Assembly: GCA_043228905.1 (NCBI GenBank)
Contig: JBHGNT010000007.1
Coordinates: forward strand, 5,580,001-5,644,000
Direction: 5' to 3'
Length of the DNA stretch: 64,000 nt
From: Azolla caroliniana
Lineage: Eukaryota > Plantae > Polypodiophyta
In this document: piece after piece, positions 1-64,000 of the stretch
Layout: each line of letters begins with the position of its first letter
Numbering within the stretch: the first letter of the stretch is position 1
Position numbers and translations under genes: made by a program
The notes under the pieces: generated by a model
What the model was told of the DNA's origin: nothing
What the model saw: only the letters and a program-made list of their open reading frames with translations
Database searches by the model: none

Positions 1-1209
1 ACCTCTCCAAACGATCCTTTGCGCAAGGATTTGTGGACACCTCTGGGGTTTCAAGTACACACTACTGGGGGTGACATCTCGTATAAGCATAAAATGGCGT
101 AACTTTCGTGGATGCATGGATAGAGTTGTTATAGGCAAATTCGGCAAAGTGGAGAATATCTGCCTAGTCATCCTGATGATAGCTGAGAAAGCACCGTAGA
201 TACTGCTCCAGCGTTTGATTGGTTCGTTCGGCTTGGCCGTCAGTTTGTGGGTGGTAGCCGGAGGAGAGGTTACAAGTGACCTTGAGCATGTTAAAAAGGT
301 GCTTCCAGAATTTTGACACGAACTGGGGTCCACGGTCGCTGATGATACTATCGGGAAGTCCATGATGCCGACATACTTCACGCATGACAATTTCGGCAGT
401 GTCTTCACTGGAGATCTCCTTAGTACATGGCAAGAAATGAGCCATCTTCGTATATCGATCGACCAACGTTAGAATCGCATTGAACCCCTTAGAGACTGGA
501 AGATCTGTGATGAAGTCTAGAGCAATGGATTGCCACGGCTTGCTTGGAATTGGTAATGGTTCTAATAAACCATATGGATGATGCCTTGGCATTTTCGCTA
601 TGCAGCATGTATCACAAGTCCGAACAAAATCCTCGACAAATTGTCGCATACAGGGCCACCAGAATGATCATTGTACTAAATGTAGTGTTTTAGTACTACC
701 AAAATGCCCAGCTGTATATATGTCATGACAGTTTTGTACTACTTGAAGGCGGCAAGAACCATTAGGAACATACAAAAGTTCTTTAAATAAGAGTAATCCA
801 TCATGGTATTTGAATTGCCGATAGTCCGTACCTGGTGGTTGCAACTGTGAACACGACGCTCGAGAGGGATCAATTTGTGCTAGTATAGCTTGGGCGAACG
901 CATCTGTCTTCAAGTCTTCGCGTATGGTATCGATAACGCAGGAATCCATGGGCATGTCAAAGATCTTTGTTGCTTGTAGTCGTGCCGGTCCCAAGATGAC
1001 TTGTTTTTGGTTATCGAAAGCTGGCTCGCCGGGACGGGGTGCTAGGTACGAACGTCGTGATAATGCATTGGCCTTCCCTTGGTGCTTCCCCGGACGATAT
1101 GTGATTTTGAAGTCGAAACGCGCGAGGAAGTGGGCCCACCGAGCTTGACGTCGATTCAACACACGAGCATCCTGAAAGTAGGCAAGGTTCTTGTGGTCAC
1201 TAAATACGG
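1..1209 (-). pseudogene. pol: Element A pol fragment (RNase H end, integrase HHCC and core)
   Basis: ORFs 164-649 and 668-1231 nearly match pol of element C (CDTCC, IISDRGPQF, HPQTDGQAER); premature stops. Confidence 0.92.
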
Positions 1210-1981
1210 TGTCGTAGTGTATTTTGTACACTACGTGAAAAACTTATAAAGTACCAATTTAATAAATATGAATAAATAGTAGAAAATATTAAAATTTATA
1301 TAACATACATAGGGCAAGATTCGAACCTTGCACCTCCATGTTACACTAGCATTACACTAGCATTTCATTCATATCAAAAAACATAGATGTCCCACGTAGA
1401 AAGGTAAGTTCACGTAGGATAAACTTTAGTTAAAAGAAAAACGCATGCTAAAAGAAAAAGTTACGCATGCACATCTAGCGTGCATGAACACTATAGTTGA
1501 TAAAAAACGCACAAGTTAGAAAAAGCATGATCACTTTAGATAAAGCATATAGTCTATCTATAGGAAAAGCATGGAGTCTATAGTTAGAGAAAAAAAGAAG
1601 AAGCATGGATTCCTAAGACTCCCTCATCACTACATAAGGATGGGGAGCACAATGTAATAGGTGTGTGAAATATTTGGAAATTGGATATATTTCCGAAAAC
1701 ACCAACCGATTAATATAATTGTGGGATTCACGAAAATAATATAATCTATACTTGTGGGATTCACAAGTTTCGTATATCTTTCTTTCAATCTAAATACATA
1801 TTCTTATCTAAATATTGATTAATTGAATACAATACACTTGTGGGATTCACGAAATTTCTATCTCTCTTTCTAATAATCCATTCATTACTAGCCTCATCTC
1901 ATATTCTTCTTTCTCCTAGTCCAAAACCTCAGTGGTTCCCACCCGACTCACACAAACGATCCGGAGCCGAACGGCACAACA
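1210..1981 (+). repeat. B LTR1
   Basis: TG...CA, followed by PBS; 3' part matches LTR2/LTR3; three GTGGGATTCAC motifs. Confidence 0.9.
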
Positions 1982-1985
1982 CATT

Positions 1986-2003
1986 TGGTGAACCCGACGT
2001 GAA
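1986..2003 (+). other. Primer-binding site complementary to tRNA-Trp 3' end
   Basis: TGGTGAACCCGACGTGAA is the reverse complement of the plant tRNA-Trp(CCA) 3' end; same 18-mer at 4922, 13435, 18457, 20447 and 58057. Confidence 0.85.
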
Positions 2004-2019
2004 GACGGGTGGCAAGGGG

Positions 2020-4130
2020 ATGGAGAATCAACAAGAGGCGATGAACATGATGATGATGATGGTTGAGCAGATGCAACAAGAACAACGCGCGATGACGGAG
2101 ATGAAGGCGGCAGTAGAGCGGCTTGTGCGACGAAATGGGGAATTCAACGGAAATGATGTGTCACGCTATCTACGTGACTACAAAGGGGAGATGATGCGAT
2201 GTGGGATACCGGAAGGATTGCAAGTGATATCCTTCAGTCGGGTAGCCACGGATGAGTTACAAGAAAGAATCTACAAGATACGGCAACAAAATCCAACATG
2301 GGGGTCCTTTGAAGAAGCTTTACGAGAGGCATATGACTACGAGAGATCGAAGGGACGAGATCGACGCAAGTTTGACGAATGGGTGGCATCGGAGAAGACC
2401 CACCGAAGTGCAACACAAGCATTCCTAGAGTTCGAGCATCGTCTTGCTTGACTCTCGGAGCGGGAACAACGATTGGTGGGGGAGGATAAAGTCCTAATGT
2501 TCGTAAAATCGATCGATCGAAAAGAAAGGATGGACATCGGGATCGAACTCGAAATGATGACGGTACGAATGGTCTTACCGAAGATTGGGCCGAAGTCCAA
2601 AGGGTATGCCGGAGACATGATGAGAGGAAGATGAGAATCTTGTCAACGACATGGCCGATGAAGGATGGTCGATTGAAGACAAACGATGGACCCGATATGA
2701 AGGCCGAAATACAACATGACGGTGCGACGGAAGAGGGTGTAAAACAAGCTACCCTCTTGTCTTGCGAAAGAACAACGACAAAGGATAAGGCCGATAACCC
2801 AAGTGTAGAAGAAGATTTCAGAATACAAGTGTCCGAAACATCGGGTGAAAAAGGGGTAAGCATAATTGATGCAGTGAAAGAGAGCAAGGAGGACTTGATT
2901 GAGGAGGTCGCCACGAAAGATGACATCAAATCGAAGGTGGCCATGGACGAATCAATGGCGGATGGCCATATCGAGACTTCCCCACCACTGATTCCAGAGA
3001 CTCCGGCGGTTGCGTTCGAAAGGCAACGTGAGACCGAAGAGACGGAAGGTGGTGGAGAGAAAACAAAGGTCGAAGCCGATTCATATGACGGAGAGATAAC
3101 CGAAAAGGTCAATATGCGTGAAATGACGGAGAATGATAATACCGAAGATTCCTGCCCACTAATCCTAGAGACTTCGGCGGTTGTGTCTGAGAAGCAACGT
3201 GAGACCAGAGAGACGGGAGGTGGCGGCAAGAAAGGTAAAATCGGAAGCCAGTTCTGATGGAAGATGATCCGGAATGAATTCCGATCCGAAAGAAAGCTGA
3301 CTCGGAAAGGGGTCGACTCGATCAAAACGGATCAATTGAGTCCGATTTGGCCGAACGCGAATACGGATGGAAGACGACCTAGCCGAAAGTTGATCGGACG
3401 AGACCAATCCGGAAAGAAGCTAATCCGACTTAGTCGGAGGTTGAACCGGTCGAGGCCAATAAAAACGAGGAAAAGAAAGTCAATCGAAACCGAAACCGAT
3501 AGATCGAAACCGACCTGGAAGGGGGCCGAATCGGTAAAAACCGATCAACCGAGTCCGATTCGGCCGAATACGAATCCAATCAGGAGCCGATCCAACCGAA
3601 AGCCGATCGGACGAGACCGATCTGGAAAAAAGTCAAGGTTGATGAAGAGGCCAGGAAAAGACACTACCACGGATTACAAGGGCCAAGCGGATTTGAAGGG
3701 TATTATTAACGATGAGATCTCAACAAAGAAGAAAGGCTCTAACGGGAAGAACGTAAACACTAATGTGAGATTCTATGACGAGAGAGAACAAAGAATATCG
3801 TGGATCGGATGGTGACAATGGTTCGGGTGGAAAGATTGGATGTGCTCAAAATGGAGAGACAAAGCTGACATAGCAAGAGAAACGGAGGGTACTACAAGTA
3901 AAGAAGAATTACGAGGGCTGGTAATTGGAGACTGGATAGAGCCTGCAACCGAACAAAATTGGAAACCGGGCGGAGTCGACAACCAAAAACCGGAGACCGA
4001 ATGGGGCCGGCAACCAAAAATGATCGGCGACGAAACCAACCATGCGGAGAATGGACGGACGAAACTAACAATCACCGACAACTTCGGCACATACCGGAGG
4101 ATGTGCGGGTTCGGAGGGGCTCGTTTGTAG
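2020..4130 (+). pseudogene. gag: B unit 1 gag-like ORF with acidic then basic low-complexity tail (stops and frameshifts)
   Basis: EFNGNDVSRYL...WGSFEEAL...KVLMFVKSID aligns by eye with Gag of E; interrupted at 2451, ~2555, 3257 and 3815. Confidence 0.75.
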
Positions 4131-4917
4131 TGTATTTCGTACACTACGTGAAAAAGTAAAAATAATTTAACCGATTTAATTACATATAAATAAATAAAAT
4201 AAGAATATCAAAATATTTATCACATGCATAGGGCAGGATTCGAAGCCTATACCTCCACATAGCCAAACCTCAACTTTACCATTATGCTACCTTATCTTTA
4301 GTATTTTATAAATAGATTTAATAACTATAAGTTCTTTATTTGCGCCTACCTTTATTAAAAGGTAAATCATGTATTTTTAGAGTGCGTGAATATTTTATAG
4401 AAAAACGCAAGCAACTAAAAAGTGACTCATGCACATCTAGCGTGCATGAGCACTATATTTAGCAAATAAAAGCAAGGATTAGAAAAGCATCACATGCACA
4501 TTTAGTGTGCATGAACATATTAGAAAAAAAAAAAAAACATGTAGCTATGCTTAGTCTCTCCCATCACTACATAAGGATGGGGAGCACAATGTAATAGGTG
4601 TGTGAAATATTTGGAAATTGGATATATTTCCGAAAACACCAACCGATTAATATAATCGTGGGATTCACGAAAATAATATAATCTATACTTGTGGGATTCA
4701 CAAGTTTCTTATATCTTTCTTTCAATCTAAATACATATTCTTATCTAAATATTGATTAATTGAATACAATACACTCGTGGGATTCACAAAATTTCTATCT
4801 CTCTTTCTAATAATCTATTCATTACTAGCCTCATCTCATATTCTTCTTTCTCCTAGTCCAAAACCTCAGTGGTTCCCACCCGACTCACGCAACGATCCGG
4901 AGCCGAAAGGCACGACA
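4124..4917 (+). repeat. B LTR2 (internal, degenerate 5' terminus)
   Basis: Near-identical to LTR3; ends CACGACA then PBS; start reads TTTGTAG instead of TGTCGTAG. Confidence 0.88.
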
Positions 4918-5553
4918 CAGTTGGTGAACCCGACGTGAAGACGGGTGGCAAGGAGATGGAGAATCAACAAGAGGCGATGAACATGATGATGATGATGGTT
5001 GAGCGGATGCAACAAGAACAACGCGCGATGACGGAGATGAAGGCGGCAGTAGAGCGGCTTGTGCGACGAAATGGGGAATTCAACGGAAATGATGTGTCAC
5101 GCTATCTACGTGACTACAAAGGGGAGATGATGCGATGTGGGATACCGGAAGGATTGCAAGTGATATCCTTCAGTCGGGTAGCCACGGATGAGTTACAAGA
5201 AAGAATCTACAAGATACGGCAACAAAATCCAACATGGGGGTCCTTTGAAGAAGCTTTACGAGAGGCATATGACTACGAGAGATCGAAGGGACGAGATCGA
5301 TGCGAGTTTGATGAATGGGTGGCATCGGAGAAGACCCACCGAAGTGCAACACAAGCATTCCTAGAGTTCGAGCATCGTCTTGCTTGACTCTCGGAGCGGG
5401 AACAACGATTGGTGGGAGAGGATAAAGTCCTAATGTTCGTAAAATCGATCGATCGAAAAGAAAGGATGGACATCGGGATCGAACTCGAAGACGATGAAGG
5501 TACGAATGGTCTTACCGAAGATTGGGCCGAAGTCCAAAGGGTATGCCGGAGAC

Positions 5554-5686
5554 TGTCAGGAACTCTATTAAGGCAGAGAAGGAATTGGTACTAAAAGAAG
5601 GATTAGTACTATTGTTGGGGAATAGTACTAAGACAGAGAAGGATTAGTACTATGAGAGGTATCGAACTTTGAGAGAAGGAATGAGT

Positions 5687-5728
<42 letters not shown>

Positions 5729-6018
5729 TGATGCGAAAGATATATGTATTATATGACGGAAGATATACAACAGTAGTTAGAAGGCTTAAGACTGGCGTTG
5801 AACCGATTTGGTTCGAACTAATGCCTTGCGCCTCCTTTTATAGTGTCTTCAGGAATACTCCTGAAGTTTCTAGAATGTTCCAGAGAAATCTGGAATATAC
5901 ATCAATTTCCCAATAAAACCTAAATGAAAATAATATCCTTCAAATTACAATTCATATCCTAATGGTAAAGTCTCGACCCGTGTAACAAAAGGTTATGGGT
6001 TCGAGTCTAGTTATGACA
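5554..6018 (-). repeat. C 3' LTR
   Basis: TGTCA...TGACA; copy of 10852-11310. Confidence 0.96.
5847..5896 (-). promoter_or_regulatory. Heat-shock-element array upstream of the LTR TATA box
   Basis: Ten trimers in exact 5-bp phase TTC-GAA-cTC-GAA-TTC-GAA-TTC-GAg-aTC-GAA; TATAAAA on minus strand at ~5836-5842. Confidence 0.75.
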
Positions 6019-9000
6019 CTATCCCCCCTTTAAAACGACGAGTTTCACGAGTCGTTTTGGATTGAGGACCCGGTTTCTCGGGATATCGTCGATGGAAGTC
6101 TTCTAGAAGAGCACGAGCATTGGTCACATTCTCGATCGGTTCCCAAGTACGCTCGCTGGGACTATATCCTAGCCAATCGACTAGATAGTAGAGCTTGTTG
6201 CGAACAATCTTGGAATCGAGGATGGCAGCGACCTCATACTCAGGTCCATCTTCGAGCTCGATAGGAGGTGGAGGTTGTATAGTACGTCCTGGGATAGTGC
6301 TCTCGTGATAGGGTTCGAGGAGAGAACTATGAAACACCGGATGTATCCGAAGTTGCGGAGGTAGCTCGAGACGAAAAGCGACATCATTAATCTTCCCGAT
6401 AATACGGAAAGGACCTAATCGCCGATAATCCAACTTCTCACATGGGCGAGTAGTCTTGATGTGTCGTCGTAGCAGCCACACCCGATCTCCAATGTTAAAA
6501 CTGGATGGAAGTCGATGACGATCTGCGTAGTCCTTGTGTGATTGTTGAGCTTGCTGGAGTTGAGTAGATAAATCCGCTTGTATCTTGCGTAACCGCTCCA
6601 AACGATCCTCCGCGCAAGGATTTGTGGACACTTCTGGGGTTTCAAGGACACACCACCGGGGATGATATCCCGTATAAGCGTAGAATGGCGTGACTTTAGT
6701 TGATGCGTGGATAGCGTTATTATAGGCAAATTCGGCGAACTGAAGAATATCTGCCCAGTCATTCTGATGATAGTTGAGAAAGCACCGCAGATACTGCTCC
6801 AGTGTTTGATTTGTTCGTTCGGCTTGACCGTCGGTTTGTGGGTGGTAGCCGGAGGAGAGGTTACAAGTGACCTTCAGCATTTTAAAAAGGTGCTTCCAGA
6901 ATTTTGACACAAACTGGGGTCCACGATCGCTGATGATATTATCAGGGAGTCCATGATGCCGACATACTTCCCGCATGACAATTTCGGCGGTGTCTTCACT
7001 AGATATTTCTTTAGTACATGGTAAGAAATGAGCCATCTTCGTATATCGATCCACCACTGTGAGAATCGCACTGAATCCCTTAGAGACTGGAAGATCTGTA
7101 ATGAAGTCAAGAGCAATGGATTGCCATGGCTTGCTTGGAATTGGTAATGGTTCTAATAAACCATATGGATGATGTCTTGGCATTTTCGCTCTGCAGCATG
7201 TATCGCAAGTCCGAACAAAATCTTCGACAAATTGTCGCATACGGGGCCACCAGAATGATCGTTGTACTAAATCTAATGTTTTAGTACTACCAAAATGTCC
7301 TGCTGTATATGTGTCATGGCAGTTTTGTACTACTCGAAGGCGGCAAGAACCATTAGGAACATACAAAAGTTCTTTAAAGAAGAGTAATCCATCACAGTAT
7401 TTGAATTGCCGATAATCCGTACCTGGTGATTGTGATTGTGAACATGACGCTCGAGAGGGGTCAATTTGTGCTAGTATAGCTTGGGCGAAAGCGTCAGTCT
7501 TCAAGTCCTCACGTATAGTATTGGTAATGTCGGAATCCACGGGCATGTCAAAGACCTGTGCTGCTTGCAGTCGTGCTGGACCCAAGATTACTTGCTTCTG
7601 GTTATCGAAAGCTGGCTCACCGGGACGTGGTGTTAGATACGAACGCCGTGATAATGCATCTGCCTTCCCTTGGTGTTTCCCCGGACGATATGTAATTTTG
7701 AAGTCGAAGCGTGTGAGGAAGTGGGCCCACCGAGCTTGACGTCGATTCAGTACACGAGCATCTTGAAAGTGGGCAAGGTTCTTGTGGTCACTGAATACAG
7801 TGACCTGATGAGGAGATCCCTCCAGGAAATGCCTCCATTGCATAAAAGAATCAACTATTGCTAATAGCTCTTTATCATGAATTTCGTAGTTGATTTCGGC
7901 GGCGTCAAACTTACGGGAGTGGAAAGCCACAGGATGTAGCTTCTCGTCGTTACCCTGTTGTGACAGAATGCTCCCCAATGCGAAATCCGATGCGTCAGCT
8001 TCGATAATGAATGGTTTTTCCGGATCCACATGACCTAAAATTGGAGCTGATGTAAACGCCTTCTTAAGACTCTCGAAAGCCATGTCCGTCTCTTTAGACC
8101 AAATGAATGATTGTCCCTTTCTGGTGAGCTGTGTGAGAGGCAGCACAATTTTTGAGTAATTTTGTATGAACTTCCGGTAGAAATTTGCAAAGCCTAGGAA
8201 GCATTGCACATCCCGCACCGAACGCGGAGTGTGCCATTCTATCACCGTTTTGACCTTGGCTGGGTCCATAGATATGCCTTCTGAGGAGATGACATAGCCG
8301 AGAAACTCCACTTGGTTGCACCCGAAACTACATTTCTCTAACTTTGCATACAGACCATGTTCTCGAAGTCGTTTTAGTACTAATAGTACATGAGAATCAT
8401 GTTCTTCTTGGGTCTTTGAATAAACCAGTAGATCATCCAAATAGATGATCAAAAAATCATCCAAGAGATCTCGAAATATATCATTCGCCATGTGCTGGAA
8501 GACTGCCGGCGCATTAGTAAGTCCAAACGGCATGACCGTATACTCGAAGTGCCCATATCTGGTGCGAAACGCGGTCTTCCATTCATCTCCTGGTCGGATC
8601 CGTACGAGGTTATAGGCTCCTCGTAAGTCGATCTTCGTGAAGAACCTGGCACCGTTGATCCGTTCTAAAAGACTTGAGATAAGGGGAAGAGCATACCTAT
8701 TTCTTACTGTGACCTTATTCAAGCCACGGTAATCTACAACGAGTCGAAGCGAGCCATCTTTTTTCTTGACGAAGAAAATGGGTGCGCCGGCTGGAGATTT
8801 CGAATGCCGAATGAAACCGTTCTCCAAATTCTCCTCTATATAGGCTCGAAGGACTTCTAGCTCGGTTGGTGACAAATTGTAGATCGGCCCCCATGGCGGC
8901 TCTTTTCCCGGTTGTAAGTCGATGGCGCAGTCGTACGGCCGATGATGAGGAAGTGTGTTGGCTTGTACTTTATCGAACACATCAGCATACTGACGATACT

Positions 9001-9568
9001 TCTCGGGAAGTTGAACGGTGGACTCCTCTTTGGTGGTGCTGGAGGGTTGTACTGATATTGCAAAGAGAAACATTTCCTCCTTGCGCCCTTCCTCACGCAA
9101 CTGACGTAGCGAAATGGTTGCAACCTTCTGGGTAGATCCTTGGGTTTGTCGCAACCGGATTTCCCTTGTCCTCCAATCTATGTCTGGGTCATGTAACTCG
9201 AACCATGGTAATCCTAAAACTATGGGATGTTCTGGAATACTAATAATATTAAATGATACTACACATGTTAAGTTATTTAGGACAATATTAACGGGTTCCG
9301 ACTCTTCTATGATATTACCAGAAGCAATGGGACGACCATCAATGACTACTACTGAGGCTGGACATGGGAGCTTTCTGAGAGATATCTGATGAGCTCGGGC
9401 AAAATTCCTATCCATGAAGCAAGAATTAGCTCCGGAATCTAGAAGGGCTAAGGTATGTACTGGAGGGGTACTTTTAGTACTAACTGCTACTTGGGCTACG
9501 AACACATCACTAACTTGCTTAGAGGGAATGGAACCACTAATGGGCTGCACAGATCTAGGGCTGTCCAA
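6011..9568 (-). CDS. pol: Pol polyprotein PR-RT-RH-INT-chromodomain
   Basis: 1185 aa; LLDSGA, YLDD, EADASD, integrase core, GPF and chromodomain EYEVAAILD...YLVDWLGY...TWEP; stop lies inside the 3' LTR. Confidence 0.97.
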   Translation of the reverse strand: MDSPRSVQPISGSIPSKQVSDVFVAQVAVSTKSTPPVHTLALLDSGANSCFMDRNFARAHQISLRKLPCPASVVVIDGRPIASGNIIEESEPVNIVLNNLTCVVSFNIISIPEHPIVLGLPWFELHDPDIDWRTREIRLRQTQGSTQKVATISLRQLREEGRKEEMFLFAISVQPSSTTKEESTVQLPEKYRQYADVFDKVQANTLPHHRPYDCAIDLQPGKEPPWGPIYNLSPTELEVLRAYIEENLENGFIRHSKSPAGAPIFFVKKKDGSLRLVVDYRGLNKVTVRNRYALPLISSLLERINGARFFTKIDLRGAYNLVRIRPGDEWKTAFRTRYGHFEYTVMPFGLTNAPAVFQHMANDIFRDLLDDFLIIYLDDLLVYSKTQEEHDSHVLLVLKRLREHGLYAKLEKCSFGCNQVEFLGYVISSEGISMDPAKVKTVIEWHTPRSVRDVQCFLGFANFYRKFIQNYSKIVLPLTQLTRKGQSFIWSKETDMAFESLKKAFTSAPILGHVDPEKPFIIEADASDFALGSILSQQGNDEKLHPVAFHSRKFDAAEINYEIHDKELLAIVDSFMQWRHFLEGSPHQVTVFSDHKNLAHFQDARVLNRRQARWAHFLTRFDFKITYRPGKHQGKADALSRRSYLTPRPGEPAFDNQKQVILGPARLQAAQVFDMPVDSDITNTIREDLKTDAFAQAILAQIDPSRASCSQSQSPGTDYRQFKYCDGLLFFKELLYVPNGSCRLRVVQNCHDTYTAGHFGSTKTLDLVQRSFWWPRMRQFVEDFVRTCDTCCRAKMPRHHPYGLLEPLPIPSKPWQSIALDFITDLPVSKGFSAILTVVDRYTKMAHFLPCTKEISSEDTAEIVMREVCRHHGLPDNIISDRGPQFVSKFWKHLFKMLKVTCNLSSGYHPQTDGQAERTNQTLEQYLRCFLNYHQNDWADILQFAEFAYNNAIHASTKVTPFYAYTGYHPRWCVLETPEVSTNPCAEDRLERLRKIQADLSTQLQQAQQSHKDYADRHRLPSSFNIGDRVWLLRRHIKTTRPCEKLDYRRLGPFRIIGKINDVAFRLELPPQLRIHPVFHSSLLEPYHESTIPGRTIQPPPPIELEDGPEYEVAAILDSKIVRNKLYYLVDWLGYSPSERTWEPIENVTNARALLEDFHRRYPEKPGPQSKTTRETRRFKGGIVS

Positions 9569-9594
9569 CCAAACGGCTCCTATTTTGGCTGGAC

Positions 9595-10764
9595 TTAGTC
9601 GTTTAACTCTTCTTCTAATTGGCTAAGGACATCAAATTTGTTTGCGAGATTCGGACTATTAGTACTATTAGGACTATTATGACTATGAGGATTATCAGAG
9701 ATTCCTACTGAAATAGACTCGGGTTTAGTATAGTCAGAACTAACAATGACTTGGTTTACCTGCCTTCTTGGTCTATGGGGACAGTTTATCGCGATATGCC
9801 CTGGTCCACCGCAATAAAGGCATAATCGGTTTGTTCGGCGTCGTTGCTTTTCCTCCTCCGATAGCGGCCCACGACGACGTGTAGTGTCAATTTCCATTGG
9901 AGTTGGAGTACTTACTGGAGGCGCATTATGTGACTCCCTTTGAAAAGGTTTCGCTACCACTGAGGCATAGGTAGGCTCGGATCTTGCCCTCGGCATCTGA
10001 AATTGTCGTTCCGAACGTCGCTCGAAGAGGCGGTTGTCACATCTGACCGCTCGACTGATTGCTTCTGTTAATGATTTTGGCTCTTCAGGGAAAGTCAAGA
10101 GTAAATCCTTGACATCGTTGCGTAGACCATAGCGGAACTGCTCCATCAATGCTTGATCATCCCAGGGGATATCGGCGGCGAGTAGGCGGAAATCTGCAGC
10201 ATATGCGGAGGCTGGACGGTCACCTTGGCGTAATCGCCGGATTTTGTTGATTGTAGTCCTTATGCTGTCAGTATCTCCAAAACATGCTTTAAACTCACTT
10301 ATGAATTCTTCAAAATTATTTAGTACTGGAGATTCCTTTTCTAGTAGCGGAGCGAACCATGCTAATGCTGAGCCATTTAACAACGTGCCTACTAAACCCA
10401 CTCGTGATGCATCGGTGGGATATCGGGACGGATGCATTTGAATAACTAACCGTACCTGGTTAAGAAACCCTCTAAACTGCGATCGCGTTCCATCGAACTT
10501 CGTGGGAAGGCCAATCTTGGGTTCTTTATGAATCCCTTGTGCTCCGTGCCCTTGTTGTTGCATTGCTACGATGGTTGCTTCGAGTTGTTGCACGCGTAAC
10601 GCAAGTTCCCCATGCTGTTGTTGCGTTTGCTGCTTTTCTAAGGAAATTTGCTGAAGATCCCCCAACAAGCGTTGATTTTCTTGTTCCAAAGCATGAAACT
10701 TCTCTTTCAAGCATTGAAATTCCGAGAAAACGGATTGATACTCTTCAGCGCTAACGGTGGCCAT
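9595..10764 (-). CDS. gag: Gag (coiled coil, capsid, CCHC knuckle)
   Basis: 389 aa; PTKFDG, LRQG, PTPMEID, CLYCGGPGHIAINC. Confidence 0.96.
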   Translation of the reverse strand: MATVSAEEYQSVFSEFQCLKEKFHALEQENQRLLGDLQQISLEKQQTQQQHGELALRVQQLEATIVAMQQQGHGAQGIHKEPKIGLPTKFDGTRSQFRGFLNQVRLVIQMHPSRYPTDASRVGLVGTLLNGSALAWFAPLLEKESPVLNNFEEFISEFKACFGDTDSIRTTINKIRRLRQGDRPASAYAADFRLLAADIPWDDQALMEQFRYGLRNDVKDLLLTFPEEPKSLTEAISRAVRCDNRLFERRSERQFQMPRARSEPTYASVVAKPFQRESHNAPPVSTPTPMEIDTTRRRGPLSEEEKQRRRTNRLCLYCGGPGHIAINCPHRPRRQVNQVIVSSDYTKPESISVGISDNPHSHNSPNSTNSPNLANKFDVLSQLEEELND

Positions 10765-10851
10765 GGGATGAAGGAAAAGGGAAATAAGAGACTAGTAGGA
10801 AAGGAGGGAGACAGAAGGAAGAGGGAGACTAGTAGTCAAATCGGTTCAAAC

Positions 10852-10984
10852 TGTCAGGAACTCTATTAAGGCAGAGAAGGAATTGGTACTAAAAGAAGGA
10901 TTAGTACTATTGTTGGGGAATAGTACTAAGACAGAGAAGGATTAGTACTATGAGAGGTATCGAACTTTGAGAGAAGGAATGAGT

Positions 10985-11020
<36 letters not shown>

Positions 11021-11310
11021 TGATGCGAAAGATATATGTATTATATGACGGAAGATATACAACAGTAGTTAGAAGGCTTAAGACTGGCGTTGAACCGATT
11101 TGGTTCGAACTAATGCCTTGCGCCTCCTTTTATAGTGTCTTCAGGAATACTCCTGAAGTTTCTAGAATGTTCCAGAGAAATCTGGAATATACATCAATTT
11201 CCCAATAAAACCTAAATGAAAATAATATCCTTCAAATTACAATTCATATCCTAATGGTAAAGTCTCGACCCGTGTAACAAAAGGTTATGGGTTCGAGTCT
11301 AGTTATGACA
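10852..11310 (-). repeat. C 5' LTR
   Basis: Copy of 5554-6018, adjacent to the PBS-position sequence 10837-10849. Confidence 0.96.
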
Positions 11311-12754
11311 GAGACATGATGAGAGGAAGATGAGAATCTTGTCAACGACATGGCCGATGAAGGATGGTCGATTGAAGACAAATGATGGAGCCGATATGAA
11401 GGCCGAAATACAACATGATGGTGCGACGGAAGAGGGTGTCAAACAAGCTACCCTATTGTCTTGCGAAAGAACAATGACGAAGGATAAGGCCGATAACCCA
11501 AGTGTAGAAGAAGATTTCAGAATACAAGTGTCCGAAACATCGGGTGAAAAAGGGGTAAGCATAATTGATGCAGTGAAAGAGAGCAAGGAGGACTTGATTG
11601 AGGAGGTCACCACGAAAGATGACATCGAATCGAAGGTGGCTATGGACGAATCAACGACGGATGGCCATATCGAGACTTCCCCACCACTGATTCTAGAGAC
11701 TCCGGCGGTTGCGTTCGAAAGGCAACGTGAGACCGAAGAGACGGAAGGTGGCGGAGAGAAATCAAAGGTTGAAGCTGATGCGTATGACGGAGAGATAGCC
11801 GAGAATATGGCTATGGGTGAAACAACGGAGGATGATAATACCGAGGATTCCTACCCACTAATTCTAGAGACTTCGGCGGTTGTGTCCGAGAACCAACGTG
11901 AGACCGGAGAGACGGGAGGTGGCAGCAAGAAAGGTAAAGTCGGAAGCCGGTTCGGATGGAAGGTGATCCGGACGGGATTCCGATCCGAAAGAAAGCCGAA
12001 CCGGGTAAAAGAGGATTCGACCGAAAGTCGACCCAAAAGAAAGCCGAACCGAAAGGAAGAAAATTCAGCCGAAAGACGACACAAACGAAAGCCGAACCGG
12101 GCAAATGAGGATTCAGCCGAAAGACGACCCGAAAGAAAGCCAACCCGAAAAGGGGTCGACTCGGTCAAAACCGATCGACCGAGTCTGACTTGGCCGAACG
12201 CGAATATGGATGGAAGCAGACCTAGCCGAAAGCCAATCGGACGAGACGGATCCGGAAAGAAGCTAATCCGACTCAATCGGAGGTTGGACCGGTCGAGGCT
12301 GGTGAAAACGAGGAAAAGAAAGCCAACCGAAACCGAAACCGATAGATCGAAACCGGGCCGGAAGGAGACCGACTCAATCGAAACCGAACAACCGATTCCG
12401 ATTCGGCCGAATACGAATCCGATCAGAAGCTGATCAAACCGAAAGTCGATCGGACGAGAGCGATCCGGAAAAAAGTCAAGGTTGATGAAGACAAGAAAGA
12501 GGCCAGTAAAAGACACTACCACGAATGACAAGGGCCAAGAATATGACGAGAGAGAACAAAGAATATGGTGGATCGGATGGCGACAATGGTTCGGGTGGAA
12601 AGAATTGGTCTACTCAAAATGGAGAGACAAAGTTGACATAGCGGGACAAATGGAGGATGAAGGGGAGACAACGAGCATCGGCAACTTCGGCACATACCGG
12701 AGGATGTGCGGGTTCGGAGGGGGCGAGTGTCGTAGTGTATTTCGTACACTACGT

Positions 12755-15700
12755 TGTCGTGAAGATTTTCGTCCATAGGCGGAAAACCGAGCGAAGCAAG
12801 CAAACCCGCGATGTGCAACGTTGCACATCAACATGTTGTATTTCTATTTATCGATAGTGATAAGTATGGTGCTAGAAATGCACCTTAGGATTTGTAAAGT
12901 GTAAAGGTGATGTGCTTTTGCGCGCACATCCACGTGAGAGAGAGAGAGATAGGTACGTGGTAGTTCGTGTAGAGGTGGGAGTTAAGACCCATCCTTCCCA
13001 CCTCCCCTAAAATCAAGGGAAATCTCCCCATTGATTGAAAGGGGATATTTTGTAGCACCTTTATGTAACGGTCTTCCCTCCTTGTGCTATAAAGGGAGAG
13101 GAAGAGCACCATTGTGGAGGTTGCCTATTTTGAGTGCGAAAGGTATACCACATAGGACGAGCGTTAGGTTTAGGGTTTCTTTTCTTCTTCGTCGGATTAG
13201 GGTTTCGGGTTTATCATAGTCGTTTGGTGCGGCCTACGCGGCCGCCATTTTGTAATCGGTTTTCGGTTCTAATATATCTTGTTGAGCATTTGGCCTCCAT
13301 CTTCCTCTTGTTCATTCTTTCTCTTCTTGTGCTAAGCTCCATTCCGAAGTCCTATTCCTTCTCCCCTTTTCCTTAGTCCAAGACCCCCGTGGTTCCGCCC
13401 TTCTCCACGCACGCGCGTAACAACGCGACATCTTTGGTGAACCCGACGTGAAGGGCGGCAAGGGAGAAAGAGATGGAAGAAGGCTTCGACTTCGAGGAGA
13501 TGATGACAAAGATCTTGATGGACGCCGGACGGAAGAGGGCGAGGCGAGAGTTCTTTCGTCGAGCGGCGGCCGCATCAAAGTACGAGGAGGTCAAGGAGCT
13601 CCAAGAAGCTCACGAATCGTGGGAGTCCTTTGAAGGGGCTCTAATGGAGGCATACGGGTGCGCGGAATCGGAGGTAAGAGGTCGGCGAGAGTTCGATCGG
13701 TGGGTGGCGTCGGCGAGGCGCCATCGGAGTGCAATGGAGGCATTCCGAGAGTTCGAGCGTCGTTTCTCTCAACTCTCGGAGTGGGAACGAAGATCGGTGG
13801 GGGCGGACAAAGTCCTCCTATTTTTGAAGACGGTCCATCATGAGGAGAGGATGGACATCATGTTCGAGCTTCAAGACGATTATGGAGCGCATGGTCTCAC
13901 CGAGGAGCTGCCCGAAGTGGAATGGGTGTGTCGGCAACATGAGGCGAGGCGGTCGGCCACAACACGGCCCGCGAGCGGGGGAGAAGAGAGAGCGACGACC
14001 GACTACGCCATGCCGCCGGACGAGAGCTCATCGCGAACCGGTTTGGAGGGGCCCGACCTACAAGCGCTAATACGGGAGGCGTGCGGGCTCGTAATGGCGA
14101 AAATCGAAGCCGAAGAATGGCTTATTGCGGGGTCGGGCCTGAGCGGATCGGAGGACGCGGAGGAAGGAGCTTCCTCACACATGGAGGACGGGGCCTATGC
14201 GGAGGCCGAAAGAGAATGGTACATCGGTACCACGGGAGAGGGTGCGGAGCGAGCCGCCCTCTCGACATGGGGGAAAAGAACGACCGAGGATGAGGTCGGG
14301 GACGGTGAGGCGGCGATCGCCGATTCGAGTGGACATGGCGGATTCGGGACATGGTGGCCCGAATCATCGAGTACGGAGGAGACAAGCGGCGGTACCGCAA
14401 CCTTCCACGCACCGGTTCAAGAGACCCCGGCGGCCGGCCCGAGTGCCCACGTGAGACCGAGGGAAAAGAACGGTGGCGGCGACAAGGCGGGCAACCGAGA
14501 CAACGGTAAGGAGACCGCGGAAGAGGCGGCGGCAAGCATAACCGATGCTTGCATATACGGAGGCGGGGTAGCCACGGACAACGACGTCCGAGCGGAGGTG
14601 GCTACGGACATTACATCGACGAGCGGCGGTCCCGCGCCCTTACACGCGTCATTCCTAGAGATCACGGCGGCCGGCCCGAGTGCCCGCGTAAGACCTATGG
14701 TGAAAGGCGGTGGCGGTGGCAAGGCGGGCGACCACGACGTCGACACGAGAGAAGGTGCGGAGCAAGCGACCGTCTCATCTCGGGGAAAAAGAACGGCCAT
14801 GGACGAGGCCGATATCTACGGAGCGATGGACGCCACTTCGAGAGTGGGCGGAAGTTTCGGGACGCGGTTGCCCGAAACGTTCTACGAGGATTTCGCGAGC
14901 ATACTCGAGGCTTGCGAAATGGAGGAGGAAGACGAAACGAGCGATGGTGTCGCGACCTTCCACACACTGGCCCTAGAGGCTTCGGCGGTCGGCCCGAGTG
15001 CCGGCACGAGACCTAGAACGACGGGCGGTGGCGGCGGCAAGGCGGGCCACCGAAACGACGACGACATGGGAGAGGGTGCGGAGCGAGCAACCCTCTCGTC
15101 TTGCGGCGAATGGACGGCCAAGGATGAGGCCGGTGACTACGAAGCGGAGAGCGCCACTTCGAAAGTGGGCGGAAGATTCGGGGCACGGCGGCCCAAAACA
15201 TCGAGCGGAGAGGAGGCGAGCGGTGGTGCCGCGACCTTCCACACACCGGCCCTAGAGGCTTCGGCGGTCGGCCCGAGAGCCGGCGAGAGGCCTGGAGTGA
15301 CGGACGGTGGCGGCGGCGAGGCGGGCAAACGAGATGACGCGGAGAACGGCGAAGAAGAGGTGGTGGCAAGCATACTAGAGGCTTGCGGAATCGGAGATGG
15401 GGGAGCCACGAATAACGACGTCCGAACGAAAGCGGCTACGGAGACAACAAACGGCGGTGCCGGGTCCTTACCCACACCAATCCTAGAGGCTCCAATGGCC
15501 GGCCCGAGTGCCGGCATGAGGCTTAGCGCGACGGGAGGTGACGGCGGCAAGGCGGGCAACGGAAACGAGAAGGAAGATTGGAGCGGACGGAGGCAAGACC
15601 CCTTGACACCGGGGCCGGAGACTACGACGGTTGCACTCGGAAGCCAACATAAGACCGTAGAGAAGGGCGGTGGCCGTGAGGAGGCGTGGCCCGGAGAGAG

Positions 15701-17681
15701 CACATGCGAAGAAGGGGATACGGGGCCCGGAATGGGCGTATACGGAGAGTCCGACGGAGAGGATCGGAGCGGTATCGAGGAGCGAGTCGGGAACCAACCC
15801 AACCGGAAGGCGAGCCGGTCGGTAATCCGACCCGACCGGGAGGCGAAGCGGCACGATTGGAGGCCGAGGTGTACGAGTCGCAACACACGGTGGGAGCCAG
15901 TGAGCGCGAGAAGGAGGCCAAGCGGGCGCAAGGACAAGGACTCGGTGGGAGACCGAGAGCGGAAGGAACCCTCCACACCTATGCTTAACACTTCGGCGGT
16001 TGCGGATCAACGGAAGACCGAGGAGATGGCGGGTGGCGGCGAGGAGTTGGAGACCGATGCGGGGGACGGGTCTACGGTGGAAGCGCGACACGAGACGCAT
16101 GCAATACGGCCGGTGGAGGGCCAAGAGACGAGCACGCATACGGCGAACGGGCGACAACGAGTGACCGACGACGACGGTCGGGTCAAGCCTTCGAGAGGCA
16201 AGCGCGGGATGAAAGAGGGCGCGGGTCGAGACGAAGCGATGATGAGAGCCACGAAGGGCCCCGACACGGAGGTCGGGAAAGGAAGGTACCTTTCCAAAGG
16301 GGTACGCGAAAAGGAGCGGGATACGAAACGTGCAATACGGCCGCATGAGGGCCAAGCAACGAGTACGGGAATGATGGTATGCTCTACGGCGAAAGAGCAC
16401 GGAAGGCGAAGGGAAGGCGGAAGATGCGTGATGGGGGCGTCGAAGGACCGAAGCACGAGCACGCATTCGGGGGAGAGCATCGACATACGGGGAAAGCCTA
16501 CGGAAGGCAATCGCGGAGCGGAGAGAGTCGGCACGCCGAGGTGTGCGGCACGGGAAAGGCGGAATCCGGCGTGCAGCCGGAGAGATCGGGAGAGCATCCG
16601 GAGGCTATACGAGGCGGACAAAAGAAGAGCAGCCGGGTCGGCAACGGCGTTCGGGAGGACCGATCGGGGAAGAAAGCGCGGGCATCGGAAGCGGCGGTCC
16701 GGATGTAGACGGTGGTTCGAGGAATCACGGTGGACGTGGCGGATCGGGTGGAGGCAACGACTCGGCGAACGTCGTCAAGTGTGGCGGATCGGATGGAGCC
16801 GACGGTTCGAGACCATTCGGCGGAGATGGTGGGCCAGAAGGCGACGGTGGTTCGTGTGGACGGGGTGGACTTGCTCGAAGTGGAAGACGAAGCCGGGCAA
16901 GCCCACGAGGTTGTCAAGGGCTCGGTTGGCCGCCTTGGCCGAAAATCTCGCGTTTTGTTCCCCTTTTGGCACATACCGGTGGATGTGCGGTTAGGTGGGG
17001 GCGGATGTCGTGAAGATTTTCGTCCATAGGCGGAAAACCGAGCGAAGCAAGCAAACCCGCGATGTGCAACGTTGCACATCAACATGTTGTATTTCTATTT
17101 ATCGATAGTGATAAGTATGGTGCTAGAAATGCACCTTAGGATTTGTAAAGTGTAAAGGTGATGTGCTTTTGCGCGCACATCCACGTGAGAGAGAGAGAGA
17201 TAGGTACGTGGTAGTTCGTGTAGAGGTGGGAGTTAAGACCCATCCTTCCCACCTCCCCTAAAATCAAGGGAAATCTCCCCATTGATTGAAAGGGGATATT
17301 TTGTAGCACCTTTATGTAACGGTCTTCCCTCCTTGTGCTATAAAGGGAGAGGAAGAGCACCATTGTGGAGGTTGCCTATTTTGAGTGCGAAAGGTATACC
17401 ACATAGGACGAGCGTTAGGTTTAGGGTTTCTTTTCTTCTTCGTCGGATTAGGGTTTCGGGTTTATCATAGTCGTTTGGTGCGGCCTACGCGGCCGCCATT
17501 TTGTAATCGGTTTTCGGTTCTAATATATCTTGTTGAGCATTTGGCCTCCATCTTCCTCTTGTTCATTCTTTCTCTTCTTGTGCTAAGCTCCATTCCGAAG
17601 TCCTATTCCTTCTCCCCTTTTCCTTAGTCCAAGACCCCCGTGGTTCCGCCCTTCTCCACGCACGCGCGTAACAACGCGACA
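12755..17681 (+). mobile_element. Element D: young gag-only non-autonomous LTR retrotransposon
   Basis: 676-bp LTRs (12755-13430, 17006-17681) with no difference seen by eye; TSD ACGT; tRNA-Trp PBS 13435-13452; one ORF and no pol motifs. Confidence 0.93.
13473..16994 (+). CDS. 1173-aa protein: Gag capsid-like N-terminus, acidic G/A-rich repeats, R-rich region, W/R-rich C-terminus
   Basis: Uninterrupted ORF filling PBS to PPT; WESFEGAL...AFREFERRF...DKVLLFLK...GLTEE aligns by eye with Gag of E and B. Confidence 0.8.
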   Translation: MEEGFDFEEMMTKILMDAGRKRARREFFRRAAAASKYEEVKELQEAHESWESFEGALMEAYGCAESEVRGRREFDRWVASARRHRSAMEAFREFERRFSQLSEWERRSVGADKVLLFLKTVHHEERMDIMFELQDDYGAHGLTEELPEVEWVCRQHEARRSATTRPASGGEERATTDYAMPPDESSSRTGLEGPDLQALIREACGLVMAKIEAEEWLIAGSGLSGSEDAEEGASSHMEDGAYAEAEREWYIGTTGEGAERAALSTWGKRTTEDEVGDGEAAIADSSGHGGFGTWWPESSSTEETSGGTATFHAPVQETPAAGPSAHVRPREKNGGGDKAGNRDNGKETAEEAAASITDACIYGGGVATDNDVRAEVATDITSTSGGPAPLHASFLEITAAGPSARVRPMVKGGGGGKAGDHDVDTREGAEQATVSSRGKRTAMDEADIYGAMDATSRVGGSFGTRLPETFYEDFASILEACEMEEEDETSDGVATFHTLALEASAVGPSAGTRPRTTGGGGGKAGHRNDDDMGEGAERATLSSCGEWTAKDEAGDYEAESATSKVGGRFGARRPKTSSGEEASGGAATFHTPALEASAVGPRAGERPGVTDGGGGEAGKRDDAENGEEEVVASILEACGIGDGGATNNDVRTKAATETTNGGAGSLPTPILEAPMAGPSAGMRLSATGGDGGKAGNGNEKEDWSGRRQDPLTPGPETTTVALGSQHKTVEKGGGREEAWPGESTCEEGDTGPGMGVYGESDGEDRSGIEERVGNQPNRKASRSVIRPDREAKRHDWRPRCTSRNTRWEPVSARRRPSGRKDKDSVGDRERKEPSTPMLNTSAVADQRKTEEMAGGGEELETDAGDGSTVEARHETHAIRPVEGQETSTHTANGRQRVTDDDGRVKPSRGKRGMKEGAGRDEAMMRATKGPDTEVGKGRYLSKGVREKERDTKRAIRPHEGQATSTGMMVCSTAKEHGRRREGGRCVMGASKDRSTSTHSGESIDIRGKPTEGNRGAERVGTPRCAARERRNPACSRRDRESIRRLYEADKRRAAGSATAFGRTDRGRKRGHRKRRSGCRRWFEESRWTWRIGWRQRLGERRQVWRIGWSRRFETIRRRWWARRRRWFVWTGWTCSKWKTKPGKPTRLSRARLAALAENLAFCSPFGTYRWMCG

Positions 17682-18471
17682 ACGTGAAAAAGTAAAAATA
17701 ATATAACCGATTTAATTACATATAAATAAATAAAATAAGAATATCAAAATATTTATCACATGCATAGGGCAAGATTCAAACCCTATACCTCCACGTAGCC
17801 AAACCTCAACTTTACCATTATGCTACCTTATCTTTACTATTTTATAAATAATAAATTTAATAACTATAAGTGCTTTATTTGCACCTACCTTTATTAAAAG
17901 GTAAATCATGCATTTTTAGAGTGTGTGAATATTTTATAGAAAAAACGCAAGCAACTAAAAAGTGATTCATGCACATCTAGCGTGCATGAGCACTATATTT
18001 AGCAAATAAAAGCAAGGATTAGAAAAGCATCACATGCACATTTAGTGTGCATGAACATATTAGAAAAAAAAGCATGTAGCTATGCTTAGTCTCTCCCATC
18101 ACTACATAAGGATGGGGAGCACAATGTAATAGGTGTGTGAAATATTTGGAAATTGGATATATTTCCTAAAACACCAACCGATTAATATAATCGTGGGATT
18201 CACGAAAATAATATAATCTATACTTGTGGGATTCACAAGTTTCTTATATCTTTCTTTCAATCTAAATACATATTCTTGTCTAAATATTGATTAATCGAAT
18301 ACAATACACTCGTGGGATTCACGAAATTTCTATCTCTCTTTCTAATAATCTATTCATTACTAGCCTCATCTCATATTCTTCTTTCTCCTAGTCCAAAACC
18401 TCAGTGGTTCCCACCCGACTCACGCAACGATCCGGAGCCGAAAGGCACGACACATTTGGTGAACCCGACGT

Positions 18472-18757
18472 GAAAACACCAACCGATTAATATAATCGTG
18501 GGATTCACGAAAATAATATAATCTATACTTGTGGGATTCACAAGTTTCTTATATCTTTCTTTCAATCTAAATACATATTTTTATCTAAATATTGATTAAT
18601 CGAATACAATACACTCGTGGGATTCACGAAATTTCTATCTCTCTTTCTAAATAATCTATTCATTACTAGCCTCATCTCATATTCTTCTTTCTCCTATCCA
18701 AAACCTCAGTGGTTCCCACCCAACTCACGCAACGATCCGGCGCCAAAAGGCACGACA
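18472..18757 (+). repeat. Partial extra B LTR (3' ~286 bp) fused directly to the PBS
   Basis: Repeats 18167-18452 and supplies the integrated right end next to the TSD. Confidence 0.88.
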
Positions 18758-18761
18758 ACGG

Positions 18762-19650
18762 TGACCGGATGAGAGGATCCCTCCAGAAAATGCCTCCATT
18801 GCATAAAAGAATCCACTATTGCCAATAGCTCCTTATCATGAATTTCGTAGTTGATTTCGGCGGCGTCAAACTTGCGTGAGTGAAAAGCCATAGGATGTAG
18901 CTTCTCATCATTCCCCTGTTGTGACAGAATCCACTATTGCCAATAGCTCCTTATCATGAATTTCGTAGTTGATTTCGGCGGCGTCAAACTTGCGTGAGTG
19001 AAAAGCCATAGGATGTAGCTTCTCATCATTCCCCTGTTGTGACAGAATGCTCCCCAATGCAAAATCCAATGCGTCAGCTTCGATAATAAATGGTTTTTCC
19101 GGATCGACATGAGCTAGAATTGGAGCTGATGTAAATTCCTTTTTAAGACTCTCGAAGCCACGTCCGTTTCTTCAGACCAAATGAACGGTTGTCCCTTCCT
19201 GGTAAGTTGTGTGAGAGGTAGAACGATCTTTGAGTAATCTTGTATGAACTTCCGGTAAAACTTGGCAAAGCCTAGGAAGCATTGCACATCCTGCACCGAA
19301 CGTGGAGTCTGCCATTCTACCACCATTTTGACCTTAGCTGGGTCCATGGAGATGCCTTTTGACGAAATGATGTAGCCGAGAAATTCCACTTGGTTGCACC
19401 CGAAATTACATTTTTCCAGCTTTGCATACAGACCATGTTCTCGAAGTCGTTTTAGTACTAATAGTACATGAGAATCATGTTCTTCTTGGGTCTTTGAATA
19501 AACCAGTAGATCATCCAAATAGATGATCAAACAATCATCCAATAGATCTCGGAATATATCATTAGCCATGTGCTGGAAGACTGCCGGTGCATTAGTGTGG
19601 CCGAACGGCATGACCGTATACTCGAAGTGCCCATATCTGGTGCGAAACGC
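18762..19650 (-). pseudogene. pol: Element A pol fragment (RT C-half, RNase H) with a 118-bp tandem duplication
   Basis: [28 protein letters not shown]; frameshifted. Confidence 0.92.
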
Positions 19651-22574
19651 TGTCGTGAAGAAAACCGTCCATAAGCGGAATCGGCGCACCAAGGCGTGGG
19701 AACCGGTTCTTCACGCGCGCACGCTCCAAGTTGTACATAGAAGCGAATTAGGAGGATAATCGGCAGGAACGGGCCCTAACACAAGTGGAGACAAAGACCG
19801 CGCGAACAGTCTTTTCGGTCGCGCGCGTGAGCTGAGGAACTGTACGGGTCGGCGGCGTAACTACGCGGATGCGTGAAGAACGGAGCGGATCCCTGTTTGA
19901 AAGGGACAGGGAATAAAGCTGACATAACGGCCTGCTCGTGGGCCTATATAAGGAGCAGGAAAGAGCTGTTGCAGGATCTCGCGCAGAGAGGACGAAGTGC
20001 TGTCGGACCGTTTCTGGACGCTTCTCTCTCTGTTTCCTTCCTTCTTGAGCTCCATAGCTTTTCTGTGCAGGGTTCCGGGGAGGCTCGCGCTGTTTCGAGG
20101 AACGCCCGAGTGCTTCCGGCAGCACCTCCGACCTGCTACCCCTTTGTGCGTCGAAGCGAACAAGCATCGACATCTGTTCGCCGGCCTGTTCGGTTGTAAC
20201 CAACTTGTGCCCCATCGAGGGTTGTAGTCGTGTTAGCCATTTTTCTTAATATACATATTTAGTCATTCACATATGTCTGTGTCGGTGTCTGTTCGCGTTC
20301 TCCGTGCTGAAGGGCCGTGTCCTTGTGTATCCCCGGTCCTGCGTAGCCGGTTCTCTCTCTTTCTCCTCCCTCGCTTGCTCTTAGGTTCGAGACCCCCGCG
20401 GTCCCGCCTCGTTTCCACACGCACTTGCATAATATCTCGACATCTTTGGTGAACCCGACGTGAAGGAGGTGGCAGAAGAGCAGAAGATGAGGGGGTCGGA
20501 TCTTGCAGAGGCCATGGCTTCGGCCGTGGATCGGATTGTAAACGCGCGCGAGGGCACCGGTGCCCTCGACAGAGCTATTGAGGCGGTCGTCGGCACGATC
20601 GGCCGGTTCGATGGGAAGGATGCCACGAAGTATTTGGCGTCCTACGGTGCAGAGATGCTGATGCGGGACATTCCGGAAGAAAGGCGTCTTGCCGGATTTC
20701 CCCGAGTGGCGATGCCGAGCATCCATGCGGAGGTGCTCGAGGTGCGGGCGGAGAGCCGTACCTGGGAGGAGTTCGAAGGTCGGCTCCTAGAGAAATACGG
20801 GCTGGACGACGCGCTCCGGCTTTCGAAGCGAAGGTTCATGGTATGGGTGGAGTCCCCGGGGAAGGGAAGAAACGCGTCGGCACTCCTCCGGGAGTTCGAG
20901 GAAAACTTTGCGCGCCTTTCGGCGCTCGACCGAACCATCCTGGACACGAGCCGGGTCTTGCTGTTTGTCAAGTCGGTCGACGAGCGGGATCGGGAGCAAG
21001 TGGGCCTCTTGCTGGAAACCGAAGACGGGCTCACTACTGACTGGGCGGCTGTCAAGAAAGTCTGTGGCCGTTTCGACAAACGGCGAGAGTGGGCGGATAA
21101 CGGGGCAACCGGGTTGGGCTCGGTCGCAGCAAGGAAGCTCGAACCAGCGCCACAGGTGCGAAAGGAAGAGACCCGAGAGTGGTTGGAAACCGGTTCGGCT
21201 TCGACCGGCGTAGTCAGAGGCTCAACCGGAGGAGCGGCGCTGGAGGAATTGACGAGGGCGATAAAGGACCTCCAAATCGCGCAAGCCCGAAGGGAAGGTG
21301 GCGAACCGGCTCGTGACCGACGGCCGGCGACAGGAAACAGGTGCATGTGGTGCGATGAAGTCGACCACATTCGGAAGGACTGCGGCGACTTCGCGGAGGC
21401 GCTGAGGAACAGGGTGGTGTACCTGTGGGAAGGACGGGTGCATGCCAGCGACACCCGAAGGGCCCTGAGCCGAAACGACGGGCGAGGTGGTATGAAAAGG
21501 TTGATGGAAGAGGCGGCGGCCCGACACGCGGAAACCGTCCACTACTCGGCGTCGGCCGGCATTCGAGTCGGGGGCGGCGAGGCCCGAAGGGAAAGCAAAG
21601 CCGGATTCTGGCCGACGATGCTGGAAGGCCTTGCCGGTGCAAGGCTTAAAAGGGAGGAATCGGACCTTGCGGAGAAACGAGTACGGGAGATGACCGGGTG
21701 GAGCGACCCGGTCGAGGAAAAGACGGGCTTCGTGGAAGCCGCTTGCCAGAACTACGAGGCTCTGGTAGAAGAGAAGCGGGTGGGGAAACCCGGGACGACC
21801 GGGCCCTCACAACGATACGAGACTCGGTCCGGGCCACGACGGGACGAAGCCGGCGGGGCCGGTACGCAAGATAAACCCCAGAAGGGCAGGTACCGTCTGG
21901 GGACGGAGATAGAAAGGACCACGGACTTACGAAAGGTCCTGGAGGAACGGATCCTCGACAGCAAGGTGGAGCTGTCGTTACGAGAGGTGCTGGGAATCGC
22001 CAAGAAGGAGTTCCACGACTCCATCGTGGACTTGGTGAAACGGAAGAGGCTGTCAACGGAGACAGAACCGGAAAGACCGGTGGAAGTGCGGACGACGCAC
22101 CTAGACGACATGGCGCTGGGAGACGAGTGGGCGGAAAGCCACTATTCGAGACCACACTGGGCCCGAGCGACCACGGAAACCCCGGTGAAGATCGGCGATG
22201 TCCAGGAACCGGTGATAGCTTTGGTGGACCACGGATCGGAGATCAATTTGATATCCATGGACTTCTATAAGAAGGGCAAATGGCTGATCAACACCAAGCA
22301 CGGGTGGAAAATAAGGGCAGCAACGCGCGCCACCGAGGAACTGCACGGGGCCTGTCCGAATGTGCGAGTCAAGATCGGCGACGTCGAGATTGACCAGCAC
22401 TTCTTCGTGCAGGAGACGTCTTCGCATCCGGTCATACTGGGAGAGCCGTACATCACGGCGGCGCGAATGGAGACCAAGGTGCTGGACAATGGTTCGGCCT
22501 ACGCGAGGGTCAAAAGCCAAGACGGGCGCCATTCGGTCCAGTTTCTGACGGTACGGCCGAACCACGAACGTAAC

Positions 22575-25500
22575 TGTTACGGGCATGACCATATAATATC
22601 CCGTGGTGAGAATTGTCGTAGTATTCTATACACGTGGATAAGTGTGAGGGTTAAACAAAGAGTCTAAAGAAGGGGAGGATTACTTTTAATCCTCGGGATT
22701 GAGACAACCCATGAGGCCAAGTGTGAACATGGCTGGGGGCCTTGAGAATTACTATAAATAAGAGGCCTAGCTACCCTCATTTGGGGCATGCATTGACTAC
22801 GTCGAGACTCTGTCCGTGAGTGGAACGACTCTTGTAGCAAGCGCGCTATTGTCCAGGTACGACTCGACGCCAAGGCGGTGGTATGGGACGCCGATCGAGG
22901 CTCGAGTCCGTCTCGATCCCTTCGCTCGGGGGTGGTCGGGTGGATCGGCACCCTTCTTTCTCTCTTTTCTCTCTATTCTTTCTAGATCTATCATTGATAT
23001 ATCCTTATTTTATGCTTACTTTAGTACCTAATCTCTAATATTTGGTATCGGAGCCTATGTACTAACGTTTCTTTTGGTTTTCTTTTTGTCTTCGCGTGGG
23101 ATGGCGATTGATCGTTGTGCGGTCGCCTTCATGCAGACAAGGATTAGCGAAAGAACTTCGGTAAATTTTCCTTAATTTTTTATCTAATTTTTTCTTCTCC
23201 CTTCTATACATGTGTATACTTAATATGTAGTTTTTTTTTCATATATTCAATGATGTTGACGTGGTATTTAATTGGTTATCTTAAACGTTTACATATGTCC
23301 ACGAGGTCAATACCTCGTTTGACATATAAATCATATGTGATGAGTGTCGTATGCGTACGAGGTTACTACCTCAATTGCGTATTACGTTCACGAACATATG
23401 TTACGTTCGCGTACGAGGTCAATACCTCGATTCGTTCGAAATGATATGCGTTGGATTTACTATGCGTAAGAGGTCAATACCTCAATTGCGAATTACGCTT
23501 AACCTTATTTTCGGATGTTTCGTGTGCGTAGAGGTATATGCCTCGATTACGTATCCCGAATACATCATTGTTGGCTATATAAAAAAAAACGATTCATTTA
23601 GTATACGCATATGTGGTCACTTATATACGTCTCTGATCGTATATATGTGATATATTGACATATGTGTATATTTTAGATTACGTGATTCATATCAAATGTT
23701 TTCCTAATTGGGGAGAGGATTTTGGTGGCCGTCCTCACATTTTTGTGAGAATGGCGTTGTCACCATCCCTTTTATCAACAATTTTTATTGTTGAAATTCC
23801 CGTTGGTCACTTTGATCTTTCGTTACGTAACGAACCTCGTATAGCCAAAATGATGTTGAATACGTCGGGCTTGATCCACATCAAGTAGGGTCGCTCTAAT
23901 GACACACGTATCCAACATCTCCCCTCGTTACATGGATACAATGCCACCATGAGCTCATTCTTACGATCGCCATTCGTAATGACGTGACCATGTGATGGGC
24001 CACATGAGCCTACGAAGACACAAGGGCTCATTCGGCTTGACCATTAGGTTACACTTTGGCATATGCCATTGTACTTACGAGGCTTGAGGGTAGGTAGCGT
24101 ACAACCATAGTGGGTAATAAATGAGGGAGAAATAAGGCCACTTGACCTATATGTTTCTTTTAAAAAAACATATAGGGGCAAATGCCTCGCATATCTCGAA
24201 TACGCCTCAAACATTAAACATTCAAGACGCGCAATCTACTTGGTTGGCTCAAGTGTTTAATGTATTTGTCCTCGAGGTCTCGAGTTCAAATATGACCAAC
24301 ACCATACAACATCGTTGATACATATGACTATAATACATGTTTAGACTTTAGGTCTAAGTGCACTTCGGGGTCCTCGTAATAGGACTTAAAGAGCCGAAAC
24401 CACATATGTGGGCACAGAAACATAGTTATTGTTAACATTTTTTTCGTGTATAAACTATTCATGACGCGAACATACATGGTTGAGCCTCGGGGAGCCGCCA
24501 TGAAAAAAATCGATATAGAGATCAGGGAAAGGCATTCATTTGTCACCCCCATGGTTTTTAAAACACCTCTGTGTTACCATAGTAACCTGATCTTGAACCT
24601 CATCTCATACGTCTAGAGGGGTATTGACGTGAGATCATGATATCGATTAATGTTTGCCCATGATATGTTTACACCACGACAAGATGTTATGACTATTTGT
24701 CTGACCTTATCTTATTTCTTTGCCAGAAATAATCATTCAATGGCTCAGAATAACGACCCGATGCCCTCCGCTCAAGCGGAAAGACCTCAAGGAAATCCTC
24801 CTGGGACAATGTCCATTGAGGCGTATATTTTACAAGTACAACATTTCCTTAGTTCAACCGCGCAGCAGTTGACCGAATTTCGGCAATCTCAAAGTGCTCT
24901 CGAGGCACGAGTCATTAGTCTCCAAAATGAGATTAATAGACCTGATGAGCGTCAGGGTGAACCATCATTTGTCGTAAAGCCATTTACGGGAGATAAAAAG
25001 GAAAGAACCGAAGAAGCAATCTGCACGTGGCTGGGCCGATGGGAGTCTCATTTTGAGCTCTATCCCACGCCAGATAGTACGAAGATTGCATATGTCGGCC
25101 GAGAACTAGGGGGTAAGGCCGCCGCTTGGTGGCGTGGGCTCCGAACTTTGGGGAGATTGCCCGAGACCTGGACAGACTTTGTCACAGTTTTCAAGGGTCA
25201 ATTTCTACAACCTCCCTCTCGAACCGAGGCAGCACAAGCTTTAATGAACCTCTCTAGCAGGAAGTTTTCCTTGCTAGAAGACTATGTCCACCATGCTAGA
25301 ACCCAAATCCAAAAATCGGGTCTAGAAGGGGACAATTGGTTAATAGCTTGTTTTGTCAATGGCATCCCCAATTCGGACTATCACTGGATAGTGCACGATA
25401 AGGATCCAAAATCCTTCGAAGAGGCCGTTGAGATAGTTCTTCGCTATCAACGCACTTCGAAGAAGAACCATAACAAACCCAACGAAGCGCCCGGGACTAA

Positions 25501-28500
25501 GCAGTCGCAATTCGTTGGGAAACGCAAGACACCCAACGAATTCATGGATCGCGATTATAAGCGACAACATCCTTTTTGTGTATTCTGCAAAAAGAAGGGT
25601 CATACAAAAGAGCAATGTCGTAAGCTCCAACGAAAAGAGCACGACGCCAAACCTAAAGCTACAGACCATAAAGGTCAGATTCCTAATGTCCTTCAGGTCT
25701 ATACACATCATTTGAGTAATTGTCAATGTTCTTTCCCTCATTATGTATTGGGTCCCAATGATTTACTACGTGCAAACGGGTATATCAATGGATCTCCCGT
25801 ACAATTTTTATTTGATTCGGGAAGCTCACACAATTTTGTGAATGATCATTTGGTACAGATATGGGGAATCCAACCCACCGTAAGTGATCACACCTACACG
25901 GTGCACTTGGCTGATGGAAGACTACAACACATCAACGGGGCGATTCATTCTTTAGGAATTTCTATTGATACCTATATAGAGGAAGTAGACTTCCATGTAA
26001 TGAATCTTAGTACCACCGATGTAATACTGGGTTATCCCTGGTTTTATAATAAAAGCTCTTCTTTATTTATTGATTGGGTTCGCCATTCCATTTCTTTTGT
26101 ACTCAACGATTGTACGCATTTTATTCAATGTGTAACAAAACAATCCCTCTCGATTGTTTCCTCGTGTCCATCAATATCCGAGTTGTCTTGTTCTACGTTA
26201 TTTTATTGTGTACTTGATCCGGACATTCACGTTTACAATATCGATAATGTCTCGGGTCAATTAACATATTTTGAACAAAAACAACTTGATGAAATCGTAA
26301 ACGATTTTCGTGATGTTTTTCCGAGTGAACTACCCGATGGTTTACCTCCTAAACGTAATATAGACCATCGTATAGATATTGTACCTGGCATTGCACCCAT
26401 TAGTATACCTCCGTATCGCCTAAGTCGATCTGAAGAGGATGAGGTAGCTAAGCAACTTAAGGACTATTTACGAATGGGTTATATACGTTATAGTAAATCT
26501 CCATGGGGTGCACCAGTTCTCTTGGTTAAAAAGAAAGAGGGCACATGGCGTATGTGTATTAATTACCGACGCTTGAATAAAGTGACGATCAAGAATTCGT
26601 ACCCATTGCCCCGGGCTGACGATCTAATTGACCGTCTCCAGGGAGCTCGGTATTTTACGAAACTTGATCTCCGTACTGGCTACCATCAAATACGAATAAG
26701 TGAGGACGATGTTCCTAAAACAGCATTTCGTACGCGCTACGGCCATTATGAGTTTTTGGTTATGCCTTTTGGTTTGACCAATGCTCCGGCTACATTTCAA
26801 CAAGAAATGAATGACATTTTCCGAGAACAACTTGGAAAATTTGTCGTTATCTTCTTAGATGATATTTTAGTTTATAGCCGTACATTACAAGAACATGCTA
26901 GACATGTCCGCTTTGTTTTACAAATATTGCGTGACAAACAATTTTACGCGAAGATCTCAAAATGTGAGTTCTTCAAGAAATCAATTACTTATCTTGGACA
27001 TCTCATAACCGAACGAGGAGTTGAAATTGATCCTTCTCGCATTGAGAAAATCAAGCTTTGGCCCACTCTTCGGAATATTCGAGAAGTTCGATCATTCCTT
27101 GGTTTTGTGGGGTTTTTGTGAAAGTCTCTTCGTAATTACTCCCAATTGACGACGCCGTTTACTGATCTTTTAAAAGGTCAAACGCGTAAGTCTACAAAAC
27201 CTATTGTGTGGAATGCTACACTAGACCTTGCCTTTAAGGAACTCAAGGACATGGTATGCAAGGCTCCTTCACTTCTTTTACCCGATCCTTCAAAACCTTT
27301 TGAGGTTGAAACCGACGCAAGCGATTATGCTATAGGTGCTGTCTTGTATCAAGATGGTAAACCAATAGCATTCGAGAGTAAGAAACTTGATTCTGCTCAA
27401 TGTCGGTATACCGTTCAAGAAAAGGAATTATTTGCGGTTATACATGCGCTCAAAACATGGCGCCATTATCTTTATGGAAATCGCTTTGTGGTAACTACGG
27501 ACCACGAGTCCTTGAAATATTTTTGTGACCAACAAGACCTGAAAGGTCGTAAGGCACGATGGGCTGATCTCATCCAGGACTTTGATTTTTCCATACGATA
27601 TCGTAAAGGTTCCATGAATACTGTCGCTGATGCACTAAGTCGCATCCGTGAAGTTAACATGCTTAGCTTCACTGAAATAACATTAGATCTTTATGATCAC
27701 CTTCGAGGAAAGTATCCTGATGACAATTATTTTGCAAAATACTGGGCAAGAGTCGAGTCTGGAACAGACACCACCACACCCTCGAAGGAATACTTCCACA
27801 TTGCTAACGGTCTGCTCTACCGTAATGGGAAGGTTTGTGTTCCAGATTTACCTGAGGTCAAAAAGAGAATTCTTTTTGAATGCCATGATGCACCCTCAGC
27901 AGGGCACCCTGGAATACATCGTACACTCGTTCTCATCTCCACTCAATTTTATTGGCCTAAGATGCGTCCTGACATACATAGCTATGTGACTAAATGTCAC
28001 CAATGTCAGGTTAACAAAGCCGAGCGACTTAAAGCCGCAGGACTTTTACATCCCTTGGACATTCCCAATAAGAAGTGGGAAAGTATATCCATGGATTTTA
28101 TTGTTGGCCTTCCTCGCACCCAAAAAGGTCATGATGTCATCTGGGTTGTCGTTGATAGACTAACTAAAATGGCCAGATTTATTGCTACTAAAACCACGGT
28201 AACAGCTCCTGAATTGGCTTACCAATTCGTTGACGAATTGTTTCGTTTTTATGGGTTACCGATGGATATCGTGAGTGACCGAGATCCGAAGTTTACTAGT
28301 GACTTCTGGACGCAAGTCTTTAAGAAGTTAGAAACTACGTTGAGCATGAGCTCCACGGATCATCCTCAATCCGATGGACAGACAGAACGAGTAAATCAAA
28401 TTATTGAGGACATGCTTCGAGCATACGTTGGTGCAAAACCAACAAAATGGGAACGTTACCTCCCAATTTTGGAGTTTGCTTATAACAGCTCCAAGCATAC

Positions 28501-29625
28501 GTCGACGGGATATAGTCCTTTTATGTTGATGTATGGATTTCAGCCACGAGCCCCGATTGATGTTAATATACATCATGATGAGTTGCGAAGTACGCAAAAC
28601 TTTCTTCGGGATATGCAAGATATGTTGCATATTGCACGGGATAATATAAAAACAGCTCAATATAGAGCGCGTTTTTATGCCGATCATCACAGGCAACCTC
28701 GTGTATTCAGCCCTGGACAGAAGGTATTTTTACGTGTACCTCACAATTCTAAGACATTGTCTACGGGTAAGTGCGCTAAGTTAGCCCCACGGTTTTGTGG
28801 ACCTTTTACAGTCCTCAAACGCATTGGATCATCAGCCTATCGTCTCGCTCTTCCCGATGGTGTTGGAATCCATCCAGTCTTTCATGTAAGTCGTCTAAAA
28901 GAACTTCTAGGTTTTGGCGACAATACAGTTACAACTGAAACTCTGGTTACTTCTGAAGATTTATCTTCTAAACCACATGTACCAGAAAGAATTCTCGATG
29001 TTAAAACAAAAAAATTACGTGCTAAGGAAATCCGAGAATTTAAAATAAAATGGATGGATAAATCAATCAAAGATGCCACATGGGAACGCGAAACGACTCT
29101 AAGAACTAACTTCCCTAACTTTCCATTGCAAGAGTGCAATGTTTTAAAGAGGGGGAGTATGTTACGGGCATGACCATATAATATCCCGTGGTGAGAATTG
29201 TCGTAGTATTCTATACACGTGGATAAGTGTGAGGGTTAAACAAAGAGTCTAAAGAAGGGGAGGATTACTTTTAATCCTCGGGATTGAGACAACCCATGAG
29301 GCCAAGTGTGAACATGGCTGGGGGCCTTGAGAATTACTATAAATAAGAGGCCTAGCTACCCTCATTTGGGGCATGCATTGACTACGTCGAGACTCTGTCC
29401 GTGAGTGGAACGACTCTTGTAGCAAGCGCGCTATCGTCCAGGTACGACTCGACGCCAAGGCGGTGGTATGGGACGCCGATCGAGGCTCGAGTCCGTCTCG
29501 ATCCCTTCGCTCGGGGGTGGTCGGGTGGATCGGCACCCTTCTTTCTCTCTTTTCTCTCTATTCTTTCTAGATCTATCATTGATATATCCTTATTTTATGC
29601 TTACTTTAGTACCTAATCTCTAATA
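22575..29625 (+). mobile_element. Element F: Met-primed chromovirus (Tekay/Reina-like)
   Basis: 466-bp LTRs 22575-23040 and 29160-29625 (one difference seen); TSD GTAAC; PBS TGGTATCGGAGCC 23043-23055; PPT AAGAGGGGGAG; ~1.7-kb leader. Confidence 0.94.
24740..29173 (+). pseudogene. gag-pol: F gag-pol single frame with one nonsense codon (TGA 27119-27121)
   Basis: [30 protein letters not shown], integrase core, GPF and chromodomain PERILD...IKW...ATWE; the two ORFs are in the same frame. Confidence 0.93.
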
Positions 29626-29668
29626 GTAACCGCGACTCCCTCGGTTCCGAAAACCGAGAGGATTTTTA

Positions 29669-32600
29669 GAGAGGACTGCCAAGGCGTGGGGCCGCGACAG
29701 TCCGGATGCTCCGGGAAAACCCCACATCTGTACGATAAAACCGTGTACAATAGGTAGGAAATTTTGCTTCTCCGATAGCGGAGCATGTACGATGGTCGGC
29801 ATCGCCGGCCGAGAGAAAACAAAGACGGAGGGGAGACTTCGAGCGTGCGGAGTTCTCGGCCCTGACGAAGAAATCAACGGAGCCGTGGAGGCAGTCTCCT
29901 TCGACGACACCTTGGGAATGCTGGGGAAGGTAGTCGAAGAAGACCTTAACGAAGACCGGACGATACCGGTATGTACCGAAGAAATGTACGAAGTCATCGC
30001 GGACTTCGGTCGAGGGCTCGAGTCGGAACGGACGGCCCGAGTTAGCACCAAGTACAAGACTGTGGACCGGAAGGTGAGGCCAGTTGCGGTGCCCTTACCG
30101 GAGGGCAGCGAATCCCGAATCAAAGGGGTTGCATCGGACCCCAGCTTACGAGATCCGGCCTACATAGGACACACCTTCACCAACGAGACGCTCCGCGAGC
30201 TGAAGGTCGGTGGGGGCGGGTTCCTACTGCCGGTGGAGGAAGACCGGTTTCACAGAATGCTCGGAAGGCACGGGAAAGCCTTCGCATTCTCACCGGAGGA
30301 AATCGGGTGCGTAGACCCGACGATCGTAGAGCCAATGGTGATATTCACGATACCGCATGTACCGTGGAATCTCAAGCCAATTCCGGTTCCGAGAGCTCAC
30401 ATCCCGAAGTTGATGGAGCTGTTGAAGCAGAAAGTTGATATGGGCATTCTCGAGCCGTCGAGCGCCCCGTATTCAAACCGATGGTTTACCGTACCAAAGA
30501 AAAACGGATCTTTGCGCTTCATTCAGGACCTGCAGCCGGTCAATAGAGTGACCATTCGGAACGCAGGGATCGGACCGACCATAGACGAGTTCGCGGAGGC
30601 CTTCGCCGGAAGGTCGATTTACTCGGTCGGTGATCTATACTCAGGGTACGACCAGTTCCAGCTAGCCGTGGAGAGCAGAGACATTACGACGATGCGAACT
30701 CCCCTCGGCCTAGTGCGGATGTGTACGCTGCCGCAAGGAGGGACCAACTCGGTGGCCCACATGGTGAATGCAATGAACAAGGTGCTGAGGGACTGCATCC
30801 CGGACATCACCATGCCGTTTCTAGACGACATCCCGATCAAGGGATGCCCGGTAGAAGAGAAGGACGAGACGATCGGGCCGGACGGATGCCGGCGATTCGT
30901 GGTGACGCACATCGACGACTGCGAGAAGGTGCTGCAAAGGCTAGAGGATGCGAGGCTCACCTTCTCGGGGGAGAAGTCGGCCTTCGGGCAGTCGGAAATC
31001 ATGGTGGTCGGACATTTATGTGGACCATATGGCCGGAAACCGTCTCCGGCAAAGGTAGAAGCCATCTCCGCGATGAAGCCTGATTGCAGCTCGGTCACGG
31101 AAGTACGAAGATTCTTGGGAGCATGCGCCTTCTACCACATATGGATCCCGCATTACGCGCACGTCGCGGAGCCGCTGTACGGATTATTGAAGAAAGGACG
31201 AAGATTCGAATGGCTAGACAAGCACACGGAGTCGGTCCGGAAGCTGAAGGAGGCTCTTTCGGCAGCACCGGCGCTCCGAAAGGCCGTCTACAGGAAGGGC
31301 ACCCCAGTGTACATAACGGTTGACACGAGTCCGACCGGAATCGGGTGGGTCGTCAACCAAGAAGACGAGGACGGCAATCGGTTTCCGATCCGATTCGGCG
31401 CGAAGGTCCTCAGTGAGCGGCAGCGAGGATACGCCCAGGTTAAACGCGAACTCTGGGGTATTGTTTCGGCGGTGAAGGCCGACAAGGACTATCTGATCGG
31501 GACAGAGGTAATCATAGAGACGGATTGCATGCCGATTCTCGGCATGGTTTCCGGATGCGCGACGCCGGACCTGGCAATGCTCAGGTGGATAGCGTACATC
31601 AAGTCCCTGGACCCGGAAATACGACACATTTCCGGGAAAGACAACGCCATGGCCGACATGCTTTCAAGGGCGAGATTCGATGACGAGGGCGGCATGGTTT
31701 CGGAGGACGAAGAGGTCGGCGTGGACTTCTTCGAGGCAGCATACGTAACAACCGGCGGGACGAGCACTCCGGCGCTTAACGACTTCGACGCGAGCAAGTA
31801 CGACGGGGAGTGGCTGCAGATCGGCGGGTTCTTGAGGACAATGGCGCCGGATGCGTCATGGACGAAAGACGAGGCCAACCGGATCCGGAAGAAAGCGTAC
31901 CGGTTCTTTCTCCGGGATGGCTATCTGTGGAAGCACCCGAAGAAGAGGGACGGCGCTCCGCTCCGGGTGGTGGCGATGAAGGAAGAACAGGAGGAGCTGC
32001 TGACGGCCTACCACGACAGCCCTTGGGCCGGACACCGTGGAACTTGGGCCACGTTCGAGAAGATAAAGGAGAAGTACTGGTGGCCGGGACTGTACCGGGA
32101 CGTGCATCGATTAGTGACAACTTGTGAGAGCTGTCAGATGCACTCCGTGGTCCGACACCGGGACGAGCTTCACCCTACGTACCCTCCGACCATCCACTTC
32201 AAATGGATGGTAGATCTGGTGACGATGCCAATGGGGGTAGGACAGATGTGGTACCTGGTCCTAACGCGGGAGGATCTGACGAACCAGGTGGAAGGCCGGG
32301 CCCTTCCGAACAAAACGACCGCGGCCGTATGTCGGTTCCTAATCGAGGACGTGATATGCCGGTACGGGTGCGTCGGGAAGATCGTGGCTGACCGAGGGGA
32401 GTTGGACGCCGAAGAAGCCGCGGAGCTGTTCGACCGGCTGGGAGTCAAGCTCTCGCTCACCACTGCGTACAATCCAGAGGCGAATGGAAAGGTGGAGCGC
32501 GGACACGGACCGATCGTCAAGGCGCTGGTTCGAGCATGCGGAGGCCAAGTCGGTAACTGGCCGCGGCTGCTACCTTATGCTTTGTGGGCAGACCGGACCA

Positions 32601-33119
32601 CGCACAGTTCGGTAACCGGGTACATGCCGACGGAGCTCATGTTCGGCCAGAAGCCGATCATGCCGATGGAACGGACGATCTCCTCGTGGGCAATGGTCGA
32701 CTGGAGGGACGAGATGAGCCGGGAGGAGTTGTTGGCCGCGCGTATACGACAGCTCGAGCGGAGACCGGAGGACGTGGAACTGGCTGCGGAGAAGCTCCGG
32801 GTGGCGAGGACAAAGAACAAAGCCAGGTTCGATCGAAGAAGGTGACTGGGTGCTCGTCTACGACAGCAGCCTCGACAACCAGCACCGAGCTACACGGAAG
32901 TTCGCACGAAGGTGGTTCGGGCCTTACGTGGTACGGAGCGCCAATGACAACGGGACATATCACCTGGCGGAACTAGACGGCACGAGAATGGCGATACCGG
33001 TTGCAGGGAAGCGGATCAAAGCGTTCAAGAAGCGACACGACGACGAGCCAGACCCGGCTCTCCTAGTCAGCAGTGACGAACGATCCGAAAACGAGGAAGA
33101 ACCGACGGGCGAGGAATGA
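29669..33119 (+). CDS. pol: E pol (RT-RH-INT) in the -1 frame relative to gag; frameshift near 32835 separates the GPY-type tail
   Basis: DLYSGYDQ, LPQG, FLDD, TVDTS, H-H-CESC, VADRGE, PEANGKVE, WFGPY; frame open from the gag stop. Confidence 0.9.
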
Positions 33120-33986
33120 AGACGGGCCGGTTTTCTCCGTCCCAACTCTCTTGGCGCATACCGGAGGATGCGCGGTTAGGTGGGGGCGGATGTCGTGAAG
33201 AAAACCGTCCATAAGCGGAATCGGCGCACCAAGGCGTGGGAACCGGTTCTTCACGCGCGCACGCTCCAAGTTGTACATAGAAGCGAATTAGGAGGATAAT
33301 CGGCAGGAACGGGCCCTAACACAAGTGGAGACAAAGACCGCGCGAACAGTCTTTTCGGTCGCGCGCGCGAGCTGAGGAACTGTACGGGTCGGCGGCGTAA
33401 CTACGCGGATGCGTGAAGAACGGAGCGGATCCCTGTTTAAAAGGGACAGGGAATAAAGCTGACATAACGGCCTGCTCATGGGCCTATATAAGGAGCAGGA
33501 AAGAGCTGTTGCAGGATCTCGCGCAGAGAGGACGAAGTGCTGTCGGACCGTTTCTGGACGCTTCTCTCTCTGTTTCCTTCCTTCTTGAGCTCCATAGCTT
33601 TTCTGTGCAGGGTTCCGGGGAGGCTCGCGCTGTTTCGAGGAACGCCCAAGTGCTTCCGGCAGCACCTCCGACTTGCTACCCCTTTGTGCGTCGAAGCGAA
33701 CAAGCATCGGCATCTGTTCGCCGGCCTGTTCGGTTGTAACCAACCTGTGCCCCATCGAGGGTTGTAGTCGTGTTAGCCATTTTTCTTAATATACATATTT
33801 AGTCATTCGCATCTGTCTGTGTCGGTGTCTGTTCGCGTTCTCCGTGCTGAAGGGCCGTGTCCCTGTGTATCCCCGGTCCTGCGTAGCCGGTTCTCTCTCT
33901 TTCTCCTCCCTCGCTTGCTCTTAGGTTCGAGACCCCCGCGGTCCCGCCTCGTTTCCACACGCACTTGCATAATATCTCGACAACAC

Positions 33987-34990
33987 GGTCTTCCATTCGT
34001 CTCCTGGTCGGATCCGTACGAGGTTATATGCTCCCCATAAGTCGATCTTCGTGAAGAACCTGGCACCATTGATCCGTTCTAAAAGACTTGAGATAAGGGG
34101 AAGAGCATACATATTCCTGATTGTAACCTTATTCAGGTCACGGTAATCTACAACAAGACGAAGCGATCCATCCTTTTTCTTGACGAAGAAAATGGGCGCG
34201 CCGGTTGGAGATTTCGAATGCCGGATGAAACCATTTTGCAAATTCTCCTCTATATAGGCCCGAAGGACTTCCAGCTCGCTTGGTGACAAATTGTAGATCG
34301 GTCCCCATGGCGGCTCTTTTCCCGGTTGTAAATCGATGGGGCAATCGTACGGTCGATGATGAGGAAGTGTGTTGGCTTGTACTTTATCGAACACATCGGC
34401 ATAATGACGATACTTCTCGGGAAGTTGAACGGTGGATCCTTCTATAGTGGTGTTGGAGGGGTTTACTGATATTGCAAAGAGGAACATTTCCTCCTTGTGC
34501 CCTTCTTTACGCAACTGACGTAGCGAAATGGTTGCCATCTTCTGAGTTGACCCTTGGGTTTGTCAACACCGGATTTCTCTTGTTCTCCAATCTATGTCTG
34601 GGTTATGTAACTCGAACCACGGTAATCCTAAAACTATGGGATGTTTTGGGATACTAATAATATTAAATGATACTACACATGCTAAGTTATCTACGACAAT
34701 ATTAATGGGCTTTGACTCTTCTATGATATTTCCGGAAGCAATGGGACGTCCATCAATGACTACTACAGAGGCTGGACACTGGAGTTTTCTTAGGGATATC
34801 TTATGAGCTTGAGCAAATTTATTATCCATAAAGCAAGAGTTAGCTTCAGAATCTAGGAGTGCTAGGACATGTACTGGAGGGGTACTTTAAGTACTAACTA
34901 TTACTTGGGCTACGAACACATCACTAACTTGCTTAGAGGGAATGGAACCACTAATGGGCTGCACAGATCTAGGGCTGTCCAACCAAACGG
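33987..34990 (-). pseudogene. pol: Element A pol N-terminus (protease, RT N-half)
   Basis: Matches C 8572-9568 with stops. Confidence 0.9.
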
Positions 34991-35773
34991 CTCCTATTTT
35001 GGCTGGACTTAGTCGTTTAACTCTTCTTCTAACTGACTAAGGACATCAAATTTGTTTGCTAGATCTAGGCTATTAGTACTATTAGGACTATGAGATATCC
35101 CTACTGAAATAGGCTCGGGTTTAGTACAATTAGAACTAGCGACTATTTGGTTTACCTGTCTTCTTGGCCTATGGGGGCAATTTATTGCAATATGTCCTGG
35201 TCCACCGCAGTAAAGACATAATCGATTTGTATAGCGTCACTGCTTTTCTTCTTCGGATAATGGCCCTCAACGACGTGTAGTGTCAATCTCCATCGGAGTC
35301 GGAGTATTGGCTAGAGGCGCATTATATGACTCCCTCGGAAAAGGTCTTGCTACCACTGAGGCGTAGGTGGGCTCTGATCTTGCCCTTGGCATCTGTAGTT
35401 GTCGTTCTGAACGTCGCTCAAAGAGGCGGTTGTCACATCTCACCGCGCGATTGATTGCTTTTGTTAAGGACTTTGGCTCTTCGGGGAAGGTCAAGAGTAA
35501 ATCCTTGACGTCGTTGTGTACACCATAACGGAATTGCTCCATCAACGCTTGATCATCCCAAGGGATATCAGCGGCGAGTAGGCGAAAATCTGCAGCATAT
35601 GCGGAGGCTGGACGATCACCTTGGCGTAATCGCCGAATTTTGTTGATTGCAGTCCTTATGCTGTTAGTATCTCCGAAACATGCTTTAAACTCACCTAGAA
35701 ACTCTTCAAAATTGTTGAGTAATGGGGATTCCTTTTCTAATAGTGGAGCGAACCATGCCAACGTTGAGCCACT

Positions 35774-38700
35774 TGTAGGAAGACAGGTCCCTCCGGATGG
35801 GAAGGGAGAAGAACAGTGCCGAATGAGGAGAACCCGACTTCGGAGAGTCGGATGGTGCAGGCCCGGTATGAACCGGATGAGGAGTACCCGACTGCTGAGA
35901 GTCGGATGGTGCAGGCCCCGACTTCGGAGAGTCGGATGGTGCAGGCCCGGTATGAACCGGATGAGGAGTACCCGACTGCTGAGAGCCGGATGGAGCCCAT
36001 CGAGGCTACATTTGTAAATAGCCGAAAAGTCATATTGGTATAAATATGATTTAGGGCAAACTTTTGATGATGATGATGTTGTTATTATTCTTCCTTGTTG
36101 GTGCAAGAAGAAATAAGAGAGCGCGTAGCTGTACAGAGAGATAGATAGAGAGAGAGAGAGACGAGGTCGTTGCCTCTGTTGTAACCGCCGCCTGTGGCGA
36201 AGATCTGTGAGCACGAGGTCGTTGCCTCAGTGATCTCACTGTTGTATATTTCTGCATAGTGACAGTTTGCAGCTTGTGGGCTGCCGTGGTTTTTCCCCCT
36301 ATTTTGGGGTTTTCCACGTATATCTCCTATGCACCATTTCTCTCCTTCTTTCCTTTGTGTCGCGTTTTCATTTCCTGTTTTTCTGTGTGTGTAAAGAATC
36401 TCGGTTGTGGCCGAGCGTCGGACATAAGGAACGTCGAGTTCTCAACAAGTGGTATCAGAGCAAAATCGACACAAAAAATGGACGAATCGTTTGGCGGCAT
36501 GTTCAAGCTCACCGGCTCCAACTATTCAGTGTGGAAGTCGAAGATGAGGGACATGCTCGTGGTTAAAGACCTCTGGCTGCCGGTTCAGTTCGGGGACAAG
36601 AGACCGGACAAAATCGACGCCGCGATATGGGAGGTGATGCACATGAAGACAACGGCGTACATATGGTGCTTCATCGACATGAGCCTGTACAACAACTTCA
36701 ATGAAGAGAGTAAGGCTCATGAGCTCTGGGAGAAGATCGGCACAATTTTCCAGAACAAAAATGCTGTCAATCAGGCGTCGGTATTCCGGAAGCTTGTAAG
36801 ACTCCGGTACCAAGATGGCTCCAGCATGGCGGAGCATATGAATGCCTTCCAAGGGCTGATTCACCAGGCAACGTCATTGGAAGTACCTCTTGCCGATGAG
36901 GTCCTAGCGCTACTCCTGCTCGGTTCCCTCCCGGATAGCTGGGAGACGTTGGTTGTTACTTTGGGCAACGCCGGGCCGGAAGGAAAACGACTATCCCTAG
37001 CAAGAGTAAAGTCGAGCTTGCTAGATGAGGAGGCTCGTCGGAAAGACAAAGATACGAGCTCCGACTCCAAAGCGCTCCTTACCGAATCGGAACGCAGAAG
37101 ACATAGAAACCGTAGTCCCCAGAACCAGGAGAAGTCGGGGACACGATCAAAGTCAAGGGGGAGGCCTACTTGCTTCTATTGCGGCAAGCCGGGACACTTC
37201 CAAAAGAACTGTCGGCATTTCCGTAAAGACAAGGAAACCGACGGTACCGATTCGAAGCAAACCCCGAACCGGAACGGTACAGACCGGAACGGTAAAGACC
37301 GGAGGGGGCCGGACCGGAAGGGAACGACGGCAATTGCGGCAAGTGAAGAGGAGTTGATGCTCATCACCGAGGAGAGTGAGATAAACCATGCCGGCGATGA
37401 GATGACTTGGGTGGTAGACTCCGGAGCGTCGTTCCACCTTACCCCGGACCGGAAATGCTTCTCATCCTACTCAGCCGGTGATCACGGCTGTGTCCGGATG
37501 GGGAATGAAGGAACATGCCGAATTGTCGGCATAGGAGACGTGTGGCTGACAACACCAACCGGATGCAAATTGCTGTTGAAAGATGTCCGACACGTTCCGG
37601 AAGTTCGTCTGAACCTGATATCAACCGGTCGGCTAGATGATGAAGGCTACACGGGTAGCATCCGGAACGGTGTCATGAAGTTCAGCAAAGGGAGCCTGAT
37701 TGTGGCTCGGGCCCGGAAGGTAAACACACTGTACCTGATGAATGCCCGGTTATGTCCGGAAGAAGTGAACGTGGCTTCCGACACTGCCGGTGAGCTGTGG
37801 CACAAGAGGCTATGTCACATGAGTGAGAAGGGGATGAAGAGGCTTGCAGACGACAACCTCATCCCAGTGAAGAACGTGCATTTAGAGAAGTGCACTGATT
37901 GTCTGGCCGGTAAGCAGAACCGGACCTCCTTCCGACCAAGGCCACCGATGAGACGTAATGCACCACTGGAGTTGGTGCATACAGATGTTTGTCAAGTAGA
38001 CACGAAGTCACATGCCGGAGCGCAGTACTTCGTGACGTTCATAGATGACCACAGCCGGAAGCTGTGGGCCACACCGTTGAAGACGAAGGATCAGGTGTTA
38101 TCCGTCTTCAAAGAGCTCCACGCGAGAGTGGAAAGAGAAACCGGCAGGAAGCTGAAGGCGGTTCGAGCAGATAACGGAGGTGAGTACCGGGGGCAGTTCG
38201 AGGAGTACTGCCGCTCGAAGGGAATCCGGCTCGAATTTACCGTGCCGAAGACGCCGGAACTAAACGGACTGGCCGAGAGGATGAACCGGACCATAATGGA
38301 GAGGGTCTGGAGTATGCTAGCGCATGCAAAACTACCCAAGAAGTTTTGGGTTGAGGCACTGTCGACGGCGACATATGTGATAAATAGATCACCCTCAGTA
38401 CCCTTGGACGGAGACACGCCACAGAGAGTATGGACCGGTAAGGAAGTGTCCTACCGGCATCTGAGGGTGTTCGGGTGTCTCGCGTACGTGCATGTAGCAA
38501 AGGACCGGAGAGGAAAGCTAGATCCAAAGACCCGGCCATGCATATTCCTCGGTTACGGTGACGATGAGTTCGGCTACCGAGTGTGGGACCCGGTCGACAA
38601 GAAGGTATTCCGGAGTCGAGATATTATCTTCATGGAGGACAAGACGATCGCCGACTGGGAGTCGGAGAAGAAGATAATGAACCCCGAGTCGACCGGTAAG

Positions 38701-41195
38701 GATAGACTCTACAATGAGCAGACCCAACCGGCAAGAGACCGGTTAGCACTCGAGGAACCAGCCGGTTATGGTGAGGATACCGAACCGGCAGAAGAAGAAG
38801 TAGAGGAAGCTGAGACCGGAACCGGTCAAAATCCCGAATCGGATTCGGATGAAGAGCAAATGGAGGAATCGATTACCGAAGCCCGAAGACGTAGATATCC
38901 TCTCAGAGAGAGAAGGGCGCCCCGGAGATTTCCGGATGCAGAGCATGTCCTGCTGACCGATGAGGGGGAGCCGGAAAGCTTCGAAGAAGCGAAGGTTGAC
39001 ACCCACAGCCGAAAATGGTTAAGTGCCATGCAGGATGAGATGGATTCCCTGCATGAGAACCATACGTATGAATTGGTGGAGCTGCCGAAAGGAAAGCGGG
39101 CACTCCGAAACAAGTGGGTATTCAAGTTGAAACCGGGAGATGCCGGCAACCCCCCGAGATACAAAGCCAGGATCGTGGTGAAGGGGTTCCAGCAGAAGAA
39201 GGGCGTGGACTTCGACGAAATATTCGCCCCGGTAGTAAAGATGACCTCCATCCGGACGGTGCTGAGTATTGCAGCAAGCATGGATCTCGAGGTAGAGCAG
39301 CTGGACGTGAAGACGGCATTCCTTCACGGCGACCTCGAAGAGGAGATCTACATGCAGCAACCGGAAGGATTTGTGGAGAAAGGGAAGGAGCACCTGGTAT
39401 GCCGGTTGAAGAAGAGCTTGTACGGACTGACGCAGGCTCCCCGGCAATAGTATCGGAAGTTCGACTCCTTCATGACCGATCAAGGGTACCACAAGACGCA
39501 GGCCGATCACTACGTGTTTGTGAAGAAGTTCGAAGGAGGGGACTTCCTGATACTCCTCCTGTACGTGGACGACATGTTGATCGTCGGACGAGACCAAGGC
39601 AAAATACGGATGCTGAAGAAGGCTCTCAACCAGACCTTCTCAATGAAAGACCTGGGTTCGGCAAGACAGATGTTGGGGATGCACATCATTCGGGACCGGT
39701 CAGTGAAGCAACTATGGCTGTCACAGGAGAAGTATGTGACAAAGGTGCTTCACCGGTTCAACATGTCAGATGCAAAACCGGTCGGATCGACACTTCCGGC
39801 AAACTGCAAGTTGTCCGGCAAGCAAAGCCCGAAGACAAAAGGAGAAAAGGCAGATATGATGAAGATTCCATATGCCTCTGCCGTCGGGAGCTTGATGTAC
39901 GCAATGGTTTGTACCCGACCGGACATTGGATACGCAGTCGGAGTGGTGAGCCGGTTCATGAGTAATCCCGGCAAGGAGCATTGGAACGCGGTCAAGTGGA
40001 TACTCCGGTATTTGAAGGGCACTTCAAATATGTGTCTCCGATTCGGCACCGGAAAACCTCAACTGGACGGTTTCACCGATTCGGACATGTCGGCTGATGT
40101 GGATACCAGCCGGTCTACATCCGGGTATGTGATGACATATGCAGGGGGAGCTGTTTCGTGGCGGTCGAGGCTGCAGAAGACGGTTGCATTGTCAACCATA
40201 GAGGCGGAGTACATGGCGGCTGTGGAAGCTGGCAAGGAAATAATATGGATGAAGGACTTCATCGGGGAGCTCGGTATCCGGCAAGAGGAATACCGACTCT
40301 ACTGCGACAGTCAAAGTGCCATCCACCTTGCTAAGAATGCGGCCTACCATTCCCGGACAAAGCATATCCAGCGGAGGTATCACTGGATCCGGGAAAGGGT
40401 AGATGACCAGGAGTTCACATTGGCGAAGATCCACACGGCCGAGAACGGGTCAGATATGCTGACCAAAGTGCTGACACCCGACAAGCTGGACGCATGCCGG
40501 AAGAGGATCGGGCTGGAAAGACACCCCATGCCGGAGTGAAGGGGGAGTTTGTAGGAAGACAGGTCCCTCCGGATGGGAAGGGGGAAGAATAGTGCCGAAT
40601 GAGGAGAACCCGACTTCGGAGAGTCGGATGGTGCAGGCCCGGTATGAACCGGATGAGGAGTACCCGACTGCTGAGAGTCGGATGGTGCAGGCCCGGTATG
40701 AACCGGATGAGGAGTACCCGACTGCTGAGAGCCGGATGGAGCCCATCGAGGCTACATTTGTAAATAGCCGAAAAGTCATATTGGTATAAATATGATTTAG
40801 GGCAAACTTTTGATGATGATGTTGTTGTTATTATTCTTCCTTGTTGGTGCAAGAAGAAATAAGAGAGCGCGTAACTGTACAGAGAGATAGAGAGAGAGAG
40901 AGAGAGAGACGAGGTCGTTGCCTCTGTTGTAACTACCGCCTGTGGCGAAGATCTGTGAGCACGAGGTCGTTGCCTCAGTGATCTCACTGTTGTATATTTC
41001 TGCATAGTGACAGTTTGCAGCTTGTGGGCTGCCGTGGTTTTTCCCCCTATTTTGGGGTTTTCCACGTATATCTCCTATGCACCATTTCTCTCCTTCTTTC
41101 CTTTGTGTCGCGTTTTCATTTCCTGTTTTTCTGTGTGTGTAAAGAATCTCGGTTGTGGCCGAGCGTCGGACATAAGGAACGTCGAGTTCTCAACA
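35774..41195 (+). mobile_element. Near-intact Ty1/Copia element
   Basis: LTRs 35774-36447 and 40550-41195; TSD CCACT; PBS TGGTATCAGAGC (tRNA-iMet) 36450-36461; PPT GAAGGGGGAG. Confidence 0.97.
36478..40539 (+). pseudogene. gag-pol: Copia gag-pol (GAG-PR-INT-RT-RH) with a single nonsense codon at 39448-39450
   Basis: CFYCGKPGHFQKNC, WVVDSGAS, WHKRLCH, QLDVKTAFLHG, QAPRQ-stop in place of W, YVDD; same frame either side of the TAG. Confidence 0.95.
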
Positions 41196-41659
41196 CCACT
41201 TAACAAAGTGCCTACTAAACCCACTCGTGATGCATTGGTGGGATACCGGGAAGGATGCATTTGAATAACTAATCGTACCTGGTTAAGGAACCCTCTAAAC
41301 TGCGATCGCGTTCCATCGAACTTCGTGGGAAGGCCAATCTTGGGTTCTTTATGAATCCCTTGTGTTCCAGGCCCTTGTTGTTGCATCGCTATGATGGTTG
41401 GTTCGAGTTGTTGCACGCGTAACGCAAGTTCCCCATGCTGTTGTTGCGTTTGCTGCTTTTCTAAGGAGATTTGCTGAAGATCCCCCAGCAACCGTTGGTT
41501 TTCTTGTTCCAAAGCATGGAACTTCTCTTTCAAGCATTGAAATTCCGAGAAAACAGATGATATTCTTCAGCGCTAATAGTGGCCATGGGATGAAAGAAAA
41601 GAGGAATAAGAGATTAGTAGGAAATGAGAGAGACAGAAGGTAGGAAAATCGGTGCAAAC

Positions 41660-42071
41660 TGTCAGGAACAGTACTAAGACAGAGAAGGAATTAGTACTAA
41701 AAGAAGTATTAGTACTAAGAGAGGTGAAGAACTCTCGAGAGAAGGAAAGAGTGAGTGAGAGGGAGAGAGAGAGAGTGATGATAAGAAAAGATATATATTA
41801 TGTGAAGAAAATGTACAGTAGCTAGGAGGCTTAAGACTGACGTTGAATCGATTTGGTTCGAAATAATGCCTTGTGCCTCCTTTTATAGTGTTCTAAGGAA
41901 TACTCCTGAAGTTTCTAGAATGTTCCAGAGAAATCTAGAATATACATCAATTTTCTATAATAAAACATAAATGAAAATAATATTCTATGTATTACAATGT
42001 ATAGTCTAATGGTCAAGAGCTCGACCCATGTAGTATAAGGTCATGGGTTCGAGTCTTGCCATATCATGACA
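41660..42071 (-). repeat. Element A 5' LTR
   Basis: TGTCA...TGACA, diverged relative of the C LTRs. Confidence 0.92.
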
Positions 42072-42199
42072 GTGTGTGCCTTGTAAGTGTTTGAGGAGCT
42101 ACCAATAAGATCTTGTGAAATGTTGACTGATGTTACTCCCCTTTTTGCACCAATTTCTTGCTTACGCCTTACGGATCCACGATCTTCTTCATTGGTTGG

Positions 42200-44700
42200 T
42201 TTCGGTGCACCTGCGTGATACACCACCATCTGACTCATTTCTTCAATGGACTCCATACATGCCAAAATTGTTGCACGATTGAGGGATCATAACCCTTGCC
42301 TAAGACATTGAATAGACCCCTCATCCGTTTGTAATTTTGACTCCCATTCCTCCATTTGTGATGTTATAGGGTTTGTCTCCTCGACCAGTTCTACCTCTGT
42401 CTCCACTTCCGTCTCTGTGAAATGGTCATTATGCATATGGGTTGCATGATCTATAAAAGGCAACGACCCACATAGATGTGGCATGTGCCTCTCAATAATA
42501 ATCCAGATGACAAGTATATGCTTACATTTACTCGTAGGGTCTTGGCAATCACAATATAAGCATTAGAGCGATACATTATACCATACATTCGGTTTTGTCA
42601 AGCTCAATATTTTAAACCAATATCGGGGCTCGTCCACAATATGCATTGTTGCATCATTAGTTTCATACCTCTCTGGTAGCCTCTCCGCCTCTTTAAGTCT
42701 TGTTGTTTGATCCCTACAATTTGCACGGGGTGCAAATCTACCACTCTCACATATTTATTGTCGTTGCTTGTACCATTCAATAACAGTACCCCCGATGCAA
42801 GTGCCAGTTTGACTGTCCCCGATTAAAACACGCACAAGATCGGTAATTGATCGGTTTACCCTCCCTCTCAAGGCAGTATATTTGATAAACTGCCAATGTC
42901 TCTCCACAAGATTGGTAGTGTCAACATGTCCGTAGTTGAACATTCTACCAAAATTGGGCCACAGTTTCCTCCACACACATGTCAAGCCACACCATCCTCC
43001 TATATATTGCCAAACACTTGGCTTGTTTGCATATTCTACCTTTAACTCCTCACATTGGGCATTGAATGTGGATTCCGTAATGCATTGCATGAGTTGGCAC
43101 ATCCGATTATAAAGATGGTTTCTCTCAGTTGCACTTACCTTTGGCAACAAGTTGTCCAGCCATGCTTTTTTTGCATGGAATTGACACACAACAAAAGTCG
43201 ACAATGTGTTTGTGACCTTTGCCCATTTGTAACTATCCAAGATAATCGGTCTGTTGCAACCACATTACTTATGGCATTATATGATGTCCAACTTTTATTG
43301 ATGACTATGGCATTTGGCCTCACGTTGGGCATCCGTGCAAATATGACTCTCAAGCAAGTTTCTAAAGCTACTTGCTCATGGTTAGACCCCTTATTAGAAC
43401 TACATATCATGTACCATAATGGGATACCAACTCCCACGGCATTTGGGGCCACATTTGCATATAATGGCAAGCCAAATTGGTTTGTTTTAAACGTGGAGTC
43501 GATTGCCCAAGAGTTGTTTATTGACAATCGCTCACACATCTCTAACATCCATCCATCTTGGAGCACCAAGATGAACGGTTGTAACTTGTTGGCCATGTTA
43601 TGGACCTCCTTTGGCATCATAAGGAACCTATAACTCACAAGGTCTAATGAACTAGCCTTGAACTTATGATATGCTTCCTTATGCATGCTCATCCATGCCA
43701 CATGTCGTGCTCATCCAACATCAAAAAAGTCATCTCTACAACAACTTATAACATTTGGGGCCACCAGCAAATAGTACGCATCTAGTCTACTTCCCGGTAC
43801 ATGACTTGTATGAGGTCCATGTATTGAAAGGGTCATTGTCCCATGGTCAACCTCGCCATTCATTCGAGTGTTTACATGAAAAGTACACCCACATCAGGAT
43901 GAATGCTTTCTACGTCGAGTGCACAGATATTGGTTGTTGGCCACACCGGATCAGTGACAATTATACCTAGTCACATGTGCACCCCTTGTGGCCCCTATAT
44001 GGAAGCGTATGTGATACCTCAATTGAACGTCTATGAGCGTATCATCAACCTTATAGGCCTCTATCTTGATCACTTCTATGGGTCTAGACTTTTTATATTT
44101 CACGACACTTGTCACCTCCATCTTAGATGGAGTTAACCTCGACACAACTTGACAACCACATCGGTCAACCATTGCTTTCACATACGCACTAGGGATCCCA
44201 TGGTCACGAAGGTCATTGGACCAAAGTCTCTTTAATTCTATTACAGTACCCGTCAAAGAACGATGTGATGCGCCACAATGTGACGCCAATACTATCTCCC
44301 TCCATTTTTCTACATGCATAACCTGAAGATGAGGCGATGCCTTAAGGTGTATTGCATTCTCATTTCTACGCGTGAGACGACTCTTCATGTGCCGCCATGC
44401 ATGTAAATTAACATATGCACCCCTTGCAATTGTGCTTAATGTTTCAAACGTTACCTTAACTTGACCCGATAAATCTTTAAGCATTAAATCGTACGTACCT
44501 CTTGTGAATACAAAATACCTCGCCGAATAGTACATGAATGGATCAACCTCCTCCGCCTCTTCTTCGGATGAAGCCGACTCATAGTCTTCGAATGCAGACG
44601 AATCCAAGTCTTCATCGATGGTTGCGTAGTATGGTGATGCATAACCATCCTCAGAATCATACAAGGACGTGATGAAATCTACTTCATTTGGATTCATCTC
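42200..44700 (-). pseudogene. Degenerate Mutator-like (MULE) transposase with SWIM finger
   Basis: Fragments WAIDSTFKTN..LPL, CQFHAKKAW, TTNLVERHW and CDCQDPTSKCKH (~42520-42560); frameshifted; TIRs not found. Confidence 0.75.
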
Positions 44701-44748
44701 GATAACTTCTAATTCTTGTAGTGATTAATCAGAGGTAATTAAAGGCAG

Positions 44749-44935
44749 AGAGAGTATGATTAAGTGAATTTGATTAAGACAAAGAATGTGATTAATTGAA
44801 CCTGATTAAGTCAAACAATGTGATTAATCGAACTTGATTAAGATAGAGAATGTGATTAATTAAACTTGATTAAGACAAAGAATGTGATTAATTGAACTTC
44901 ATTAAGACAGAGAATGTGATTAATTGAATCTGATG
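44749..44935. repeat. 32-bp tandem repeat, about 6 copies
   Basis: Unit ~AAAGAATGTGATTAATTGAACTTGATTAAGAC. Confidence 0.9.
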
Positions 44936-45062
44936 TTAAGAGGTAATTAATTGGAGATGGAATCAGCTCTGATTAAAATGACGATGAAGGGTTTAATGTG
45001 ACTTAAAATGTGATTAATTTAAATGTTAATATGACCGTTTTTTTGGCCGAATGTGATTAACA

Positions 45063-45510
45063 AGTTGGGCGACCTGGATTCTAATCGCGAGCTGTTTTTT
45101 AAAACGGTTGGGTGACCTGGTTTAGGACAAAGAATGATTTTTAACAGGTTTGGGCGACCTTCTTTATTACCATCGATGTATTTTATGAGGGTTGGGTGAC
45201 CTGGTAAATATAGGTTGGGTGACCATATTAAAAGAGGTTGGGCGACCTGGATTCTGATCGTGAGTTGTTTTTTAAAACGGTTGGGTGACCTAGTTTAGGA
45301 CAAAGAATGATTTTTAACATGTTTGGGCGACCTTCTTTATTACCATCAATGTTTTTTACGAGGGTTGGGTGACCTAGTAAATATAGGTTGGGTGACTTGC
45401 TTATTTTCCATATTTTAACAGGTTGGGCGACCTGGATTATGAGAGAATGAGGTTTAAGAGGTTTGGGCAACCTAGTTTATTACCATTGATGTTTTAGGGT
45501 TGGGTGATCG
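45063..45510. repeat. GGTTGGG(C/T)GACC motif cluster within a ~173-bp duplication
   Basis: More than ten motif copies; block at 45064 repeated at 45237. Confidence 0.85.
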
Positions 45511-45699
45511 ATTGGTTTAAAACCGCAAATCAATTCGTTTACACTTCAGATTGGTTTAAAACAACAAACCAACTTGAGATTGGTTTAAAACAACAAATCA
45601 ACTTGAGATAAACACTTGTTTCCAACAACTTTTCCATTAATAAGTACTCGCAATATACAATGAGTCGATTCTCGCTATACAAAATTTGTGTGGATTCCA

Positions 45700-46500
45700 A
45701 AATATAGTTACAACATCAGCTCTATAACAAAATCTGTGTTGAAAACAGCAAACTCAAAATTTACAATATGGAGCCACCGGTCGCAGGTGCAAATCCTAGT
45801 ACTCTTCGTGCCCACTCGTCCACATGAATCCGAAGTGAATCCACTTCGCATTTGGTGAACCACATCTCTGTGCCCTGTCACCAAATATGCATAAGAACAC
45901 ATCTATACACAATCCACATGAATAAGGCATTGCAATTACACTTACAAAAGTCGGAGATATCCATCCTCGTAAGAACTCTTCCAGCAACATCTGGATAGTC
46001 TTCATCACGTAAAATCCACAATCCCAACAAATTGGCTGAGTTAGGATGTGCTTGATACGTGATGTCGACCCTCAGACACAATGGTGTGGTCTGACGGTTC
46101 AGATGAAATGGTCTAAATCGCCAACTCTACCATTCTCCGCACGTTGTCAATCGTCGCGTTGTTTAATGGATCGCAAAAGACTACTTTGCTGGTAAGCTTA
46201 GAAACTTTCTGTCGCATCTTCATCCACAACACCCAATGGCCGTCAAGCACGATCGGAATGAACATAAAATCATGTTCAACCACCTTCCTAAGGATGGCTT
46301 GCCCCTTCACCACCTGCTGGTGTAGCTGCACCCACAGTGGGTCGACAATGGTGAAGCGTTCTGTCACCTCGGGTGGCAACGAGTACTCCATAAACAACGT
46401 GAATAAGGTCATAGTCCACGTCGATGCCATTTCACGACACTTGCATATGGTCTCAAGATCTGACTCGGTAACGTCAAGGGCCATATCAAGACGTTGGCAG
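45700..46500 (-). pseudogene. Ulp1/C48 peptidase-like fragment, probably MULE-carried
   Basis: FMFIPIVLDGHWVLW...VVFCDPLN followed by a degenerate Q-x-N-S...GLWIL segment. Confidence 0.55.
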
Positions 46501-49362
46501 GTTAGCTGGTACCTGAATGCATAGAAATATGTAGTTTGAGTAGGTATATCACACTCAATGTCAGTTAGTAGGATACTAATTTATATTTCACATAAAAACT
46601 ACCCAAAAAAGTGTTTATTCGGTGTTTGGATCCACAACCTTATGCCTTGTTGTGCTGAATTTGAACGGTGGCCACATCCGATGCAACGTCATCTAAATCT
46701 GATGTTAGGGTGACATAAAGATCAGTGTTTGACTCGACCTCCTTCCGTCAGACTAGCATCTTCTGTCGTCTCTGTCTCGGTGGAGTGGACACACCACCCT
46801 TAGATGAGTTTAGAGCCTCACTCACATCCGTGGTCACACCCTGCGGTTGGGTGGATATCCCCGCCTTTTTGCACTGTCTCACCGTAATAAGACACATGTT
46901 ATTATCTGAATTATGCCAATATACCCTCCAACACATATCTCAAATGAAATCCTCGCTCATACTTACATAAGAATCCAAACCGGATCTTATCTTCTTCGTC
47001 AACATCTCCAAACGCTCATCCTTTTTGGAGTCGTATATGGCCATCTCGTTCTCCATAGATCTCGCCACGAACTCTGCCTCTGTGTCAAGACGGAGCTCGG
47101 CGGTAATAGAGTTGTACCTCGAAACAACCCTAACCTTCAACTTCCGGATATCTTCTGAGAGATCTCTGACGCTCATAGTTATTAAAGCATGCCCCCGGAG
47201 TACCCTCCTCCTCCTCTATACGCATCCCTCATGGTAGGACTATGTCTATTCCATGTTCCCTGCGTAAATGTGATTCCATGTCACTTTTTTTGCGATACCA
47301 CCTTGGCGAGAGGTGGCAATACTCAGTATAGATACACGCACGGGCCTTCTTCCCATTTGCATCTCTTCTAACCATATACAACGAGTCTGGGCGAGGAGGA
47401 TATGTTCTTTCTGTATGTGTTACATATTTAAGATTGACATAAAGATTGGCATAAAGATTGACATATTGCAACAACACCAAATCCACGTACCATTTGGAGG
47501 AGCATCTTGGTCAAATGTTGCCATGGCATGTATTGGCTTGATCTGAGGCAGATGAACCGATAGTGTCTGATCCATTCTCTCCCCACCCTTAGACATGTCG
47601 GCTGATAAACTTCTCCAATGTCTTCTAACGAAGAACCTTTAACAAATCACGAGTCAACATACATGCATCAAACCCTAAACCAGTATTAGGGGAGATTGGT
47701 TCGTGACATACCTATCTTGAGTTGGATATATGTCACTATTATCGAAATCCCACCAATCTTTGTACTTGGACTTGGAAGCCATCTACAACCATTCAAGCAA
47801 ATCATTGTACGACCTTAAATAATTGACATAGTAGGAAGTAATGAAATACTTGTTAATACCATGCTCTTGGCCTTTTCACTCGACCTCCTTCCGTCGGACT
47901 GGCAATTCTTCCCTTGTCACATCAAGAGTTTTCTCCAATGATTCGCCAACCCTCTTTAAAGCCTAAAACGGTGTAAACATCTCATTTTTGTTAACACATA
48001 TTATACGTACTGGAAAGGGGAAAAAATACACATGAACATGTTAGAATTCAAAGTTCAACCTATACACGTGCCTCACACTAGAGCTTGCATTGAATACACA
48101 AAGTGTATCATGGGGATGCAAGCTCTGGTGTGAAGCAAACTGGTTAAGAGTTTTTCCCCCTCATTCTAGCACTTAAGTTAACCACTGGCCTTCCCACTTC
48201 ACGATTTCTTGGTTATGACCATTGGTCTTCCCACATCATGATTTCTTGGTTACAATAACCAACATAAAATATATCATAACCAGTTTTAAAATAACTTTCA
48301 GGTCATCATGGTTAAAGGGCATTTTTTCTTGAGTCAACATCACGCAGTGATTCGGGTTTGAAGAGTGCAAACCGGTTCAAGACAAAGGAGAACCATTTGA
48401 TGCCCTCTTGTGTCAATATGCAACACTAGACCTCACATACAATATGCAACACTAGACCTCACATACAATATGCAACTTCGTTTTCTCTTTTGCTTTGTCT
48501 TACTATGTGGGTTAAGTCTAGAATCCCTACATTCTTAACACCCCATCATTTATGTCTCCACAGTAACCAACAAAATGGTGATCAGATGTTGTAGGGCCAA
48601 TTCTATGGCTAATGCTTATGCATTTCCCCCAGTTACTACAAAAACTAGTTTCCCAACCGTCCTACCCTTAACCCACTAAAATTCGCTATAGATGTGGTCC
48701 TTAAGATTATGCTTCTAACATTGGAGCCTACTTTTTGTAAGTACGCTCTCTTCTCTCTCTACTCAAGGAAAGATCTAGTGTTTGTGAAACAAGCAAGGAT
48801 ATTTTTCAGGTATCTATTACCTCATATGAACCTAACCTTTTACTCCAAGACTACAAGGCTTGGACCAACATTAACTGATAATTGAAGTTAAATGACACAA
48901 TAAACTCACCAACAATGTCGGAATGGCTGACAAAAATAGAGCATTGACTGCAACTGCTGTCTGTGCAAATATTTCAAGTCAATATTTATATTAGAAAGCA
49001 AGCATTGGAGGTTTCTAAAATGCAAAAGAAAAAATATATCATTTCAAATTTTAAATACTTATGTAACAAGTAATCCAAATTATATGACTAATTATCCTCT
49101 TCTCATAAATACACCGCTTGTCTTTTGAGCTCAAAATTTCACGAGGTCTCTTTCTTTCATGTAGGGGCTTATATAGACATAGTTTGCTAGTCAAATTTAA
49201 CTAATTATCGCAACATAACCAAACAACAAATTTTTCTTGTCCCTTGATCATAAAATGTTAGCTACATTGTGATGCATAAGTCTCTCTGTCTGGTAGAAGC
49301 TTATACATGCATAATTTGTTGAATGGTATCAAACAAAACGTTAGCAAGATAACCTTTTGATA

Positions 49363-49374
49363 TCTTCTTCTTCT

Positions 49375-49417
<43 letters not shown>
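49363..49417. repeat. (CTT)n(CT)n microsatellite
   Basis: Directly visible. Confidence 0.95.
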
Positions 49418-49421
<4 letters not shown>

Positions 49422-49566
49422 AACACCATGTTTGTAATATAGGGTCCCAATGAGAATCTACCTTCATTAGTTCCTTATATCTCATTCTTCGACATAAAAA
49501 TTATGTCAACCTCATCTTTGACATAAAAATCTCCCTCTATCTCATTCTTTCTTTTGACATGTAGAC

Positions 49567-50949
49567 TGTTGAGAATCAAGCTCAACTTGGTTTAGTGTGT
49601 GAACTCACCTTGAGAGTGAATAGACACTCCAACGGTCAAGAGTCACCATTAAGTCACCACTTTGTATTCTAGCATTTAGTATGAGTCATAGAATCATATT
49701 CTATGACACATAACTTATGAGCTTTCACATTCCCCATGCTCCATGAGTCTTGTAGTTAATGAAGACAGAGGGTGACTACATAAAGTACCCTCCTCCCACC
49801 TTGTATAATGTTGAGTCTTTCTCCTTTGTGAATATACTTTTACCTTGCGTATTCTCTATGTCTTATTCCTTGTCTCTCACTCGCACTTTCTCTCTCTCTC
49901 TCATACACACACATAACTCATATCTCTTCCGCTTCACAAGAATCCATCTCTTGATTCTTTACATGGCATCAGAGCGATTTGGTAGTTCGATCTAGCCCAT
50001 TCGCCTCATCGTGATTGTGTGTTGTGCTCCACGCCGACGACCAAGAACCGGCTCATCGCTATCGTAGCTTCGCTACATAGCTCGCATTCGAAGAGAGAAG
50101 AAGAAGAAGAAGAATCGACATAATGATTACTCAAATGAGGAGCGCTCTCCCTACCGAGAAGTTGGATCGAAACAACTTCGCATCTTGGGAGTACAAGATG
50201 CACCAATACCTTGTCGGACAAGGCTATTGGAGCTACATCAAAGGAGCGCACGAAGACCGACCCATCCACACGGCTCCCGGATACGCGACATGGGAGCAAG
50301 CCGCAAGCCGCGTGATGTATTGTTTGGCGACATGTGTTCGCGACCACATGCTCGGTTACATTCGAGAAGCCAAGACACCGAAGGAAGCGTGAGAAAATCT
50401 ATGAAAGATTTTCGCCGCCAACACAACTGCGAGGAAGCTTCAACTCCGCCAACAGTTGAACAAACATTCAACAAAGGGACATGTCCATCACGACATACAC
50501 CTTGAAGATCAAGGAGCTTTGCGACTCGCTCGGCTCAATAAGCGTAAGTATCGATGATGATGAGATGGTGCAAATATACCTCGGCGGCCTCACACCACGG
50601 TTTGGCGCGATGCGAACCACTGTTCTAGCAAGGGAGAAATCTCCCTCCTTCTTCGAGCTCCAATGAATGCTCTTGGTCGAAGAAAACCAAGTGTGTACAA
50701 GGAGCAATGAGTCAGAAGGTCACCTGCTCTACACGCACTCAAATGGAGGAAGAGGACGCGGACGAACGAGAGGCCGATTCGGCCAAGGACAAGGCGGACG
50801 ACCCCGACCTACGACAACAACTCCCAATTTCGGCCGCAAAACGGAAGCCAACGAGGAACCTTCGCAAGAAGGGGGAGCTTCCACTCCGGTCTGAGCCGTC
50901 AAAACGCAACCGAATGCGGATATTGCGAAAAGCTCGGCCACCACGAAGA
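49567..50949 (+). mobile_element. Element G: 5' part of a decayed Copia (LTR 49567-49963, PBS, gag pseudogene)
   Basis: TGTTGAGAATCAAG...CTTGATTCTTTACA; PBS TGGCATCAGAGC; gag LDRNNFASW...KIKELCDSL and knuckle CGYCEKLGH cut at ~50949. Confidence 0.85.
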
Positions 50950-51261
50950 TGCAATTACGAAGAATTTGGTCTCCGTCGGCCAAATTGTTTCAGGAACTAC
51001 ACGCTCCGATGAACACCGCTCGGCCGCGACCGAGCTTAGAATCAAACACAGAAAATGGGAAAAAAAAAAACACGACACAAAGGAGAGAAGAGTACATAGG
51101 ATGTTTAACGTGGAAAGCCCTAAGAGGGAAAAACCACGGGAGTCCACAGACTCCAAACTATCACTATATCACAATGATTACAACAGTGAGCTCACGGAGG
51201 CAACGACCTCGTGCTCTCGATCTTTGCCAGAGGTGGCGGTTACAACAGAGGCAACGACATC

Positions 51262-51328
<67 letters not shown>

Positions 51329-52673
51329 ACACTGTTACGCGCTCTCAAGTCTTGCACCAACAAGAATGACAACAACTCCTATCAAAGAGTTTGCCCTAAG
51401 TCATATTTATACTAATATGACTTTTAGGCTATTTACAAATATAGCCCCGATGGACTCTCAGGAACATATTTACTAATATGTCCCTTCATCCGGTGAGCGC
51501 TCCTCACGGGGCCTGCATCATCCGACGCTTTCTAGGCACACGTCGTCCGGTTCTCACAGGGTCTTCCGTTTTCGGGTGCTCTTCATCCGGTTCTCACCGG
51601 GTCTTCACCGTCCGGCTCTTGCTAGGTACTCATCATCCGGTTCTCCGTAGCCGGGTACTCCTCATCCGGTTCTCACCGGGTCTTCCGTAGCTGGGTACTC
51701 CTCATCCGGTTCTCACCGGGTCTTCCGTAGCCGGGTACTCCCCATCCGGTTTCTCATCAGTACTGTTCTTCTCACATCCCATCCAGAGGGACTTGTTTCC
51801 TAACAAACTCCCCCTTCACTCCGGCATGGGATGTCTTACTAGTCTGATCCGCTTCCGGCATGCATCCAACTTGTCGGGTATCAGTACTTTGGTCAGCATA
51901 TCTTACCCGTTCTTGGCCGTGTGGATCTTCGTCAGCGCGAACTCTTGGTCATCTACTCTTTCCCGGATCCAGTGATACCTTCGCTGGATATGCTTCGTCC
52001 GGGAATGGTAGGCCGCATTCTTAGCAAGGTGGATGGCACTTTGACTGTCGCAATAGAGCCGATATTCATCTTGCCGGATACCGAGCTCTCCGATGAAGTC
52101 CTTCATCCATAATATTTCCTTGCCGGCTTCCACAGCCGCCATGTACTCCGCCTCCGTGGTTGACAACGCAACCGTCTTCTGCAGCCTCCACTGCTACGAA
52201 ACAGCTCCCCCTGCATATGTCATTACATACTCGGATGTAGACCGGTTGGTATCCACATCAACCGACATGTCCGAATCGGTAAAACCGTCAAGTTGAGGTT
52301 TTCCGGAGCCGAATCAGAGACACATATTTGAAGTGCCCTTCAAGTACCGGAGTATCCATTTGACCGTGTTCCAGTGCTCCTTGTTGGGATTACTCATAAA
52401 CCGGCTCACCACTCCGACTGCGTATCCTATATCCGGGCAGGTACACACCATTGCGTACATTAAGCTCCCGACGGCAGAGGCATATGGAACCTTCATGATA
52501 TCCGCCTTCTCTCCTTTCGTCTTCGGGCTTTGTTTACCGGATAATCTACAGTTTGCTGGGAGTGTCGATCCGACCGGTTTCGCATTTGACATGTTGAACC
52601 GCTGAAGCACCTTTGTCACGTACTTCTCCTGTGACAACCACAATTGCTTCATTGACCGGTTCCGGATAATATG
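50950..52673 (-). mobile_element. Element J: 3' LTR (50950-51805), PPT and RT/RNase H end of a Copia related to 35774-41195
   Basis: Reverse-complement similarity to 39690-41195; YASAVGSLMY, HSRTKHIQRRYHWIRE; left boundary approximate. Confidence 0.87.
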
Positions 52674-55600
52674 TGTCAGAACCAAGGATAAAAGATACAG
52701 TGATGGAAGACGGATATTAGAGAACACGAGCAGAAAGGAACGAAATACTAAGAGAAGAATGGATGTATAAGATAGAGAAAGAAAGAGAATGGATACAAGA
52801 TATGTAATGAGAGCTAAAGACTGGTGTTGATTCGAATTGATTTGAGAATACATGTATGCCCTTATTTATAGGTTCCTATAGAATAACATAGAGATTTCTA
52901 GAATGTTCTAGAATGTTCTAGACCTAGAATGCTCTAGGACATTCTAGAACATTCTAGAATAATCTAGAGGTTTTACAATAATCAATGTAATATAAGAAGT
53001 AGCTTTTATTGTTTTATATAACAATAAGCTATCTTAATGGTTGAGGTTTTCAAGTATGGATTACAAGGTTCGAGGTTCAAGTCTAGGTGAAGCCATAATG
53101 GTCATGTGTTCATGACAATATGCCTCCTTCGAGAACGTTGAGTGCAAGTCGGCGTTAACATTGTTGGGCCAGGCTTGTTTGGTTTGGATAGTGACGATGG
53201 AAGTCGTTGATTAGAGCTTCAGCATTACAAACGTTATCAATGGGTTCCCAAGTGTGATCACTCGGAGGATAGCCAAGCCAATCAACTAGATAATAAAGCT
53301 TATTGCGCACAATCTTAGAATCGAGAATAGCAACTACCTCGTATTCGGGGCCGTCCACAAGTTGTACAGAAGGCGGTGGTGGCACGACACGATTAGGAAT
53401 TAAAGAGGTGCGGCAAGGTTCCAAAAGAGAGCTATGAAAGACAGGGTGAAGCCGCATATGTGCAGGAAGGTTAAGACGAAATGTTGCATCATTAATCTGC
53501 GCGTTGATAGTCAAGCTTAGTACACGGTCGGGTAGTCTTGATGTGACGACGAAGCAACCATACACGGTCACCAACCTTAAACGGAGACTTAAGACGATGT
53601 CGATCGGCATTGGTCTCATGGTGTGCTTGCGCTTTCTGAAGATGTGACGATAACTCGAATTGGATTTGTTGTAGTCGGTGGAGGTGATGCGCCTCCACCG
53701 ACTACAACAAATCCAGTTCGAGTTAAGACGATGTCGATCGGCATTGGTCTTATGGTGTGCTTGCGCTTTCTGAAGATGTGACGATAACTCGAACTAGATT
53801 TGTTGTAGTCGGTGGAGGTGATGCGCCTCCACCAACCTTAAACGGAGACTTAAGTCGATGTCGATCGGCATTGGTCTTATGGTGTGCTTGCGCTTTCTGA
53901 AGATGTGACGATAACTTGAACTGGATTTGTTGTAGTCGGTGGAGGTTTCGTGACACCTCAGGAAGATCCAGTATACACCATCGAGGGTGGTTGCCAGTGT
54001 AGGCAAAGAAAGGTGTAACTTTGGTAGAAGAGTGGACCGTGTTGTTGTATGCAAACTTGGCAAGATGTAAAATATTACTCCAATCATCTTGTTGATAACT
54101 AATGAAACATCGAAGATATTGCTCGAGCGTTTGATTTGTGCGCTCTGTTTGTCCGTCAGTTTGTGGATGATAAGCCGAAGAGAGTTTGCAAGAGATTTTG
54201 AGGCCCGCCCATAGGTGCTTCCAAAAGTGTGAGATAAATTGAGGACCTCGATCGCTAATAATATCATTCGGGAGACCATGATGGCGAAACACTTCACGCA
54301 TAATGAGATCTACAGTTTCTTCACTATTGATGGTCTTTACACATGTTACAAAATGTGCCATCTTGGTTAACCGATCCACTACTGTTAAAATAGTATCAAA
54401 GCCTTTGGAAGGTGGCAGATCTGTAATGAAATCCATAGAAATAGACTGCCATGGCTTGTTGGGAGGGGGTAATGGTTGTAGTAAGCCATAAGGGTGATGT
54501 CGAGGTATTTTGGCGCGACAGCAAGTGTCACAAGTGCGAACATAATCTTCGACAAATTTTTGCAAGTGAGGCCACCAAAACGAACGTTTCACCAGCTCAA
54601 TGGTCTTGGAAATACCAAAATGTCCAGCCATGGGGGCATCATGACAATGTTCCAACACTTGAAGTCGGGGTGATCCGTCGGGGACGTAAAGGAGATTCTT
54701 GTAGAAGAGTAAGCCATCTTGCCACTTGAAGTCCTGATAATGTTGAGATGACCCTGGCAATGTGGAGCAAGATGGACGACTTGAACCACAGTGGGCTAAG
54801 ACATCCTTAGCGAAATCATTTGAATGAAGTTGTTGCCAAATAGTCTCAAGAAGGGTAGAATCAAGTGGTGTGGCATAAATTGTTGTTACATGTAGCTTTG
54901 ATGGCCAGAGGAGAATTTGCTTTTGATTGTCAAAGGTCAGATCTCCAGGTCGAAGTGCTAGATACGAACGCCGAGACAAAGCATCTGCTTTCCCTTGTTG
55001 TTTTCCGGGGCGAAAAATGATCTTGAAATCGAAACGCGTTAGAAATTGGGCCCACCGAGCTTGGCGTCTATTTAATACTTGAGCAGTTTGAAAATATGTG
55101 AGATTTTTGTGATCACTATAAATGATAATCTGATGAGGTGATCCTTCTAGAAAATGACGCCATTGCTCGAATGAGTCGACCACAACTAGTAACTCCTTGT
55201 CATGCACCTCATAGTTTATCTCCGAAACAGTCAATTTTCTCGAGTGAAACGCGATTGGATGTGTCTGCCCGTCCTCGCCTGGTTGCGATAGGATACTCCC
55301 CAATGCAAAGTCTGATGCATATGCCTCAATAGTAAATGGCTTTTCAGGATCAATATGTGCTAGGATGGGTGTTGATGTGAATGCCTCTTTTAGCTGCGTA
55401 AAAGCCTTGTCCGCTTCGATACTCCAAAAAAATTCTTGATTTTTCTTGCTGAGTTGAGTAAGGGGCAACACAATGCTTGAATAATTATGTATGAATTTGC
55501 GATAGAAGTTCGCAAATCTGAGGAAACACTGGACATCCCGAACTGAGCATGGGGGTTTCCATTCCAATATTGTTTGGACTTTTGCCGGGTCCATGAAAAC

Positions 55601-57425
55601 ACCCTGGGATGAAATAGTGTATCCCAAAAATTCGACTTGTTTGCAATCAAAACTGCATTTCTCAAGTTTGGCATAAAGACCATACTTCCTTAGGCGTTCA
55701 AGTACTTGCCGCACATGTATATCATGCTTCCCCTGTGTTTTAGAGTAAATCAATAGATCATCTAGGTAGATGATTAGAAAAATATCCAAGAAATCCTGGA
55801 AGATGTCATTTGCCATATGTTGGAATACTACAGGTGCATTTGTGAGCCCGAAAGGCATGACTGTATACTCGAAATGACCATACCGAGTACGAAATGTTGT
55901 TTTCCACTCATCTCCCGGCCGAATTCGAACAAGATTATATGCACCCCTTAGATCAATTTTGGTAAAATGCTTTGCCCCACCAATGCGTTCTAAGAGATTG
56001 GAGATTAAAGGTAAAGCATACCTATTCCTTATGGTGACTTTATTTAAGCCTCGATAGTCCACGACCAAACGAAGGGAGCCGTCCTTTTTCTTCACAAAAA
56101 AGATAGGAGCACCAGCGAGAGACTTTGAATGTCGAATAAACCCATGTGCAAGATTTTCCTCGATGTATTCTCGAAGAACCTCAAGCTCAGTGGGTGATAA
56201 ATTGTAAATCGGACCCCACGGTGGCTCTTTTCCTGGTTGGAGATCAATAGGACAGTCGTACGGCCGATGCTTTGGAAGAACACTAGCTTTGACTTTGTCA
56301 AAAACATCAGCATAGTCTTGATATTTTTTGGGAATTTGGATGTCTGAATTCCCTTCAGTGACACTAGAGGGTGTCACTGATACTGCAAATAAGAAAAGGT
56401 CCTCCTTGCCTCCCACTTGGCACAATTGTTGCAATGTGATGGAGGAAATTTGATGAGAAGGATATGGTGCATCGGTAGAACTATATACTTTAGGAGGATA
56501 ATCCCGAGTTCGATCCTTGACAGATATTTTCTGCTAAAGGGCACCTAATTTCTCACTTCCTCCAATCGATTCTAGGGTTATGTCGCTCGAACCATGGCAA
56601 ACCGAGGACAATTGGATTACGGATTATGTTAAAGGAAACTACACATCCTAAATCACCCAAGAGTATGTGTATTGGCTCAGACTCTTCAAATATCTTCCCG
56701 GAAGCTATGGGGCGTCCATCAATCACTACTACGGAAACGGGACAAGGAAGTGTATGCAAGGATATTTGGTGTTTTTGGGCAAAATTTCTATCCATGAAAC
56801 AAGAATTGGCTCCAGTATCTAAGAGGGCTTGGACTTGAAGTTGACAACTGGGTGTCCTAACTTGTACTAGGGCTGAGAAGACTCTACTAACATGCTTGGA
56901 AGAAATGGAACCCACACTAGGTTGTACATATCTAGGGTTGTCCAACCAAATGGCTCCTATTTTGGCCGGACTTATTCGTTTGACTCCTCTTCTAATTGGC
57001 TTAGAACTTCAAATTTATTGGACAAGGGTGAATTATTCATAATATTAGATTCACTAACTGCTTCTAAAATGTTGGACTCATTTTTATTGTCATAGTGAAT
57101 TTGATTTACCTGACGTCTCAGCCTACGGGAGCAATGAATGGCTATATGTCCTGGACCTCCGCAATATAAGCATAGATGGTTTGCTCGACGGCATTGCTTC
57201 TCTTCGTCTGACAACGATCCTCGTCGTTGAGTCATATCGATCTCCATGGGTGTAGGACTATCCATTGGGACTGGACTACGTGTTTGCCTTAGAGTTGGAG
57301 CAGGGCTATACATTTGCCTTGGGGACAATTGCGTCGTTACTGATGCATAAGTTGGTGTGAATCTTGATCTTGTTATTTGTTGTTGTCGCTCGCATCGACG
57401 CTCAAAAAGGCGATTATCACACCGT
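52674..57425 (-). mobile_element. Element I: second Tcn1-like family (3' LTR 52674-53117, decayed pol, gag 3' half), interrupted by H
   Basis: TGTCA...TGACA LTR; LLDTGA, YLDD, integrase, chromodomain EYEVVAILD; gag PTPMEID, CLYCGGPGH. Confidence 0.9.
52890..52970 (-). promoter_or_regulatory. Heat-shock-element array in the I LTR
   Basis: TTCtaGAAtgTTCtaGAAtgTTC and TTCtaGAAcaTTCtaGAA; TATAAATA on minus strand at 52863-52870. Confidence 0.75.
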
Positions 57426-60400
57426 TGTCGTGAAGAAAACCGTCCACAAGCGGAATCGGTGCACTGGAGCGTAGGAACCGGCTCTTCATACACGTACGCC
57501 TTATGTTGTACATAGAAGATCCTAGGTAGGTAGATTCGGTAGGTAGGAAGTTAATGGGAAACGGCTCCTTCCTTGCCTATAAAAGGAGGGAGACGAGGAG
57601 GGGAGAGTGGATCGCGCAATCAGAGAGGACAAAGTGTTGTCGGGTTGTCGGCCGAAGGCTTCTCTCTCTTCCAAACTCCATAGCTTCTTTCTGTGCAGGT
57701 TTCGGGAGGCTCGCGCTACTCTGAGGAATGCCCGAGTGCTTCCGGCAGCACCTCCAACCTACTCCTTTCTTTCTGTGCGTTTACGAACAAGCATCAGCAT
57801 CTGTTCGCCGACCTGTTCGGTTGTAACCGACTTCGTGCTTCTTGTTGTTTGTCTCTGTTAATATATACATACATACCTTTGTGTCTCTCTGTGTTGGTTT
57901 TCCCGCTCGCGTCTTCGTGTCGAAGGGTCGTGTCCCTGTGGATCTACGCTCGCACCTAGTGGGTCTCTTCCCTTCTCCTTTCTCTCTTGTTGTTCAGTAC
58001 AAGACCCCCGAGGTCCCGCCTCATTCCACGCATCCGCGAGGAATACCTCGACATCTTGGTGAACCCGACGTGAAGGAGGCGGCAGAAGAGCAGAAGATGA
58101 GGGGGTCGGATCTTGCAGAGGCCATGACTTTGGCCGTGGATTGGATATTGAGCACACGCGAGGGCACCGGCGCCCTCGACAGAGCCATTGAGGCGGTTGT
58201 CGGTACGATCGGCCGGTTCAGCGGAAAGGATGCTACGAAGTATTTGGCGTCCTACGGGGCAGAAATGCTGATGCGGGACATTCCAGAAGAGAGGCGTCTT
58301 GCCGGGTTCCCTCGAGTGGCGATGCCGAGCATCCATGCGGAGGTGCTCGAGGTACGGGCGGAGAGCCGTACCTGGGAGGAGTTCGAAGGCTGACTCCTAG
58401 AGAAATACGGGTTGGACGACGCGCTCCGGCTTTCGAAACGGGACTTCATGGAATGGGTGGAGTCCCCCGGCAAGGGAAGAAACGCGTCGGCACTCCTTCG
58501 GGAGTTTGAGGAATGCTTTGCGCGCCTTTCGGCGCTTGACCGAACCGTTCTGGATACGAGCCGGGTCCTACTGTTCGTCAAGTCGGTGGATGAGCGGGAC
58601 CGGGATCAAGTCGGCTCCTTGCTAGAAACCGAAGACGGGCTGACGACCGACTAGACTGCGGTTAAGAGAGTCTGTGGCCATTTCGACAAACGGCGAGAAT
58701 GGGCTGACAACGGGGCGACCGGAGCGGGCTCTGTCACAGCCAGGATGCTTGAACCGGCACCACAAGGGCGAAGGGCAGAGACCCGGGAGTGGCTCGAAAC
58801 CAGTTCGGCTTCGACCGGCATGGTCAATGACTCGTCCGAAGGAGCAGCGCTGGAGGAGTTGACGCGGGCGATAAAGTATCTCCAGATCGCCCAGACTCGA
58901 AGGGAAGGCGGCGAACCGGCACGTGACCGACGGCCGGCAGCAGGGAACAGGTGCATGTGGTGCGACGAGGTCGGCCACATTCAGAAGGACTGCGGCGATT
59001 TCACAGAGGCGTTGAGGAACCGGGTGGTGTACCTGTGGGAAGGCTGGGTGCATGCCGGCGATACCAGAAGGGCCCTAAACCGAAACGACGGGCGGGGAGG
59101 TATGAAGAGACTGATGGAAGAGGCAGCGGCCCGACACGTGGAGGCCATCCACTACTCGGCGTCGGCCGGTATTCGGGTCGGGGGCAGCGAGGCCCGAAAG
59201 GAGAGCAAAGACGGATTCTGGTCGGCAATGCTGGAAGGCCTCGCCGGCGCACGGCTGAGGGAAGATGAAGCGGACCGCGTTGAGAAACGGGTCCGGGAAA
59301 TAACCGGGTGGAGCGACCCGGTCGAGGAGAAGACGGGCTTCGTAGAAGCCGCCTGCCGGAACTACGAGGCTCTGGTGGAAGACAAACGAGTGGGGAAAGC
59401 CGGAGCGGCCGAGCCCTCACAACGATACGAGACCCGATTCGGGCAACGACGGAACGATGCCGGTGGGTCCAGCGCGCAAGATAACCCCAGGAAGGGCGGA
59501 TACTGACTGGGGACGGAAATAGAAAGGACCACGGACCTACGAAAGCTCCTAGAAGAGCGGATCCTCGACAGCAAAGTGGAGTTGTCATTGCGGGAGGTGC
59601 TAGGGATCGCTAAGAAGGAGTTCCACGACTCCATTGTAGACTTGGTGAAGCGGAAGAGGCTGTCGACGGAGACGGAATCGGAGAGACCGGTGGAGGTGCG
59701 GACGACGCACATCGACGACTCGGCGCTGGCAGATGAGTGGGCGGAGAGCCACTATTCGAGGCCACACTGGGCCCGAGCGACCACGGAGACCCCGGTAAAG
59801 ATCGGAGATGTTCAGGAACCGGTGGTGGCATTGGTGGACCACGGTTCGGAAATAAACCTGATGTCCATGGACTTCTATAAGAAGGGAAAGTGGCCGATCA
59901 ACACCAAGCACGGGTGGAAGATACGGGCGGCGACGCGCGCCACCGAGGAACTGCACGGGGCCTGCCCGAACGTGCGAGTCAAGATCGGCGACGTCGAGAT
60001 TGACCAGCACTTCTTCATACAGGAGACGTCCTCGCACCCGGTCATATTAGGGGAACCATACATCACGGCAGCGCGGATGGAGACCAAGGTGCTAGACAAC
60101 AGTTCGGCCTACGCGAGGGTCAAAAGCCAGGACGGGCGCCATTCGGTCCAATTTCTGATGGTGCGACCAAACCACGAGCGGAACCGCGAATACCTCTGTG
60201 GCGAGAACCGGGAGGATTTTTAGAGAGGGCTGCCAAGGCGTGGGGCCGAGACAGTCCGGACACTCGGGAAAGACCCCACAGCTGTACGATAGAACCGAAA
60301 CCGAAATAAACCCTGTACGATAAGTAAAAAAAATTTCTTCTCCGACAACGGAGGGTGTATGTTAGTCGGCATCGTTGGCCGAGAAAAGGCAAGGGCGGAA

Positions 60401-63400
60401 GTGCGACTTCGAGTGTGCGGAGTTCTCGGCCCGGACGAGGAAATCAGCGGAGCCGTGGAGGCGGTCTCCTTCGACGACACCTTGGGAATGCTGAGGAAGG
60501 TAGCCGGAGAAGACCTTAACGAAGACCGGACGATACCGGTATGTTCCGAAGAGATGTACGAAGTCATCGCGGACTTCAGTCAGGGGCTCGGGTCGGATCG
60601 GACGGCCCGAGTTAGCACGAAGTACAAGACTGTGGACCGGAAGGTAAGGCCAGTCGCGGCACCCTTACCGGAGGGCAGCGAGTCCCGAATCAGAGGGGTT
60701 GCGTCGGACCCCAGTTTACGAGATCCGGTCTGCATAGGACACACCTTCACCGACGGGACACTCCATGAGCTCAAAATCGGTGGGGGCGGGTTCCTACTGC
60801 CGGCGGAGGAAGACCAGTTTCGGAGAATCCTCGGAAGGCACGGTAAAGCCTTCGCATTCTCACCGGGAGAGATCGGGTGCGTAGACCCGACAATCGTGGA
60901 GCCGATGGTGATATTCACGGTACCGCATGTGCCGTGGAATCTCAAGCCGATTCCAGTACCGAGAGCTCACATCCCGAAGTTGATGGAGCTATTGAGGCAG
61001 AAAGTCGATATGGGCATTCTCGAACCGTCAAGTGCCCCATACTCGAACCGATGGTTTACCGTACCAAAGAAAAACGGAACATTGCGCTTCATTCAAGACC
61101 TGCAGCCGGTCAATAGAGTGACCATTCGGAACGCAGGAATCGGACCGACCATAGACGAGTTCGCGGAGGCCTTCACCGGAAGGTCGATCTATTCGGTCGG
61201 TGATCTGTACTCGGGGTACGACCAGTTCCAGCTAGCCGTGGAGAGCAGAGACATTATGACGATGCGAACTCCCCTCGGCCTAGTGCGAATGTGTACCCTG
61301 CCACAAGGAGGGACCAACTCGGTGGCCCACATGGTGAATGCAATGAACAAGGTACTGAGGGATTGCATCCCGGACATCACCATGCCATTTTTAGACGACA
61401 TCCCGATCAAGGGGTGCCCGGTGGAAGAGAAGGACGCAACACTCGGACCGGACGGATGCCGGCGATTCGTGGCAACACACATCGACGACTGCGAGAAGGT
61501 GCTACAAAGGCTAGAGGATGCGAGGCTCACCTTCTCCGGTGTCGTGACGTGGCTCGCCTAGAAGCGTAGCGTTGCGCACACAAAGGATAACGTGAAAGTG
61601 AGGAAGGAATCACTGGGATTATGGACGGAAGAGACGAAAGAGTAGAGATGGAGTGAATAGAGATCAATAAGATATGACAAAATAGGATTTTTAAGGAATA
61701 TAAGATAAGACAAGATAAGATATAAAATAATATATGAGAAAGTGTATGAAATTTATAATCATTTTCATGAAAGAGTTACAAAATGATTGTACACGTCGTT
61801 GATCCTCTGAACTTTGTCTTGCAAGGTAATCGCTCTTCTCTTTCTTGATCGTAGACCACTACAATCTTCACTTCAATATTTTGATGAAGATAAGGCTCGA
61901 ACCGCCTCCCTCTTGTTGAGAGTTGACCACCACGACCGCCAAGCTAGAGCTCCACCTTTTTCTTGACTTCTTCCTTTCTTTCTCTATTTTATGGTATCTC
62001 TTATGTAATATATATTTGATTGATATCTCGTACACATCCCCCTTTGATCTTCTCTTTCACCATTTAAATAGGTGCCCCCATGCATATGATGCATTGGAGG
62101 GTACAAGTCATGCATGTGATGCATGATAAACATCTCGCTCATTTGACCTTTTATGTATGAAACAATATATGCAATAAGAATAAACATGAAAATATAATCT
62201 TAAAGACAAAGGGCCTAGCCTAATGGTAGGTGTGTCAACTTTGGTGTATGAGGTTGTGGGTTCGCGTCTCAAAATGCTATTGAATACAACATACAACTTT
62301 ATTTAATCCTTTATGTAATATAAAGTATATATAAAGTATGCTTTATTTTATGTATATTACTAGTATAGAGTAAATGGTAAGATTTGAGAGTCATAGGGTG
62401 GGGTTATTGGTTCAAGTCCTCTCTTGTTCGTGTAATATAATATATTTATCTATATATATATATTATTTTTCTTTACATATTTATAATATTATCATATGTG
62501 TTGTTAATATTATCTTTATATATAAAACATTATCAAATGTTATTTTAGTTACGTATTTATCTTATTGTAGACTTTTAATGTGAAGCTTTCGTACTTCACG
62601 ACACCGGGGAGAAATCGGCCTTCGGGCAATCAGAAATCCTGGTGGTCGGACACCTATGTGGACCATATGGCCGGAAGCCGTCTTCGGCAAAGGTAGAAGC
62701 CATCTCCGCGATGAAGACCGACTGTAGCTCGGTTACGGAAGTTCAGAGGTTCTTGGGGGCGTGCGCATTCTACCACATATGGATCCCGCATTACGCCCAC
62801 GTTGCGGAGCCGCTATACGGGTTGCTGAAGAAAGGGCGAAAATTCGAGTGGCGAGACGAGCACACGGAGTCGGTCCGGAAGCTGAAGGAAGCTCTTGTGG
62901 CAGCACCGGCGCTCCGGAAGGCTGTCTACGGGAAGGGTACCCCGGTATACATAACAGTGGATACGAGTCCGATCGGGATCGGATGGGTCGTCAACCAAGA
63001 AGACGAGGACGGCATTCGGTTCCCGATCCGATTCGGCGCGAAGGTCCTCAGTGAGCGACAGCGAGGGTACGCCCAGGTTAAACGCGAACTCTGGGGTATC
63101 GTTTCGGCAGTGAAGGCCGACAAAGACTACCTGATCGGGACAGAAGTGAGTATCGAGGCGGATTGCCTGCCAATTCTCGGCATGGTGTCCGGATGCGCGA
63201 CACCGGACCTGGCGATGCTCAGGTGGATAGCGTACATCAAGTCCCTAGACCCGGAAATACGACACATTTCCGGAAAGGACAACGCCATGGCCGACATGCT
63301 TTCGAGGGCGAGGTTTGATGACGAGGGCGGCATGGTTTCGGAGGACGAAGAAGTCGGCGTGGACTTCTTCGAGGCAGCGTACGTGACGACCGATGGGACG

Positions 63401-64000
63401 AGCACTCCGGCACTTAACGGCTTCGACGAGAGCAAGTACGACGGCGAGTGGCTGCAGATCGGTGGTTTCTTAAGGACCATGACGCCGGATGCGTCATGGA
63501 CAAGGGACGAGACCAACCGGATCCGGAAGAAAGCATACCGATTCTTTCTCCGGGACGGATACTTATGGAAGCACCCGAAGAAGAGGAACGGCGTCCCGCT
63601 CCGGGTGGTGGCGATGAAGGAAGAACAGGAGGAGCTGTTGACGGCCTACCACGATAGCCCTTGGGCTGGACACCGTGGAACGTGGGCCACGTTCGAGAAG
63701 ATAAAGGGGAAGTACTGGTGGCCGGGACTGTACCGAGACGTGCATCGGTTCGTGACAACTTGCGAGAGCTGTCAGATGCACTCCGTAGTCCGACATCGGG
63801 ACGAGTTTCACGCTACGTACCCTCCGACCATCCACTTCAAATGGATGGTAGACCTGGTGACGATGCCGATGGGAGTAGAACAGATGCAGTATCTGGTCCT
63901 GGCTCGGGAAGATCTGATGAACCAGGTAAAAGGCCGAGCCCTTTAGAACAAAACGACCGCGGCCGTATGTCGGTTCCTGATTGAGGACGTGATATGCCGG
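57426..64000 (+). mobile_element. Element H: decayed relative of E, runs off the window
   Basis: LTR 57426-58053, tRNA-Trp PBS 58057-58074, gag-pro 58097-60223 with three stops, pol 60359-63946 split by K. Confidence 0.92.
61540..62603. mobile_element. Element K: probable solo LTR of a TGTCGT-ended family (likely minus orientation)
   Basis: TGTCGTGA...TCACGACA ends, 4-bp TSD CCGG, no convincing ORF; host RT frame resumes after it. Confidence 0.8.

What the first reader, a model, noticed from the sequence alone, without database searches (positions are those of the whole stretch)
1206..62607. All five TGTCGT-ended insertions are centred on a CpG (4-bp NCGN target)
Seen: target tetramers are ACGG (B, 1206/18758), ACGT (D, 12751/17682), ACGC (E, 19647; right copy ACAC), CCGT (H, 57422; left side only) and CCGG (K, 61536/62604). 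The 5-bp targets of other families here (GAGAC, GTAAC, CCACT) contain no CG. Inference: the integrase of this tRNA-Trp-primed lineage selects a symmetric CpG, possibly methylated CpG. That would steer a chromodomain-less Gypsy and its satellites into older transposons. I do not know this as an established property of the lineage; n=5.
Basis: partly seen in the sequence, partly recalled or inferred. Interest (0 to 1): 0.82.

Follow-up and report, generated by a model that had tools for sequence, protein, structure and literature searches.

The report
Known Phygy retrotransposon CpG target site
Five related jumping genes here all landed on a CG pair, which matches a published habit of the moss retrotransposon lineage Phygy; the choice is likely made by the integrase reading DNA sequence and bendability, and a need for methylated CG remains untested.

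Summary
Four insertions show a 4-bp duplication (ACGG, ACGT, ACGC/ACAC, CCGG) and a fifth shows CCGT on its one visible side. It also holds beyond the window: in metagenome contigs 18 of 20 independent left junctions are NCGN and the other two are NTGN, against 4.4% CG in flanks. It is not new. Neumann et al. 2019 report Phygy with a 4-bp TSD (100% of 186 elements, NCGN) and tRNA-Trp priming. Element E meets the Phygy features I could test: Trp PBS, no chromodomain, no extra RNase H. Clade placement against labelled Phygy references was not possible, and E is slightly below the published size range. Sites are more exactly VCGB (26 of 27); avoiding T first and A last is a general rule of 4-bp intasomes. 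Nothing here supports a methyl-CpG reader: no such domain was found and one site lies beside a host PPR gene. But no methylation data were available, so it is not excluded. Small additions: non-autonomous satellites share the target, and the lineage reaches liverworts.

The parts
1206..1209 (+). Left TSD of B, ACGG
1210..18757 (+). Element B: non-autonomous Phygy-type tandem; LTRs 1210-1981, about 4123-4917 and 12728-18452 (split by D), each followed by a Trp PBS; ends in a 286-bp duplicate of the LTR 3' end; gag N-terminal remnant only
18758..18761 (+). Right TSD of B, ACGG
12751..12754 (+). Left TSD of D, ACGT (inside B LTR3)
12755..17681 (+). Element D: non-autonomous, 676-bp LTRs 100% identical, PBS at 13435, one 1180-aa ORF with Phygy-like gag N-terminus and no Pfam hit
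17682..17685 (+). Right TSD of D, ACGT
19647..19650 (+). Left TSD of E, ACGC
19651..33982 (+). Element E: autonomous-type Phygy-like Gypsy, 792-bp LTRs 98.7% identical, 7276 bp without nested F
20447..20463 (+). tRNA-Trp primer binding site of E (same motif at 1986, 4922, 13435, 18457, 58057); tRNA identity recalled from the plant tRNA-Trp 3' end
20433..22574 (+). E gag-protease ORF (DUF4100 hit)
29630..33119 (+). E pol: RT, RNase H, integrase (H2C2, core); weak SH3-like C-terminal hit in another frame; no chromodomain, no extra RNase H
33983..33986 (+). Right TSD of E, ACAC (CG changed to CA after insertion)
57422..57425 (+). Left target tetramer of H, CCGT (right copy outside window)
57426..64000 (+). 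Element H: sister of E (gag 88%, pol 89-93% aa), runs off the window
61536..61539 (+). Left TSD of K, CCGG
61540..62603 (-). K: solo LTR of the same lineage in reverse orientation inside H pol
62604..62607 (+). Right TSD of K, CCGG
5554..11310 (-). Control: chromovirus C, 5-bp TSD GAGAC
22575..29625 (+). Control: chromovirus F, 5-bp TSD GTAAC
35774..41195 (+). Control: copia G, 5-bp TSD CCACT

Best explanation
The five insertions carry 4-bp CG-centred target sites and likely belong to the Phygy Gypsy lineage, whose integrase likely picks the CG by sequence and DNA bending rather than by reading a methyl group. Shown: 4-bp duplications, central CG, T avoided first and A avoided last (VCGB), Trp PBS, integrase without chromodomain. 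Inferred: a 4-bp staggered cut needs a sharp kink at a central pyrimidine-purine step; symmetric base contacts narrow that step to CG; non-autonomous B and D use the same integrase in trans, and K is the solo LTR of a related element. Nesting in older transposons would follow from their CG supply and from survival of harmless insertions.
For: Window TSDs and empty sites. 18 of 20 independent junctions NCGN, G at -2 in 20 of 20; far above an any-YR null, p 2e-13. Published Phygy profile: 4 bp, NCGN, tRNA-Trp 81%, no extra domain. VCGB 26 of 27 versus 40-46% available matches the T/A avoidance and central YR rule for 4-bp retroviral intasomes (PMC4422553 sections 6 and 14). Closest solved relatives are Ty3 and PFV integrases. 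Precedent for direct reading of a CG-rich site: ZAM integrase binds a CGCGCG oligonucleotide and not its mutant (PMC2527525 passages).
Against: No labelled Phygy sequence was available, so clade membership rests on diagnostic features only. E (7276 bp) is below the published 7656-9968 bp range. Methylation of targets before insertion is unknown; transitions between paralogues here are enriched at CG and CHG and at least 8 of 20 flanks are transposon-derived, which fits a methylation role as well. The model (pLDDT 67.5) identifies no base-contacting residue. The ZAM paper also shows the CG site alone is not enough for cleavage.
Confidence: 0.75

Rival explanations
1. The integrase prefers or needs symmetrically methylated CpG, and so finds silent chromatin without a chromodomain.
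For: Target is exactly the symmetric CG; all five window sites and at least 8 of 20 metagenome sites lie in or near transposons; 2 of 20 junctions and E's right TSD show TG/CA decay; CG and CHG transitions are raised in window elements.
Against: No methyl-reader domain in Pfam scans, PDB sequence search or listed fold matches. Flanks are not CpG-depleted as a pool and range 0.16-1.43 o/e. One site is beside a PPR gene. Decay of a TSD can follow insertion. The window is transposons throughout the parts examined, so nesting here is uninformative.
Confidence: 0.12
2. The CG is generic shape readout only: any flexible YR step would do and CG is over-sampled because the region is GC-rich.
For: 4-bp intasomes favour central YR; window CG is 6.0%.
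Against: CG is only 15% of YR steps in the flanks yet 18 of 20 sites (p 2e-13); no TA or CA centre among 27 left or single junctions.
Confidence: 0.03
3. The elements are TatI rather than Phygy (also 4-bp TSD and tRNA-Trp).
For: TatI: 4 bp 100%, tRNA-Trp 75% in 4 elements.
Against: TatI carries aRH in 100%; E and relatives have no second RNase H hit, and RH-to-integrase spacing is 114 aa, like chromoviruses here (107-109).
Confidence: 0.04
4. The pattern is an artefact of misdrawn LTR ends or small numbers.
For: n=5 in the window; H one-sided.
Against: Empty sites fix four boundaries; flank-blind rule gives 18 of 20 and the negative control 46 of 530.
Confidence: 0.01

Closest known systems
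Phygy (non-chromovirus Ty3/gypsy, Physcomitrium patens; Neumann et al. 2019, PMC6317226)
   Same: 4-bp NCGN TSD, tRNA-Trp PBS, no chromodomain, no aRH, coding region fills the internal part; nests in Tcn1 chromoviruses (PMC6911290)
   Different: Described from P. patens; E is 7.3 kb, a little under the range; gag-only satellites and the VCGB refinement are not in the passages I read
TatI (Neumann et al. 2019)
   Same: 4-bp TSD, tRNA-Trp
   Different: Has aRH; no NCGN preference listed
Selgy (Selaginella)
   Same: Non-chromovirus, 4-bp TSD, compact
   Different: tRNA-Ala primer, 4.4-6.7 kb, no NCGN listed
PFV and MLV intasomes
   Same: 4-bp stagger, central YR step, T/A avoided at first/last position
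   Different: Weak statistical preference; here the centre is almost always CG
ZAM (Drosophila)
   Same: Gypsy integrase with 4-bp TSD and a CG-rich target bound directly
   Different: [quoted passage not shown]

Membership tests
Phygy | 4-bp TSD | tested here: met
   B, D, E, K both sides, with empty sites
Phygy | NCGN target preference | tested here: met
   5 of 5 in window; 18 of 20 in loci
Phygy | tRNA-Trp primer binding site | tested here: met
   Same 17-nt motif after six LTRs; tRNA identity recalled, no tRNA gene in window
Phygy | Gypsy order RT-RH-INT without chromodomain | tested here: met
   chromodomain found in C and F but not E
Phygy | No aRH or extra ORF; coding region spans the internal part | tested here: met
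   (element E)
Phygy | Size 7656-9968 bp | tested here: inconclusive
   E is 7276 bp without F; range comes from one species
Phygy | RT/RH/INT clade with P. patens Phygy references | not testable with these tools
   Reference fasta too large to read; no Physcomitrium-named hit among 120+120 listed. Tree groups E with Riccia and metagenome relatives, apart from two chromoviruses, with no Athila/Tat/Selgy rows
TatI | aRH domain | tested here: not met
Selgy | tRNA-Ala PBS | tested here: not met
Chromovirus | Integrase chromodomain | tested here: not met
Methyl-CpG-directed integrase (hypothetical) | Preference for methylated over unmethylated CG | not testable with these tools
   No methylome or genome held; indirect tests neutral

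The most novel reading that the evidence does not exclude
Phygy integrase reads methylated CpG directly at its cut site, giving a chromodomain-free route into silent transposon DNA that its gag-only satellites borrow.
Probability: 0.12. Interest if true: 0.8.

Novelty: already known. Interest (0 to 1): 0.15.

Why it matters
As it stands it confirms a published lineage trait and extends it to satellites and further samples. Phygy integrase is a usefully strict sequence-selective integrase whose mechanism I found no paper on. If it read methylation, it would be a new way for retrotransposons to find heterochromatin, testable in moss met1 mutants.

Tried and rejected
Whole-genome TSD count: no genome held. 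Logan contigs over 16950-20500 gave no junction-level counts. Over 12700-12800, the shown loose ends before D's LTR start sat at 12752/12751 (9, 7 and 5 contigs; flanks ending CGT), with none shown at 12753-12755, but 36 rows were hidden and longer matches are laid more easily, so I give it little weight. The 5-bp control TSDs are weak. Fewer C at the first target position, which a 5mC clash would predict: 14 of 53, p 0.057, not significant and also explained by purine preference. ESM Atlas gave only generic Gypsy clusters without useful taxa. Structure model showed no extra domain. Earlier scan findings: none. Linheiro and Bergman passages had too few ZAM/Tirant sites for a motif. The Cryptococcus paper and the P. 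patens RLG paper passages held nothing on CG targeting.

Full report
Observation. The window is a nest of LTR retrotransposons. Five insertions have TGTCG...CGACA ends. Their target tetramers are as reported: B ACGG/ACGG, D ACGT/ACGT, E ACGC/ACAC, K CCGG/CCGG, H CCGT on the left only. Paralogous empty sites show a single copy of the tetramer for D and E and a one-base variant for B and K, which fixes a 4-bp duplication. Five central CGs at 6.0% CG have a chance of about 8e-7. The three 5-bp control TSDs are real but CG-free by chance 48% of the time.

Anatomy. E and H are autonomous-type sisters: gag-protease with DUF4100, then RT, RNase H, integrase and a weak SH3-like tail, with no chromodomain. 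D and B are non-autonomous, keeping only a gag N-terminal region. D has identical LTRs. B is a tandem of three LTR units whose first LTR is 89% identical to the others. K is a solo LTR on the minus strand, matched to PBS-linked LTRs in other contigs. Six LTRs are followed by the same 17-nt PBS, which I recall as complementary to plant tRNA-Trp. B, E and H sit in chromoviruses, D in B's LTR and K in H's pol. Named relatives of pol are from Riccia (about 64% identity) and one Adiantum fragment; closer ones (up to 83%) are unnamed metagenome proteins. A bryophyte host is therefore inferred, not shown.

Independent test. No genome was held. A rule blind to the flank (TGTCGT[GA] 450-1300 bp upstream of the PBS) gave 38 candidates. 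Eleven followed a polypurine tract and were set aside as 3' or collapsed LTRs. Of 27 left, 21 had central CG. Of the 20 whose start is shared with another LTR, 18 were NCGN and two were ATGT and ATGG; G stood at -2 in 20 of 20. Flank CG was 4.4% and non-terminal TGTCG matches gave 46 of 530. Of the 7 dropped, three are not LTR starts, one is a true start with ACGG and three are unresolved, two with CG. CG is 15% of YR steps in the flanks, so generic YR preference fails (p 2e-13). These loci come from a small set of assemblies of unknown host species; some are very close to the window's elements (L085 98.5% to D's LTR, L015 95% in RT-RH).

Refinement. Adding two further nested junctions and the five window sites, 26 of 27 lack T first and A last (VCGB), against 40-46% of available NCGN sites. 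I noticed this after looking, but p is about 7e-8 on the loci alone. Serrao et al. 2015 (abstract and sections 6 and 14 read) report the same avoidance and a central YR step for four retroviruses with 4-bp TSDs, ascribed to a clash of the thymine methyl at the cut. It is thus a general intasome rule.

What is known. Neumann et al. 2019 (passages, section 9 and Additional file 5 read) state that Phygy elements prefer NCGN; the table lists 186 elements, 4 bp 100%, tRNA-Trp 81%, 7.7-10 kb, no extra domain. TatI shares 4 bp and Trp but always has aRH, which E lacks. Jedlicka et al. 2019 (passages) found that among 26 recurring nested pairs Phygy in Tcn1 was commonest, and 4-bp TSDs have GC-rich centres. 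Phygy is also annotated in a liverwort (passages). Additional files 1 and 3 of Neumann could not be read; they bear on clade placement and on VCGB. My tree lacks labelled references, so membership rests on diagnostic features.

Mechanism. Shown: 4-bp stagger and VCGB. Inferred: a symmetric intasome kinks the target at the central step and contacts restrict it to CG. The integrase's nearest solved relatives are Ty3 and PFV; the model is moderate (pLDDT 67.5) and shows zinc-binding, core, long helices and a beta C-terminal domain, nothing more. ZAM integrase binds a CGCGCG oligonucleotide directly (abstract and passages), a precedent for CG reading by an integrase; that Drosophila largely lacks CG methylation is recalled. 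Aiyer et al. (passages) show a C-terminal loop sets base choice in MLV/PFV.

Methylation. For: transitions between paralogues are raised at CG and CHG (B LTR2 versus LTR3: 6 at 36 CG sites, 5 at 200 CHH sites); three targets show TG/CA; 8 of 20 flanks match transposons. Against or neutral: 11 of 20 flanks matched nothing, one lies about 450 bp from a PPR ORF (35 of 47 flank ORFs scanned), pooled flank CpG is not depleted, and no reader domain appears. E's ACGC/ACAC pair shows decay after insertion. Five searches (listings only except where read) found no paper testing methylation dependence of Phygy targeting; the library lacks most subscription journals.

Verdict. Real, statistically strong and already known as the Phygy NCGN preference. 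The methylated-CpG idea remains open at about 12%. Interest 0.15.

Noticed in passing
window 18453-18757: B ends with LTR3, a complete PBS, then a 286-bp repeat of the LTR 3' end that abuts the TSD; it may be an aberrant plus-strand transfer product.
   Followed up: partly
window 1210-18452: B is a head-to-tail tandem of non-autonomous units sharing LTRs; LTR1 is only 89% identical to LTR2/LTR3 although one TSD flanks the whole.
   Followed up: partly
window 13452-16994 and L014:7629-10583: D holds an open 1180-aa frame, gag N-terminus plus acidic repetitive sequence without Pfam hit; a relative in L014 lies in tandem with an autonomous copy (possibly an assembly collapse).
   Followed up: partly
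window PBS sites and L001-L121: The LTR-to-PBS spacer is mostly 4-5 nt (93 of 124 matches), longer than I recall as usual.
   Followed up: no
window 22400-22500 and homologues: The protease motif reads DHGS rather than the DSG/DTG that I recall as usual.
   Followed up: no
L050:1-1987: Insertion about 450 bp from a long PPR-protein ORF on the other strand; local CpG o/e 0.16.
   Followed up: partly
window 51634-52673: Inverted partial copy of copia G (87% identical to 39682-40738).
   Followed up: no
window 44717-44966 and 53569-53946: Short tandem arrays with about 32-bp and 130-bp units.
   Followed up: no

Follow-up and report, generated by a model that had tools for sequence, protein, structure and literature searches.

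Antisense tRNA-like Pol III promoter modules in the U3 of two LTR-retrotransposon lineages of Azolla caroliniana, and their possible role as TFIIIC barriers

Box pairs in the window and their carriers

Why do retrotransposon LTRs carry, on the strand opposite to the element, A-box-like and B-box-like motifs spaced as in a tRNA gene? The question arises from a 64,000-nt stretch of Azolla caroliniana DNA (the window; positions are counted along its full length), for which an earlier note had listed such pairs. All of the listed pairs were found where they had been placed, and additional pairs were detected in the 5' LTR of element C, in a third LTR of family B and, in sense orientation, in LTR K (Table 1). 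Chance occurrence was assessed with 40 block-wise dinucleotide shuffles at two stringencies, allowing offsets of 38-50 nt between the box starts. At the first stringency 6 pairs were found versus 0.1 expected (shuffle maximum 1), and at the second 13 versus 1.6 (shuffle maximum 4), while all four of the strictest matches had an offset of 43-44; pairs at the tRNA-like spacing are more frequent than in the shuffled controls. Neither Rfam nor ARAGORN reported any tRNA in the window.

Table 1. LTRs, coding regions and cassettes in the window (profile null maximum 14.3 bits)
Feature	Position	Strand	A-box/B-box starts (offset, nt)	Profile score (bits)	Remarks
LTR B1	1210..1983	+
Cassette, LTR B1	1318..1370	-	B box 1327-1318	24.5	A box disrupted by local duplication; B box and AGGT intact
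LTR B2	4126..4918	+			Gag-only tandem family B; start approximate; followed by tRNA primer site
Cassette, LTR B2	4237..4289	-	4289/4246 (43)	33.6	Antisense; private change at G53
3' LTR of C	5554..6018	-			Tcn1-type chromovirus; Pol II TATA box 5836-5843
Cassette, 3' LTR of C	5955..6007	+	5955/5998 (43)	41.7	Antisense to element; AGGT motif within 5989-5994; B box 5998-6007
pol of C	6011..9622	-			Protease, RT, RNase H, integrase, chromodomain; 1203 open codons
gag of C	9595..10791	-
Self-priming site of C	10837..10849	-			13 nt complementary to LTR stretch 33 nt behind TATA box
5' LTR of C	10852..11310	-
Cassette, 5' LTR of C	11247..11299	+	11247/11290		Motif scan and profile
LTR B3	17682..18453	+			First 26 bases at 12729-12754, element D inserted between
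Cassette, LTR B3	17773..17825	-	17825/17782	34.9	Carries C56T
LTR A	41660..42071	-			5' LTR of older C-family copy, broken by nested insertions
Cassette, LTR A	42002..42055	+	42002/42046 (44)		Motif scan and profile
3' LTR of I	52674..53117	-			Tcn1-type element
Cassette, 3' LTR of I	53030..53083	+	53030/53074 (44)		Motif scan and profile
Solo LTR K	61540..62603	-			4-bp CCGG target duplication; putatively Phygy-like, putative orientation
Cassette-like stretch K3	61894..61946	-	61946/61903	26.1	Sense; downstream of K TATA box; single copy
Cassette K1	62216..62268	+	62216/62259 (43)	35.4	Antisense; profile from Tcn1-type cassettes only
Cassette K2	62366..62418	+	62366/62409 (43 in the frame of the earlier note)	13.7 at offset 43 (null range); 21.1 at 42	Weaker second copy; A-box core fits better at offset 42 than 43

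Element C is 5.8 kb long, is bounded by a 5-bp target duplication and has both gag and pol open. LTR A belongs to the same family (LTRs 82% and pol 88-91% identical to C), and the pol of I is 71% identical to that of C at the amino acid level. The chromodomain of C contains all three aromatic residues, and chromodomains of this aromatic-cage type are reported to bind methylated H3K9 (PMC6317226). Matches of 12-13 nt between the site following the LTR and the LTR itself, indicative of self-priming, were present in C and in 14 of the 15 loci in which the junction was found, and covaried among Tcn1-type families, in agreement with the self-priming reported for Tcn1 elements (PMC6317226). C, A and I are therefore probably Tcn1 chromoviruses, a label taken from their features and their resemblance to the SM-Tcn1 record.

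The remaining carriers, B and K, appear to represent a distant lineage. The primer site of family B presumably corresponds to tRNA-Trp. The pol of element E, through which the lineages were compared, lacks a chromodomain, has named relatives in the liverwort Riccia and is only 24-25% identical to that of the Tcn1-type elements; the gag of B is 30% identical to that of E. Family B is putatively Phygy-like, and K, known from its LTR only, may be so by extension. No B- or K-family LTR was found among 80 loci collected. The families had been described as unrelated, which holds for the two lineages and not for four or five families, as A and C are one family and I is its relative. The antisense orientation at the outer U3 edge, claimed for A, B, C and I, was seen in all of them, and K probably shares it, judging by its TATA box and terminus.

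A profile built from Tcn1-type cassettes only recovered B2, B3 and K1 at 33.6-35.4 bits (null maximum 14.3). A second B subfamily, seen among loose ends of the Logan contigs, has a different spacer of equal length and the same A box. Six further LTRs that lie in the window, D, E, F, G, H and J, gave no profile match; two of them are relatives of B.

Recurrence and conservation in related elements

The module was present in 55 of 68 related metagenome loci whose LTR spanned at least 140 nt, the positive loci being related by descent and drawn from 15 assemblies within a single accession series, and in none of eight JGI loci. When offsets of 30-60 were scanned, 53 of the 55 loci had their best A box 43 or 44 nt upstream of the B box, which is within the range of tRNA genes (the two real tRNA genes in locus L041 have 45). 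Among 22 non-redundant cores, numbered by tRNA position, information content was 1.39 bits at positions 14-20, 1.41 at 43-48 and 1.47 at 52-61, and outside the motifs 0.45 (26-42) and 0.35-0.47 (flanks); the values for AGGT and the B box are inflated, since the 55 loci had been picked by these two motifs only. Across 12 family pairs, changes were counted at 12 of 120 sites in the B box, 9 of 72 in the A core and 13 of 72 at positions 43-48, versus 82 of 273 in the spacer, 281 of 1058 in the inner U3 and 47 of 144 in the outer U3, that is, at 10-18% of sites in the boxes versus 27-33% in spacer and flanks (Fisher about 1e-6; 0.002 for A core versus spacer). Positions 8-13 changed at the rate of the spacer (24 of 72). 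The earlier note had regarded the sequence between the boxes as unconserved; this is true of most of the spacer, but a third tRNA motif that it had not noticed, AGGT at positions 44-47, is conserved as strongly as the boxes.

In 48 distinct cores, T47, T55 and A58 were invariant. The B box (GTTCRANYC) retained G53 and T54 in 47 cores each, T55, R57 and A58 in 48, C56 in 42 and C61 in 40, with the same inflation as above. The A box retained T8 in 41, A14 in 46, and G18 and G19 in 45 each, and G10, which counts among the four letters reported to define the A box in yeast, in only 12. Positions 56-57 read CG in 24 cores, CA in 18 and TG in 6, suggesting that the CpG decays mostly to a tolerated form. 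The distance from the LTR start to the B box (21-73 nt where measured) and that from the A box to the TATA box (mostly 112-171 nt) both vary, whereas the distance between the boxes is fixed. Every U3 copy is antisense; only K3 is sense. Outside the U3, no match of at least 14 bits was obtained in 189 kb of loci, except for the two real tRNAs.

Carriers include elements whose pol ends are as little as 57-60% identical to C, and the cassette has decayed in L034, L046 and L073. In a quick tree of 168 columns with an unsure root (L050, L058 and L069 left out), which does not give the number of origins, the carrier label was clustered (0 of 500 shuffles as low) and most non-carriers fell on one branch (SH-aLRT 91, unstarred), together with the carrier L059. 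By eye, the module was absent from the LTR of Selaginella SM-Tcn1 and, over its first 400 bases, from the Physcomitrium RLG1 transcript, so that chromoviruses thrive without it. No B-box or A-core variant of family C occurred among the 40 of 95 rows listed, to which little weight is given. Viral contigs gave no match to the chromodomain end or the primer-site pattern, and two hits of the genome-contig scan (L081 and L082) were chance bacterial matches with neither LTR nor cassette.

Several more specific identities were considered and rejected. ARAGORN called no tRNA gene on the cassettes of 60 loci. Pairing in the acceptor, anticodon and T stems of a cloverleaf was at the level of shuffled columns (p 0.14, 0.29 and 0.53), with p 0.016, uncorrected, for the D stem. 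No terminator was conserved: the first run of four Ts lay 1-86 nt after the B box, and about half of 58 rows had none within 200 nt. A hairpin of spacer and B box, seen as an inverted repeat in LTR A (z -5.75), was strong in no more than 5 of the 22 families, with p 0.008 for the best of 14 registers. An inserted tRNA-derived SINE received no support either, since the cassette-bearing LTRs have no sequence in common beyond the B box (identity 0.35). A poly(A) sequencing run of a related organism (X21) yielded 20 reads, all less than 95% alike and on both strands, which carry no weight either way.

A putative TFIIIC docking site and its alternatives

The conservation of TFIIIC-contact positions and of their spacing across the clade, and the recovery of the second lineage by a Tcn1-only profile, support the reading of the cassette as a type-2 Pol III promoter module that derives from a tRNA and is under selection. 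TFIIIC is reported to contact a base that lies upstream of the B box, and binding and transcription to be altered by positions +44 to +47 (PMC11724288). The 32-nt gap that corresponds to an offset of 43 here is reportedly the commonest in yeast tRNA genes, and TFIIIC accepts gaps of 31-93 nt, so that a fixed 43-44 is not demanded by TFIIIC alone. The stems of the tRNA have been lost, leaving its A and B boxes and the 44-47 motif. This remnant has the LTR edge on one side and the Pol II TATA box on the other, so that it and the Pol II promoter stand back to back. As the key letters and their spacing are retained while the surrounding DNA changes, TFIIIC docking is a likely function; that the outer U3 docks TFIIIC and TFIIIB as a barrier beside the Pol II promoter is, in our estimate, about an even bet.

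A tRNA gene or tRNA-SINE may have been caught in the U3 of a 3' LTR and then copied to both LTRs. TFIIIC would bind the module and, via the A box, load TFIIIB on the AT-rich DNA that leads to the TATA box, and the 5' LTR promoter would be shielded from flanking silent chromatin by a barrier or open-chromatin mark on the DNA. Such a barrier, we propose, would be selected because copies in nested transposon arrays would stay transcribed. An insulator function fits the geometry of the module, and in yeast TFIIIC-bound tRNA genes and ETC sites are reported as heterochromatin barriers (PMC12409998); our literature search found no report of barrier activity for plant tRNA genes. More tentatively, and with the odds somewhat against it, each of the two lineages, both of one plant group, would have built a complete host Pol III promoter into its outer LTR edge as a portable TFIIIC shield against heterochromatin, making thousands of LTRs mobile barriers; the module may be in both by common origin or by convergence. 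Several observations count against the barrier explanation, namely the loss of G10 in most cores, C56T in many B copies, the lost A box of B1 and the six window LTRs devoid of the module. In Logan contigs of family B, C56T reached 25-43% of depth versus 12-23% for the tolerated G57A, which indicates that C56 is not purged in B copies; in yeast, C56 is critical, with a reported 370-fold effect of C56G (PMC11811891).

The earlier note had envisaged a shared insulator or Pol III module that shields the LTR promoter or makes an antisense RNA; the module itself has gained support, and the antisense-RNA branch has been weakened by the absence of a conserved fold or terminator. Such an antisense Pol III product would cross the polypurine tract from the 3' LTR to reach the end of pol, or leave the element from the 5' LTR, and its effect would be on copy number, silencing or reverse transcription. 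We consider this rather unlikely: the A box, which is reported to place TFIIIB and start transcription while adding little to TFIIIC affinity, is conserved, all U3 copies are antisense and Cassandra uses the Pol III promoter in its LTR for transcription (PMC10886601), but such an RNA would have neither a conserved end nor a cloverleaf, and a strong hairpin in few families.

On the sense strand, the U3 of the genomic RNA could instead pair with three loops of a host tRNA (D, variable and T), bridging genome ends or aiding strand transfer like the bipartite primer site of Ty3. The conserved blocks do correspond to single-stranded tRNA loops, G-U pairing would accommodate G-to-A changes at 57, and a tRNA primer site is present in family B. 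Each block is only 4-7 nt long, however, and the blocks match no single tRNA, T-to-C wobble changes are absent at 47, 54 and 55, and A58, which is methylated and unable to pair in mature tRNA, is invariant. Ty3 provides a precedent for antisense orientation in U3 (PMC5371799), but the Tcn1-type elements self-prime, and we regard such pairing as improbable. With no cloverleaf, terminator or fixed position, and with self-priming, a tRNA product is not a good fit, and nor is primer pairing.

We think it equally improbable that the module is a passenger, a functionless and decaying tRNA or SINE relic that entered the U3 in the ancestor of each lineage. Many Repbase LTRs contain tRNA-like pieces (Kojima 2024, PMC10886601), sister lineages lack the module, and the B1, C56T and decayed copies described above would be expected of a relic. 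Against this, three separate blocks change one-third to one-half as fast as adjoining DNA, spacing is fixed while neighbouring distances vary, the family B spacer has turned over at constant length, and the divergence of carrier pol ends is deep; for the Tcn1-type clade, the change rates already largely refute a passenger. That LTR-loaded TFIIIB draws tRNA-targeting retroelements, or tethers an element's own integration near copies, is highly improbable: in L041, one Tcn1 fragment sits upstream of a real tRNA gene at a distance of no more than about 250 nt, but none of the eight cassette LTRs of the window has an interruption upstream of its A box, the sole insertion into one (D in B3) lies past the B box, some 90 nt downstream, and a carrier gains no clear benefit as a target.

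Comparison with known systems

The TFIIIC barrier proposed here resembles yeast tRNA-gene and ETC barriers, where TFIIIC-binding DNA acts without an RNA product; these are fixed host loci, and ETC sites consist of an extended B box without TFIIIB (PMC12409998). The present module, unlike ETC, keeps the A box and is mobile in LTRs. A tRNA-like antisense stretch is also known in the U3 of HIV-1. In the bipartite primer site of Ty3, U3 sequence is complementary to tRNA arms (PMC5371799); Ty3 and HIV-1 match their own primer tRNA, whereas the main carriers here self-prime and keep short invariant blocks. C, A and I share the aromatic-cage chromodomain, self-priming and 5-bp duplication of plant Tcn1 elements, and K (CCGG) and D (ACGT) the 4-bp NCGN duplication of Phygy (PMC6317226, PMC2864245); the searched text of these two papers makes no mention of a Pol III module. 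Nor was a description of the module found in titles and abstract openings, in a search mainly of papers outside subscription journals.

Cassandra and Ajax TRIMs likewise carry a Pol III internal promoter in both LTRs, with motifs conserved above the rest, but theirs is of 5S-derived type 1 and transcribes the non-autonomous element itself (PMC10886601). Closest, alongside Cassandra, is Helenus (TRIMp3; Kojima 2024, PMC10886601), with tRNA-derived LTR sequence in which boxes A and B are conserved without a working tRNA, and for which SINE insertion into an LTR was proposed as the origin. The non-coding TRIMs of this group measure 311-1263 bp, with proposed transcription from their own promoter, the orientation of which is not stated in the searched text, and autonomous partners were argued to need Pol II and to be unlikely to share such LTR sequence (PMC10886601). 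The carriers described here, by contrast, include 5.8-kb elements with open gag and pol and a Pol II TATA box (B with gag), and their module faces away. Pol III promoters in LTRs have been described for tiny non-coding elements that copy themselves with them; an outward-facing, selected promoter in protein-coding elements would, if true, be a cis route around silencing via an essential host factor. It would also permit a direct test of TFIIIC sites as plant barriers, with a module of 53-54 bp that occurs at high copy number in natural intact, mutated and missing versions within one genome.

Box pairs and their carriers

All box pairs that the earlier note had read as tRNA-spaced Pol III signals were confirmed in the window. 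Using textbook patterns (not fitted) and offsets of 38-50 nt, six pairs were found against 0.1 expected from 40 local dinucleotide shuffles, and looser settings gave 13 against 1.6; every offset in the four strictest pairs was 43-44 nt. Additional cassettes were located in the 5' LTR of C, in a third family B LTR and, in sense orientation, in K. Every U3 copy also had a motif resembling AGGT at the place of tRNA positions 44-47, and the module is hereafter A box, AGGT motif and B box. A profile scan found no module in LTRs D, E, F, G, H and J.

The window consists of nested LTR retrotransposons plus a Mutator-like fragment. Element C (5.8 kb, minus strand, open gag and pol, chromodomain, LTRs 98.7% identical) was also present in public sequencing runs, including leaf and plant metagenomes. 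The carrier families had been called unrelated, which failed for LTR A (the 5' LTR of an older member of the C family) and element I (pol 71% at the amino acid level to C), but held at a deeper level. B is a tandem, gag-only family with a gag 30% identical to that of E, and the pol of E (which has named relatives in the liverwort Riccia) is 24-25% identical to those of C and I; two distant lineages therefore carry the module. K, a solo LTR, shares its terminus with D and E, and we infer the label Phygy from its CCGG duplication and the NCGN target preference given for Phygy.

With a matrix trained on Tcn1-type boxes only (shuffle peak, 14.3 bits), cassettes B2, B3 and K1 scored 33.6-35.4 bits, while K3, B1 and K2 reached 26.1, 24.5 and 13.7 bits, the last below the shuffle peak. 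Spacer identity between lineages (0.31-0.35) was near background, so that transfer is not separable from convergence, either of which may have placed the module in both. In contigs of four runs, the G53 change of B2 was private (consensus base in >99% of depth), the family B A box had no variant at 4% or above, and a second B subfamily had a different spacer of equal length. In the same contigs, however, C56T accounted for 25-43% of family B depth and G57A for 12-23%; the spacer CpG was strand-biased in the same way, suggesting decay, and no sign of selection on C56 was seen in B.

Side features, in window coordinates unless a related locus (L) is named
Feature	Position	Remark
K3 cassette	61894-61946 (-)	cassette-like, sense, ~90 nt behind inferred K transcription start; B box perfect, A14 missing; if real, would resemble Helenus-type arrangement
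Co-varying self-priming sites	10837-10849; L004, L009-L013, L015, L016, L019, L023, L033, L040, L043, L045	
End of C pol	6011-6030	crosses polypurine tract, stop inside 3' LTR; many relatives likewise
Second B-box-like word, LTR C	5809-5820	adjoins self-priming partner, within palindrome
Family B tandem array	1210-18453	gag-only units with common LTRs; C and D inserted; several LTRs start with short hairpin
Worn box-like stretch	24240-24290	sense, 5' leader of element F; <11 bits in profile scan
Spacer as inverted repeat of B box region	42010-42061; L001, L018, L024, L030	C/A family and a few others; long hairpin on either strand
Degraded Mutator-like element	42073-49560	MULE domain 43138-43710; 32-bp tandem array 44717-44966
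tRNA genes Asn and Thr	L041 552-906	real, tail to tail, just upstream of truncated Tcn1-type fragment
Single T, mid free spacer	cassette position 35	44 of 48 Tcn1-type cores

Recurrence and conservation

Relatives were collected from metagenome contigs by alignment of the pol C-terminus (best 80 of 331 confirmed loci), and exclusion of 12 with <140 nt downstream left 68. In 55 of these, the initial part of the LTR held the AGGT motif and B box in antisense orientation; when the A box was allowed any offset from 30 to 60, it fitted best at 43 or 44 in 53 of the 55. Controls (sense strand, coding region) scored at most 28, and carriers mostly 31-43. All 55 came from 15 assemblies of a single accession series (55 of its 60 loci), two of whose five negatives (L056, L073) held worn candidates at offset 44, and none of eight JGI loci had the module. 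Most non-carriers shared one branch of a quick tree, unfit for counting origins. By eye, the module was absent from the Selaginella SM-Tcn1 LTR and from bases 1-400 of the RLG1 transcript of Physcomitrium.

Among 22 cores (<80% identical), information was 1.4-1.5 bits at positions 14-20, 43-48 and 52-61, and 0.35-0.47 bits in the anticodon arm and flanks. Conservation between related families was borne out in 12 family pairs, where the three blocks had changed at 34 of 264 sites, compared with 82/273 in the spacer, 281/1058 in the inner U3 and 47/144 in the outer U3. Picking loci by motif inflated the values for two of the three blocks; the A core, unused for picking, had changed at 9 of 72 sites, slower than the spacer (p 0.002). 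The A-B distance was constant while distances on either side varied by tens of bases, and the B-box CpG had become the tolerated CA in 18 and the damaging TG in 6 of 48 cores. Two results count against selection: G10 was retained in only 12 of 48 cores, and positions 8-13 did not change slowly. To judge from these Tcn1-type family comparisons, the module is real and under selection.

Predicted function and known systems

According to PMC11724288, yeast TFIIIC contacts the equivalents of G53, C56 and C61, together with a single position upstream of the B box, and changes at +44 to +47 affect binding and transcription; PMC11811891 gives a 370-fold loss of TFIIIC binding for C56G. By sequence correspondence, the conserved letters of the module are those read by TFIIIC. 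The A box adds little affinity but positions TFIIIB, and its retention therefore suggests full assembly. Such an assembly would face outward and place TFIIIB on the AT-rich DNA that leads to the Pol II TATA box; in the 5' LTR it would lie between flanking DNA and the element promoter, where a barrier would act. Yeast tRNA genes and ETC sites are described as TFIIIC-dependent barriers (PMC12409998). The module is predicted, with good probability, to be a selected TFIIIC site; the chances that it has a barrier or open-chromatin role are about even.

Production of an antisense RNA is unlikely: no conserved terminator was found, and tRNA stem pairing was at shuffle level except for a weak D-stem signal. 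A long hairpin of spacer and B box occurs in the C/A family (z -5.75 for A) and is limited to 5 of 22 families. tRNA identity was ruled out, ARAGORN and Rfam (the model check suggested earlier) making no call. Pairing with a tRNA, of the Ty3 kind, is improbable; in C and 14 of 15 loci with a junction found, 12-13 nt of the sequence that follows the 5' LTR form the complement of an LTR stretch ~33 nt behind the TATA box, and both sides co-vary among families. This self-priming pattern fits Tcn1 (PMC6317226). The SM-Tcn1 record holds similar complementarity by eye, in contrast to PMC2864245, which states that no evidence of self-priming was found. A neutral relic is as improbable as tRNA pairing. 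A landing pad is very improbable.

As for the predicted TFIIIC site, many Repbase LTRs contain tRNA-like pieces (PMC10886601), and bare presence in LTRs is therefore not new; the literature searched, in its listings and in passages of the papers cited here, describes no selected module that faces outward throughout a clade of coding elements. Helenus, Ajax and Cassandra have Pol III promoters in their LTRs but according to PMC10886601 are miniature and non-coding, whereas the present carriers include coding elements and lack two of the three Helenus features tested.

What the first reader, a model, noticed from the sequence alone, without database searches (positions are those of the whole stretch)
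12755..17681. Gag-only satellite lineage (B, D) with an intact 1173-aa capsid-fusion protein and its probable helper (E/H)
Seen: D has apparently identical LTRs and one open frame from PBS to PPT with no pol and no CCHC knuckle. After a capsid-like region come about five repeats of type ATFHTPALEASAVGPSAGxRPxxxGGGGGKAG, then a basic region. B has very different LTRs but a homologous tail (GVKQATLLSC vs GAERATLSSC; PLILETSAV...GGG; FGTYRxMCG end). B, D, E and H share the PBS and TGTCGT/CGACA-type termini; 4-bp TSDs are seen for B, D and E. Established: gag-only TR-GAG elements exist, and truncated Gag (Ty1 p22) can restrict its own element. Inference: a long-lived satellite lineage whose protein co-assembles with, hijacks or restricts helper particles, not a simple deletion derivative.
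Basis: partly seen in the sequence, partly recalled or inferred. Interest (0 to 1): 0.75.

Follow-up and report, generated by a model that had tools for sequence, protein, structure and literature searches.

The report
Satellite retrotransposon keeps frame, not protein
This is a young copy of an old, abundant family of plant jumping genes that lack their own enzymes and swap pieces with a complete relative; their long gene stays free of stop codons while most of its protein sequence drifts freely, likely because being translated end to end protects the RNA rather than because the protein does a job.

Summary
D (12755-17681) is real: identical 676-bp LTRs, ACGT target duplication, tRNA-Trp primer site, one 1173-codon frame, no pol, no CCHC. 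It belongs to a pol-less clade, sister to the genome's autonomous Phygy-like elements, that holds 27 of 60 sampled primer sites. An integrated D/E chimera and E-type LTR ends in D copies point to the E family as helper. D is not intact: it lacks 44 capsid residues. Other multi-copy subfamilies lack either capsid half. The tail evolves at dN/dS about 1, and the basic end is frameshifted away in 20 of 42 open copies. FGTYRxMCG is the translation of a cis hairpin that E also carries. Yet stops and frameshifts are purged from inherited tail variants (0 stops against 7.4 expected; 15 in-frame indels, 0 shifts). Selection therefore keeps the frame open to the 3' end, not the sequence. The likely reason is escape from nonsense-mediated decay or related surveillance (inferred, untested). 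One older subfamily with a 2-kb untranslated end argues against an absolute need. TR-GAG-like; works like translation-dependent defective RNAs.

The parts
12751..12754 (.). Left TSD of D (ACGT, NCGN type)
12755..13430 (+). D 5' LTR, 676 bp; TATAAA at 13088; last 70 nt resemble autonomous U5 ends
13435..13451 (+). Primer binding site, tRNA-Trp type (tRNA identity recalled; matches the dominant Phygy PBS type in PMC6317226 supplement)
13473..16994 (+). Single open frame, 1173 aa, from PBS to PPT
13473..13945 (+). Capsid-derived part, lacking 44 residues of the N-terminal half (deletion junction near codon 25)
14397..15560 (+). Five in-frame repeat units in an acidic, hydrophobic-poor tail; dN/dS between repeats 0.98 in the reference copy
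16170..16994 (+). Basic, Trp-rich end; read in another frame in many sister copies
16969..16988 (+). Conserved 6-bp hairpin with compensatory stem changes and a CCGG loop; source of the FGTYRxMCG reading
16991..17005 (+). Polypurine tract, same as in E
17006..17681 (+). D 3' LTR
17682..17685 (.). Right TSD of D
4922..12727 (+). B interior, gag-only family of 667-672 codons; here broken by stops and by insertion C (about 5552-11310)
1210..18757 (+). B-family tandem (LTR-A-LTR-B-LTR-PBS-partial LTR) flanked by ACGG; D sits in its third LTR
19651..33982 (+). E: copy of the autonomous helper family (792-bp LTRs 98.7% alike; gag with CCHC at aa 286, protease, pol); interrupted by F (22575-29625)
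57426..64000 (+). H: older, broken autonomous relative of E

Best explanation
D is a young copy of an old pol-less satellite clade of Phygy-like LTR retrotransposons that recombines with, and is likely copied by, the autonomous E family; selection keeps its reading frame open to the 3' end while ignoring most of the encoded sequence, likely because full-length translation shields the RNA from nonsense-mediated decay or related surveillance until it is packaged. Shown: no pol; one clade; E/D recombinants; dN/dS about 1 in the tail; inherited stops and frameshifts purged except where the new frame also runs to the end; either capsid half lost in multi-copy subfamilies. Inferred: co-packaging in E particles; that the selective agent is RNA surveillance; that the capsid was useful in cis in older families and is now decaying in the D branch.
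For: Helper: L056 has two E-type LTRs 99.2% alike, a perfect CCGC TSD, about 830 bp of D-family gag (95-100 of 100 nt per window) and E pol, with one crossover at the shared PBS. Seven D-family loci carry E-type U5 ends in tracts of at least two lengths. D and E are equally young (median LTR divergence 0.15%, n=55, and 0.31%, n=6; other autonomous 3.3%, n=6). Frame without sequence: D family against S2 over about 580 tail codons gives dN/dS 0.96-1.03 with differences spread evenly over codon positions, against 0.08-0.18 for E against H. Among 58 D copies, variants shared by two or more copies in codons 206-1150 are 202 non-synonymous, 86 synonymous, 0 stops against 7.4 expected (P 6e-4), and shared indels are 15 in frame, 0 shifting; the untranslated part of S1 shows 8 shifting, 2 in frame (P 4e-5). 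All 16 early stops lie on tips of the tree. Position matters, not length: in-frame deletions of 500-700 bp are inherited, B and S3 frames of about 670 and 770 codons also run to the PPT, and shared frameshifts occur only after codon 1150 (5 of 9 against 0 of 16, P 0.002), mostly where the alternative frames have no further stop. 42 of 58 copies are open to the hairpin in three different frames, 22/14/6; the S3 family crosses it in another frame. Capsid halves: S2 lacks the C-terminal half, S4 lacks the N-terminal half in the 19 of 20 fetched copies read in frame, with 40 close hits. Long 3' UTRs trigger decay in plants in a length-dependent way (PMC1693880, section 12).
Against: S1, the commonest gag-only type in the census, has a shared stop at codon 460-480 and about 2 kb of freely shifting sequence after it, yet spread. 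In S2 a 55-bp frameshift at codon 350 is shared by 3 of 27 copies and a stop at codon 40 by 4 of 27, scattered on the tree. Stop depletion is not significant in B (2 against 4.5) or the S1 tail (3 against 5.6). About half of the in-frame deletions remove whole repeat units and would be in frame anyway (chance in-frame rate 43-89% by microhomology length). Autonomous E RNA itself has a gag-protease stop far from its 3' end. B's tail shows weak amino-acid constraint (0.63, P 0.02) and a Trp-rich motif is kept across B, S3, S2 and D with synonymous changes. No test of RNA stability or translation was possible.
Confidence: 0.55

Rival explanations
1. Nascent-chain leash, as in mouse IAP 1-delta-1: the capsid part joins helper particles while the ribosome is still reading the long tail, dragging its own RNA in; the tail is a spacer.
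For: Capsid dN/dS 0.21-0.52 between gag-only families and 0.43-0.44 among shared variants in B and S1; no CCHC, so another route to cis capture is plausible; precedent stated in PMC6466679 (passage).
Against: Either capsid half is lost in multi-copy subfamilies; D-family capsid constraint is not significant (23:14, P 0.29); stops beyond codon 670 should be harmless under this model but are depleted.
Confidence: 0.22
2. One reading: the whole fusion protein, with its basic end as RNA binder, co-assembles with, hijacks or restricts helper particles (Ty1 p22-like for C-terminal-half variants).
For: Long frame with a basic Trp-rich end kept across deep families; trans-acting proteins allow cheating copies, so deletions do not rule out a function.
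Against: Tail dN/dS about 1; basic end replaced in 20 of 42 open copies; a trans-acting protein would not purge stops in cis as seen; E is young and abundant beside the satellites.
Confidence: 0.12
3. The open frame is a by-product: a T-poor strand, in-register repeats and a few recent master copies.
For: T is 9-12% in the tail; repeat-mediated deletions are in frame by default.
Against: The other two frames hold 35 and 25 stops in the reference copy; expected stop counts already allow for composition; frames stay in register across 23-33% divergence between families.
Confidence: 0.06

Closest known systems
TR-GAG elements (Chaparro 2015, PMC4350172; abstract start and passages seen)
   Same: LTRs, PBS, PPT, one frame with a capsid domain, no protease, RT, RNase H or integrase; multi-copy and recently active
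   Different: D is 4.9 kb (family about 5.7 kb) against under 4 kb; 4-bp NCGN TSD against 5 bp; no zinc knuckle; 85% of the frame is a neutral repeat tail; capsid halves dispensable
Phygy lineage of Ty3/gypsy (Neumann 2019, PMC6317226; passages and supplement rows seen)
   Same: 4-bp NCGN TSD, tRNA-Trp PBS; capsid relatives include Physcomitrium and Riccia proteins
   Different: Phygy is defined on pol domains of autonomous elements whose coding sequence fills the interior; no pol-less clade is mentioned in the passages seen
Mouse IAP 1-delta-1 (seen only as described in PMC6466679 and PMC10924933 passages; the original paper was not held)
   Same: Non-autonomous element whose translated in-frame fusion helps its own mobilisation in cis
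   Different: 1-delta-1 is a simple gag-pol deletion; here the tail is unrelated to pol and the clade is deeply diversified
[quoted passage not shown]
   Same: A long open frame is kept although the product seems not to matter
   Different: RNA virus replication, not retrotransposition; laboratory passage, not a natural genomic clade
Ty1 p22 (recalled, no call)
   Same: Variants keeping only the C-terminal capsid half
   Different: p22 comes from an internal transcript of the autonomous element; here complementary N-terminal-only variants also spread

Membership tests
TR-GAG | LTRs, PBS, PPT and TSD | tested here: met
TR-GAG | One ORF with Gag capsid similarity | tested here: met
   34-37% identity to autonomous gag; capsids top the fold search, though E>0.001
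TR-GAG | No protease, RT, RNase H, integrase | tested here: met
   no Pfam hit; 0 of 11 LTR-paired gag-only census elements hit protease or pol
TR-GAG | Length under 4 kb (screen allowed 1-6 kb) and 5-bp TSD | tested here: not met
   4927 bp, 4-bp TSD; so TR-GAG-like, not filed as a strict member
Phygy lineage | 4-bp NCGN TSD | tested here: met
   31 of 31 D-family copies with a perfect TSD in the first sample
Phygy lineage | tRNA-Trp PBS | tested here: inconclusive
   PBS read; its match to tRNA-Trp is recalled, no tRNA gene was compared
Phygy lineage | RT/RH/INT phylogeny with reference Phygy domains | not testable with these tools
   no reference set held; only the capsid tree and names of relatives
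Translation-dependent defective RNA (IAP 1-delta-1 / DI type) | Propagation falls when the frame is closed early, whatever the sequence | tested here: inconclusive
   population signature met in D and S2, not in S1; no direct assay
Restriction factor of the Ty1 p22 type | Protein binds helper Gag and lowers its transposition | not testable with these tools
   no binding or activity data

The most novel reading that the evidence does not exclude
A natural LTR-retrotransposon satellite clade, nearly half of its lineage in this genome, has turned gag into a multi-kilobase translation shield: a frame kept open to the polypurine tract purely to defeat RNA surveillance, with the capsid now being discarded half by half while the satellites renew their integrase-facing LTR ends from whichever helper is active.
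Probability: 0.45. Interest if true: 0.75.

Novelty: new variant of a known kind. Interest (0 to 1): 0.6.

Why it matters
It offers a tested alternative for why gag-only elements keep a frame, a question the TR-GAG paper left open in the passages seen. It warns that a long, stop-free, multi-copy ORF need not encode a useful protein. The family supplies dozens of near-identical natural copies with and without early stops, so the role of RNA surveillance in retrotransposon success can be tested by observation alone. The chimeras give rare genomic evidence of which autonomous family carries a satellite.

Tried and rejected
Tail from out-of-frame pol: rejected; tblastx and blastn against 14 autonomous interiors match only the last 42 nt plus short low-identity pieces. 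FGTYRxMCG as a protein motif: rejected. Hairpin stability: no better than shuffles (z -0.45 to 0.03); support is from compensatory changes only (142 of 149 matches paired, overlapping loci counted, outer pair fixed by the pattern). L102, L305, L306 as S4/pol recombinants: L305 and L306 are opposite-strand insertions and L102 has no matching LTR pair, so they are not used. Splicing: no GT-AG joint among few reads. No RNA holder was listed by the index. Laid polyA reads (111, 85, 431 of about 12 million records per run, one study) were mostly 90-95% alike, so from relatives, mostly on one strand along the element; E-type reads were on both strands; neither bears on mechanism. The Atlas gave no hit for the tail. 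A single-sequence fold of the whole D protein had not finished and is not used. No complex prediction was run: capsid pairs would pass by likeness. S2 rows for the C-terminal half and the whole capsid are misaligned and ignored. Earlier-finding look-ups were empty. Ten literature searches listed no report of a pol-less Phygy clade or of frame-only selection in an LTR satellite; most subscription papers are not held. PMC8892269 has no mention of NMD.

Full report
Observation. D spans 12755-17681 with 676-bp LTRs that are 100% identical, an ACGT duplication, a primer site at 13435 and one frame of 1173 codons ending in the polypurine tract; the other frames hold 31 and 18 stops. There is no Pfam hit and no CCHC. 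Five repeat units and a basic end are present. The N-terminal part is a capsid: 34-37% identical to autonomous gag, and a model of a full-length natural copy (mean pLDDT 77) has retroelement capsids as its best fold matches, although none reaches E 0.001. Corrections: D lacks 132 bp of the capsid N-terminal half that 38 of the 40 best hits carry; the ACGG duplication belongs to the whole A+B tandem; E's is imperfect; B, E and H are broken as they lie here.

Lineage. 31 of 31 perfect duplications in the first D sample are NCGN. Neumann 2019 lists 4-bp NCGN and tRNA-Trp for Phygy (PMC6317226 supplement row); that this primer site is Trp-type is recalled. Capsid relatives include Physcomitrium and Riccia proteins. 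The genome holds 2306 such primer sites. I fetched 60 of the first 61 listed, on one contig (one was already held). 27 of 60 have a satellite-type gag, and none of the 11 of these with paired LTRs has protease or pol; 27 of the other 33 have a protease within 3 kb. Thirteen satellite capsids from families D, B, S1, S3 and outside proteins form one clade (100/100), sister to the autonomous group. The tail matches 14 autonomous interiors only in its last 42 nt. So this is an old satellite clade, not a deletion of E.

Helper. Locus L056 has two E-type LTRs 99.2% alike, a perfect CCGC duplication, about 830 bp of D gag and then E pol. This is what template switching between co-packaged RNAs would give (inference); ectopic recombination is a less likely alternative. 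Seven D-family loci end their LTR in E-type sequence, in tracts of at least two lengths. D and E are equally young, other autonomous types older. The E family, not the window's interrupted copy and not H, is the likely helper.

What is selected. The D pattern finds 66 sites. I analysed 58 copies. Dropped: L046 (no second LTR in the stretch), L066 (no primer site found), L056 (chimera), L051 (identical to L044), a cut second copy in L065, L221, L228, L237 (script took another element), L224 (no 3' end) and L068 (trimmed to a stub, so print 59). B, S1, S2, S3, S4 and E samples are the best 20-30 hits of a search, not whole families. Between D and S2 the tail has dN/dS 0.96-1.03 with equal differences at the three codon positions; two other S2 copies give 0.8-1.5; internal repeats give 0.98; E against H gives 0.08-0.18. 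Yet shared variants in codons 206-1150 include 0 stops against 7.4 expected, and 15 in-frame indels with no shift; S1's untranslated part shows 8 shifts and 2 in-frame. All 16 early stops are on tips; two copies share one but lie far apart. Shared frameshifts appear only after codon 1150 (P 0.002), and 42 of 58 copies reach the hairpin in three frames, 22/14/6. The basic Trp-rich end is thus replaced in 20 of 42. FGTYRxMCG is the reading of a 6-bp hairpin with compensatory changes that E carries after its pol stop; family S3 crosses it in another frame.

Capsid. Between satellite families dN/dS is 0.21-0.52, against 0.13-0.24 over the whole capsid among autonomous types. Shared variants give 0.43 in B, 0.44 in S1, 0.68 in D (not distinguishable from neutral) and 0.14 in E. 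S2 lacks the C-terminal half, S4 the N-terminal half, both in frame and both multi-copy with NCGN duplications. The first 24 or so residues are kept in all variants shown, which may reflect an RNA signal beside the primer site.

Mechanism. The variable under selection looks like the distance from stop to 3' end, not frame length: large in-frame deletions are inherited and shorter families also run to the PPT. Long 3' UTRs trigger decay in plants by length (PMC1693880, section 12); translation state also steers transposon RNA into silencing (bioRxiv 2020.04.08.032953, abstract); NMD as a defence against retroelements is argued in PMC5031192 (passages). I therefore favour a translation shield (0.55) over a nascent-chain leash (0.22), a functional hijacking or restricting protein (0.12) and chance (0.06).

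Against. S1 spread with a stop at codon 460-480 and a 2-kb untranslated end. S2 has 3 of 27 copies sharing an early frameshift and 4 of 27 an early stop. B and S1 alone show no significant stop depletion. Many in-frame deletions are repeat-unit losses. B's tail is weakly constrained, and a Trp-rich motif persists across families. Expression evidence is thin: low numbers of polyA reads from 90-95% relatives, mostly on one strand, in one study.

Known kinds. It meets the structural TR-GAG features but not the size and TSD stated there (PMC4350172); PMC13570524 calls those limits blurred (passages). It works like IAP 1-delta-1 and coronavirus defective RNAs as described in PMC6466679 and PMC8255065 (passages); the original papers were not held. 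My ten searches listed no report of this clade or of frame-only selection in an LTR satellite, within a library lacking most subscription papers. Verdict: new variant of a known kind, interest 0.6.

Noticed in passing
L056 / L317 (G000:C2:24292522-24299746): Integrated chimera: E LTRs, D-family gag start, E pol with a 1.67-kb internal tandem duplication, perfect CCGC TSD.
   Followed up: yes
LTR 3' ends of L039, L041, L043, L065, L233, L236, L245; window 13360-13430: D copies carry E-type U5 ends; the usual D end resembles an older autonomous type (L118), suggesting serial capture of helper ends.
   Followed up: partly
window 16969-16988, 33154-33173, 12690-12709: Hairpin before the PPT with three compensatory stem types and a self-complementary CCGG in the loop; a dimerisation role is a guess.
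   Followed up: partly
window 1210-18757: B-family tandem with three LTRs, then a further primer site and a partial fourth LTR, all within one ACGG duplication; the middle LTR has an altered start.
   Followed up: partly
window 16728-16900; B 12560-12640: Trp-rich motif (WWIGW..FGW..SKW) kept in B, S3, P0009, S2 and D with some synonymous changes; GW pairs recall Argonaute-binding motifs (recalled). Unexplained.
   Followed up: partly
L190-L219 (family S1): Older gag-only family with a whole capsid, a shared stop at codon 460-480 and a long untranslated end.
   Followed up: partly
P0076, P0064: Capsid followed by an acidic tail without protease or CCHC; P0076 is named Physcomitrium patens. Possibly an independent gag-only type; DNA context not seen.
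   Followed up: no
window 14221-14337: Opposite-strand polyA reads join this stretch to unrelated sequence in all three runs; perhaps a host transcript that includes a fragment of a relative.
   Followed up: no
window 5552-11310, 22575-29625, 35773-41195: Nested unrelated elements: two chromodomain-bearing gypsy copies with near-identical LTRs and one copia copy; the window is a retrotransposon nest.
   Followed up: no
L094: A third, truncated gag type behind the same primer site, branching outside both groups.
   Followed up: partly
L044 and L051: Identical element on a small contig and a chromosome-scale contig; probably assembly redundancy.
   Followed up: no
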